Shown here in pieces: positions 1-64,000 of a stretch of DNA of 64,000 nt. The translations under genes were made by a program, and so were the position numbers. The notes beneath the pieces are model-generated. The model saw only the letters and a program-made list of their open reading frames with translations. It ran no database searches and had not been told where the DNA came from. Every line of letters begins with the position of its first letter. The stretch's first letter is position 1. Origin of the DNA: Dicyema japonicum (Eukaryota; Animalia; Dicyemida); contig RDEW01000008.1 of assembly GCA_011109175.1 (NCBI GenBank), forward strand, positions 326,588 through 390,587, given 5' to 3'.

Positions 1-190
1 AGAACGTAATCCACCGTTTTCAAATAAAAATAGAATCACTCATTTTCATATTTATTATATTCAAATCTTATTTTATTTAAAATAAAAATAATTTATTTTA
101 TTTCAAAATTGTAACAAATTACAATTATATTCCTACATTAACAAAACGTTAATTTATAGCCAAAAAATGAGACAATTTATTAGAAAAATG

Positions 191-717
191 TCAAATAAAG
201 TCTTTCAACTCCTCAGGAACATAAAACTTTTTGCATCGACCATAAAAGATCTCAAATACAACTATAAATCTACATTGTAGTAGTTATCCTTTACAATGTC
301 CTCAATTTCCTTCTCACTGCTTATGTGCTTCAACTAAATGTCAGTTATTGAGAAGACCCTATGCAAACTGTTTCTTAGAGACCGTTTAATGACGGGATCC
401 TCCTTTTTCAACTCCCTCTCCTCTTTAAGCTTTAGAAGATGATCAGTGGCTATTTGGGAGCAAACATCAATCAATTCTGATCTTTCAATGCGATTTTTCT
501 TAAGCTGGATAGTTTTTTGAATTTAGCTACCTTTTCAAATAATGTCTTGCATTCCTCGTGTGGATCAATGTCGCTCATTGACGAGTTAATTGCGTTTACG
601 AGAATCTCATCATCTTTGCGAGATTTTTTTAAAAAAGTCTAAAAACTTAATAATTACCGTCCGTTTAATCACCTTGAAAAGAGAATAATCATGACAAAGA
701 TTAATGCGATCATCCAT
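191..717 (-). CDS. MIX23: MIX23/CCDC58 (Cid2 family) mitochondrial intermembrane-space protein, 5 exons
   Basis: Hand splicing of four GT-AG introns (34 or 19, 26, 24, 23 nt) gives an open ORF MDDRINLCHDYSLFK|TFLKKSRKDDEILVNAIN...ECKTLFEK|LKKNRIERSELIDVC...SEKEIEDIVKD...|IFYGRCKKFYVP. This matches the CCDC58 pattern (C..F..FQ..LK..R..DD, C..L, E..VE..V.D, F..RC). Stop TGA at 193-191. Not in the supplied ORF track. Confidence 0.85.
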
Positions 718-1339
718 CACAAAAAACTATTAAAAATCCACATGCTGGAAATAATTTTTAAAAATTAATAATTTTATCATTTAATAAATATTCTATTTTA
801 TGTTTTAATGTATTTTTGCCTGTTTATATGCGATTATCAAACAACAGTGTTCATGACAGTCTTAATTAAAAACAATTAAGTTGTTTAGTCAACTGTCATT
901 TATGTAATATGTGTTTTGTGCATGGTTGTTAAATGGACTAACACTAAGGAATTACTGTTTTCTGTTGGTTTCTATGCAAATATCGATTCCATCTAGCATT
1001 AAGGAATTATTGTTTAAAATATATTGGTTTAATACAAAATAATGTACGAATCTTTTACTGTTCTGTGTTATAATCTCCAATACTATGACTAATTGGTGTA
1101 TTAGACAGACCAAGTTGATTTAGGTTTTCCATTCGTACATTATTAAATAGTCTACTTATATTTGTCATAGATGATATGAATTAGAGACCATCTGACACAC
1201 TCTAATTTACTAATCAATATGTGATTAACTAAATTCCTGATTCACCCTATTTTGAAGCAAAACAACATGTCCTTTTTCCTATCAAACAATTTCCATCTTC
1301 TATCCGCTTCCACTCGTAATTATTATTAAAAACCAAAAA

Positions 1340-1803
1340 TCATCGATAAATTAATTAACTACATAGCTGTTAGGTGATTACGGCCGCCTCGAGTAGCCAT
1401 CTCATTCTTGCTCGGTGTTCTTCCTGGGTTCCAACGCATTTCCGGATTGGGCGGGGGTTTCTAACTTTTTTGGAGGGTAGTAAGGCTCCGGTTTTCCTCA
1501 CTAATTCATCAAAAGGTGTAGGGTTTAGAAGTGTCCAAGAAAACCTTTGCAAAGCTTTACTGGCCATTTTTTGAAAAGTATTGATTTTTTCTATATTCCT
1601 GTTTGATAGGTTGGTTCCCCATGCAGCATACCCGTAGGACGGTTGAATATACTGCACGTAGAGCGAGTCTAAATTTGAGTTGAAACACCCCTTATATTGT
1701 CCAAGGAGTGTTTTAACAAAATTTAGCTTTCGTTGTGCCAAAGAGATGACGTTGTCGATGTGTTTGCTGAAGGTCAAGAGTGGGTCGTAAGTTACGCCCA
1801 GGA
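1340..1803 (-). mobile_element. 5'-truncated I/Jockey-group LINE, 3' end of RT ORF
   Basis: ORF 1370..1777 is preceded by LGVTYDPLL and continues TFSKHIDNVI...YVQYIQPS..YAAW (post-RT thumb region). It ends EEHRARMRWLLEAAVIT*, a terminus shared with copies at about 21200, 45560 and 58886. Confidence 0.8.
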
Positions 1804-2408
1804 ATAATGATCCTCCAAATGATCTCTGTGTCCTCGAACTACCAGCTTTCCAAAATAGCTTCCATGCGAGATACTCTACCGTAGTCCACCTACCAAACTA
1901 GTCAATTCATCTCTGACAACCGAATGGTTTCAGATAATAGAATGCGTTTGAAAATCTTCCTGATATCTATCCATTCTAATCTCAAGCTACAGATGATAAA
2001 CTTTATCAGACGCCGCAGAGGACAAGTTATAGTAAATAATCAAGTCAAAATCACAAAACATCTCAAGCAGAGTTCCACAAGGATCTTCATTATCTCCAAC
2101 ATTGTTTGACCTATTTATTAGTGACCATCCAGTGCCTCAAATTCCATATTTTTGTCTTACATTGAGAACCTCATAATCTCAGTGAGACATATAAGACTTG
2201 AGGAGACACAACCATACACGAAATATTGAACTGGTTCTCAAATAATCCTTTAAATACCTTACCAGATTAATTGCATATAGCAATATTCATCTTACAAAAA
2301 TAGGTGGATAATACAGGAAATTAAATGACTCCTCAAACTAGAAACCCACTGAGTCCATTAATATCACTCAAGTGGTATCTTCGAGGATCCAAAATAAGAA
2401 TAATTGAT

Positions 2409-3520
2409 CTTAAGTCGTCGACAATATGGCTAAAATACGGTGACAACTCACCTCGATCGTAGGCGTTGTACACGTATATGCAAGACCGCAATATTTTTTG
2501 GGGTCGATCAACAAATACATGTCCCCACTGTAAGTCAAGGAGCATGTCGGTTGATCATTTAGCCACTCGATGTGGATCCATGCTCTGCCACGACTATGTG
2601 TGGAGGCATAACGAGGTAGTAAGGAGTCTTCATCTTCTACTATGCAATAAGTATGGTATTCGCCACACCAGAAAGTTGCGGACTCATAAGGTGCAATCTG
2701 TAGTAGAGAACACCAGGGTACAAATTAAGGTAGACAGTGTTATCCGTACCTCGGTGCTAGTCAAGCACAATAAACCGGACATTGTGGTACACGATAAGGA
2801 GTCTCGCCAAGTCCTTATCATAGAGGTTGGCATCACGTCTCAAGACCGTTTGCAGACTGTGGAGGTGGAGAAAAAAAGGAAGTATGACTTTCTTGCAAAC
2901 GAGATGGGGCAGATGCTTGGTTGNNNNNNNNNNNNNNNNNNNNNNNNNNNNNNNNNNNNNNNNNNNNNNNNNNNNNNNNNNNNNNNNNNNNNNNNNNNNN
3001 NNNNNNNNNNNNNNNNNNNNNNNNNNNNNNNNNNNNNNNNNNNNNNNNNNNNNNNNNNNNNNNNNNNNNNNNNNNNNNNNNNNNNNNNNNNNNNNNNNNN
3101 NNNNNNNNNNNNNNNNNNNNNNNNNNNNTGGAGAAAAAAAGGAAGTATGACTTTCTTGCAAACGAGATGGGGCAGATGCTTGGTTGCAAGGTCCTCGTTA
3201 TTCCAATAGTAATGACGTGGGAAGGAATTGCAACAAAGTACCACAAGGATTATCTGAAGCAGTTTGGGGTAGATAGGAAGCTCCAGGCCTATCTACAGTC
3301 CACTGTGTTAAAGCGGACCCTAGAGAGCTTGACACTGGAGTATAGGAGGCAGAGCCCTGAGATGCCATATGGGCAGGGGGTTCAATTTGATAAGGCGCTC
3401 TCGGAGTTGTTTCAGTAACCAGAATCGAACCTGCCTGAGGAGGCTGGCAAACAGGCAGGCGAGGAAGGTTGTTGATTAATAAATATATTAACTTTTTTAT
3501 TGTTTGTTAAATAAAGTTCG
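2409..3520 (+). mobile_element. R4/Dong-like non-LTR retrotransposon 3' part (CCHC finger + restriction-like endonuclease)
   Basis: CPHC..VDHLATRC..RHNEVV..NKPDIVV..IIEVGIT..KKRKYD (CCHC, RHN and PD-(D/E)xK RLE motifs). Nearly identical to 35169-36015. Contains an N gap. Confidence 0.9.
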
Positions 3521-4039
3521 TTTTAAATATAATAAATTAGTTCATTTATATTGTAAAATATTATTTAGTTATCCCTTTGCATTTGGTACTTCTAATAATA
3601 ATACGCAAATATACTTTCATACATTTATTGAATTCTTTCATTATATTTTGACATGACCTCCAGTCCTTATCATTCTCAAAGTAACAAGACTACAACAAAT
3701 CATGTTTATACTTGAACAGATTCATGTAATTCTTTGCATCCAGTCATTCTAATAAGATCATTAACTGAGATATCAGAAGATGCAATTCCAACTGTACCAT
3801 ATTTCATTCCTCACTATTTATTTTATCACTATCAAACGAATACAAAAAATTTAAATTAATTTTTAATTAAAAAAATTAATTTTTGTAATATAATAAAATT
3901 AATTATTATGGGTTCGATTCAACCATTGGTTAATAAATTGGCTTTCTTTTTTGTTATCCCGTTCGTAGTCCAAGTTATCTTAAAGCATATTATCCCTTCA
4001 GATCTGTTTCATTATTTTAGCCATGATGTTGATATTTAC

Positions 4040-5750
4040 ATCCGAATCTTCAATAAATTGGTTGAGGTGGTGCCTCTCTAGCTATGTCTCAAACATTTTT
4101 ATTCCATCGCCTTTTAATGTCGCATCATTTAATGTTAGAGGACTTCAGCGAGCTCAAAACGGGACACCCTGTGCGAGGACCTAGACCGCTACGAAGTTGA
4201 TGTATGCTTCAAGAGACAAAAGCTGCAGGAGAACACGATGAAGTTTATGGAAAATACCACCTAATGTTACTACCATTTGATGCCGACACTAAGGATTAGG
4301 ATTTGTTGTCCGAGCTTCGTTGAGAAAGCGAGAGTTTCAAAGTTTGGAGTGTTAATGATCGTATTGCGATTAATCACATCAAACTAAAACCGACAGGGAA
4401 TAAACTGTTAACTATTGTATATGCACCCCATACCGGAAGAGTATTTGGTACCTCTGATGAGTTGGACGAATTTTATGAAAGTCTTTCGAAAGTGTGCACA
4501 GAACTGAACAAAACAGCAATCAAGTTTCTGGTGGGAGACTGGAGTGCCAAAGCGGCCATTAAGAAAAACCACAAAATATGTATTGGGAAGCATGGAAGAG
4601 AGTATCAAAACTCTTCTGGATAGTCTCTAATTGGGTTTTGTCTAGCATTTGGTGTTTATCTCTGCAATACGACCTTTAAACATTCAGTCAGGCATAAGAC
4701 GACATGGACTGGCCACAGAAAAGGCCGAGACGGTCGAGAGATTACAATATACAATTAACATATTATGTCAGAATGCACATAAAAACTCGCTCGTGGACTC
4801 ACAATCATATGGAGGAGCTGTACTGATCATAAGATAACGGTGGCTCGGATATGCATACGGAAACTATTTAAACATTGTTTACTCTAGCTAACATTAACAT
4901 CCAAGACTAACTACAGAGGAACTGATAAACAACATCGTGAAACGGAGAAAATTTCAAGACAACATCGATCAACACACATCACAACTAAATATGGAAGAAA
5001 AGCAGATATTTCCTGGAAAAGTTAGTCGAGACTTTTAAACAGGGCGCGACGGATACTATCAGCCACAGAAGTAACCATTCGAACAACAACTACGCACATT
5101 ATGATTAAAAACTAAGGGATATGTAAGACCTCTAATGAAACATCTACCTGAGAATAGAAAATTGTTCTCTAAACACGAAAAAGAAATAAGGAATCAACGA
5201 AACAGAATCCTTCATGATTTGAGTCCTGTCACGTCTATTATGGACAAAATACTTAGACGAGAAGGTTACCGAATTTGAAAAGCTCTCACCTGAAAGTCAA
5301 ATGTTCATGACTGTACAGTTGCTTAATCGAGGTTCCCGAAATTCCAAAATATGGATATGGGATGAATCGGAACACCTAATATTGGATGATGGGGACAAAG
5401 TCTCACGAATTGCTGACCACTTTCAGAAACAATTCCAAGTCGATGAAGACAGTCTGCGCATGATACATATGCTATTATCTGAAACTGAACTACTCGACAG
5501 AGTAAAAGTCTAGACCTTTTTCTACCAATGTTGGAACTCCATAAGGAGACACTCTATCCCCTGTATTATTTATGATCTACCTTGAGGCAGCTTTGAAAGA
5601 TCTAAGAAAATAAATTGGATGCCTGGACAACCACTTTATGTAACTCATTTACGCAGATGATGTCGATTTTGTCTGGGAAGATCAGGAATTTATATACGTT
5701 ATTAGGGAGAAAGCGAAAACAACTTTGACGCGGATGTGCTTTAACTAACT
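4040..5750 (+). mobile_element. Degenerate RTE-clade LINE (APE endonuclease to RT)
   Basis: Broken motifs ASFNVRGL, VYAP, GDW.AK, RHKTTW, then GTP*GDTLSPVLF and YADDVDF. Many stops and frameshifts. Confidence 0.75.
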
Positions 5751-6179
5751 CTTAAATAAAGTTGAACATAATAGAATGTATAATTTTTTATTTTTCTATA
5801 CCTATTTTAGCTTTTTTTTATTCTCAATACGGTATTTTCTATGAATCCTAAGATTGTGGCCATTCCTGTCTTATTGTCCTTTGTTTTGAGGATCAAAGTA
5901 AAATCGAAAAAGAATAAGTTTGATTTTGTAAGTAACTATTCTTATTCTGCAGCTAATCCGGCTATTCAGGTTTTAAGTTAAGACCATTATCAACAATCAG
6001 GTGTTAACATTGCTAAACTTTTGATTATGAGTAATTGTTAATAAACTTTATATTCGTTTTTATAATACCGCCAAATATATTTCTAATAAACCCAAGTAAC
6101 AATATCCTCCCATTCCATCAAATATTGCTGCAGCCCCAGCTAAACATACTTGTGGCGGTGGACATTGCACTCAAGACCG

Positions 6180-6535
6180 GCCGCATCAAAAATATTTTCT
6201 ACTTTAGATTCTGACCACCATGGCGTCTTCATAGGATATCAACCTGATGTCATCAATAAAGAGCATTGTTTTGTCATATGTAAACCATACTTCATTATTC
6301 ATACTTTCTGAAATTTACATTCAATACTTTGTAGGACAAATATATGTGGAAATGGAATCCCTCTTGCTAGTTCAATGGGTTTCCACTTAATGTTAGTTGA
6401 AGAATCTACATTTTCACATGTTTTTTTGTAAAATTAATATCTTCTAGTAGTCCAAAAAGAAAGTCATGATTTACATAATCAAACTCTTTTTAAATCGATC
6501 CACACTGAGCATAAATTACTTTCATTTCCCCATCA
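6180..6535 (-). mobile_element. Highly degenerate RT remnant of an R4-type element
   Basis: Minus strand reads ..KKEFDYVNHDFL..IELARGIP..MLFIDDIRL, similar to the NHLLFIDDLK motif of the R4-like copies at about 47000. Confidence 0.55.
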
Positions 6536-6789
6536 CGTCTTCTTGACGACCAGAACACGTGTCACATCTTCTCTTGTCTGATTCCGTTTTTGAGTTCTAC
6601 ATAGAACCAAATAAACCTGTCGGATCTATTGGAGTATCCGTCATTGTTTGTAACGTTCCTGCTAGTCACCTGTTTCTTTCACTCGAAAGACCCGAGGGTA
6701 AATAAATAAGTTACTTTTTTGCATGTTGATACAATTGTTGACCAAAGGCAGTTCCTCGGCACATCTTACCAAAATTCTCAAGCTTGGAA

Positions 6790-7850
6790 GAATTCCATTA
6801 TTCGGATGATCCTAAACCAGGAAAATCTAGGACGGATCCCTTGGACTAAAGAATTATTAGTATAATAAACTCAATTTCAAAAATCGTGGAGAAGCTGATT
6901 TATAAAAAAGCAACTTACGCGCTACATCGAATCACTAATTTACTCAGCAAGGAACAATGAGGCTTTCGTCCGAGGAAATCATGTGGAGGTAGTTTTTTCA
7001 TCTTGAACTCTGAGATTGAGAAGCCCAGGAACTTCAAATATCAGCTGAGTGTCGTCTGCCTGGATATATCAAAGGCTTTCGATAGTGTCTGGTATGACGC
7101 TCTGTTTTGTCAGCTAGCCCGGAAATTTTACTCGATTGGTTAAGGAATTTTCTGACAAGGAAAAGATCTTTGTGAGATGCGGAAGATCTACTTCTGAAGA
7201 GATTGTAATGAAGAGGGGAGTGCCACAAGGCTCAGTATTAAGTCCTCTGATATTTAATATATTTATGAATGATTTTCTGCTCCCAGGAATTCTAGTACTA
7301 ACGTGATTATTTACACGGACTATCTACTGATATCAGACGTCTCGAAAAGTCCGGTGGTGTCTGAAGGAAGATTAAGTAGATTTTTGTAGGGAATTTTCTG
7401 GTGGTGTAAATCCCTTGGCTTAAATCTCTCAAAAGCCATGCGTATTTCACACTATAGAAAGTTTTTTCAATAAGAGTACACATTGAGTGGTATCACCAAT
7501 GTTGATCATTTTCGTTATTTAATCGTATGTTTTGGATGTGCTAAATGAAGAAGAAAAAGGCTTACCAAGTACTACTGTGTTTACGAAAACTCGATTTTTA
7601 AAAGAATTATTCTCCCCTCTCTCATTTAAGGATGTGAAGGATGATATTTTTCGCCCAAAAGAAAAAGAATAATCATTTTTTGGACAAGAAGAGAAGGATG
7701 GAAATTAATCTGGCCCTTCGTAAAAGGGGTGAAGAATCACTAGATGAAGAGAAAACCCTGATCAAATCAGTAAGGAGCGTTAAACAGAGTTTCTCCTGAG
7801 GACCAAAGTGGATGTTCATTCAGAAAATACTGTCCCAACAACTTATTTAA
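6790..7850 (+). mobile_element. Degenerate APE-type LINE RT remnant
   Basis: KPGK...ISKIVEKLI, Q*GFRPRKS, LDISKAFDSVW and GVPQGSVLSPLIFNIFMNDF across frames. Confidence 0.75.
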
Positions 7851-8099
7851 GACAATCAGCGTAAAGTAAGAGACGTGTTTGCAAAACTCGAAGGAGAAAT
7901 TGCAGAAATAGGAACAGGTAATCGTCGAACTGGGAATAATAGATTGAGTAGACTAGTCTTTGTTGTACTACAGCAATAATTACGTAGTTTATTAATTCTT
8001 TGCAATAGACAGTCCAATTTAGTAGTAATTTTTTTTGACATCCTTTAACGATTGCTTATTTTCTGTTGCAATCATTAATATATTCTGAGTAGGAAGTGA

Positions 8100-8400
8100 T
8101 CGAGAAAATCCTACGGACGGTGACAGTTAATTTGATCTTCACTTCTTTTTTCTTTTTCTTGTGTGTGGGTCCTTTCTAGACAATCCAGTTCCGCAGTGAG
8201 TACCCAATGATGACGGCGTCACTCGTCAAACCCTATTAGCATCGTAGATGCGTGGGACCTTCCACCAGGTGACGCTCCTAAAAGGAAGGAAGAAAAATTT
8301 TTAATCAAGTAGTTGAAATTAAAAAATTCTAAAGACCACAGTAAATACTTACATGATCCCGGCACGCTCCAACAGAGACCTTAACTTTCCGAGATCTTCG
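8100..8400 (-). mobile_element. SINE-like fragment next to a LINE 3' tail
   Basis: Minus strand CTACTTGATTAAAAATTTTTCTTCCTTC matches 32830-32857, followed by a GCGTCAC..GTGACGC stem (8216-8275). 8320-8395 is a LINE tail (LLERAGIM*). Confidence 0.5.
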
Positions 8401-8439
8401 GAGTGATTAACCAATGGAAATAATAGCCAGACACCGTAA

Positions 8440-9130
8440 GGCATGTATTGTTTGCTTCAGGACAGGAACTTGTTTTTTTGATAGCAATGATTATGTTTTC
8501 TAAGAAATGAGTGGATCATTTGACTACACATTGTAGCAGAATACTCAATAGTGATTATGTAAGAAGGTATAACAAAGTTGTTAGATGCATTTATGTAGAA
8601 TGTATGTCATCAAGAAGTCTATACGTCTAAAAACACACTCAGTTCAATCAATTGTCACGACGCAGAGGGTGGAAATCCGAGACACTACCATCATGACTAA
8701 CACTGAAATGCAGCACAATAAACAAAATATTTTCGTTTATGACAAAATAAAGAATGTGATTGTAAAATTTTGAATCACCTCACATGAATCACTCAAGCAG
8801 AAATGGAAAAGCTACACAAGTATGACTTATTAGCAGGATAATTAAAGATGTTATACAACGCTCCTGTGAAAATTATCACTATAGTTTTGATATGGGATTA
8901 TATCCACGTGCTACAGAAACTATATGAAAGCTTTGTCGTTTGCCAATAAAGTATATATTCAATCGGTGATGTATAGAAAACATTAGAAAGGATGATTGTC
9001 GAGCACAAGTATGGATTCAAGACACCAACTGAGGAAATCCTTTGCACGTCAAAGCGACTGGAAGAGTGGGTAACTCATTACACTGATGAAGTGATGAGCC
9101 TGTAGTCCGAGGAGGAAGTGGAGGCCAGTA
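8440..9130 (+). mobile_element. Degenerate second family of R4/Dong-like RLE element
   Basis: QDRNLFF, VDHLTTHC..DYVRRYNKVVR, THSVQSIV, QHNKQNIFVYDK and KYDLLA: the same motif order as the 34545 element but divergent. Confidence 0.7.
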
Positions 9131-9144
9131 AAGTTCATCGTATA

Positions 9145-9445
9145 TTAAAATTAACTCCAAAGACCACAGTTAAACCGAAAAAACTAAGTGATCCCGACAA
9201 ATTAGATCAAAGCTCTCATCTTTGCTCGGTGTTGATCCCTTGAGCCTACACAAGTTCGTTGCGGGCAAGCACTTCCTTTTTGGCATTGGTGTCCATTTTT
9301 GTTTTTTTCGATTAATTTTTCCATGGGCGTAGGTGATTTAATGTTTTCCCCTGTATACCATCTCTCAGTTAGTTTAAAGGCCCTTTTCTTGGTTGCGGAG
9401 ATTTTCTGGATGTTCGTATAAGAGGCCAGTTGTCCCTATGAAGTA
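9145..9445 (-). mobile_element. I/Jockey-group LINE 3' end fragment
   Basis: Minus strand ends QHRAKMRALI*FVGIT* followed by the shared TTAGTT..TGGTCTTTGG 3' UTR. Confidence 0.6.
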
Positions 9446-9599
9446 CACGAAAAAAAACTTGTTTAATTCATTTTTCATTTTTTTCATGAAGTACACGCAT
9501 ATGAAATGCACGGTTCAATGTACTGTGAGTAGAGTGTTTTAAGTATAGGGTGATGTCCAACTTTTCACAGACCTGTTAGGCATTTCAGAAGGTTGATTT

Positions 9600-12500
9600 T
9601 CTTCTCACATTTGTTCAGCGTTGGTTGAGCTGGTGATGTGGCTCTATTGCACACATGTCTTTTTCGTGCTTTTCTTCGGGATCTTTCACTATTTGCTCGT
9701 TCAATGTAAGAGGATTAAACTCGGATATTAAAAGAAGTTCTCACATTTGTTCAGCGTTGGTTGAGCTGGTGATGTGGCTCTATTGCACACATGTCTTTTT
9801 CGTGCTTTTCTTCGGGATCTTTCACTATTAGCTCGTTCAATGTAAGAGGATTAAACTTGGATATTAAAAGAAGAAATTTATGCGTGGATCTTGGATCGTA
9901 CAAGGTAACCGTGGCGTGGAAACGAAAGTAAAAGCCGGACTGGATGAAATCAACAATGATTTTGCCTGATTCTGCACCCTTTGAATTGCCCACACTACGG
10001 CATGGGATTTGCAATACAAAAAGAACTGAACAATCGAATCCACAAGACGTGGAGGGTGAGCGATAGAATATGTGTTTTACAATTAAAATACGGTGAAAGG
10101 AACAATTCCATAATCTCCATTATTAATGTATATGCACTAACTTCGGTGAGAGTATCAATCAATGGAGTCGAACTAGACGACTTCTATTCCTCCCTGTCGC
10201 AACTATATGCATCTTTGGAAACATCGTTCATGACATATATCGCCGGAGATAGGAACACAAAGGCAGGACGTGGGAGTAGTCACGAAGAATTCATGGGAAG
10301 CCATGGAAGGGGGATCAGGAACCATTCAGGAGAATCGCTTATCGAATTTTGCAATACATTCAAACTGGACGTGGGAGTAGTCACGAAGAATTCATGGGAA
10401 GCCATGGAAGGGGGATCAGGAACCATTCAGGATAATCGTTTATCGAATTTTGCAATACATTCAAACTATTTCTATGCAATACTGCTTTCAGGCACTCAGC
10501 AAGACATAAGACGACATGGAGCTGCTACCGAAAAGACAAATCCGGGACTATCAAGCCTATACATAACCAAATAGATTACATTATCTGTAAACAGCCTACA
10601 AGGCACTGCTAACAGATTCTCAGAGCTACAGTGGGACACTAGTAGATAGTGATCACAGATTGGTTGTGGCACGTTTTTTCAAACGATATTTTGGGGTTTC
10701 CAAAGCGGCTGGCATGAGGATATCCGAGGGGAGGTTCGTAGTAGAGCAACTCTGCATGGTGGAACCGACTCGGAAAAGCTATCAAAATACATTGAGAAAA
10801 AAGATCAGACAGTGGAATAAAGAAAAAATGCCTGGGGAGCTGTGGCAAGACACCATCGATGCAATAAAGTGCGCGGCCCATTCAACAGTTGGAGTAAAAC
10901 CGAAGCATTTAAACGGGCACTATGACCACGAGCTTGAAGAATTATCCAAATTGCAGAGGAACCTACGTTTACAGGTCGAAACCTGCCAGGACCAGGCAAA
11001 GGAACACACTCTAAGAGTCATGCGGAACCAAACCCTGTATAAAATAAAGAAAGGAACGAGGGAAATAAAGGAAAATAAACTTGNNNNNNNNNNNNNNNNN
11101 NNNNNNNNNNNNNNNNNNNNNNNNNNNNNNNNNNNNNNNNNNNNNNNNNNNNNNNNNNNNNNNNNNNNNNNNNNNNNNNNNNNNNNNNNNNNNNNNNNNN
11201 NNNNNNNNNNNNNNNNNNNNNNNNNNNNNNNNNNNNNNNNNNNNNNNNNNNNNNNNNNNNNNNNNNNNNNNNNNNNNNNNNNNNNNNNNNNNNNNNNNNN
11301 NNNNNNNNNNNNNNNNNNNNNNNNNNNNNNNNNNNNNNNNNNNNNNNNNNTTTATTGTTCTAATTAAAGGGAATTGGAAAGTTTTTTTATTAAGCGAATT
11401 TTGCGTTTAAAGTCGACACTGAGGCAATCAAAATTCAATAAAGTCGTAACTTAAATTATTTGTTTAATTTAATAAAACTGATATTAACCAATTTATTTTA
11501 ATAAAAAAGTGTTTATATAAATAGTTATAAAGTCAATAAAGTCAATTTTTATTTTTTAGGTCAATTTTTATTTTTATGGCAAATTGTAGTCATTTAAAAA
11601 AAATTAATAATTACAAAATAATTATAATATTGAATATTAATATAATTTTAAATTAAAACGTGTACACGCAATTTTCGTTTGTTACTGTCGTGTGACAAGA
11701 TTGGGGAGCTGTGCAGGCCACCGTCGATGCCATAAAGTGTGTGGCCCATTCAACAGTTGGAGTAAAACCGAAGCATTTCAAAGGACACTATGACCACGAG
11801 ATTGAAGAACTATCCAAATTGCAGAAGAACATACATTTGCAGTTCGAAACCTGTCAGGCAAAGGAACACACTCTAAGAGACATGTTGAACCAAACCCTGT
11901 ATAAAATGAAGAAAAGAACGACGAGAAATAAAGGAAAATAAACTTGTTGGAATAGCTAAAAAAGTAGAAAGTCTCAAAAAAGGAGCGCAGATGTTCAAGG
12001 CTGCTCACCTACTACATAGAGACATGCAGTCATCAAAAATCACAATACATGATTAGTTTGGAAAGACAATGTTTAACAAAAATGAAATTTTATCGGCCAT
12101 ATCCAGTTACTATCACCTGGTTTTTAATCAGAACTACGGGGAAAACATTAAACAATTCGATGGTGAAGTATGAGAACTAAATATTCTGATAACGATTCTG
12201 AAAACAAAAAAAGCCCTGGACAAATTAAACAACAATAGAGCTTCTGGCCGACGATCTGGATNNNNNNNNNNNNNNNNNNNNNNNNNNNNNNNNNNNNNNN
12301 NNNNNNNNNNNNNNNNNNNNNNNNNNNNNNNNNNNNNNNNNNNNNNNNNNNNNNNNNNNNNTATCGGCCATATCCAGCCATTATCCGCAGGCCTTCAATT
12401 AAAACCACGGGGAAAATATCAAACAATTCGATGGTGAAGCACGAGAACTAAATATTCTGATAACGATTCTGGAAACAAAAAAAGCCCTGGACAAACTGAA

Positions 12501-13975
12501 CAACAATAGAGCTGCTGGCCCTGACAACATAAATGCAGAACTTCTCAAATATGCACCGACCGAGATCTCTGAACTATTAACTGAGATATACAACAAAACA
12601 TTCAAATACAACTCACCACTAGATGTGGGTAATGGCACACTAATTGCACTACAAAAACCGGGTAAAGCTAAAGGCCCCTTAACGAATTTAAGACCCATCG
12701 TACTATTGACGACTCTACGCAAGACACTATCACTTATAGTGCTGAACAGGATTGGATCTGACATCGAGAACTTTCTCTCTTACGGTCAAATCGGATTCAG
12801 GTCAGGGAGATCTACAGCTGATGTGGTCTGGGGACATCGATGGCTTTGTGCAACACATCAAAAGTACAAGGGGGCTATTGGCATCCTTGGCATGGACATG
12901 TCCAAAGCCTTTGACTCTATACACAGAAGGAGACTTTTGGAGAAGTTTGTTGACGAGGACAGTGTCAGAATAATCCGCCTATTACTTGGAACAACGCAGC
13001 TAAGTGTACGTTTTGGAAATTTGGAGTCTGTCCCATTCGAGACATCGTTCGGGGTACCGCAAGGAGATTCCTTGTCACCGGTACTTTTGTGACATATCTG
13101 GAGGCCGCACTTAGAGACTTCAGACTATTAATTGGCGATCTACTTCAAAGTGACGTGATTTATGCAGATGATATCGACTATATATCCAGCGACGAGAAAA
13201 CATTAAACTATATACGGACAAGGATGCCAGATGTCCTAGAAAAATGGTTCATCAAATTCAATACGGAAAAGACGGAGACAACTACCATACGCCGTGAACT
13301 AACCCGAACTGATGAAAAATGGAGATACTGTAAAAAATTGGGGTCGTTGCTCGGAGACGCTGAGGATATCACTAACAGGAAGATGTTGGCCGTCGCGGCC
13401 TCTAGAAAAATGGGAGTAGTCTGGAATCATCGTAAACAAATTAGCACACAACTATGTGTGAGACTATACAATGCCTTCGTGAAACCAGTCCTAATGTACA
13501 ACGCTGCAACCTGGGGTGTCTCAGAAGCGGTAATGGACAAACTAGATGCCTTCCATCGTAAGCAACTCCGACTTTGCTTGGCATCAACTGGACGAAAAAA
13601 ATTACAAACAAGAATCTATACAAAGTATGTAATACAAGACCATTGAGTCTGGATATCCTGGAATCAAGATGGCGTCTGTTTGGTCACATCCTTCGAATGA
13701 GCCAGATGACGCCTGCTAAAATAGCAATGGATAACTATTTCTGCACAGAAGTGAATACCTTGTTCCGTGGAAGACCTCGCATAACTTTGCCAGAGGTTCT
13801 ACACAAGGACCTGACCAATGTAGGACGAAAGCTGAAAACTGGAGATGATCTGGATACGCTCGGAATAACTGCCTGTAACCTCGGAGCATGGAGAAAGTTG
13901 GTCAAGAGAATTGTGGAAAAAAAATAACCTGAAGAAAAATACGGCACAAGCGGAACCTTAATTAAATAAATTACA
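9600..13975 (+). mobile_element. Near full-length RTE-clade LINE(s), frameshifted, with gaps and duplicated segments
   Basis: APE motifs SFNVRGL, INVYA, YIAGD, QIDYII and SDHRLV. RT motifs LQKPGK..RPIVLL, Q.GFRSGRS, DMSKAFD, GVPQGDSLSP and YADDID. RTE C-terminus RWRLFGHILRM..RGRPRIT. Confidence 0.9.
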
Positions 13976-13999
13976 TTTTTGGTTCTTCGAAAGTGTTAA

Positions 14000-15940
14000 T
14001 AATAAATAATACATTTGTTCAGCACGTAAGAGCTGTAACGGCTTTTTTCGGTACTGATTGACATCCGATTTTCATTAAACCACTTGAGTAGTCAATCCAT
14101 GTTGTATTCTTTCCGCCGCTGTTTGGATGTTCTGATCCTGTGAAGCTAAGACGATATCGTCTGCATAAGTCAGAAGCAGTTCGTCTTTTCAATTCTGGGT
14201 CGGAATATCATCCGTAAATAAGTTAAATAGGAATGGTGATAACGGCGAACCTTGTGGTATTCCATTTTGGAATAAACGGGAGACAGAATGAATGTTTCCA
14301 ATACACACTCTACCTCTCCTACGCTAAGGAAGTTAGTCAGCCAGCGATTCAGGTTTTCAGGGATATCTGATTGGTAGATTTTCCATGTTAGATTCTTCTT
14401 TAGTATAGAGTCGAAAGCTTTGTGGACGTCTAGTGAGCATAACACAGTTTTTTGGTGACTTTGCTTGCACAGAAATCCAGAGCGAATAAAGTTAGTCAGG
14501 GATATGAGGAAGTTTGTTGTGGACCGATCCTTTTTGAAACCATTCTGGAACGGTTTATCGGAGTCCTTTCAGTGATTTTTGCGAGGATGAGCTTTTCCAG
14601 AATTTTTGACATGGAGCATAAGAGAGAAATAGGCCTGAAGGAAGCTGGGTCTTCTTTCGGTTTTCCAGGCTTCAATACTGGGCGAATGTCCGCAAGTTTC
14701 CATATCGTTGGGATTGAGTTATAATTAATCGACCAGTTGTAGATTTTGGTCAGGGTACTGATTCCCTCATTGCCTAGGTTTTTCAGGAGGGAATTCCGTC
14801 TGAACCATGAGAATGTGTTACTTTTGTTTGGCTTAGAGATGCCATTACCTCCTTTTTCGTGAAATAAGTTAATTGATCCTTTTTCGGTTTTTTTAGCAGC
14901 GGTTTGGATGGGTCAGTCCTNGGATTGAGTTATAATTAATCGACCAGTTGTAGATTTTGGTCAGGGTACTGATTCCCTCATTGCCTAGGTTTTTCAGGAG
15001 GGAATTCTGTCTGAACCATGAGAATGTGTTACTTTTGTTTGGCTTAGAGATGCCATTACCTCCTTTTTCGTGAAATAAGTTAATTGATCCTTTTTCGGTT
15101 TTTTTAGCAGCGGTTTGGATGGGTCAGTCCTCATGTCGTTTTTGTGAGAGATTTTCGCGTAGTATTTTATTAGGGCATTTAGGTCCTTTTGGCTGAATTC
15201 GTAATTTCCGGGTGTCCTCTCATCCACCTTCGAGATGTCGTTTTTGTGAGAGATTTTCGCGTAGTATTTTATTAGGGCATTTAGGTCATTTTTGCTAAAT
15301 TCGTCTTTTCCGGGTGTCCTCTCATCCACCTTCGAGATATTTCGAATAGTTTTTCAGATTTCGGATGTTGACCGGTTATTTAATGACGTAAGGACCATCT
15401 TCCATTTAGCTCTCGGTATTTTGAATTCATTGGCTTTTATTTTCTCGTTCAGCACTTTTAGACGGATCCCTGCTTTTTTGAAACGGTTTCGTTCCATGAC
15501 TAAAGCCTTCCTTCCGTACTCTCTCGTGTAAACGATATATCTTTTAGGGACAGCCATTGCTCATGCTTCCAGGATGACTTTGTTGACGTAGGCAACCACT
15601 ATATCAAGGGAGATAAAGTTTTCAAGTGGTATATTAGCAAAATGTTGGTCCGTAGCTGAACGGAATAATTGTCAATTTGCAAGATTGTATATGCAGGTTT
15701 CTTCCTTCCACAAGTAATTTCGCTTTTGATTTTTATCAGAATAGGGTTATGATCATTTCGTGTGTCGTAGGCCAATTAATCGTTGTTGAAAGCTGTGGTG
15801 AACAGAGTGTGATATCTGGGCAGGTTGGATTGTCAGAGTTCTTTTGAGGTTTTCTTGTAATTTTTGATGGGTTATTGATTGCCATACTGCGTCAACAGCA
15901 AATTTCCTGTTGTATCTGCAGACTGATTTAACATCCAAAA
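14000..15940 (-). mobile_element. I/Jockey-group LINE RT fragment
   Basis: KPGKPKEDPASFRPISLLCSMSKILEK, LCSLDVHKAFDSI, G.PQGSPLSP and YADD on the minus strand, with internal duplications. Confidence 0.85.
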
Positions 15941-16022
15941 GAAAAAAGATTTAATTGTTTATCATAAATTGTTTGAATAATTGAATTATAAATAAATAAA
16001 TTTAAATTAAGTCATATTTTAT

Positions 16023-19000
16023 ATGGAAAATCAACTTGATGAAATTCAGACAGAGTTTATCAGAGTATTATATAAATATTTTATCTGCAAGAATGTATTT
16101 GAACGACATAAAGACAAGATGGACATCTTTAGTGAAGTTAAGAGACTTTATACAAATCTTGAGGATAAACTCCCTACAAAATCTTCAATAAAAATTATTC
16201 CCAACACTGTGAAAACTGATGAAATTATACAAATTCAATTAATGGCGAATCCATATGAAGTTTCCTTAGATTTTAGGTCTCCAATCCTTGAAAAAATTCC
16301 TTTTAAGACAGTTATTGATTTAATTAATTCAGGAAATATTTGATTTCCGAAAAACAAGACATATTGATTGTAGAACAGGCATGCACAGGGAAGGAAAGGC
16401 TACTACTAAACATTTACGATCTAAATTTGTTCAGAGACCTCACTTTAACGACTGCTCTATTTATGACTGTGATAATAATTTTGATGTTGCCGGTGCTTAT
16501 GTTCATGGATTTTTATAGACTTTTTGGCAACACATACAGATAATCCTGATGTTACAAAAAAGCTCGAGTCTCTGTCCACAACTTTCCTTGATCTTGAAAA
16601 TGTTTCTAATTGGGCCACAACCAATGAGGAAATCGAAGGTATAGCAGGTCAGTGTCCATTTGATTTAAGGTGTTCTACCGTTGAGGTAATTATAATTAAA
16701 CATATATAGTCAGAACAGTTGGATACTCATTTTCGTGAACTTGAGAATGAGTTTGACAATTTTATGAAAGTAAGGAAAGCTTGTAATTTTAGGGTTTGGC
16801 TTATGAGGATTCCTTAAATACAATGGAAGTGTCTTTAAATTCAGTATTATTTAAAATAAATTAAGAGCTCATTCATTCATGACGATTCATTTCAATTTTC
16901 ACTATCTGAGGAACATCCTACTAAAGCAACTTCCAAATATGAGTACGCATCACTTGTTGATATTTCTGTTGATTGTAACGAGTTTAGCCATATTCGTGAC
17001 AAAATGGCCCACATTGTAGGGTTCATTAATATTCTTTAGTGGCCTTTTGAGTTGGATTTATTTCAGAAACATGCTATTGCACTAATCGAGAATAGACAGA
17101 GTGTGTTAGTCTCTGCTCATACTTCTGCTGGAAAGACGGTTGTTTCTGAGTATGCGATTGCATTGGCCTTTAAGCATATGACTCGGTTTTTATTTTTACG
17201 TTATCTTAGTGTTGTTTACACATCACCTGTGAAAGCTCTGAGTAATCAGAAATTCAGACAGTTCAAACATACTTTTAATGATGTTGGAATCATAACGGGG
17301 GATGTACAGGTGAACAGAAGTGCTAGCTGTGTGGTAATGACTACTGAAATTCTCCGTTCTTTGCTATTCAATGGAGACAGGATGGTTCATAATTTAGAAT
17401 ATGTTGTATTCGACGAAGTCCACTACATAAACGATTCTCAGAGAGGTGTTGTTTGGGAGGAAGTTCTTATTTTGCTTCCAAATTACGTTGTAGTTGTTAT
17501 TCTTTCAGCTTCTGTCCCCAATGCCATGGACTTTGCAGAATGTGTCGGGTTAGAGCTATGCTAATGCGATTAGGTCAATAAAAGCTCGTAAAGTATTCGT
17601 GGTTGGAACTCTGAATAGACCTGTGCCATTGAAACCATACATTTATGTACCCCACCAATAGTACAACAAGTATTTTGTGTCATTTTAAACGAAAAAGGAA
17701 TCAGTTTTTGATAACAGAAGGTAGATTAGGGGTAATTATTGAGATTCTGTGAGGTTGCAAAAATCCTTAATAAAGAAGGGACAATCAATCATAATTGGGT
17801 TCACATAATAAATATTATTTCCCGCATGAACGATACTCCAATTGTCATTTTCTGCTTTTCAAAAAAACGTATAAGAACCATTTCCACTAAATTGATTGGG
17901 AAAGTATCCCTGACGACTGAGGGGGAGGCCCACAAAATACATGTCTTTTTAAACAAGACGTTACAACGACTTTCCAAATGTGACAGAGAATTGCCGCAAA
18001 TTTACTACATGAGGGAAACTCTAAGTTGTAGAATAGGGGTCCACCACAGTGGAATCTTACCTATAATGAAAAAATGTGTTGAAATGCTATTTGAAGTCGG
18101 TCTTGTTAAAGTTTTACTTATTTTCACAATCTTAGGTACTCTTTGCCACTCATACCTTCTCAATGGGCGTAAATATGCCAGCCAAGGCTGTCTTTTTCGA
18201 AAATATATTTAAATTTGAGGGAAAGGGAATGAGAATGCTCCTTCCTGGAGAATATTTGCAAATGGCTGGAAGAGCGGGAAGGAGGGGAATGGACACTGTT
18301 GGGAAGGTTATAATCAGTATGAAGCCCCCAATTCCAGACGAACTGGCTATACGGGATCTCATCACTGGTTCTGCCTGTCCTCTTCAATCAAGATTCAGGT
18401 TGTTTTTGACTTATTTCAAGACTCACTTACGGAACACTACTTAATTTACTTAAAACGGGAAACATGGACGTGGAAGATGTGATACGATTGAGTTTCTCAG
18501 ATTTTGGTGTACGTACATGTCTTGTAAAACAGGGAAAACAAATAAAATTATTGGAAGGGAATAATTCCAACACAAAGGGGGTAATTAACTGTCGTACATG
18601 TATGCGAGATATTAGAGAATTCAAGCTCAATTTTGATGACTTTTCTACAGAATTGGATATTTTGATTGTTTTATCTTTTTTTATTTTAGACTTGCGCTCT
18701 ATCAGCTGCCTATGTGTTTGTCCCCGGAAGAGTCATTGTTGTACGTGTTCGGAGTAAAAACTGTCTCGGAATTATCCTTAATAAACCTATATATAAAAAT
18801 ATTGGCAGCTATCAGGTCACATGCATTGTATTTCCACCACCAAACGACAAGCTTACTTCTCCTCCAATGTTTAATGGCTATGTGAGATATTTTACAAGTA
18901 ATTCTCTTATTGCAATGTCGTATATTGATGTTGAGAACATTATTTGGATTAGTGACTGTGTTATTGATATAAACGGTAATGTAATTATGAAGAATTTCCG

Positions 19001-19791
19001 TAAAAGGTTAAAGTGTGGTTATTTTAGAGGATCAAGCTCTCCTGAGGTTATGGAAATTAGGGATAGTTTGTACAAATATGCAGAGAATTGTGGGTTTTAT
19101 ATTCCATTTTTGAATAAACTCAAGCGTGACAACATGTTGAAAAGGAATATTCAGAGCATAAAGAGGATATTGACTGAATTTAATAAATTTAAATGTTCAG
19201 AATGTATTCATTTTGGGAGTCATGTATTATTATATTTGTTATACAGTTTAAATCAATCATTAAGGTTATGAAGAATGAGGAAGAATTAGAGAAGGTTAAG
19301 GGGGAGTACAAACAACAGGAAGAATCACTATATTCTGAGTACAACTGCAGATTAAATGTACTTTGTTTTATCAGTTTAGGTTCTCAAGTCTTTGAATTAT
19401 GTTAGTCAAACTGGAGTTGTTGAGTTGAAGGGGAATTTTGCTAGAATTCTCAATCACATGGAGTTATTTTTGACAGAATTGGCTGTTCATGGTGTACTCT
19501 CTTTACTAGAACCCCCCGATTTAGTGGCTGTCATGTCGGTGGTTATATATGAAGGTAAAATTAAACGAGCCCCAGGAATATTTTCTATGAAATTCGAACA
19601 AGTTGTTTTATTTGTAAATTGTAGGCTTTGGTAAAAATGTATGAATTGGCTGATAAAATTGATGTTTTGCAGAATAATGTTATTGACCAATTTGAATTTA
19701 TTTCCCCCAAACTTAATGATGGCTTGGCTGCTGTTACTTATAGCTGGGCCTTGGGTGTGGTACTCATCATCTTTATTCTTTTAGCCATTTT
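16023..19791 (+). CDS. SKIV2L: SKI2/SKIV2L DExH RNA helicase, about 16 tiny introns, 3' end missing, one broken exon
   Basis: [87 protein letters not shown], and the DSHCT start (SWALGV|PF). Ends at an n at 19792 followed by a LINE. In-frame TAG 17659 and TAA 17686; possibly a pseudogene. Confidence 0.9.
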
Positions 19792-19799
19792 NGTCCAAG

Positions 19800-21265
19800 G
19801 TGGATCACAGCCAAAAGGACTTAAACAACAATAATAAAATACTATGTGAAAATATCCTATAAAGACCATAAGAAGTCGGATGTATCCTCGAAATATCTCA
19901 GTAAACCGAAAAGGGAACAAGATATGATTCACTTCACTGAAAATGACGTGAGAAATGTATTGAAAACCATTAAAACAACCTAGCGGACCGGATAAGATCA
20001 CAATGATCCTCTTGAAGAATATGGAAGACCTTGGAATCGCTGCATTAACGAGGATATTCAACCACTCCATTAACAAAAATTCAATTCCAGCCTATGGAAG
20101 CTTACCCACCTACGTCCAATTTTAAAACCCGTAAAGTGAAGAAGGACCAGGCTTCATACAGACCGGTCGCGTTATTGTGTCCGGTGTCGAAACTTCTGGA
20201 AAAGCTGGTTCTTGCGAAAATCAAAAATTTTATCATGGATTTGTCATTTCAATATGATTTTAGAGAGGAGAGGTCTATTTCGACCCATTTATCTCCATTG
20301 ACTAACTTTATACGATATGATTTTTCGCACTGGCCGGGACACATGAAGACTGTACTTTGCTCCATAGACATCCACAAAGCTTTTGACTTAAGACTGTACT
20401 TTGCTCCATAGACTAACTTCCTTAGTGGTCGGAGGAAACGCGTCTGCATTTGCCATTCAAGGTCTATTTAACGGCTTCTTCCTAATGGTGTTCCCCAAGG
20501 ATCCCCTTTGTCCCCAGTATTATTCAATCTATTCATGGCGGACCTCCCCACATCGGACACCGAAAATGATATTATTCTTACTTATGCCGACGACATTGTA
20601 ATTAGTCACGTGATCAGGACATCCATATCGCCACTTCGAGATTGCAGCAAAATCTGGACCGTCTTAACGAATGGTTATCAAAGAATCGCCTAACTGCCAG
20701 CAGTGAGAAGTCCGTCACAAACCTATTTACATCAGACAAGAGACTGGGAAGACGGACAGTCTATCTGAAGACAAACAATGTAGTTAACCCTTTTAGAAAA
20801 TCTCAAAAGATCCTTGGGGTGACTTTTTACATGCACATGTCATTCTCGTCCCATGTTGAAAAGAAAACAAATGTCTTATAATGTCTCACTTGCTTATGGA
20901 AGTACGGAAATCATCCTATTTTAAGTGCTATATACAAACAATACATTGAACCATCGTATCTTTTAAGCATGTAATATCTGGGACTCATTCATCTCTTGGA
21001 CAAATGTCTTGAAGATCGAGGCTAGCCGAAAAAGAGCCTCCAAAATCACGGAACGCTGGATTTCTGGAGAGTTCCAGCCACCAATGCCTCTTGAAGCCTT
21101 GATACGAATGAACCATGGAACGCGTCGTCGTGACGCCGATGATCCAGTCACTCGACTGATACGTGGTTGAGGAAGGAGCATCGTGCCAAGATTAGGTCCC
21201 TGCTAGAGCGTGCTGGGATCACGTGATTAGTTAATTTGTGTAACCGTTGTCTCTGTTATTATTAT
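19800..21265 (+). mobile_element. I/Jockey-group LINE RT and 3' end, degenerate
   Basis: ASYRPVALLCPVSKLLEK, LCSIDIHKAFD, GVPQGSPLSPVLFN and YADDIV, ending LLERAGIT*. Confidence 0.85.
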
Positions 21266-21274
21266 AAGCCTTCT

Positions 21275-21620
21275 TGACTGAACGTAACGTCTAATGACAT
21301 CTGATCTGACACAGAAAGATGGACTTTTCAGCGAAGATCAATTCTCGTCAACTGGATCCCACCCGTGAGGTGACGGTACACACAGGGATTTTCATACTTT
21401 TTTTCTGACCAACTCCACTAGTGAAGATTACCATTATGAAATCTTCGCCCAAGAATGAAATGATATCCTCGACGGTAGCATGTGTGATGAAAATGGAAGA
21501 GAGTCGACCTACTTCTCCACCTCTCATCTGAAGCCTGTAACGGACTATTGGAGGATGGATTTAGTCGGCACAAGCAGACGTTCTTCTGTGGGTTCTTGGA
21601 TTAATTAGTTATGACTGTGC
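21275..21620 (+). mobile_element. tRNA-derived SINE-like element
   Basis: The 5' part matches the tRNA-like head at 33446-33500 without its B box. Contains CGTCA..TGGATCCCAC..TGACG (21346-21375). The 3' half is homologous to 48255-48480 on the minus strand. Confidence 0.5.
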
Positions 21621-21624
21621 TGGG

Positions 21625-23450
21625 TTTACTAAAAATTGTCAAGGGTAGCCTACTTCGATTTTTCCATTATTAGTTGGGGTGGATTATCAGGATAATACCC
21701 ACGTGGATGAGACCACCATTAGGATTAATTAACCATATTTTGATAATTAGNTGGGTTTACTAAAGATTGTCAAGGGTAGCCTACTTCGATTTTTCCATTA
21801 TTAGTTGGGGTGGATTATGAGGATAATACCCAAGTGGATGAGACCACCATAATGATTAATTAACCATATTTTGATAATTAGTAAACAGATTGTCATGGTG
21901 CTCAAGAGTAGTTTATAAATATACTAGGATGTACCGTGGTAAAGAGTTAATAATTAGCATGTATTCATTTCTCACATTCGAAGTGAGACCCATATAACCA
22001 TTGTGGGAACCCTTCTATTCGAATGGAGAGATGCATCCTTTTTAGTTTTTGCCCCACCTTCAGTAATGTGGGAATCCAACTGATATCAAGCGTCCAGCTG
22101 ATAGTATTGGGTATTCCCACACGTATCTTAATGTCATTGGTGATCCTAGTCCGAAGAGGATTTGATTGATGATATCCCAAGCTGGTCAGGTGAGGACAAC
22201 CAAAACTATGATCCTCCCAAGGTGATTTGCATAATTCTGAAATCTCTAAAGTTGTTTCTAAATTGGCGAAGGGAGGTTGTCATGAATCGTTTTTGTCATG
22301 GTGGACTTTGGTGGGGAATTTTCTTTAGCCATTACCTGATGTCCATGGCTTTAGAAACAATATGTCTTAGATTTTTTGTCGTTGCAGGGATGCATAGGAT
22401 TTGTTAGGTCGTTCAGGAATTGTAGGTTTCGTGTACAAAGGTGATTTCAATGAAAAGTACAAGAATCCCAATATAGATGCTATATATGTGTGCGCAGGTT
22501 GCAGCTAGTAATTGATCACAAGCCCACATTCTGAGTTTTATAAAGTTTTTGTAGATTTGAATGTGAAACACAGATAGACCAGGTGGAATTAATTCAGACT
22601 AGTTCTTACAAAGTGTTTGAATATAAGTTTAAGAATGTTTCTTCGTGTCCAATTTTGACTCCAGAAACAGTAGCGTTAAGTTTTCGTATGACCTTCAGGG
22701 TGACATGACCACGTGCAAAGAGTTCGACGGGGATAAAGTAAGTTGAGTATCAGGTATCGGTGTTGTTAGAATATCGAGATGTAACTTTTTCAAGGCTTCA
22801 TCAATATTATTGTGTGTTTGAAACAATTATTAAATCATATACGTAATAGAGTGAGCTCTCAAGAATATTACTCAAGTGAAAGTTAAACTGGGCGAGGGCA
22901 GAGCCTGTGGAACCTGTTTGGTTTGGCATGGTATATATTTGAAATCACAAGATTCGACTCTTTCCACCAGACAGACCTTAGCTAAAATTGGATGAAATAA
23001 TCTTGTTATAAAGCACGTGTCGTAAAGTTCTATTAAAAGCTTTGCTTAAGTTGATAGAGGCAAGGACAGTACGAAGAGGTGGTTTATGGTTAGTGAATCC
23101 ATTGGGGAAATAATCAGATTGTTAGGTGGTAGTGAATTGTTGTGTACGGAAACCGATTTTGATAGATAAATTGGTGTTTCGCTGTGGAAAGTTTTTTTAA
23201 TGGACAAGGCAGCAAAAATATTATTTTCAATGATTTTGGAAGCAGANAGGACAGTACGAAGAGGTGGTTTATGGTTAGTGAATCCATCGGGGATATAATC
23301 AGATTGTTAGGTGGTAGTGTACGGAAACCGATTTTGATAGATAAATTGGTGTTTTGCTGTGGAAAGTTTTTTTAATGGACAAGGCAGCAAAAATATTATT
23401 TTCAATGATTTTGGAAGCAGATGGAATCTTCATTCCTTTATCCTCACATG
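21625..23450 (-). mobile_element. Degenerate I/Jockey-group LINE
   Basis: Minus strand GFTNHKPPLRTVLASINLSKAFN and VPQALPSPS (RT domains), heavily decayed. Confidence 0.6.
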
Positions 23451-24011
23451 AACTTTAATCCAAGACTATCTTCACAAGTCTGGTAGTTAAGGAGATACCT
23501 CGAAGAATACCGGGAAACAAGTTAAAGACTTTGTATCATCTGAAAATTCATTCAATAATTATTACAAGTGGAATTGTACGAATACGTCATAACATTCTTT
23601 ACATTTTTGAAAAACTGTTTCCATAACTTGAATCGTGTCAAAAGTGCTGAAGAGTCTTGTTATGAGTCATCTCTTCTGCTCTGTCAATGTCTACGTAAAT
23701 TTAGAGGAGGACGATCTACCATTGAAATCTGTTTCCCAATCGTAAATGGATTCAATGAGATGGCTCTAAAATCAATTGACATCCAAAAGAGCTTCGACTC
23801 TGTCACATGTATCTGCCACTATGTTGTTTGTATCGACATTAAATGGTGAACCTTAGTTATTCCTTGGAGATATCCGCATTCCATCTACGAGATAATGGAT
23901 CATTTTCTACACGATGACATTTACTCATAATACTGATCAACTTATAACCATAGAACTTTGAAAGTCAATGGTTTACATATTATTGCACAAAAGAGCTCAC
24001 GTGACCTTGAT

Positions 24012-24420
24012 TTAATTAATTTTATTAAATTTCATTGATAAACAAAATAGACAAAAAGGTCTTACAGCGGCCGCCCTGACTGGGGGACTATTCCCTCTTA
24101 AAGCAGCGAGCGAGATTTGTTCAAATAACCAGCAGCGCTCACTGGGATCTCCTGTTTGTGCAGAAATCCGATTCCCTAGACGTCTCAAGAATTCCAATGT
24201 TGCTGGAGCTGACGTCTCAACGGCGGACAAACGAACAAAAAAACTTTCTCAGCGACAGAACTGGTTCCATAAGAACTCTAATGTTGAATTTAAGGGGCAA
24301 ATGTGTCGGTGCAGGTGAATTCCCAGACAAGAGGTTTCCCGGTTTCGAAGGGGAAGATGGTCATCCTATCATGTCGTTTCCCGTCACGTCTGCATATAGG
24401 TTATTAAAAGGTTTCTTGTG
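24012..24420 (-). mobile_element. CRE-like retrotransposon 3' end (RLE domain)
   Basis: MTIFPFETGKPLVW and AVETSA..LEFLRRLGNRISAQTGDPSERCWLFEQISLAALRGN. Same family as the 54100-54900 segment. Confidence 0.8.
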
Positions 24421-24709
24421 ACCTTGAAAATAATTTTCGACTTGACAATGGTCAGAGGGCTAGGAATTCGCAGCTCAATAGACTTATCTCTCGTCTCTAA
24501 TGGCTAATACCCGAGGATTCTACACTCCCTTCCATAATTATCTACTGACCAGANTCAGAGGGCTAGGAATTCGCAGCTCAAAAGGCTTATCTCTCGTCTC
24601 TAATGGCTAATACCCGAGGATTCTACACTCCCTTCCATAATTATCTACTGACCAGACAAACAAGAATTTTTCTTACCCAGAAAAAGAAATATTAGTACCA
24701 AATTTAGAA

Positions 24710-26167
24710 TTATTGAGTGACATCTCTAACAGCTTTGACAAAATAGTCAATGTTTCCAGTATTAAGTCCAGTAACAGATATACGTCCATCATTGGTCATA
24801 TAAATAGAGTATTTATCCCTCAATATTTCAACCTAAAAGTAATAAATATATTAAACATATTTCTTTTCTATTCCAGTAAAACAGAACATTCCAATCTGTC
24901 GTTCAACATGACTCCAATCTCTACTGGAACCATATTCACCCATTTTACTAACAACCATTTTACGCATCTTCAAAACTCTATTAGCCATTCCTTTAACTTC
25001 CTCACACCTATAATTAAACCAACATTACAAATACCACAAATTCATCAATTCTTGGTTATTTAGTATTTTTGAGGCAATTTTTGCACCATGAATTGGCGGA
25101 AAAGAACATAGACGTCTCCCAATAAACAACAAATTCGACATGACTCCTTCTTTTTCTTCTTCAGAATTACAAACCACTGTAAGTGTCCCAGTCCTTTCTC
25201 CATATAATCCCATATTTTTGGAAAACGACTGGGCAAGCAAAACAGAACATCCTCCCGAATTTGCCTGATTTGTCAAATACCGAACAGCAGCAGCGTCGAA
25301 AGCAAGGTCACCAGTGGCGTACCCTTGATAGGCCATATCGAAGAATAAACAACAATTTTTCTTAGAAAGAACATCCAAAATAGCTTTCCATTGGTCCATC
25401 TATTGGTGAATCATTAAATTAACAGTTGGGTCAACTCCAGTTGGGTTATGAGCGCAAGCATGAAGAAGTACAATAGATCCGTCATCCAATGCCTAGTGTT
25501 ATAATTGATAATACTTGTAAATCAGCCATCATCCCTTCAAAATCAAGATTATTAGTATGACGATCATAGTATCTGTAAGAACTTACCTTCATTCCTACTT
25601 TACTGAAAATTCCACTATGGTTGGCCCAAGAAGGATTTGGTAAAAATATCTCTTTCTTTAAGGGCCAATTCATCATCTAGGAGTCACATAAATATATACC
25701 AAAAATTCAGCCCCCAGTCTGAGAGCACCTGTCCCTGACACAGATTGAAAAGTACAGTTCTACAAAATCAAATAAAACTCGTAGATAATGAAATAAAATA
25801 ATACAAGGTTGTTTCGAATAACATTAGAGTCCTCACCAAAGGCTATAACCGCAGCTTTCTGACGAAAGTCAGGAAATCCAGACAATGGTGGATACTCCTT
25901 GTTGGTGTTTTCTGCCAAAATCATATTCTCAGCCTTAAATGTTATCCCAGTAATCACTTTTTTTACGACATCAAGCACATAAGGTTGTCCATTATCGTCT
26001 CTATAGGCACCAATAGTTAGATTTATTTTATTAGGATTTTGGTCTTTCTTGAATGCATCGCTTAGTCCTAAGATAGCATCGGGGGGCATTGCTACAACGT
26101 TTGACCATTTGCGATTAAAATGATTTATGAATTTGGAATTTTTCCACAATCCGAGATTACGAATCAT
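24710..26167 (-). CDS. GOT2: Mitochondrial aspartate aminotransferase, 8 exons, intact
   Basis: Seven GT-AG introns (24, 45, 23, 22, 24, 27, 24 nt) give an uninterrupted ORF. It has a basic N-terminal presequence, [46 protein letters not shown], the PLP-lysine motif [21 protein letters not shown] and DGRISV. Stop TAA. Confidence 0.96.
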
Positions 26168-26363
26168 TCAATTGAATTCTAATTAATTTAAAATACTATT
26201 TAAATTTAAGATGTTTAAAATAAAATATAATTTTAAAATATTATTTAATAAATTTTGTAGTAAAAAACTTGTTTGCTTGATGATTAATAGGTCACTTATG
26301 TTTAATTAATTCGTTTTAATAGCTAAATAATTTTAGTAATTTACATGTTAACTTAATGTTCTA

Positions 26364-26690
26364 ACGTGGCGCCATGTGGTGCTATGTGACCAGTTTGTCA
26401 AAAATTATTTTCCCTCCTTTAATGGCGTCATTGGATCCATCTTACTGAAGAGACGCCAAATGCATGGCGGGCATCAAGAGGATCAACTATTCTTTCCCCG
26501 GGACAATGTCGTTGTCATTGGATCCATCTTACTGAAGAGACGCCAAATGCATGGCGGGCATCAAGAGGATCAACTATTCTTTCCCCGGGACAATGTCGTT
26601 ACCAGGAGACAAATTCTGGAACGTTGGAACGAGTCAAAATAAAGGAATTAGTTAGTTTGGTTACCTTTGGTCTTTGGAATAATTTTAATT
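26364..26690 (+). mobile_element. SINE-like element (A-box-like head, conserved stem, LINE-type tail)
   Basis: CGTGGCGCCATGTGG head, TGGCGTC..GACGCCA stem (26423-26458) and tail TTAGTT..TGGTCTTTGGAATAATT. Homologous to 32808-33100. Confidence 0.6.
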
Positions 26691-27147
26691 TAATGTTATA
26701 TTGCAATTTTATTGTGGTTTTTAATTTAATGTGGTGTTATAATGGTTCGCAATAAATAATTTGTAATTCCCTAAGTTTCAAAATGATTAATTCATGATTG
26801 CATATTTAATCGACCAGCATTCATATTAAACTAAATATGTATTCTAGATTACGATTTCATTTTTAGTTAAAATAGTCCCATCTTACTTTTAAACCTTAAT
26901 TTCGCATGTCCTGATGTGAAAATTCATTATTTTTATAACGAAAAATGTATTACACGAATGAATGTATGCAAAAATATGCAAAGAAAAACAAGGCCCTCTA
27001 AAATACCTCATAATTTAGCTATTTCTAAACGAGAGACGTTTAAGTAGTATAATAGTCTAATCCACTATAATGGAGTTGGGTAGTCAAGTTAGAAAATTCA
27101 TTAACAAAATAAACCCAACAAAAATATCAACTTTACAGAATCGACAC

Positions 27148-30100
27148 TCTACAAATAAATAAAATAACAACCAAAGACATAACTCTGAATCATCAGCACT
27201 AAAATGTAAATTAAACCCAAACCTTTTACACTTCTTATTAGAATTCTCCAACCTAAAATGAAATAAGCAAAATACAAATCATTATTATCAGATTCATTAG
27301 TGACAAACTCAACTATACTCTCGAAAGGTCTATTACTACAACAAATATACTTTTGCATTCCACCATATTCTCGTTCAACTCGTTTCAATGGTGTACTTGT
27401 CTCTATCCTCTGGTGAGGCAAATTTGATGACTTTCTAAACTAACTAAAGACCCAACTCATTCACACCCCTTTGATGTTTTCTTTTAGATGGATTCCTATT
27501 AAAAACTACCAAAAACTACGTCACAAACTCAAGGTTTTCAAGTTCCTCAGTGAGATGCTACAGTATTACATAAAAATACTGGTAAAATTGTCTGTCTAAC
27601 TTCAAGAGGGGCAAACACAATTTGTCGATTAAATGAATCCTATAAACTAACACATAAAAAGACTTCATTGACTTTGACAAACAGTTTGTGTGGAATGTGA
27701 GTAAATTCACAGTCTTTATCAGTCAAATGGTAATTGGATGATTTAACAATGATATGCAAGTGCATTATGTCACAAATAGCCCACAAAATCTGTTAATAAA
27801 CAAATGTAAAACTTTGTTAAAGTCATAGTCGACATAATTGTCAGAACAACGATATTCTTTTATTTTTTGAACATAGTGGATCAAATTTTTGTAATTATCA
27901 TTAGTCACAAGCAACACCATAAATGATCCAAGGGCCCTAGAACTTACAAACATGTCAACTTTGATATCTTCAAAAGACCTTCATTGTCATCAATTGATTT
28001 ACAAATGCCGAGAGAAGCCAAAAAATGCACAATGTAAGGAATAACAACTTCTGGAGCTGAGTTTTTATAGGTGACTGATAGTTAGATAAATAAAAACATG
28101 CTGTCTTGCAGAACCGGGAAGAAAATTCCCTCCTTTTATTAACATATTTGGATAAGAATTTCTTTGTAGAATTTTCATCGGTTCCTGTAAGTCCAAGAAA
28201 AGACAAAACAAAAAGACTCATAAACTGAATGGGAAGTTTCATCCAGTCTAATAAATTCTTGACTTTATCCAAAATGATATCCCTCAATTCTCTATGACAC
28301 CGCTAAAGTTTATAAAGTTAGAGAACCTCAACCACACTTTTCGTAGTCTTAGTACTGTCCATCTGATTGACTGTAAGAATGAAAACGTCATAAATCAGTT
28401 TTGGAGAAACAACCGAGTAAATATTACATTTCTGGCATAATTTGATAACTATGAGTGCAGCTTCTGATCGAAAGTGCATTCTTAAACATTCACTAACAAA
28501 TTAATTTTAAACTCACTGTTTCATGGAATCACCAAAACCCTTAACATCAAACAGAATGCACTTGTGCAACAACTCTAAACATTTTTTAACAATCTCCGAA
28601 TTGAGGTGAACCTTACTATACTGACATCCCAAAATAATTCGTTTCAGTAATTTTAAACCACAAATCTAAATTTAACAAACCAATTCACTTTTTTGTGGAA
28701 TAATTCGTCAACATCTTCCAAAGAGATCCACTTTGACTTTGCTGTAGTGGTCTTGTGCTTTAATGAGAATAGATTTAAAAAGTGGTTATTAACAAAATCT
28801 CCCATTTTCTCCAAAGCAAGTCCATCAACCATCTCACAGGACATCCCAACAAGTGTCATTTTGTGGATATAGTCATCATCGTCCACGGAGATGTTAGTAG
28901 AAACCGACTAATTATATTTATTAAAACACAACATTATATATTTCGGGTAAAGGCGAAATATTTGAAGCCATGTGGAGAATTCTTGCAGCAAGCTTAGTCT
29001 CCTTGGATGACTTGGGGGAAGATATTTTACATGAAAGAATTTCCCTTAAGATTCTGAGAAAAATAAGTTAACCCATACTCAAAATTGTCCCCAAAGTCCC
29101 TTTCCATGTTATTTCATATGAATAGTAAGAGTTGCAACGAATTAATCGCTGGAATATAGATAAAAAATGCATAATGACGACTCTCCCCTGTCACACCAAG
29201 TCGTTAAAGTTGAGAGGACTGCCTCCACTAGGAAAAATTATGGGAAATTTGTAAAAAGAATCTAAAATTAAAGTAAAGAAAAAGCCCAATAGTTCCATAA
29301 ATAATATTTCAAATTGTTTTTTGGAAATCAACATGGATTTCTAGATTTGACTGAAATGCTTTTTCATTAGACTGACAGAACTGATAATTTTACTGGAAGC
29401 ATATTCAATCAAATGTATGAATGTAAAAATGGAAAATAAATTAGCTAATAAAACACTGTGAAGATTTTCCACCCCTGCCAAATTAGCTAGTCGATTCTAA
29501 AAAAGAATCATAAATAATTTAAAATAATAAAGAATATTAAAATCCATTTAATAAGAATAAATACATTTTTCGCTGTCATTTCAGAATATTTGAATTCGGT
29601 GTTGATGTAATTTTTAAGAAAAATTAAATTTCCCCTAAAAATTGGCGAATTATCTGTCATAAAAAACTTCATCAGAAAAGTTAAAGTTTTCGGAGACCCG
29701 GTTGAAAGATATTCTTAGTTAAAAATAATAAAACTAGTTAGAGTTGATATTTTGGCATTTATAGAGTCAGTGGAACCTTCAGAATCTGTAATATCTTCGA
29801 GAATCATCAAACATATATTTCTAATCCTCTGAGTCCGTCTTATAATCCCAGTTAGGACGCTTTTATAGTAACAAAAAATACGTTTTCGAAGTCTGATCTT
29901 CCCTTATGAAAATCTCATATAACAGTTTAGCAGTGTTCTCAGGGCAATCAGCCGAAGAAAAAAGGAAAATTAGGCATTCATCAGCAAGCCTTCTGTTAAA
30001 TATTAAACAGAAAACAAATACTTGTCTTCAATATTATGCTGACATAAATGAAGAAGAATCTGTTCCACTACTTTCTGCATTTTACATTCATGCAATGGTT

Positions 30101-31599
30101 TATACTTTTCACTACACATTTCATGAGTTAAAAGTCTAGTCAAAGTCCACATTGCTTTTTTCCTCACAGAAATCTGGAAGAATTAACAATCAGTTACTAC
30201 TTTCTTGTCTCTTGTTTCTAGGAAGAGCATTTCTAGTAATTGAGAGTTAGGATCATCCATTGATTGTTTAATAATAACTCCGACAGAGGTGATGACCTCT
30301 AATCTGACCGACTCGTCATCATGTAAAGTACAAATCTCATCTACGAGAATCACATCTATTCCTACCTGTCAAACACATCCTTAGGGTTTCATCATTCTGG
30401 TAGAGTTTCATTCCTGCTTCAATGCAGGCTTTACAGACATCAACAGAGTCAGATTTAAAACTATCCACTAAAATAGCCACAAAGTACCACGACAAAAAAG
30501 TCTTCCACAGGGAAGTGTATTGGGCCAATGGGGGGCCGTCCTGCAAATTCTTCGAAAAGTAATCGCCAATGAATCTGATAAACTGTACTTTCTCAGCATC
30601 CGCGCACGTATTCTAATATTTAAGAACAAAATACCAATTTAAAATCAAGATGGAGTAAAGCAAGCTGAACAAAACTGAAAGAAATAATACTAAGTTCTTG
30701 GATGACGGAATATATACAGATCAGTGGTTTGCTTTTAAACATGAGACTCTTACAGTACTAAGATTGATTCAAATTGAAAACATTTTGTAGAGAAAAGCAT
30801 ATCGAGTCGTGGGATCTTATAAGGATTTCAACTAGAAGGTCGTGGTGTTCATTATTTAGCTTAAAGTAAAGTTAATGAGAAAACTTTAAACGGGGTTGTT
30901 ATCCACACAAGAAACTGGTCAAAGATGGGATCAAGGTCACGAGAGTCAGAAATGAGATAGGAAAGAGAATTTATCAAATATTCACTCACATCAGAATTTA
31001 GCTTACTAAATGGATAAAATAAATGTAAAACCATTTCAGACCGATTACTCTACGAAATAGGGCAAAAATAAAATCATTTGGATTTTCGAATATGCACACT
31101 ATATTGAAGATATTAATGTAAGATACATTCTGTAAAAATAACAAAAAACTCAGAAACATGTAAAAAACACTCGCATAAGGTGATATCAACGCCATTCCCC
31201 TCATCAAGGGACTTTATATTATCGATAAATAAATGTACGCATTTCTGAGTTAATACTAAAATAAAACCTCTGTTGTTGACTGATCTATGAAAGGAGATTG
31301 AGGAACAGTGAGACGGAACCCTTCAGAGAGAAGAGTACAGAGAAGAGATCTTATTCTTATGGAAGAAGATGATGAAAAGGTAGTCAAAAGGTGAGTGAAT
31401 ATGCTAGAGGTTTGACTTGGGAGAGCTGAATCCAAGTCTTTTATAATTTGATAATATTCCTATAAATAAGCGAAATTTGATTTACTTTTAGTTTCAATAC
31501 AATTTCTTTAAATGGTGATTCTTTTGATAAAAATTTTAATTCTTCTAAGATCATCACAACAATCACAAATCGAATACTACAAGCCCGCTTTTTATTCAT
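27148..31599 (-). CDS. PDS5: PDS5 cohesin regulator (HEAT repeats), more than 20 tiny introns, one lesion cluster
   Basis: The spliced product follows PDS5 end to end: IRSLLCTLLSEGFRLTVPQSPF, SLWKTFLS|FKSDSVDV, HDDESVR, TRDKK|ISVRKKAM, KETKLAAR, FRSEAA, NKRREF, APEVVIPYIVHFLA and LWAICDI. Start is 31599 or 31554; the 3' end is approximate. In-frame stops at 29343, 29240 and 29116. Confidence 0.85.
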
Positions 31600-31689
31600 A
31601 TTTTCTTGAATTTATTTTTAACTTATTTTATAATTTATTAATTATGCAGTTGATAAAAACAAAACTAAATTTTAAATGGATGACTTGAC

Positions 31690-32750
31690 AATCGGCCGCG
31701 TGGAGAAATAATGTTAGCGTGGCCTCAGGTAGTTCACCTTATGTGGTGGCGCTCAATGAGGAAATACACCGAATAGAACCATTTTATTTTTCCCGTCCAG
31801 TCGACTCGTATGCCTAGATGGTATATCTCAACTCGAAACGTGAGGCGTTGCTTGCTCTTCTGGAAACTCTTCCTTTCTTGACAATTGAACAAAACATGGG
31901 ACGAAAACCCCCATTACAATGCAGCTTATAAAAACAAAGATATTGAAACTATGGAGTATTTTGTTTGAACACAAGATCACCTTATTCAAGAGTCAAAACT
32001 TTCTACAAGGAGTGTAGCCCCATTATTTCCTTCATACACCGTAATTAGAAAAGACAGATTTGGAAGTTTAGGGTAATATCATTAAGAATGGTTTGACCTA
32101 CTTTGATGTGAGCACATGAGTGGACAATATAATATTAACATGGCAGAAATTATAAACAAATATCGTTAATGGTTAATGTTATTTCATTTTGACCAACTTA
32201 TACATTCCTACGCCAAGATTCTTTTTTAGAAACTATGTCCAATTCTTCCCCTTACTTTTTTTCACAACATTTGAAAGACGTTCTAGCAAGGGGCTTCCGG
32301 AAACTCAACTTCAACAAAACCTTTCTAAAGTCCATGACCCATTCGTCACAGGAATGCTCTGCCGTCTTATACCATTAGTCTTAAAGCCGACGGTGGAGTA
32401 TGTCTGCGCTTCCCGGGATTACAGAATTTCAAACTTTTACTAGATAAATTCCCTAAGAGCAAAAATGGTCCGCATTGCCAATCTCTGTGCTCAATTATTC
32501 CCCATTTACTTGACAACAAGGTAATACGGAATAATGGTTCCGGCTTCATCACTCTCTGCGGCTCAGAATCCGATCGCTTCTACCAATCAGCGATAGAAAC
32601 CGCCGGTACACGTAAATTGGGGAAAAATCCCACATCTCTCCAAATTATCATGAAAAAGGAATTCTGTGGATTCAGAAAAGCTGTGGGTACTATAGAGGTG
32701 CACAGCAAAAAGGACTTGATCCTGTTAAGGTCTACCGGGATTACTTAATT
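31690..32750 (+). mobile_element. 5' part of a degenerate APE-type LINE
   Basis: IQESKL..PSYTVIRKDR, NLYIP and a SDH-like region of an APE endonuclease. Begins AATCGGCCGCGTGG like the SINE at 32806. Confidence 0.6.
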
Positions 32751-32807
32751 AGATGGTTTACCTCCTTCTTTCTTAGTGCTCCCTTTATCTGGATTAGATA
32801 ATAATAA

Positions 32808-33100
32808 TCGGCCGCGTGGTGCCATGTGGCTACTTGATTGAAAATTTCTCTTCCTTCTGGTGGCGTCATTGGATCCACCTCACTCAGTAGACGCCAAATG
32901 CCTTGCCGGAATTCAAAATGATAAATCTATTTATTCCATCGGGAAACAATTTTTCTCCCTGACGACGAGTTCTGAAATCGATCTCAGCTTCCCGGACAAC
33001 GTTTCCTGGATCACTTTGATTGAGTGAAGGTTCTGCTGGAGTACGTCAGGATCAATAAATTAGTTTGATTTACTCTTGGTCTTTAGAATAATTTGATAGT
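32808..33100 (+). mobile_element. SINE-like element
   Basis: GGCCGCGTGGTGCCATGTGG head, TGGCGTC..GACGCCA stem (32861-32896) and LINE-type tail GGATCAATAAATTAGTTTG..TGGTCTTTAGAATAATT. Confidence 0.6.
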
Positions 33101-33445
33101 TAATTTAACATTTCAGCAGCACTATAACTTCTGATGTTTCTCAGAGGTCATGTAAAGTGCCTCGAAAGAACACCATTCACCCCACTCAATCGGAGACAAT
33201 CCTCTTCTGGCGATATGTTCGAGTCTGGTGTAACCTAGTGGAATCACGTTATTGGTTGATTTGGTTTCATTGTGATCTTTGGATTTTTTCATTTACTTAA
33301 CATGGCGTCATGTACTTTATTAGTTGTAAAGCTCTTGATGCTCTCAAAGTCAATATAATGTATTTATTAAAAAAATCATTAGTGCCAATTAGAGTTCATT
33401 TATCCTGGTGACGACTGAACGTAGCTCTTAAATCTTCTGGCTGAA

Positions 33446-33500
33446 CGTAACTCTGATGACATCGGATCTGAAGGTCGTGGGTTCGAATCCGAAAGATGGA
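33446..33500 (+). mobile_element. tRNA-Arg-like SINE head (not a functional tRNA)
   Basis: TGGCTGAACG A-box-like sequence, TCTGA..TCGGATCTGAAG resembling the tRNA-Arg(TCG) anticodon arm, and a perfect B box GGTTCGAATCC. No acceptor stem. Confidence 0.55.
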
Positions 33501-33539
33501 TCACAAACGTGGTATTGAGTGTGCATGACGTGTGTATTG

Positions 33540-34400
33540 GATTGACAGCTTATTCTGACTGCATAAATTCCGAATCTGTCAAACGGAAGAAACTAAAGAA
33601 ATGCTCGACCCTTGGAGATCGTTCAGTTTTGTCAAAATCACCGTCGAATCTCTCAAGCGGTTTGAAGAATCCCCTCTTTTTCGCAAGTTTTCTTAATTCA
33701 TCGAAATCGTCGGCCGTTTTTAGTTTTCTGTCGAGGTCTTTTAATTCTTGATATAACAGAGGGCAGAGTTGTAACGGGCCTTTAAATAATTTTTTTTGCT
33801 CCATGAGATATTCCTCCATCAAACGATTTGCTGGTACGCCCAAGTCTATTCACATTTTGTAACCAATTCTCCACCACCTCAATCGTTGTATTTCCATCAA
33901 TAGTGGTTCGGTAGCTGAGTTGGTCCCACTTTGAAAATATATATTCTTCGCGGTTGATAACTCGGTACTGGTACATTATAGTACCCCCAAAGCACTTATA
34001 GTACTCCCTAAGCAATTTTTCTCATACTTTAGTTAAAGCACATTCGCGTTACCAATGAACACTTTATGGTTTCGCTTGTGCCATGTTTTTTGATTATCCT
34101 TTCCGCTAGTTTTTCCATCCTTTTCGTTGTAGTCCTCGTTTCCTGATTTCGTCCATATCGTCCGCATCTATCAGTCGGCACCCGATCATTGCGCAATCCT
34201 CCGCGAGTGTCCTTGAAAGACAAGTTCTTGGACGTCCTCTAAATGCAGGAGATACAGATAACCGAAAAATTCTTCCATGGCAGCATTGCATGGAGTCTGT
34301 TCATCCATCCGTAGAATATGTCCAGAAAAGCGCCAGCGGGTTTCAAGTACGTTCAGGCCTATTGGTCCACAATCAGTCAGTATAATTTATTGTTTGAAAT
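33540..34400 (-). mobile_element. Two RTE LINE 3' fragments
   Basis: TRWRFSGHILRMD..RGRPRT and VPANRLMEEY..RKLKTADDFDELRKLA. Confidence 0.75.
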
Positions 34401-34544
34401 TTTCTTTGGCCAAGAGTATTCAAGGAGTTTTCTTAGTTGGCCTCTGTGAAAAGAGTTAAGTTGTTCCATATCTTTATTTGATGTTCCCCAAGTACCTGAG
34501 TTGTACATGAGGACTGGTCGGACAAATCCATAAACGTAATCGCA

Positions 34545-36015
34545 GAGGAACACGAAGGATATAAGTATTTGGGTGTTACCGAAACTCTAAAGTCCCTTAT
34601 AATGCCTGAGACAAAGCGACAAATAACTGAAGGCATCCGTAAAAGAGCAGCGTTATTTTGTAAGACGTCTCTAAATACAAGGAATTTGTTCCTAGCATTA
34701 AATGAGTATGCTGTCTCGCTGCTAAACTACTACATAGGTGTTGTGGAGTTTGAGCCCAAAGAGTATGATGAGATGGATGTTGTGATCCGTTGAGTACTCA
34801 GAGAGAACCATGTCCATGTGCTGGCAGCCAATAAGGAGAGACTATATTTACTCCGTGATAAATTCGGCCGTGGACTGTGTGGAGTAGTCCAACTAAGTGA
34901 GCGCATCCTAATGCGAATGCACGACACCCTGATAGCTGGGTCAAGTGTGTCTGCTAGGAAGCACGCCATAATAACGACCGAGAAAACACGGGCAACCCAC
35001 CTAGGCACTATCAGACCTTTTTTGTCTGCTAAGTATGGTGTTGATGATGGTGGGCTAGTAAATGTGAAGGCGTTGATCGAATTACAATATAATAATTTGA
35101 TGGAAAAGATCAACTTAAAAAGCCTTCATAAGGTCCTCTTCAGAGCATTGGACAACCCACATGTCGACCTTAAGTCGTCGACAATATGGCTAAAATACGG
35201 TGACAACTCACCTCGATCGGAGGCGTTGTACACGTATATGCAAGACCGCAATATTTTTTGGGGTCGATCAACAAATACATGTCCCCACTGTAAGTCAAGG
35301 AGCATGTCGGTTGATCATTTAGCCACTCGATGTGGATCCATGCTCTGCCACGACTATGTGTGGAGGCACAACGAGGTAGTAAGGAGTCTTCATCTTCTAC
35401 TATGCAATAAGTATGGTATTCGCCACACCAGAAAGTTGCGGACTCATAAGGTGCAATCTGTAGTAGAGAACACCAGGGTCCAAATTAAGGTAGACAGTGT
35501 TATCCGTACCTCGGTGCTAGTCAAGCACAATAAACCGGACATTGTGGTACACGATAAGGAGTCTGGCCAAGTCCTTATCATAGAGGTTGGCATCACGTCT
35601 CAAGACCGTTTGCAGACTGTGGAGGTGGAGAAAAAAAGGAAGTATGACTTACTTGCAAACGAGATGGGGCAGATGCTTGGTTGCAAGGTCCTCGTTATTC
35701 CAATAGTAATGACGTGGGAAGGAATTGCAACAAAGTACCACAAGGGTTATCTGAAGCAGTTGGGGTAGATAGGAAGCTCCAGGCCTATCTACAGTCCACT
35801 GTATTAAAGTGGACCCTAGAGAGCCTGACACTGGAGTATAGGAGGCAGAGCCCTGAGATGCCATATGGGCAGAGGGTTCAATTGGACAAGGCGCTCTCGG
35901 AGTTGTTTCAGAAACCAGAATCGGACCTCCCTGAGGAGGCTGGCGAACAGGCAGGGGAGGAAGGTTGTTGATTATTAAATATATTAACTTTTTTTATTGT
36001 TGGTTAAATAAAGTT
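34545..36015 (+). mobile_element. R4/Dong-like RLE retrotransposon, 5'-truncated, young
   Basis: YKYLGV, LNTRNLFLALNEYAVS, ERLYLLR..GRGL, CCHC, RHNEV, NKPD and EVG motifs, with one stop and one frameshift. Confidence 0.92.
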
Positions 36016-36099
36016 CAATTTTATTCTCAATTTAAACTTGTAAAATATATATAAGAAGGAATCAAAGACAAATGTTGTTTTAAAGACTATTTATTGAAA

Positions 36100-36530
36100 A
36101 TGTACATTACATAATTTTCCAGATTTCGTGTACAAAAGTTTCTGTTTGTCTTCAAAAAACTCTTGAATTGCAAAAAAACATTTTTCGACAGATGCCGAGG
36201 ATGACTGAATAATCTTCAGGAGAGACATTTTTACATTCCATATTAATAATTTTAGTTAGGTTGAATTGCAAAAAAACATTTTTTGACAGATGCCGAGGAT
36301 GACTGAATAATCTTCAGGAGAGACATTTTTACATTCCATATTAATAATTTTAGTTAGGTCGCTTTCCAAAATTCTCTTCTCCAAATATTGTTTGATCCCT
36401 GTTTCATCTTTCCCAAAATCTATTGCACTAAGCGTCGAATATGCGTACTCTATTGTACACTCGTTACTTTCAAATTGTAATATTTTTTCTGTGATAAATT
36501 ACTATATAAGAACAACCTGGAGTATGTGAA
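36100..36530 (-). mobile_element. hAT transposase C-terminal remnant
   Basis: Minus strand KIIQSSSASVEKCFF resembles the hAT dimerisation motif (S..VER.FS). Locally duplicated. Confidence 0.5.
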
Positions 36531-36599
36531 TAGTTATGCGAAATAGCGCATAAACTCTGTACTATTTTTTCACTTTTTTCTCCATAATCCACCGGACAT

Positions 36600-38220
36600 T
36601 TGCTATATGGTCACCTGAATCCTGCTTGGACATCCGGTAGAATCATTTCGGCATTTGGCATTAGACGATGTTGTATTATCTTTAGAAGTATTTTGTTGAC
36701 GTGGGGAATTAAGACTGTTGTACGATAGTTTGAACAGTCTCTGCTATCCCCTTTTTTTGGTATTGGAATAAATATAGATCTTTTCCACTCGCGTAGCCAA
36801 ATACAAGTTTCCCAAATTTTTTTTACATAGATTGGTGATAGCTGTCACCGATATAGCCTTCAACGATTAGCTTAAGATGTAGTCAATCCCTGGTGCCTTG
36901 TTCTTCGTTAGTTGCCGTGTAGCCCACACGCATTCCTCCTCAAGGATTTTATGCCCCTCACCAGACGTTGCTTCATCAACATATATGGGTGGGCACACAG
37001 TTTCTGAATATAGCCGTTCCGTACATTCTCTCCAACGATTTCGGAAGTTCTGTTGGCTTAGCAATTCTACACCATCCTTGTCCTCGATTTTACCCATCAT
37101 TTTCGTAAAGGAGGCTTATAATCTTTTTAGTTGTAAATACGCATTCCTAGTGTGACCGCTCTTATATTCATTTTCCATTTTTTGCTGGGTAACCTCCAGT
37201 AGTCTTCTTTATCCCTCCTGGCTGTTTTTTTGAATTCAGAGTTAAGTTTTCTTATCTCGTCTATATTCCTAGAGACTTTAGCAGCTTTACGAGCCTCAGT
37301 AATGTTTAGGGTGTTGACAGAGAGCTACTCAGAGCACTTGGTCGGCGTTTTGTGCTTGACATGTTTTATTGCACCGTTCCTGATAACCAACTGCATATCA
37401 TTCCATAATTCATTAGGTATCCTGCCGTTCAAATTTAGTAATCCAATATTGTGGTTAATTGCGTATGCTGGTGGTATGTTTGAGACATCGAATTTCTTTA
37501 CTCGGGGGTATTCCAAGTGTTACTGAATTTCGTCCTAATTTTTGCAACAAGTAGCTGATGGTCTGTTCCACAGTCTGCCCCTGGATATGTTTTGACGGCT
37601 GTTATAGAGCTTTTCCAACGTTTGGCGCACAAAATATAATCAATCTGGTTCCTAGATATTCCATTTGGCGACGTCCAAGTGTATAATCGTCGTTTATGCT
37701 GTTTGAACCATGTGTTATGTGGCATACACCAAACTTTTGAGTTGAAATCCCCCATTATGTAGGTTATGTCCTTTTTGGATATTAGTTTTAGTGCCTCTTG
37801 AAATTCATAATAAAATTGGTGGATAGATGTTGGGGAATATACTTGCATGACCGTAATATTCAATGGTCGCCCACGGACGTGGATTAGTATTATCTGATCA
37901 TTAAATGTTCTATGACTTTCAATCGCACGTGCAACCTTTTTTGAAGCAATAAGGCCACTCCATTTCTCTTCGCATTAAAGTCATCAGAATAATATATTAC
38001 GAAATCATCAGAACGAAAAAAATTACTGTCGATCCAGTGAAGTTCGCTTACTCCAGGCAGGTCAATATCAAGCCTTCTCTTCCCTTCGCTTAAGCCTCTT
38101 ACATTCCATGTTGCAAACTTGTGAGATTCTGTGTGATGAAGATTCGAAATTTGATGTTTTGCAGTAACGTTGCTTCCAATTAAATCGTAGTAGAGTTTGC
38201 TCAAAAGATATCTTGGCATT
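36600..38220 (-). mobile_element. RTE (BovB-like) LINE, endonuclease and start of RT
   Basis: ATWNVRGL, GVSELHW, QVYSPTS, MGDFNSKV, YTWTSPNG..NQIDYIL, GADCGTDHQLL, KNKAPGID and IPIPKKGD..CSNYRT. Confidence 0.9.
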
Positions 38221-38697
38221 TAAATACAGGGTAGGTTGCTATGTCTTTCCTCATAAACAGCTCTTATATTGGGATAAGTTTCAGAGAATGTTTTTAAACC
38301 ACAACAAACACTCTAACCCTAAAGTTGGGTGAGGGACATTTGTCCCCCTCTCTCTTTACGAAGGAAAAATAAAATTTTTAAGGGGGACCGATATCAAGAT
38401 AGTTTTTTTGGTCCTTCGCAACGCCAGTCTCACGGTGATTCAGATTTATATGTGGAGCAAGTTGTTTCTAGCACTTAAACAAATTTATTAAAGCTAAAAA
38501 AATTATTAATTTTAGCAAAATAAGAAGAATTACTTATGGGGTTAACTTGTTGTCCCGAATAGACTACATGATATTAAATATTTTTATTTAATCCAAAAAA
38601 TATTTATACATTAAATATATTTTAAAAATATTTAAATAAAAATATACTTGTAAAATATTCACGGGGAAATTTTAAAATTTAGTGTGATTAGCTGTCT

Positions 38698-39369
38698 ATG
38701 AACAATTTTTTCACACATATAAAGAACTTGGTGAAGAAAGTGAAAAATTATCATCCCAGCAGACCTTGTCTACTAAAAACAAGGAAAGTATTTAGAAGGG
38801 TCTACAACAAGACATTTGGGAGTAATCTATTACTAACTAATATAATTTCTTACGGTACCATACAATGTTTTAGTGATTTTGTAATTCAACATTATTTTAC
38901 TGACAGCTTTGATGTCCACCGAAGCAGTTGAAATTACAATTATTTTTAGAAAATATGTTTATCATTGGTTCTTTGTTGGGTTTTATTTCCCATTATTGGT
39001 ATTTGGCTCTCGATTTTAAGTTTCCTACATCAAATCTGAAAAATGTGTTCAAAAAGATTATGTATGATCAGCTTTTCGCTTCTCCTGTTATGAACGCTGT
39101 CTTTTTCCTTGGTTTTAATTTTTAAAAAATATAGGAATTGGTTTATTAGAAACAAAACTGTTGAAAAATATAATTTCGGAATTGAAGACAAAGTTATTTA
39201 CAATTATAATTGTATGTGTTATACTAATGTATAGGCAGACTATATATTTTGGCCTCCTCTCCAATTTATTAATTTTTATTTTCTTCCGATCCAGTTTAGG
39301 ATAATCTTTATTGCCATTGTCATGTCATTTTGGGATGCATTTCTATCATATATTAAGTTTCATTACTGA
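38698..39369 (+). CDS. MPV17L2: Mpv17/PMP22 family protein (MPV17L2-like), 4 exons, intact
   Basis: Three 23-nt GT-AG introns (38927-38949, 39112-39134, 39212-39234) give LLTN..SDFVIQ, HYWYLALD, KIMYDQLFASP, ADYIFWPPLQFINFYFLP..FR and WDAFLSYIK. Stop TGA. Confidence 0.88.
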
Positions 39370-39949
39370 TATTTATACAAACTCTTGTTTATTCACTTTT
39401 TGTCTCATCACTTATATTGAAATCTTAGATATCCGAGTCTTGTGGTTAATTAGTCTGTTATTCGTTTGCTTTTGTTAACCAATATGGTCATATTCCACTA
39501 AGTTATAGTTCAATCTGTGAGAATTCAAGTTTTGATGTCACAATATTCAGCTTATGTTAACTATCAATGGGGATTACTCACACCAAGTTATAGTTCAATC
39601 TGTGATAATTCAAGTTTTGATGTCACAATATTCAGCTTATGGTAACTATTAATGGGGATTACTCACAATAGTGTCAACAGTGGAAAATAAATATCAATGT
39701 TATTCCTTATGGGATGACATCGTGACTACGGTTCACAGGGGTCACTTGTAAGCAAATAGAAATTTGATGGTCGATCGCAAACTACTGTGGAAGATAGTTA
39801 AATTATCGAACAAACTATTGATTATTATTTTTCCCATAATAACTTAATTACTATGTCAAATGGAATATTAATTGTACAAAAATAATTTTTATGACAAAAA
39901 CTAAAAGCAATAAAGGGTGCTTATTTAGATAACAACCCCCATTACTACA

Positions 39950-40575
39950 ACAGTCAAGAGATTCATGATACTTGTAGTGATATATGTGAGCAAAGGAAAC
40001 AAGTTTTAACTCCATTCTCAGGATGCGTCTGAATAGTCTCCAACGATCTTGAATATCTTTAGACTTATTGGCTTACATTCGTATTGCTTGTGAATTGAAA
40101 TCCTAGTCGACCAACCTAATTTTCTCATATGATTTGTGTGGAAAACGTCCAGTCAGTCAATTTTGATGTGGTTCAAGTTTTATAAGTTTGACAAACGAGA
40201 TGTCCAATTTTATTTTTAGATTGATGCTGATAGCTTGTGATTTTAACCATAAATTCTTTAGTTTATGCTTAGCAGTTGAAAAAGTTTGTCTTACCTTTAT
40301 TTAACAAACAATAAAAAAGTTAATATATTTAATCAACAACCTTCCTCGCCTGCCTGTTCGCCAGCCTCNCTTGTGAATTGAAATCCTAGTCGACCAACCT
40401 AATTTTCTCATATGATTTTTGTGGAAAGAGTCCAGTCAGTCAATTTTGATGTGGTTCAAGTTTTATAAGTTTGACAAACGAGATGTACAATTTTATTCTT
40501 AGAATGATGTTGATAGCTTGTGGTTTTAACCATAAATTCTATAGTTTATGCTTAGCAGTTGAAAAAGTTTGTCTT
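39950..40575 (-). mobile_element. Degenerate RTE 3' remnant (partly duplicated)
   Basis: LDVFH..RK and RWRLFRRILRME on the minus strand. Confidence 0.55.
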
Positions 40576-40576
40576 A

Positions 40577-40753
40577 CCTTTATTTAACAAACAATAAAAA
40601 AGTTAATATATTTAATCAACAACCTTCCTCGCCTGCCTGTTCGCCAGCCTCCTCAGGCAGGTTCGATTCTGGTTGCTGAAACAACTCCGAGAGCGCCTAG
40701 TCCAATTGAACCCTCTGCCCATATGGCATCTCAGGGCTCTGCCTCCTATACTC
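40577..40753 (-). mobile_element. R4-like element 3' tail
   Basis: Reverse complement of about 35835-36013. Confidence 0.9.
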
Positions 40754-40754
40754 A

Positions 40755-40970
40755 AAGACAGTTTGTGTTAAAATATTATTTTGATAAAAAATAATATTTT
40801 TTTTAAATAAATTTTTTTATCAAATTCCCAAATTGGCCACAAATAGTTCAGGAACAATTTTGGGCAAATTTGATGAACCTTACTGTAAACTGATTTTCCA
40901 AACAAATATCCTAATCTGTGGACGAGAGCCCAATTTTTTAATGGTTTTCGATCAACCTATTTGGTGGAAT
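40755..40970 (+). mobile_element. hAT (Buster/Charlie-type) transposase 3' fragment
   Basis: KYPNLWTRAQ..STYLVE; inverted copy of 43525-43735. Confidence 0.7.
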
Positions 40971-41006
40971 NTGATTTTTAAAAACTAAAAAAATTCTTTA
41001 AAATTT

Positions 41007-41103
41007 ATAATAATGAAAACGCAATTTATAATAATGAAAACAAAATTTATATTAATGAAAACGCAATTTATGATAATGAAAACGCAATTTAAAATAATGA
41101 AAT
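41007..41103. repeat. About 21-bp AT-rich minisatellite, about 4.5 units
   Basis: Repeated TAATGAAAACGCAATTTA(T/A)AA-like units. Confidence 0.8.
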
Positions 41104-41139
41104 ACCCTGTAAAATTCTACACGAAATTTTCAAATAAGG

Positions 41140-41660
41140 AACACAGGAAGTCTGATACACTCATCACATAGAAAACTGAAAAAGTGTCAGAACCGCTCTT
41201 CTCGGAGAGATGTAAGGGGTACATTACATTCCGCAAAACAAAATACTTTCACGGATCGGACAACATTTTGTCTATTCTATTGAAAAATCTTGGAGACGGG
41301 GGAGTCACCTTCTTAATGTCGATTTTCAACTATTCGATTAACAAAAATGTGATACCCTTATTATGGAAACAGGCAATAATACGGCCAATACTGAAACTTG
41401 GAAGACCAAGAGATGATCCAGCGTCTTTTAGAGCGGTGTCACTACTATGTTCCATATCTAAAATCCTGAAGAGGCTTGTGCTCGGAGAATAAAAGAATTT
41501 TTACCAGAGAGGGCTTTTCAATATGGATTCAAAAATGAGATATCCACGTCCACATACAAACATTGACCAACTTCATTCGAGTTGGATTTTCAAACAAGCC
41601 GAGACACTTAAAAACAGTGCTCTGCTCGACCGAGATACACAAAGCGTTTGACTCAGTCTA
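41140..41660 (+). mobile_element. I/Jockey-group LINE RT fragment
   Basis: GSDNI..LLKNLG..WKQAIIRPILK..DPASFRAVSLLCSISKIL, FQYGF and HKAFD. Confidence 0.8.
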
Positions 41661-41829
41661 GAGCAGGCATGCTCACGATCATATAATTCATGACTCCATT
41701 TTCGATATTTTTTAAATTTGTTGTATACTGTGGTTCCACAAGTTTAACAACAATAAAACAATTTACTAAATATAGACAATATTTGTTAGTATTTAATTTT
41801 TTTAAAGACAATTTTTTAACAAAGAAACA

Positions 41830-43345
41830 AATGTTAGTTGAGGAAGCCGGCTGCGTGGATCGCGGACGAGTTCCCTCGGAGTATGGCCATTCCAATCTTT
41901 TGTCTAAGCCATAACCCTTCTCGTTGATCCCTTTTCTTTCTGGCAAGCATTCCTTTGAGTTCGCGCAAGAACTCAGCCGTCATTGGATCAACGGCTCCCG
42001 ATGACTCGACCGCAACAGGAGTCCCCGAGGCAATAATATTTCTTGATTTTTAGGTTTTCCGCGGTCGAAGCGGTTGCTCCAGGTGTCTGAACCGACTTGA
42101 AAAGATTCGTGCTTGCTGTAAGTCTTCTGAAATAGTTCCCGACCGCAATGTGGCGGATTCCCTCACTGGGTTTTTTAAAGCAAGTAGCCTTGAGGAGAAG
42201 ATGTCGCTGTTAACCATTTTTCTGATTAGGTCCGTAATTGATTTGACAAGACAGCATCCAGCTTCAGAGATGTAAGTGGACGTAAAATCCTTAATATGAC
42301 CAGGACGTAACCCTTCCAAGCCTCCGCCGCTGCTAGCGACGCACTTCGGATTCGGTAATGATTATCTTCGAGGTTCCTTCAGGATTCAAAAACTTTTCAT
42401 AGTCAGTCGGTGTGCTTCAGTATTAAGGTATTCAGGACCTCGGGGGTTCAAGAGAATACTGTGTAATCGGACGTGATAACCCGTAAGGCTGTCCGCACGT
42501 AGTCCTCCAGAAGTTTTCGACTTACTCTCTTCTTTAGTTTGTTGGGGACATCTTTGGTGTATGCTCCTCTGGCTACGACCTCATTGACAATAAGTGGCTG
42601 TTAAGTATTGCGTGTATGTTATGACTGATAAAATTCATTATGTTTCGTTTCAGTTTCTCGTTGAGTCGGGAGTTTGTTTCTTTATTATTGTCCTCAGATT
42701 TCATTGTAGGTATTCCGAGTGCGACAGGTGCAAAGCATATAAGTTTTAGCCAAAATTCCCAACTGTCAGAAAACAGTGCGTGATCAATGGCATCTGCAAA
42801 AATACGTTGCTACGGCAATTCGTACTCTTTTGGGGATTTTTACTGGGATCTTCCTGGCTTTCCGGAGGTTCGAGATCTTCAAGAGAGTGTGGTCAGTATG
42901 TGGCAATGTAAAGTTTGGCTAAGCTATTTCTCCCGTCTGGGGACTTCCTTTCCAATACAAGAGGAACATAGCCAACTCGACAGCGTCTCGGCGCAAGCTT
43001 TACTCATTTTTATACAGCCCAAANCGAGATCTTCAAGAGAGTGTGGTCAGTATGTGGCAGTGTAAAGTTTTGCTGAGCTATTTCTCCCGCCTGGGGACCT
43101 CCTTTCCAATACAAGAGGAACATAGCCAACTCGACAGCGTCTCGGCGCAAGCTTTACTCATTTTTATGCAGCCCAAATGGACGAATGATTCACATGACGT
43201 GCAGTTAATTCCAAATTTCCTGATATTCGATTGTCCACATAAGAGAAATTCCTGAGTTATTCCTACTGGCTTTGTTCCACGTACTTCGTCTACTTTTCGT
43301 TCTTTATTTTCCGTCTGAGATTTCCGTTGATCACACCACACGTTT
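41830..43345 (-). mobile_element. CRE-like element with N-terminal PHD finger, internally deleted
   Basis: PHD in ORF 43078..43341, then IPKRVRIA, W..LICFAP, GLRPGHIKD, LLALK.P and PVAVES (RLE). Confidence 0.75.
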
Positions 43346-43384
43346 TATTTTGATACTTTGAAATTAAATTAATATTTGAAAAAA

Positions 43385-43735
43385 ACATACGAAACAATTT
43401 ATATTCCCATTACTAACTTAGTTATATCCGGCTCAATATTTGAGAATGATAATCGTAGATCACCTTTATTGACAAGTCTATTCCTCGTATTTGTAAGTAA
43501 TACTACTTTACTGAAGCCACATTCCACCAAATAGGTTGATCCAAAACCATTAAAAAATTGGGCTCTCATCCACAGATTAGGATATTTGTTTGGAAAATCA
43601 GTTTACAGTAAGGTTCATCAAATTTGCACAAAATTGTTCCTGAACTATTTGTGGCCAATTTGGGAATTTGATAAAAAAATTTATTTAAAAAAATATTATT
43701 TTTTATCAAAATAATATTTTAACACAAACTGTCTT
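43385..43735 (-). mobile_element. hAT (Buster/Charlie-type) transposase C-terminus
   Basis: KYPNLW..GSTYLVECGFSKVV..RNRL..GDLRLSFSNIEPDITKLV. Confidence 0.8.
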
Positions 43736-43736
43736 T

Positions 43737-44034
43737 GAGTATAGGAGGCAGAGCCCTGAGATGCCATATGGGCAGAGGGTTCAATTGGACATGGCGCTCT
43801 CGGAGTTGTTTCAGCAACCAGAGTCGAACCTGCCTGAGGAGGCTGGCGAACAGGCAGGCATAGGAGGCAGAGCCCTGAGATGCCATATGGGCAGAGGGTT
43901 CAATTAGACAAGGCGCTCTCGGAGTTGTTTCAGCAACCAGAGTCGAACCTGCCTGAGGAGGCTGGCGAACAGGCAGGGGAGGAAGGTTGTTGATTATTAA
44001 ATATATTAACTTTTTTATTGTTTGTTAAATAAAG
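43737..44034 (+). mobile_element. R4-like element 3' tail (tandemly duplicated)
   Basis: Matches 35835-36013. Confidence 0.9.
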
Positions 44035-44169
44035 TGGGGTCTATTAACACAAACTTTCTTTTATTTTTTTAAAATTTATTTTGAGTGTATGAAGATCATT
44101 GATTTTAGATATTATTTTTTATTTTATGTTCAATCAGATATAGTGCATTTGAAATCTCACTTTTGTTTT

Positions 44170-44580
44170 AAGTTCTAGTACTTCCATCAATTATTTCGTC
44201 TTCTTTTTCAGAATTCACCAATCAGTCTATTATAAAGCCCTGTCTCGTCCATATTGTAAATTCCGTCTTCTTTATAATGTTTGGAATTACTACAAATCCT
44301 TCTCGTTTGCCAGTTATCATTTCTCCATGTAATTTATACATTCTAAAACCATGTCTTTTTTGAATCTTGTAAGAAATCCTTTTGAATTTTTGAAATCACT
44401 AATTGATAACTTTTCGGCAATATTTTGTGCTTTATTTGATATTCGTCCGTCATTTAACAAAGCACATAAAGGAAACTAAAAACACCCTTAGATTCCATCA
44501 AATCCATCCATTCAACAAGCTTAGTATCAAGCTCAGGAACTTTTATGCTTAAGTATACAGCCAACGCTATGGACGGTGAC
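44170..44580 (-). mobile_element. pogo/Tigger transposase remnant
   Basis: PELDTKLVEW, FKNSKGFLTRFK.RHG, KLHGE and IYNMDETGL (CENP-B HTH and first DDE Asp). Confidence 0.8.
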
Positions 44581-44689
44581 ATTATATATTAATTTTCACC
44601 AGGTTTTTTGTTAAAAATCTTTTTTTCTGTGGCTCCGCAAGGGGGCCACTGGCTCCCCTTTGGGCATGGCTGTTCTAGAGTAAGATACT

Positions 44690-45615
44690 ATCGAGAAAAA
44701 TATTTCAATCGGAGATCCCAGGGAAGCTCAAGCTTTGGATTACCAACTTCATAAGTAAGCGAAGGGGACGTGTATACCTCGAAGGACTGAAATCCATCTC
44801 ACGTATCCTACCAAACGGAGTCCATCAAGGATCTCCTTTATCTCCTGCTTGTTTAACTTCTCTCTGGCCGATCTCCCGGCTCTTGAATATGATGATGTTC
44901 TACTCTCTTATGCTGATGATGTTGAATTGGCTTCGCGAGATCGGGATATCCAGAAGGCCACAGAAAGAATAAAAGTTAACCTGGACCTGCTTAATGTCTG
45001 GATAATGGAAAACCAGCTCATAATGAATGCAGAGAAGTCGTCTACGTACCTTTTTATTTCTGACAAAAGATTGGAAATGAAGACAGTCACCTTGAAGTTA
45101 AACAAGGTTGGGATCCCTTTCAACAGATGTCAAATGATCTGACAATTGATATGCATCTCTGTTTGACACATAAAAAACATTTTTTTTAAATGCGGAAACT
45201 GAATGTATTGAAAAGTTTATCGGGAATATGGAAGAGTGGAACTCTTTCGGTTCTGATGAACGTGTATAAATATTACATCGAGCCATGTTTCTCATTTGCA
45301 TGCGACTCGTGGGGACTGTCCATATCTTGGAAAAATATGAGGAAAATCGAAGAAATGCATGAGGGCTTACAAAGTAACGGAGCGTTGGATTTGTAGAGAT
45401 TACCGAGCCCGACCGACGTTTCTGGAGACCCTTATCAGACTAGACTCCAGATCACGGGAATGTGGCCATGAAAAATCAGTCAGCCATCCTGTATGTTCAT
45501 GCGCGGACACAAAGGAAGAATAACGGGCAAAGATGAAGTCGTTGTTAAATTGCATCGGGATCACGTGATAACTAGTTTGTTTTTACCGTAGTCTTGGGTT
45601 GTTAAATAAATAAAT
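44690..45615 (+). mobile_element. I/Jockey-group LINE 3' half
   Basis: GVHQGSPLSP, SYADDVEL and YKYYIEP, ending LLNCIGIT*. Confidence 0.85.
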
Positions 45616-45619
45616 TTAG

Positions 45620-45782
45620 AGACTGTCTCGACCAAAGTCCATTGCGGGGTTTATATATCTTCGAGGAGATCCTTAGTCGGATATTGGAGAGAAAAGCGCC
45701 CGTCATCTCTCACACGGCCCTGGAAGTCTCAATAGGAACGAAATGGTAGTTTTCCCTGAGTGATTCGTACTTTCAGATTTTC
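45620..45782 (-). mobile_element. CRE-like RLE fragment
   Basis: Minus strand KYESLRENYHFVPIETS. Confidence 0.5.
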
Positions 45783-45804
45783 NNNNNNNNNNNNNNNNNN
45801 NNNT

Positions 45805-46190
45805 TTATCAAATTCCCAAATTGGCCACAAATAGTTCAGGAACAATTTTGGGCAAATTTGATGGACCTTACTGTAAACTGATTTTCCAAACAAATATCCT
45901 AATCTGTCAAATTGGCCACAAATAGTTCAGGAACAATTTTGGGCAAATTTGATGGACCTTACTGTAAACTGATTTTCCAAACAAATATCCTAATCTGTGG
46001 ACGAGAGCCCAATTTTTTAATGGTTTTCGATCAACCTATTTGGTGGAATCTGGCTTCAGTAAAGTAGTATTACTTACAAATACGAGGAATAGACTTGTTG
46101 TCAATAGATGTGATCTACGATTATCATTCTCAAATATTGAGCCGGATATAACTAAGTTAGTAATGGGAATATAAATTGTTTCGTATGTTT
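45805..46190 (+). mobile_element. hAT (Buster/Charlie-type) fragment
   Basis: Inverted copy of 43385-43680. Confidence 0.8.
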
Positions 46191-46232
46191 TTTTTCAAAT
46201 ATTAATTTGATTTCAAAGTATCAAAATAAAAC

Positions 46233-46790
46233 GTGTTGTGTGATCAACGAAAATCTCAGAAGGAAAATAAAGAACGAAAAAAAGACAAAGTACGAGGAAC
46301 AAAGGCAGTAAGAACAACTCAGGTATGTCTCTTATGTGGACAATCGAATATCAGGAAATTTGGAATTAACTGCACGTCATGTGAATCATTCGTCCATTTG
46401 GGCTGCATAAAAATGAGTACAGCTTGCGCCGAGACACTGTCGAGTTGGCTATGTTCCTCTTGTATTGGAAAGGAGGTCCCCAGGCGGGAGAAATAGCTCA
46501 GCCAAACTTTACATTGCCACATACTGACCACACTCTCTTGAAGATCTCGAAACTCCGGAAAGCCAGGAAGATCCCAGGAAAAACCCCCATAAGAGTACGA
46601 ATTGCCGTAGCAACGTATTTTTGCAGATGCCATTGATCACGCACTGTCCTCTGACAGTTGGGAATCCTGGCTAAAACTTATATGCTTTGCACCTGTCGCA
46701 CTCGGAATACCTACAATGAAATCTGAGGACAATAATAAAGAAACAAACTTCCGCCTCAACGAGAAACTGAAACGAAACATAATGAATTTT
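46233..46790 (+). mobile_element. 5' part of PHD-bearing CRE-like element
   Basis: CLLC..CTSC..HLGC..WLCSSC (C4HC3); inverted copy of 42635-43345. Confidence 0.75.
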
Positions 46791-46791
46791 A

Positions 46792-47720
46792 GCAGACGTC
46801 TTACACAATAACGCTGCTCTTTTACGGATGCCTTCAGTAATTTGTCGCTTTGTCTCAGGCATTATAAGGGACTTTGGAGTTTCAGTAACACCCAGATACT
46901 TACATCCTTCGTGTTCCTCTAGGACTCTTACTAACTCGCTACATACTTGCGTGTTAGTTGCAGACTTTGAATAATTCAAATCTAGCCCTATACTCTCAAA
47001 GAATTCCCTGGCACAGACCCCCATGGAGTAGAGCTTTTCGGCTGTTCGAGCATACATCTTCAGGTCATCGATAAAAAGAAGGTGATTTGTACTGAAACAG
47101 ACCCCNTAGGACTCTTACTAACTCGCTACATACTTGCGTGTTAGTTGCAGACTTTGAATAATTCAAATCTAGCCCTATACTCTCAAAGAATTCCCTGGCA
47201 CAGACCCCCATGGAGTAGAGCTCTTCGGCTGTTCGATCATACATCTTCAGGTCATCGATAAAAAGAAGGTGATTTGTACTGAAACAAACCACCTCACAAT
47301 AAACTGGTATTTACTCAAACCGGTCACTGAGGCAGCACTTGTTGATCAAATCCTGCTNACTTGCGTGTTAGTCGCAGACTTTGAATAATTCAAATCTAGC
47401 CCTATACTCTCAAAGAATTCCCTGGCACAGACCCCCATGGAGTAGAGCTCTTCAGCTGTTCGATCATACATCTTCAGGTCATCGATAAAAAGAAGGTGAT
47501 TTGTACTGAAACAGACCACCTCACAATAAACTGGTATTTATCAAACCGGTCACTGAGGCAGCACTTGTTGATCAAATCCTGCTCTTTTCCCCCTGACAAT
47601 TTCGCACAGTACCCAACTGATTCTCGGAGAAAATCCCATTTGCTTCTACAAAGCTCCTGACCTCATTAGCCACCAATTTGGTCATCAGTTTATACAGGGT
47701 TGGCATGCAGGTATTATTAG
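46792..47720 (-). mobile_element. R4-like RT fragments (three overlapping copies)
   Basis: TCMPTLYKL, NQLGTVR, NHLLFIDDLK and CKYLGVTE; overlaps the 5' end of the 34545 copy. Confidence 0.85.
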
Positions 47721-47729
47721 CTGACATTA

Positions 47730-48150
47730 GTGCGCTCCATTATTATAGAATTGGTCGGGTTTCTTTAAAGTCTTCAAGAAAGGAAACACATTTCGCCGTG
47801 TAACTTGAGCATCCGTGTTTCCGTTTGAATTTATCTAAAAATCCATTATAATTTTTGAAATTACTGGGTTTTAATTACAAAAATGTTGCATTGGTATTAA
47901 AGCATCATTCAATAAACCAGCTATAAAATTGATTTTTTCGATACCTTAAGATTCTAACTCCATTCTACGAACTTGTCTTCATGCTTCAGATATTTTGGTT
48001 TATATGAAACTTTACAAGACGGCTGATGTTTTTATAATGTGTCTTTCTTCAGTAAAGGATTATTGTTTTTTTCGAAAACAACTGCGAAAATCTTTAAGCT
48101 ATGTGTTGCCACGAAACAGGATCATCTTAATAATTTACAATTTGATTAAA
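47730..48150 (-). mobile_element. pogo/Tigger transposase remnant
   Basis: EDKFVEW, FKNYNGFLDKFKRKHG and KLHGE. Confidence 0.65.
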
Positions 48151-48254
48151 AAAATTTAGTTAGCACAACATACTTTTTGCAAATAAAATTAAAAAAATAG
48201 CTATACAAACAAATTTTATACATTAACCCTCAGTCTTGTTTGATAAAATTAATA

Positions 48255-48480
48255 ATGAAGTTATTATTATTAACCCAGGCTTACAATCTTCGGCAAGCTC
48301 TCACAAACAGTCATAACTAATTAATCGGAGAAAGGAATCCAAGGGAGAGTAGGTCCGCCCTCTTCCATTTTCGTCGCACGTACTACCGTCGCGGACATCA
48401 CTTAATTCTTTGGCGGAATAGTTTTCTTAATGTAATTTTCACTAGAGGACTTGGTCAATGATGAGGTTGGAAAGTCGGGT
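48255..48480 (-). mobile_element. SINE-like 3' half
   Basis: Minus strand matches 21405-21620 (TGACCAA..CTAGTGAA, GACGGTAG..GAAAATGGAAGAG, GATTAATTAGTTATGACTGT). Confidence 0.55.
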
Positions 48481-48576
48481 GTCTAAAAAGTTGTATAATT
48501 TTAATTAAAATATAAAAAAATATTTCAGTAATTTTAAAATGTTTTAAAATTAGATTACGTAGCTAAAGGGGTATTC

Positions 48577-49401
48577 ATGTTGTTAAAATCTGGAAATCTC
48601 AAAATTCGATGGTATCATCGCATTTTAATAAATACTCTAAAATATGGGAAAGTCCCCAAACATTTGGCAGTAATAATGGACGGAAACAGACGTTTTGCTA
48701 GATTAAATAAACTTAAAACTTCAGATGGGCATAAACTGGGCTTCGAAACCCTTTCTTTAGTATATTTATTAAATTATTTATTTGGATTATTGAATGGTGC
48801 AGAGAAGTCGGTATTCCAGAGGTTTCTTTCTACGCTTTCAGCCTTGAAAATTTTAAACGGTCTTTAGAAGAATTGGATGATCTCTTTGATCTTTTCTGTG
48901 AAAAAATGAAGGATTTACTACGAGAAATATAAAAATTGATTTTATTAAGAAAACTTTTAAATGATTTGGAGGTCAAAATTAGATTCATTGGAGACCTTTC
49001 AAGACTTCCAGAAGACATCCAACAGCTCACTTCGTCTATTTCTAACCACACTCGGTCATTCAACAAGTAGTCATAGTTTCTTATAGATATTTACTCAATA
49101 TTGCTATTGCCTACACATCTCGGGAGGAAATGAGATACGCTACTCAGTTGATTCTTGAAAGAGGAGCTAATGAAGTCGATGTGAAATCTTTTGATGAGTT
49201 TTTGTATACTGAAGGGTCTCCTCTTCCTGATATTTTAATGAGAACTTCAGGAGAACGAAGACTTAGCGATTTTATGACATGACAGGTTGGATTTGTTTTT
49301 AAATGAAGTGTGCTGAGAGTAAACTGCAATTTATTGATACTTTGTGGCCTAATTTTACTTTTTGGGGATTATTTATGGTTTTAATGAACTATCAACTTTG
49401 A
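48577..49401 (+). CDS. DHDDS: Dehydrodolichyl diphosphate synthase (cis-prenyltransferase), 5 exons, with in-frame TGA and two non-canonical introns; functional status uncertain
   Basis: PKHLAVIMDGNRRFA, GH..GF, YAFSLENFKRS, IRFIGDL..LP, AYTSREE, PDILMRTSGERRLSDFMT*Q and LWPNFT. Introns 48760-48785 (GT-GG), 48929-48949 (AT-AG), 49067-49086 and 49286-49308. Confidence 0.9.
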
Positions 49402-49439
49402 TTTTGATTTAATTTATATTTTTGTTTATAGGAGTTAAT

Positions 49440-51460
49440 GTTCTAATGTACAAGAAAGTATCCGCCGAACTGGATGAAGACTATGAGGAATACAGGTTTC
49501 TGAGAGCGGATTGTAGGCATTATGGAATGGTCTTTGTGGTCCATCAAAGCAAAAGTATTGTAAAATCAATAACAGTATTTGAATAATTCAGATATGGATT
49601 AGTAATAAATTATCAACAATAATAAATGTTTCCCACCATAACTGCAATAAATATGAAATCTTATTCACTATGAAGGCACTTGCTTTCAAGCGATCACAAA
49701 TCAGCTATTTTTTGTTTTAAATTTACCAAGGCGCAATTGCACAAACACATAAACATCATTGCACAAGAATCTCGGTTTAATTGTTGAACACAAATTCTGA
49801 CATTCGGAAAAGATTTGTGGAAAGGATCAACAACCACATCTCGCGATTACCTGATATCCGTCAACCCGACCAAAGTTGGAACGGAATTACCGGCAGAATT
49901 AGAATTGCAACCTTGAGTTTATTAAAGGTTGTTTCAACAAGGTCCACNTCGGAAAAGATTTGTGGAAAGGATCAACAACCACATCTCGCGATTACCTGAT
50001 ATCCGTCAACCCGACCAAAGTTGGAACGGAATTACCGGCAGAATTAGAATTGCAACCTTGAGTTTATTAAAGGTTGTTTCAACAAGGTCAACATTCTATA
50101 TAAAAAAATTAATGAGTTGTCAAGAATACAAAGGAACTTAAAACATGGAAACAAAAATGCTAAATGCAACCTTAAAAAAGAAGAGAAAGGAATACAGAGG
50201 AATATAAAGAAAATAGTAAAAAAACTTGAACTGATTAACATTGCCTTGGAACTAGAAAAATTATATAACGGTCCGAAAATGTTCAAGGCAGTTATGAATA
50301 AATCAAGTATATCCATAAACATTAAAGTAACGTACCGAGTATGAAACTGACTTAAAAGAAAATGCTATGTTATTGCTTCCCATTTCAAAAACAAATTCCA
50401 CAACGAGCACCACCAAATTGAACAATTTACTGGCAATCCAAGGCCTCTAAATGACTCAATTCATACGAAAAGGTTCTTAGCGCAATCAACAAGCTAAAAA
50501 TAACACTAGCTCAGGAATATTAATATTAAAATAACTCCCGAGAAAACAAAATTAATTAAGTCTCCCTTGTGCCGTATTCAGAATCATCCTTTCCATCAGC
50601 CTCGACCATGATCTTCTATTGCCCGCTAGTTCTCTTAGGTTCTAGGTCGTCTGCCGACGTTAGTCCCATACCAACCGCCAATAGATATTCATTCAAGATA
50701 GTTGGAATTGTCGTTTTTACCCTTCACGGAATCCGAGTAATGTGTGTGCGAATAGTCGTCCATTGTGACATTTGCGAAGACCTGGTCATTTAGACGTAAC
50801 ACGTGGCCAAAGAGGCTCCATCTTGAGTTGAAAATATCATCTGACAGCACGTCGGATTTGGATTTATTAAAAAGTTTTGCATTAGAGATATTCATAGGCC
50901 AGTTGATCTTTATTACCGATTTGAGCTGAACTCTCTGGAAGGAGTCAATACGGTCCATTTCCCGTTTAGGGATTCCCCAAGTCGCCGATTTGTAAATTAG
51001 TACCGGAATGACAAAAGCTTTGTATATTCTAAGCCTGGTGTTTAGTACTATCCTCTTCTTGTGCCCCCATATTAACGATATTTTTTTAGTGCACTCATAG
51101 GAAGGATTTCCTACAAGAAACATCTTTAGAGAGCCCAGGAATAGATGGAATAAACAGAGAATTCATAAAAAATTGTCAACATAACAAAATATTTGAAATG
51201 CGTATACCTTTACCACCGGGAGAAAGCCTTCTAATCCCAGTCCAGAAACCAGGGAAAAATCGGCCCTATCGAAAACCTCTGTCTAATTATACTACTAAAC
51301 TCAATAAGGAAGATTTTATTAAAATTTATGCCTAAAATAAATAGTCTGGTGGTAGAATACTGCAATCAAAGCTGATTCAGGAGCGATCGATCAACTTCAG
51401 ACATTGTATAGGCCCATCGACGAAGATGCGCTATAACACAAAAATACAAAAAAGAAATAA
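49440..51460. mobile_element. Nested degenerate RTE LINEs (plus copy split by a minus copy at about 50530-51120)
   Basis: Plus strand: HYGMVF..SDH..IPVQKPGK..ILLNSIRK. Minus strand: LRIYKAFVIPVL..RWSLFGHVLRL. Confidence 0.75.
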
Positions 51461-51479
51461 ATATCATCTGAATCGACCC

Positions 51480-54400
51480 CTCAGAGAATTTGACACAGTA
51501 AACGTGAGAAAAGAACCTGAAAAGAATGTTCCCACTTCGAAGAAAAAGGTACCAGCCAAGTCAACTGAGATGTGTTCGTCCTGTCGGCTTGTCACAACTC
51601 GGAAGCATGGGATCTCCTGCTCTGCTTGTGGAGATTTCTTCCACCTCGGGTGTATCAAGCTATCACAAGCCGCAGCGAGCGTGCTTGGAATATGGCAGTG
51701 CCAGTCATGTCTCGGCCTATGCAGGGAGGTTCCCCGTACCACATGCCAATGTTAACTCTCCCGTTAATTACCCATCAACCACGAACTCTGAAACATTCCT
51801 ACGTTCTTCACGGACTATCCCTGTGAGGATTAAGGCCAGTCGCCGCGGAGGGGCTTTCCAAAACGATCGAAGATGCCCTCCGGACTAACGCAATGCCAAT
51901 GTTAACTCTCCCGTTAATTACCCATCAACCACGAACTCTGAAACATTCCTACGTTCTTCACGGACTATCCCTGTGAGGATTAAGGCCAGTCGCCGCGGAA
52001 GCGCTTTCCAAAACGATCGAAGATGCCCTCCGGACTAACGCAGTACATGATTGGATGCGCTTATTTAGTTTTGCGCCTTCCGCACTGGGACTTGATCGAG
52101 ATGGTCACAGAAAGGAGTCTCTCGCTACCATCATGAGGACCAACATTCGTTCTTTTTTGGGAGGTATCCACATCCCCAGTCGTCCGATTCTCCTCGCAAT
52201 ACGGAATTTTGCCCCTAGTAGCAGTGGCGGGCTCGACGGAATGATACCTGGCTACCTGAAGGATCTAACCTCTTTGTCCGTAAGAGAACAGGGACTTCGT
52301 CTTACGAATTCAATTACTTCACTTATGAATCGGATCATATCTGGAGTTCTTCCCGAAGTTATCCTACATGTTCTGTTCTCCGCCAATTTGATAGCCTTTG
52401 ATAAGAAGGGAGGCGGAGTACGACCAGTTGCGGTCGGGTTTGTCTACAGAAGACTGGCTACTAAAATTGCCTCCAGACATTCTATTCCACTCGTCACAAA
52501 ATTCTTGAACCACCACTCAAGTAGGCGTCGGTATTCACTTGGGATGCGAGGCCGCTGTCCATTCAGTGAGGATATTCATAAACCACAGTATAGAAGATTC
52601 CCGGGGACATGTCCTGGTCAAACTGGACATCAAGAATGCCTTCAATAGTCTAAGGAGGGACAATATCCTGGAAACGTGTGTTGAGAGATTCTCCAATATT
52701 TTCGAATTTGAGAATCAGTNGTATTCGCTTGGGATGCGAGGCCGCTGTCTATTCAGTGAGGACATCAATAAACCGCAGTATAGAAAATTCCCGGGGACAT
52801 GTCCTGGTCAAACTGGACATCAAGAATGCCTTCAATAGTCTAAGGAGGGACAATAACCTGGAAAAGTGTGTTGAAAGATGCTCCAATATTTTCGAATTTG
52901 TGAATCAGTCATATAGCATACCTTCATCCTTACTTTTCAGGGAATACCTAATCCATTCCTATTCTGGAGTCCAACAGGGAGATCCCCTTGGACCTCTATT
53001 GTTTTGTCTTGCAATAGAGAAAATCACCAAACTTCTGTGCTCGCCCCTCAACCTATAATATCTAGATGATGCAGTCCTCAGAGGACCCATGGATACTGTT
53101 TTCTGGGATTTTGAAGTGATAATTCCAGTGCTGTTGGAAGCTGGACTGGATTTAAATTAAACTAAATGCGAAATCTACAATTGCGGACTTTCAGAAGAGA
53201 AATATTCGAAAGCTTTGTTATGTTTCGGAAATTGACTGCCTGAAAGTATTTTTACAGACCATGAAGAACTTATATTTCTCGGATGCCCAATCACCATAAA
53301 TGCAATGGGAAGAGCTATACGTGAAAAACGACTGTTACTCGAAGAGACTCTGAACCACTTTTGTCTACTTGACATGTATACAGCATNGGACTTTCAGAAA
53401 AGAAGTATTCGAAAGCTTTGTTATGTTTCGGAAATTTACTGCCTGAAAGTATTTTCACAGATCATGAAGAACTTATATTTCTCGGATGCCCAATCACCAT
53501 AAATGCAATGGGAAGAGCTATACGTGAAAAACGACTGTTACTCGAAGAGACTCTGAACCACTTTTGTCTACTTGACATGTATACAGCATTATTCCTCCTG
53601 AAAAACAGTCTCAACGTACAGAGGCTTGCATATGTCCTGAGGACTGCTCCCTATTTCACCCAGTGTGATCAACTCGCACATATTAACGAGATCTTCCGTA
53701 CGAAAGCGGAACGTATCTAAAACGTCCGGTTCGAGGATTACTAATGGAAGCAAGCTACGCTTCCAGTAAGACTCGGATGACTTGGAATTCGGAACCCTGT
53801 GGACCTTTCTCTCCCTTCATATCTATCATCGCTAGTGGCCTGTAACTCCCATGTCAAGAGGATTCTACACTCTCTACCTGAATTCTATATTGACAAAGAC
53901 GCCGGCCATGCTCGTGAGGCTTGGAGCCGCACTTATCAGCTTTCCCTGCCTTCCTCGTTCTCTCACCTGGGCTTGGACGATGCTATAAGTTGGAATTCTT
54001 TACAAAAAAAGTGCAGGCAGATTTCCTAGACACATGGCCTTGAACAAAGTCGTTAGGCGAGGTTTGGACGCCGCTGGACACCCCTCCATGCTCGAACCTG
54101 TCGGTATTTGCAGGCGGGATGGGAAATGACCAGATGGGATGACAATCTTTCCTTTTGAAGCCGGGAAACCTCTTGTCTGGGACGTTACCTGCACCGACAC
54201 ATTTGCCTCTTGCAACCTACTCCAGAATGCCTCTGGAGCCTGTTCTGCCGCTGAGAAGGCCGAGAAGATGAAACGGGAAAAGTACGCGGTCCTACCCAAG
54301 GATTTTTTTGTTTGTTCCACTCGCCGCTGAGACGTCTGGTTCCCTTGCGCTTGCGACGCTGGAATTTTTAAGTCGTCTAGAAAATCGGATCGCTACACGA

Positions 54401-54935
54401 ACAAAAGACCCCTGTGAGAGCTGCTGGTTATTTGAGAAAATTTAATTTATTTAACCTCAAGACCACCAAGAAAGATAAGCCAAAACTAATTAGGTGATCC
54501 AAGCCTCCAACAACATCTGAACTCTCTTCATTTGGTCTTCTGATGATCCAACCACATTCCGGAAGCGCCTTCTCTCCCTACCGCAAAGGAATTCAATCGG
54601 CGTGCACTTTTCTTATTTCCAACCGAAATTCCTCTGCATGGGGAACTTTTTCTCTGAGTGGGTTTCCCAGTTCCTTGCAGAAACATAGGAAACCCTGGCC
54701 ATTCTTCAACGTTGCCTCATCAGAATCGAGGCCACCAATTGGGATGTCCGTGTGGTGCATAATTTTCCGCCTGAGGGAGTTCAAACGGTCCACTCTCGAA
54801 GAGTCGCTAGGCGAGTTTTGTAGCCGCGAGATTTGAGGAATACCCTCGCTATCCTTAGAGGGAATAGCCACGCAGTCAGGGCAGCCGCTATATAACCGTT
54901 TACTCTCTTTTTTTACATAAATAAATCATTTATGT
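51480..54935 (+). mobile_element. Near-complete CRE-like retrotransposon: PHD + RT + RLE, interrupted near its 3' end
   Basis: PHD at 51573-51710, then SSGGLDG..PG.LKD, KKGGGVRPVAVG..RRL, GCEAAVH, KLDIKNAFNS, GVQQGDPLGPLLF, LDD, *PDG..LVWDVTC.DT and PLAAETSG. Resumes SLAILRGN at about 54844 after a LINE insertion. Confidence 0.88.
54446..54843 (-). mobile_element. I/Jockey-group LINE 3' fragment inserted in the CRE-like element
   Basis: Ends LLEAWIT* with the shared 3' UTR; splits FEKI|SLAILRGN of the host element. Confidence 0.7.
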
Positions 54936-54939
54936 AAAA

Positions 54940-57470
54940 AATTAACTATCATAAATGTCTATGCACCACACTACGGGCGAGTAATCAAAAACCTCGGTGA
55001 GCTCGAGGAATTCTATTTAGAACTATCAAGCACATATTAGAATAATGCGTCCTTGTCCCTTGTCTTTGTTGCGGGGGATATGAATTCAACGGCCGGAATG
55101 CAAATAGGACCCGAAAAATCCTCTATTGTACGACACGGGTGCGGAAGGAGAAATGTATCTGGAGCCTCTGTGAACTTTTGCGAGGCAAATACCGTATTCC
55201 TGTGCAACACGGCCTTCACACACTCAGCTCGCTACAAGACTACATGGCACGAACAAAGAAAAAACTCAGTCGGGAAGACCGTAAATATATACAATCAAAT
55301 CGACTACATTATCTGCCGAAAGTCTGATAAACACCTGATAAATGATGCACGTTCTTACCAGGGGACAACAACTTACAGCGACCATAGGATTATTATTGCT
55401 GTACTGTCTATAATAAAGCCCTTGATGGGAAAAAAATATATTGAAAACGCGAAGACGGCGATACAAAGACCCAATATATATTTTCAGACAGAAAAATTGT
55501 GGTTAGAGCCCACCTGTAGGGCTAAAAATCACGAACAAATCGAGACTCTCATGGAGATAACCGTACCTGAATCATCAGTACGAACTCTGTGAGATCAACC
55601 AAAGCAGGTAATCTCCAAGTCAGCTGATATATGCCTTGGAGTTCCCAATCATCACGCTCTAAAATTAGATCACCACCCTAACGTGCCAGATATGGCAAAG
55701 CATTGCAGAGAGCTAAGGTTAAAAGCTACAAGCACTTCAGACGAGAGTATAAAAAAGAGCTTAAATTCAAAAAAGGGAACTAAAATAGGGAATCAAAAAG
55801 ATGAACAACATTTACGGGAAATTATTACATCCCTATTAAAAGATGTGGAATGCCTAGAAGACAAATAAAAGACGGCTACTGCAGACAAAGAAAGGACAAA
55901 ACATCCTTCACATCAAAGACAAAAAAGGAAAATTCGTGGGTAACCCAGAAAAAAAGCCGAATTGCACGTTACTTTGAAATGTTGCTGAATACAGACAATA
56001 AGGAATTTCCCTCTTTACATGGAGAACCGAGGGCATTATTGATTGTAATCACAGTGGAAGAAGTTGAATCATCTCTAAATAAACTGAAGAACAACAAGAG
56101 TGCTGGGTCAAACAACATAAGCCCTGAGCTTTTAAAATATGGGCCAAAAAACTTAGTGAAACAATTGTAAAAACCTAAATAACATCTTTAAAACTAATAC
56201 CGATCTAGGACATGGAAATGGATTATTATTACTTATACAAAAACAGGACAAATCAAAAGGACTAGTAAAAAAATTCCGCCTGATCATACTTCTGAACTCG
56301 ATATGCAAGGTGCTGGCAAACATGGCACTATGCCGGACCTATCAGCAAGTCAAAATGGGTTCCGTATATGGAGCCATAGATGGCGCTGTACAACGGACCG
56401 CAACTACAGTGTTGGGAATAGGTCTTTCCAGAGCTTTTGACTCAATAAACAGACAGAAACTGATGAATGTGCTTGAGCAAATATTGGATGAATCGTCGGT
56501 TAGGATAATCAGACTACTACTTGCGAATACAAGACTATCTGTGAGGACAGAAAGAGCAACTTCCCGTAGTTTCAAAACAACGATTGGGACACCCCAGGGT
56601 GATTCTCTCTCCCCTTTACTATCCACCATATGCCTTAAATCTGCACTCCGCGACCTCCGTAAATGCTATATAGGAGACATAGAAGAGACATCTTATGTGG
56701 ATGATGTGAATTTCGTATAACGGGACCGCACTCCAACACATACTAGAAAATGCACTTGCGGAGCTTGAGAAATGGTCTCTCAGCGTAAATGTTAACAAAA
56801 CTGAAATTACTGAAATCAAAATAGAATACGATATTACTCATGTAAGATGGAGACGTACTAGTAAGCTCGGCTCTCTACTATGAGACGCTGAAGATGTACT
56901 AAGGAGAAAAAAATGGCAAATGCGTCAATGGCTAAACTGAGGAAAGGATGGCTAAGAGCGAAAAGACTTGGAATTGACATCAGATGCAGGCTTTACAATG
57001 CCTTTGTGAAACCAATTCTACTGTACAACGCTGGGACATGTGGAAGTTCCTTTAACGAACTATTGAAACTGGATTCGTTCCATAGAAGACAAAAAGAATA
57101 TTACTCAGAATGGAGTGGCCACGTAGAATATCAAGCAGTGGTATTTACAACAAGTGTATGTGTTCATACATCAGGAAGGATGCGATAGATGCTCGGTGGA
57201 GGCTATTTTGACATGTATTAAGAATGAACCCGGATGCACCCGTTAACAAAGCGATGGAAGATTATTTTGACAGTTGCGACAAACCCTCCCGTGGACGACC
57301 TAGATTGACACTTCCGACAGCCTTAAACAAAGATCTAAATCTTGTGAGAAAAAATCTAAAGACGGGGGACGACCTGGACGAATTGAGATCATTAGCATTC
57401 GACAGAGGAAGATGGAGGAGATTAACTCTAAATATTGTTTCTATGAGTGTTCCACATGCGGGGCTATAAA
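54940..57470 (+). mobile_element. RTE-clade LINE, degenerate, endonuclease to 3' end
   Basis: INVYAP, VAGDMN, NQIDYII, SDHRII, LSRAFDSI, GTPQGDSLSP, YVDDVNF and RGRPRLT. Confidence 0.9.
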
Positions 57471-57489
57471 CATTATGGCTTTCGTGAAA

Positions 57490-58830
57490 GTGCCATAATG
57501 GTAAATTTATCCCACTCAGGATCCCAAGGTCGGCGCATCTAACAGCTGCCTCCCGTCTTTAAAGCTAATCTCGAGAAAAGTCGATGACAATACTCAAGAT
57601 GCCCGGATGCGCTTTCTTTACTATGAGCCTCTTGTCCTCGGATCACATTCAACCGAACTGAAAGAAGGGAACTTCAATTCAATCATCAAGAGAAATGCCT
57701 CTAAATACGGAACTGTTAACCAGGAGACTCCACTGGGAAGTCATTCGATTGGTGATCATTCGCCTTCATCGTCTAGGATCAAGAAAGACAAGTGGGATAT
57801 ACGCAAAGAAGTGAATAAGAAGGTAATGGTCAAGGACATTTGTGGTGCCCTGCCTACGCTTTCAAGCAATGATAAGGTTCTTTCACTAACTAAAGAAATC
57901 CTCGAGCTCATCATCCAAAAACAACCACTCGCCCACTCGGATCTACGCGAGACAGAAATTGGGAAGGACATTCTACATTGGCAACCACCACAGGTGCAGC
58001 AGTGCTGGCTTGGACGGCCTACGTCCGAGCCATATAACGGATTGGACGCTGAACCAGTACTATGCATGGCTCGGGAAGTCTGGACGTGACTGAGTGTTGG
58101 ATTCCTGAAGAACGCTAATAAACAACGAGAATGGGACAAGTTTTTATGCTCCAAGATCATAGACAAGATAAAACCTGTGTTTGATCAGCATCGTTTGGCT
58201 TCGGCATCGACGAACGAGAGTGGAGCCTGCTCGAAGCACTTGGGACACTATTGGATGACGACGCGACGAGGATTCAGTCCGCCTCGGATGTGGAGGAATG
58301 GCCGACTTGAGAGGTCTTTGCCTTCTTTCTTGCCGGAGGAGTGCTGGAAAAAGTCCAAAGTACGCTGCAATCAACGAAGTTATTACTTGGGGGCTTGAGG
58401 CTGCTAGATTTCCTGTCAAATTAGAGCCGCTTGGACTTGCTCAAGCCAACCGAAGACCGGACGGAGCCACTCTATTCCTATGGGAAAGTGATAAATATCT
58501 TGCCTGGGATGCCACCTGTGTCGATAACCTCTCTCCCTCCAACCTTGTTGTGACAGCAACTAACCCAGAGTCTGCTTCGGAGAAGGCTAAGACCATAAAG
58601 TTGAAGAAATACGCATGTCTTGATAAGAAGTTTATTTTTGAACCAGTCGCCGTGGGAACCTCATGTAACATAGAAAACAGGTTACTGGTCCTGCTAAACA
58701 TAATCGGCTACCTCATCGCCAGGAAAAAAATGATAGGTGAGAAAGGAGCTGGCTCATTGAACGCATTTCTTTGCAAATCGTCAGGGGAAATGCGTTCTCA
58801 ATTATAAGAGGAGCCAGCAGTTGTTAACTT
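57490..58830 (+). mobile_element. CRE-like element, internally deleted
   Basis: RRPDGATLFLW..LAWDATCVD, KKYACL..FEPVAV and IVRGNA. Confidence 0.75.
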
Positions 58831-58839
58831 TTTTTATTT

Positions 58840-59140
58840 ATTTAACCCAAGAACACCAATAGTTAATTTAATTGTATTAAACTAATTAGGTGATCCCGGC
58901 CGCCTCCATCAGGTCTCTCATCTTTTTCCAGTGGACCTTCCGAGATCCAACACAGCTTCTCTGAGGACGGGAGGGTTTTGAAAGAAAATTAAGAGGGGTG
59001 ATGTAGAGTCTTCTAGTAAGACCCAATCCATTGGAGCATTGTAGGAAGTTGGATTTTCGGCACAGAGCGGCGAATCCCTTCCCATTTTGTCCGATAAGGT
59101 CTTCCAGAGAGGTGGGTTTGAGACTGACTGTTCTCACGAG
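58840..59140 (-). mobile_element. I/Jockey-group LINE 3' end
   Basis: ORF ends KMRDLMEAAGIT* plus the shared 3' UTR. Confidence 0.7.
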
Positions 59141-59250
59141 CTTGCCAGTTGTTAACTTAGTTTTTGCGTTAATAAAATTAGTTTATAATAAAAAATATTA
59201 AATTTAATTAATTAATTTTGGCGCGGATATTGAATAACTTCTTAGTTAGC

Positions 59251-62200
59251 ATGCTTTTTTTAATTATCAAAATTTCTAATCCATTGGGAAGGATGTTGAT
59301 AAACTCAGGAATTTTAGTAGATGCCAAAAATAATATCACATGTATTCTATTTTATTTATATTTAGCCAAGACACAGTCTATTATTCGTCATTAAGCGTCA
59401 TATATGAGAAATTTAGAAAAATCAGAGATTAATAAAATTAAGTTTTATATATAAAAATTGTCATCTCTGGAAAATTTGTATTTTTAATCTAAACAATTTA
59501 GATTTGTCTATTTAGTTTCACCTCTGAAGGTTGAACTGAATTACTTAAACGAATCTCAAAATTTGCTACGACTTTTGTTATCTGCTCAAAAATTTTAGGT
59601 TTTCATATTTAGTTGAGCATTAGACTACGATAATATCAATTATAATCCAAAAATTCGAGCAGCCACAAAACTTTGACGAAAACTCTGAAAACTTGAATTT
59701 TTTAATAATCCTACTAAACCAATTAAAATGGCTAAAATATCATTTTCTAGAGATTCAGGTATTCAAAATTTCTCATTTCAAGCTTCTAATTGTATATTTT
59801 GTAACCAATTTGATTCAGAACTGTCAGTTTAGACTTTTGGAAGCCCTTTTATCTTCTCTACCAGAGATTTTCTTCACTTTTAAGCCAGAAATCCTATCAA
59901 GTCAACAATACAGATGTTTGTTGACTGACATTTCAACGTAAATGGTTAAAGTACATCATTTGAGAATACGAGATCGAATACAAAACGTTCAGGTCTTACT
60001 GGACTGCCTTCAGTCTATCCCTCTATCAGGAAATGACTTTTATGAACGGGTTTTGTCTAATTTGATATAACTAGATAATTCCCCAAGTTATTGATATTAC
60101 TTTGAGATATCATCGAGATCTTAAACATCTATTTTGCTCTGTTTCGGCCTCTTTGGATACTAACTGTTCGGAATCTGTCAAAATTATCGAGAATTTGCGG
60201 ATTGCTCTTATTACCATTTTCAGGAGGAAGGAAAATACTTATTTACCCAAGGGGAGGTCAACGTATGATGATATGTCAGATGATTTGAATATTGGATTAG
60301 AACTTATGGAGGCTGTGAAAAAAAAAATTTCATACAAAAATATATTTTGTGAAGTTTTTATGAAAATTTTTTATTCTTTTCTAATGAAAAATGAATTTGA
60401 TTTCTTTATTTTACTAATATTCTATTCTCAAAGCCACAGAATTCCTCATGCAAACCTTTTATCTAAATTGAATCGACTTTTGAAGATATGTGTCGCAGAA
60501 AACCTTTTTTCCGACTGTTTTGACGTTTATTTTAGTTCCTTAAAATATTTATGGTCCTCCTTAATTGAGTTCGCTGATACGTTTTCGAGTTCGGTTCACT
60601 TTCCTTACATTTATGCCGAACTTTTGTTGGCTTCTGAGAATGATGACATTCTCAAAGCATCTGTTTTGGAAAACATTTTTATTTCCATCAAAAATGGAGG
60701 TGTAAAGATTGTTGTAGAAAACCACCTGTTTGTGATTGAAAAATTTGTAAATTCTGTCTTGTCTTTGAACTGTTTATCTATTTATTTTAATGATTTGATG
60801 ACCTTACTCGAAAACAGAACATATACGACTTTGCTGTTCTCTATCATTTCAATATTTTGCGTGAATTTGTACTATAATGATAAAGACACTAAATTTACCG
60901 TTAAATTCAATAATTTTATCCTCAATCGTCTCCTTTCTTCCCAACCAGCTTCTGGATCATTTTTGTACGGCATACAAGCTACAGTCAAAATTTTATCAGA
61001 CTTCATAAGGTTTACTGTTAAAAGTGGATTTAGTCATTATTACCCCCCTGATGATATCATCTGTGTTTGGAATCTGTTTGATGATGTAATTTCCTTCTCT
61101 CTTATTTGTGAAGTTGGTTTCATTGCATTTGCTGATCAATTGACTAATAGTATTTCCAAAATATGACAATATTCTGATAACAAAGTACTTTTTGGGTTCA
61201 CTTTGTTTGCTGGAAAGGTCGAAGGCTTTGCTAGGATTCTATTCAAGGAGAAGATGCTCATAAAATCCTCCGACAATTTTCGTTCCATAGAAAATGTTGA
61301 TTATGAACTGAAATTGACTTCCCATATGTTATTGGGATTTTTATTTGTTTAGAGAATCTGTCCTGCCCAGTTGGGTTGGTTTATTGTTTGAATTATCCGT
61401 CGCTAAGCAGACATTGGACGATTTTGTGAGAAATGTGGCAGGTTTGGAGGAAATTTTATTTTGCAATGGGATTCTCATGGAATGATGTTTGTGAGGACTG
61501 CAGTGACCAAGCCAGGCGTATTTTAAATTGTCTAAATTGTTGCATAGAGGTTATATGCATATTCTATTACTAGTCACTTAACTTTATGGCAAAATGCTAT
61601 AATTATGGAATTTTATCAATTGATTATTTTTACAAACGGATGGATTCCATTGTCGACCTATTGACTCGTTTCACTCATCTGTGGCAGAACGGGGAATCAC
61701 TTACAAATACAATTGTTAGAATTGACTGTTCTTGTGTTCTCGATAAACACAAGAATATCTCTCAACATTTTGAAACAGTTTAGTGTTGTGAGTAAGTTCT
61801 AAGGACTCACAGTTTGATGGAAATTGCAACAGACTGGCTATTCGGGCTCTTATTGGTTCCTATACTACATTTGCCTTTAGGTATATTTATGATTATTGTA
61901 GAAAAGTCAGTGAGGATGTTTATTGTCTCTATTTTGCAAGATTTTTGGTTTCGTTTGTCTTTATTTTGTAAGGATGATGTGGTCAAAGGAAAAGAGTCGT
62001 TTCCTTGTTTTCTTAATGAATTTCTTATTGGTATTTTGTATAAGCAGTTGTTGTTTATAAAAGTTATGTGTAATTTAATTTTAGACAAAAAACAACCTTT
62101 CAAGTAATTTAAATAATATTTTAATTAATTTTATTTGTGTATATTATCGACAATTGGTATTATTATTTGTTACAATTTAGATTGACAATGATAGGGAAAA

Positions 62201-63427
62201 TTTGGAATTGTTCATTGAATGTCTTATTCTGTTACGTATTACTGTCTGTGGTAACTTTATTTGCCTAACTTAAAGAAAATGAATTTTACAAAACTCAAAA
62301 CAAATTATTATCAGGCATTTTGTGCATTCATTTTAGATGTTAGAATTTTAGTAAAAGAAATCGTACAATTTTGGCAAAGTTATCCCATTCTCTTCGTCAC
62401 TTTGGATTTGATTACTTTAATAAGGAACCTGTGGCCGAATGGAAGTGATGAACATACAAACCTGGCTGAATGTCTTCTCAGTATAAGAAATCGTACAATT
62501 TTGGCAAAATTATCCCATTCTCTTCGTCACTTTGGATTTGATTACTTTAATAAGGAACCTGTGGCCGAATGGAAGTGATGAACATACAAACCTGGCTGAA
62601 TGTCTTCTCAGTATAGACTACAACGATAAATCATCAAAAACAGTAAAAATAAGACGACAGATTTCCTCAGAGTTACTAAAGTTATTGGTAAATCATATTT
62701 AGCATTTATATTAAAATTACTGGAGATTTTCCCCTTCAGACATACTCTAGACTTCAAGAAATAACTAAAATGGTGGTTTCTTGGTATTTGAATGTACCCA
62801 CCAACGTTTCCTACCCTCTACTTTCAAGGTTGTGAAATATATTAGTTTAGTGAGACTTTTGAGTCATTTTACAAGACTATTTGCGAATTGATTGTAAAGG
62901 CTGCTAATGTAACTAATGGAACAGATTCATGGGACTCTCTAGCGAATACATTTTCTGTTTTAGTGGATATTTTGCGTTCACAGAAAACAAGTCGACAATG
63001 GAGTGTCCTGGTTGGCACTTTGATTAGACAAAGCTGTCGGATTGTCTCTGCTTTTCGACGAAATTTTTTGACAAAACATTTACTTTCAGCCTTTTCTGAC
63101 TCTAATAGTCCTGAAAGCCTTATTCTGTCGTCTTTTCAGAAGACTACTCGAAGACTTCATCAACTGTGCGCTCATTTTAAGGTATTTGCAGTTTGTCAAT
63201 GTCAGTTAAGTCGAGATAATAAATTGTCAGCCTATGTACCTCCTATGAAAAGAGAGTTGGAGGGATTTCTGCTTGATGTGAAGAGGATATTTACACGCGG
63301 ATCCTCTGTTGGAGCCTTTTCTGTTGGGAATTTGAAGCATAGGAGTGTTTTCAGTGGAGATGTAATTTCGTCTCAAATTCCTCCCGAAGATGATGTCGAC
63401 AGCGTTGGAAGTATTGATGATTTATAA
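59251..63427 (+). CDS. FANCD2: Fanconi anemia group D2 protein, about 17 tiny introns, with in-frame stops; functional status uncertain
   Basis: NLLRLLL, LLNQLKWL, LSSLPEI, FDFFILLIFYS, KRMDSIVDL, YPLLS|ETF, and the diagnostic C-terminus FQKTTRRLHQLCAHFK|..VPPMKRELE..AFSVGNLKHR..G..ISSQ. Start codon uncertain. A 130-nt tandem duplication lies at 62356-62615. Confidence 0.88.
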
Positions 63428-64000
63428 TTTTTTCTTAAAATTAAATTTTCACAGAATTAATGACAATTCTCTTTTTTGGTCAAATGGAATCGATAGGGCT
63501 TGCAAAATTTGATGGTTTTTTATTTTTATTATCAGCACGATCTAAAAATATTGAAATTCTTTTTTGCCGTCCAGATCTGACCAATTAACTTTTCCATAGT
63601 CTTATATTTCGCTCCCCTTTTTAGGAAATTGGCATTGAAAACAACTTGAAAATTTGTTTTGGATTTGTGTCTTTTTTGAGACGTAACTCTCTTTCAAACC
63701 TCATACAGTTACTTTGCAAAAGCTAAATCTTTACAACTGAAAAAATATGAAACAACGTATGTGGTCTTCAATTGTCCCCACTTCCGAACGAAAGTGCCTT
63801 CTCTCATCTCTGCAGAGGAATCTGATTAAAGATGGGAATTTTGGGACCAATCAGTTTTCTGTTTGTTTTGATCAGGATAAGCTGACATGGTTTTTATATT
63901 CCTCACAAATGCGGCAAAATCCGGATCCATATTTACGGGTCGTAACTTTCTTAAATAGGTGATTGATATCCAATAATGAAGATAATTGATCTAATTAATG

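Follow-up and report, generated by a model that had tools for sequence, protein, structure and literature searches.

The 64,000-nucleotide stretch of DNA analysed here (the window) belongs to scaffold C356 of the Dicyema japonicum reference, which comprises 67.5 Mb in 377 scaffolds, and it carries genes for SKI2, PDS5, the cis-prenyltransferase DHDDS, and a highly divergent FANCD2-like protein. Dicyema japonicum lives as a parasite of octopus. The reference was built by merging Platanus and Falcon assemblies, followed by GapCloser and HaploMerger, from pooled parasites with a heterozygosity of 1.24%, and the Dicyema gene set amounts to about 5,000 genes with a BUSCO completeness of 76% (PMC6736024). 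Dicyemid introns are ultra-short, with a median of about 26–27 nt, and have splice signals pared down to GTa at the 5′ end and AG at the 3′ end (PMC13644364, PMC6543705); in Dicyema japonicum, their sizes are 20–26 nt. An earlier note on this DNA had described in-frame stop codons in all four genes together with odd splice sites, and these letters are indeed present in the window. The note had gone on to propose a candidate system of recoding or restorative editing, for which DHDDS provides the most informative case.

The DHDDS gene (48577..49401, forward strand) was recognized by Pfam PF01255 and by alignment to human DHDDS (6w2l). Its five exons (48577–48759, 48786–48928, 48950–49066, 49087–49285, and 49309–49401) are separated by introns of 26, 21, 20, and 23 nt, in gene order. 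Homology searches were run per exon without splicing, and exons were joined solely in the script classifying substitutions. The PF01255 matches span profile positions 1–184, and the profile search found no other locus in the genome. Exons 1, 2, 4, and 5, which are all the pieces searched, align to the structures 6w2l and 6z1n. The alignment to 6w2l is contiguous across the first junction, where residue 60 is the last of exon 1 and residue 61 the first of exon 2. Exon 4 stops at residue 217 and exon 5 begins at residue 220, leaving residue 218 for the TGA codon at 49280..49282 on the forward strand. We take human residue 218 to be the Trp of the LLWQ motif. The second lesion of the gene is the AT donor of the 21-nt intron (48929..48949, forward strand), which is AT-AG in the assembly.

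At the DHDDS locus, we compared the assembly with read contigs of three public DNA libraries made from the same sample (X1, X2, and X3). At 49282, the assembly has A, whereas the entire read depth supports G (482.6 in X1, 24.5 in X2, and 41.7 in X3), so that the codon is TGG in the reads. All three libraries also concur on G instead of A at 48929, which makes the 21-nt intron GT-AG, and on T instead of A at 48947, which improves its acceptor tract. The TGA codon and the AT donor were thus created by substitutions private to the assembly. The claim of recoding or editing fails at the very gene for which the position of the stop was best anchored. The remaining lesion of DHDDS behaves differently. 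Intron 1 (26 nt, 48760..48785, forward strand) is GT-GG in the assembly and in the reads, and its exon junction is exact against 6w2l; the X3 contig covering 48410–49127 differs from the assembly at 17 sites, none of them at the GG acceptor (48784–85). The other three introns are GT-AG in the reads, leaving intron 1 as the only one that departs from the canonical form. In the version that dominates the reads, DHDDS is otherwise intact. The exact-product look-up of the first DHDDS ORF in the protein collection derived from read contigs gave no match. One possible transcriptome run (X5) matched the locus solely in a high-copy repeat at 48348–48411.

The differences between reads and assembly have a distinct character. 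A 1064-nt read contig over DHDDS, at full depth (482.6, with flanking contigs at 409–503), contains 28 differences from the assembly and not a single indel. Among the differences in DHDDS, 13 are nonsynonymous and 6 synonymous, and wherever human DHDDS is informative (V, R, and W), the read version agrees with the human protein. When 36 differences were tallied in the direction from reads to assembly, C>T accounted for 13, G>A for 10, A>G for 4, and transversions for 9; G/C letters of the reads thus tend to be A/T in the assembly. Simulations with this observed spectrum yielded 16 ± 5 stops per 11 kb at a difference rate of 2.6% and 8 ± 4 at 1.3%, numbers that would cover all ten reported stops. 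At 49588, the reads contain a real minor allele of about 25% with the same letter as the assembly. The Logan read contigs discard rare variants, so that alleles of the assembly may persist in the sample at low frequency.

The earlier note had placed ten stops at positions that homology treats as coding; this is borne out for the TGA of DHDDS, and the others have no significant homology anchor. In SKI2, the lesion zone (17647..17753, forward strand) contains TAG at 17659, TAA at 17686, and TGA-TAA at 17709–14. The zone could be read as one canonical in-frame GT-AG intron of 107 nt or as a 35-nt exon between two tiny introns, in each of which one end is non-canonical. The same stops with the same spacing recur in a paralog fragment of 78% identity on scaffold C101, and the SKI2 stops must therefore be old. 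The PDS5 lesion zone (29054..29376, reverse strand), in which we sought homology support for coding and obtained no Pfam match, has its three stops in one frame. TAG at 29341–43 lies inside a 36-nt in-frame GT-AG candidate intron (29376–29341), TGA at 29191–93 lies inside another of 48 nt (29196–29149), and for TAA at 29068–70 there is a canonical 25-nt candidate, which is 1 nt over the frame-keeping length. All three are present in paralog fragments that are 89% and 78% identical, and since such diverged fragments carry the same stops, these are old as well. Five of six PDS5 and SKI2 stops can be removed by canonical in-frame introns of 36, 48, and 107 nt, the PDS5 TAA being the exception. 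An exhaustive search for canonical GT-AG chains returned hundreds to thousands of open solutions, and the existence of one solution is accordingly not diagnostic.

The FANCD2-like gene (59395..63427, forward strand) matches Pfam FancD2 in its last exon only. PF14631 hits the exon 62846–63424 alone, at profile positions 1328–1411 of 1418 with an E-value of 1.7e-10; nine other pieces of the gene gave no PF14631 match, and FancD2 matches occur at this locus and nowhere else in the genome. The in-frame stops are TAA at 59452, TAA at 59485, TAG at 59596–98, TAA at 59939, and TGA at 61164. The N-terminal exons, in which the N-terminal stops reside, had no significant PDB or Pfam match, and the 363-aa FANCD2 ORF had no homolog in the protein collection of read contigs. 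The TAG at 59596–98 directly precedes the GT of a 25-nt GT-AG intron. It had been assigned to an exon-terminal Gln, and a by-eye alignment does place Gln at this site, but the alignment is not significant. A 130-nt piece of a FANCD2 exon is duplicated in tandem with 98% identity (62350..62609, forward strand), which shifts the frame, and the duplicate looks like the unmerged overlaps found at single-N joins.

Such overlaps are frequent in the window. Among its 13 single-N sites, 11 are unmerged overlaps of 102–282 bp, in which 49 of 1992 bp are mismatched. A scaffold misjoin at 19792 removes the 3′ end of SKI2, with LINE sequence beyond it, and the true continuation is found on scaffold C103. 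C103:1–1322 matches window positions 18470–19791 with 98.8% identity, no gaps, and 16 differing sites, and the match ends exactly at the N; beyond the overlap, C103 carries DSHCT positions 113–171. The truncation of SKI2 is therefore only apparent. The changes between window and C103 in SKI2 are mostly nonsynonymous (about 8–9 vs 3 synonymous). The assembly gap at 45783..45803 lies in repeat DNA among transposon-like ORFs. Its right flank, which occurs twice in tandem (45817–45907 equals 45908–45998), is 98–99% identical to further repeat copies of the window. None of the four genes is affected by the gap because the nearest one is 2.8 kb away. A young transposon of 1457 bp has 21 private substitutions in the window copy vs 0–1 in its seven closest copies, a comparison biased by the choice of best matches.

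Taken together, the dominant reads contradict the DHDDS lesions, the differences are unselected, and the local assembly is poor. We consider it very probable that this DNA harbours neither recoding nor an editing system and that the window is a transposon-rich, badly assembled region, in which private substitutions gave rise to the DHDDS TGA and the AT donor. The letters of the window would be about 1–3% off the dominant DNA of the sample through substitutions alone, which are unselected and mostly put A/T where the reads have G/C. The same process would account for the stops of the other genes where these lie within coding sequence, whereas the remaining stops of PDS5 and SKI2 would be old and reside inside ultra-short or in-frame introns. 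Since introns with lengths divisible by three preserve the frame, intronic stretches of these two genes would have been mistaken for coding sequence. The private letters themselves may be consensus errors, for example from PacBio or merging steps, or may come from a decayed haplotype that is very rare in the pool. The earlier note had already favoured either consensus error or a mosaic in which an allele or paralog is decaying, and this is the option that the data bear out.

A variant of this reading is that a real rare decaying haplotype or a young segment duplicate was assembled and the functional copy was lost in haplotype merging, in which case the lesions would be biological but would not be in working genes. 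The substitutions, with their transition and GC-to-AT bias, resemble natural mutation, the sample was pooled and heterozygous and was processed with HaploMerger (PMC6736024), the minor allele at 49588 agrees with the assembly, and the region has been duplicated repeatedly, leaving PDS5, FANCD2, and SKI2 fragments on other scaffolds. However, the DHDDS read contig stands at full local depth, which limits the private alleles to a few percent at most across three libraries. Indels are absent from the roughly 40 differences but numerous in old paralogs, and the noise is one-sided and varies between contigs. We regard such a haplotype or duplicate as possible but rather doubtful. Far less credible is genuine loss of the four genes, which would then be pseudogenes in the genome that this reduced parasite actually uses. 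The small gene set and its BUSCO completeness (PMC6736024), the decayed copies of PDS5, FANCD2, and SKI2 elsewhere, and the strong divergence of the FANCD2 and PDS5 proteins would suit gene loss, but DHDDS is intact in the dominant reads apart from the GG acceptor and the truncation of SKI2 is a misjoin. On other scaffolds, PDS5, FANCD2, and SKI2 have DNA copies that are fragments of 73–89% identity, and those aligned (two of PDS5 and one of SKI2) are riddled with indels, whereas the window copies retain long open frames. The intact second copies that the earlier note had suggested searching for do not appear in the assembly, where the Pfam matches of DHDDS and FANCD2 are confined to this locus.

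Context-dependent readthrough or an ambiguous nuclear code of the kind found in Condylostoma or Blastocrithidia, with UGA as Trp and UAR as Gln, had a basis in the assembly, where a TGA falls exactly on a conserved Trp and the FANCD2 TAG falls on a Gln in the by-eye alignment. Genomic reads of three DNA libraries have TGG at the Trp site, and the FANCD2 alignment lacks significance. The eRF1 gene on C101, as given in the assembly sequence, encodes the canonical GTS, NIKS, and YxCxxxF motifs (NGTSMISL, TATNIKSRVNRLSV, and LYLCDNKFHTE), which speaks against an altered termination machinery, and no tRNA gene was found within the window. Two dicyemid genome papers likewise make no mention of a nuclear code change: the relevant terms appear in PMC6543705 in a mitochondrial context only, and 'stop codon' is absent in PMC13644364. 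We therefore judge a changed code to be highly improbable. Restorative A-to-I editing, which would turn TGA into TGG and AT into GT in transcripts, deserves even less credence. As this idea demands, the assembly shows A at both DHDDS lesions in place of the required G, but G is already present at 49282 and 48929 in the DNA reads, so that no substrate is left for editing.

What the assembly-artefact reading leaves unexplained is the GG end of intron 1 in DHDDS. The earlier note had coupled readthrough with a relaxed spliceosome; the readthrough has no footing in the DHDDS reads, and the persistence of the GG acceptor in them keeps the splicing half as a lead. The 26-nt GG intron might truly be spliced, with distance and a terminal G being the main cues for the 3′ ends of ultra-short introns and with AG being dispensable, a view that we put forward only tentatively. 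The published dicyemid splice logos, which contain the AG acceptor only, are based on gene models (PMC13644364, PMC6543705). A read-confirmed GT-GG intron is a small but testable lead on how introns of 20–26 nt are recognized.

A change of the nuclear code in an animal, or repair of its genes by editing, would be a major discovery if true, and it is not supported here. The practical consequence concerns the only public reference of Dicyema japonicum, in which, at least locally, 1–3% of the letters are without read support. Such letters yield false stops, false losses of splice sites, and false amino-acid changes, and single-base oddities in this assembly, such as non-canonical introns, odd active-site residues, and pseudogenes, therefore need to be checked against reads first.

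In comparison with known systems, the window resembles the mosaics of errors and minor alleles seen in merged drafts of short and long reads, with which it shares the conflict with reads, codon-blind differences, duplicated flanks of N sites, a misjoin, and a transposon-rich setting. Raw PacBio consensus is usually indel-rich; the substitution-only, transition-rich, and GC-to-AT-biased differences found here are unlike it. In Condylostoma magnum and Blastocrithidia nonstop, nuclear stop codons are ambiguous or reassigned. The assembly, and the assembly alone, looks like these organisms in having all three stops inside genes and a TGA at Trp; unlike in them, the best case vanishes in the reads, eRF1 is canonical, and the stops are clustered in a badly assembled window. 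With their 20, 21, 23, and 26 nt, the DHDDS introns are typical of the ultra-short introns of dicyemids, among which those of 3n length that contain stops mimic in-frame stops. One of them, ending in GG in both assembly and reads, differs from the AG-ended introns published for dicyemids.

DHDDS is the only locus in the genome assembly that matches PF01255 in Pfam, and four of its five exons (1, 2, 4 and 5) were aligned one by one to the solved human DHDDS (6w2l). The exon 1 alignment runs up to residue 60 and that of exon 2 picks up at residue 61; exon 4 reaches residue 217 and exon 5 resumes at residue 220, with the codons TGA-CAG in between. The TGA at 49280-82 therefore falls exactly on residue 218, the Trp of the LLWQ motif. 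The introns measure 26 nt (GT...GG), 21 nt (AT...AG), 20 nt and 23 nt in the assembly. Both the stop codon at a conserved position and the non-canonical DHDDS introns described in the earlier note are indeed present there.

We compared positions 48100-49750, which contain DHDDS, with three same-sample DNA libraries (X1, X2 and X3) and a small 2017 run (X5), possibly a transcriptome. One 1064-nt X1 contig (48420-49483) spans the gene at a depth of 482.6, the full local depth (409-503 in flanking unique contigs). Relative to the assembly it has 28 substitutions and no indel, and shorter X2 and X3 contigs concur with it. The reads have G at 49282, turning the codon into TGG (Trp), G at 48929, restoring a GT donor to the 21-nt intron, and T at 48947, improving the acceptor tract of the same intron. 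When the listed differences were applied in a local script, the reconstructed read version of the protein was intact. In the most diagnostic of the four genes, the reads thus carry a sense codon and GT, the outcome that the earlier note had named as refuting its reading. The GG acceptor of the 26-nt intron (48760-48785, plus strand), whose flanking exons join exactly in the alignment to human DHDDS, is identical in assembly and reads: all 17 differences in the X3 contig across it are listed, and none lies at 48784-85. This predicted GT-GG intron survives the DNA-read test. Just upstream of DHDDS, word depth in X1 climbs to as much as ~461,000 over a short repeat at 48270-48440, against ~480 for unique DNA (roughly thousand-fold), and this repeat is the sole part of the compared stretch found in X5.

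At all listed sites within DHDDS (48585-49445), the assembly letters have essentially no read depth, with a trace at 49327 and 49403 only, although Logan contigs cannot prove the absence of an allele. A true minor allele of ~25% is visible at 49588, so minor alleles are detectable when present. The 19 differences in coding sequence divide into 13 nonsynonymous and 6 synonymous ones, close to the proportion that unselected changes would give. At the residues where comparison with human helps (V in EVxVYAFS, R in DLxRxK, W218), the conserved one is that of the read version. The 36 changes tallied from reads to assembly comprise 13 C>T, 10 G>A, 4 A>G and 9 transversions. Because of this spectrum and the near-neutral nonsynonymous ratio, the assembly resembles the read sequence with random substitutions added, biased from GC to AT. 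We lean towards technical error as the source of these assembly-private letters, since the read contig stands at full depth and there are no indels. Both observations speak against a very rare decayed haplotype, the less likely reading, but the transition-rich spectrum is not accounted for by error. When the spectrum was simulated on 6.5 kb of open exons in the window, a rate of 2.6% created 16 +/- 5 stops per 11 kb and a rate of 1.3% created 8 +/- 4, compared with the 10 stops counted in the earlier note; several false stops are expected at the measured noise in a gene of ~4 kb such as FANCD2.

The assembly holding the window (scaffold C356, positions 326588-390587) has 67,542,437 bases in 377 contigs. 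The published D. japonicum assembly (67.5 Mb, 377 scaffolds) was made from a pool of parasites of a single octopus (heterozygosity 1.24%) by merging Platanus (Illumina) and Falcon (PacBio) assemblies followed by SSPACE, GapCloser and HaploMerger (PMC6736024). The gaps in the window are 13 single-N positions and four longer ones. Eleven of the 13 (14921, 21751, 23247, 24554, 40369, 43024, 47106, 47358, 49948, 52720 and 53387) have abutting tandem duplicates of 102-282 bp. Over 1992 bp in total these show 49 mismatches and hardly any indels, and they look like contig overlaps left unmerged by gap closing. The duplicated segment reported in FANCD2 looks to be of the same kind: an exact tandem repeat, 130 nt long. 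For SKI2, searching with Pfam for the C-terminal domain placed the missing 3' end of the gene (last exons, DSHCT positions 113-171) at the start of another scaffold, C103 (locus C103:1-2992). C103:1-1322 matches window positions 18470-19791 with 16 mismatches and 0 gaps (98.8% identity), and the match ends exactly at the N at 19792, beyond which the window has LINE sequence. The overlap stopping at the N and the 3' exons on C103 identify the truncation as a scaffold misjoin at 19792. Differences between the two SKI2 versions are mostly nonsynonymous (about 8-9 to 3); the last exon is duplicated on C103. The gap at 45783-45803 bears on none of the claims because it lies in repeat DNA, 2.8 kb from the start of DHDDS, the closest of the four: its right flank, itself tandemly duplicated, is 98-99% identical to other repeat copies in the window, and nearby ORFs are transposon-like. 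Intergenic DNA in the window is largely transposon sequence. A 1457-bp element at 34544-36000 has at least 40 genome copies at 96-98% identity; its seven closest copies are nearly identical mutually, and the window copy has 21 private substitutions.

The in-frame stops reported in SKI2 (17659-17735) fall after the conserved RPVPL motif and before the following helicase block. One canonical 107-nt GT-AG stretch (17647-17753), a predicted intron, would splice out every one of them and keep the frame. In the alternative model, a 35-nt exon resembling the human ELFLLLDSRGAF strand would be retained between two predicted tiny introns, each with one non-canonical end. This arrangement recurs in a 78% identical SKI2 fragment on C101. 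In PDS5, nearly 200 codons in one frame (minus strand, 29496 to ~28930) contain TAG, TGA and TAA. The TAG is the final codon of a 36-nt GT...AG stretch and the TGA the second codon of a 48-nt one with a good pyrimidine tract; both would be candidate introns, in frame since their lengths are multiples of three. A canonical GT-AG stretch encloses the TAA as well, but with 25 nt it exceeds the frame by one base. Such one-base excesses occur at 17647-17670 (24 versus 23), 17704-17743 (40 versus 39) and 29078-29054 on the minus strand (25 versus 24), and could be coincidental or result from assembly errors of one base or from a displaced cut site. Two paralog fragments, on C347 and C58 (89% and 78% identity), contain all three PDS5 stops as well, indicating old features rather than recent damage. 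None of the affected pieces has a Pfam match, so the stops cannot be called coding by homology. At least seven further partial copies of PDS5 exist in the genome (C58, C113, C347, C157, C355, C354 and C185; 73-89% DNA identity to 27500-31500), and the two aligned, on C347 and C58, show many frameshifting indels; C157 carries pieces of both PDS5 and FANCD2 (the latter at 78%). In FANCD2, the last exon is the sole match to Pfam FancD2, and the N-terminal exons have none in PDB or Pfam, so the supposed TAG at a conserved Gln rests on by-eye alignment.

The feature is best read as substitutions private to the assembly, shown in DHDDS, combined with predicted micro-introns that keep the frame. Recoding and editing were considered and rejected, as the DHDDS reads show TGG and GT. 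In the assembly sequence of eRF1 (scaffold C101), the GTS, NIKS and YxCxxxF motifs are all canonical, and a second eRF1_1 match appears to be a Pelota-like gene, judging from its translation. No tRNA gene was found within the window. Two dicyemid genome papers (PMC13644364, PMC6543705) make no mention of a nuclear code change; they describe dicyemid introns as the shortest known in bilaterians, with splice signals reduced to GTa and AG.
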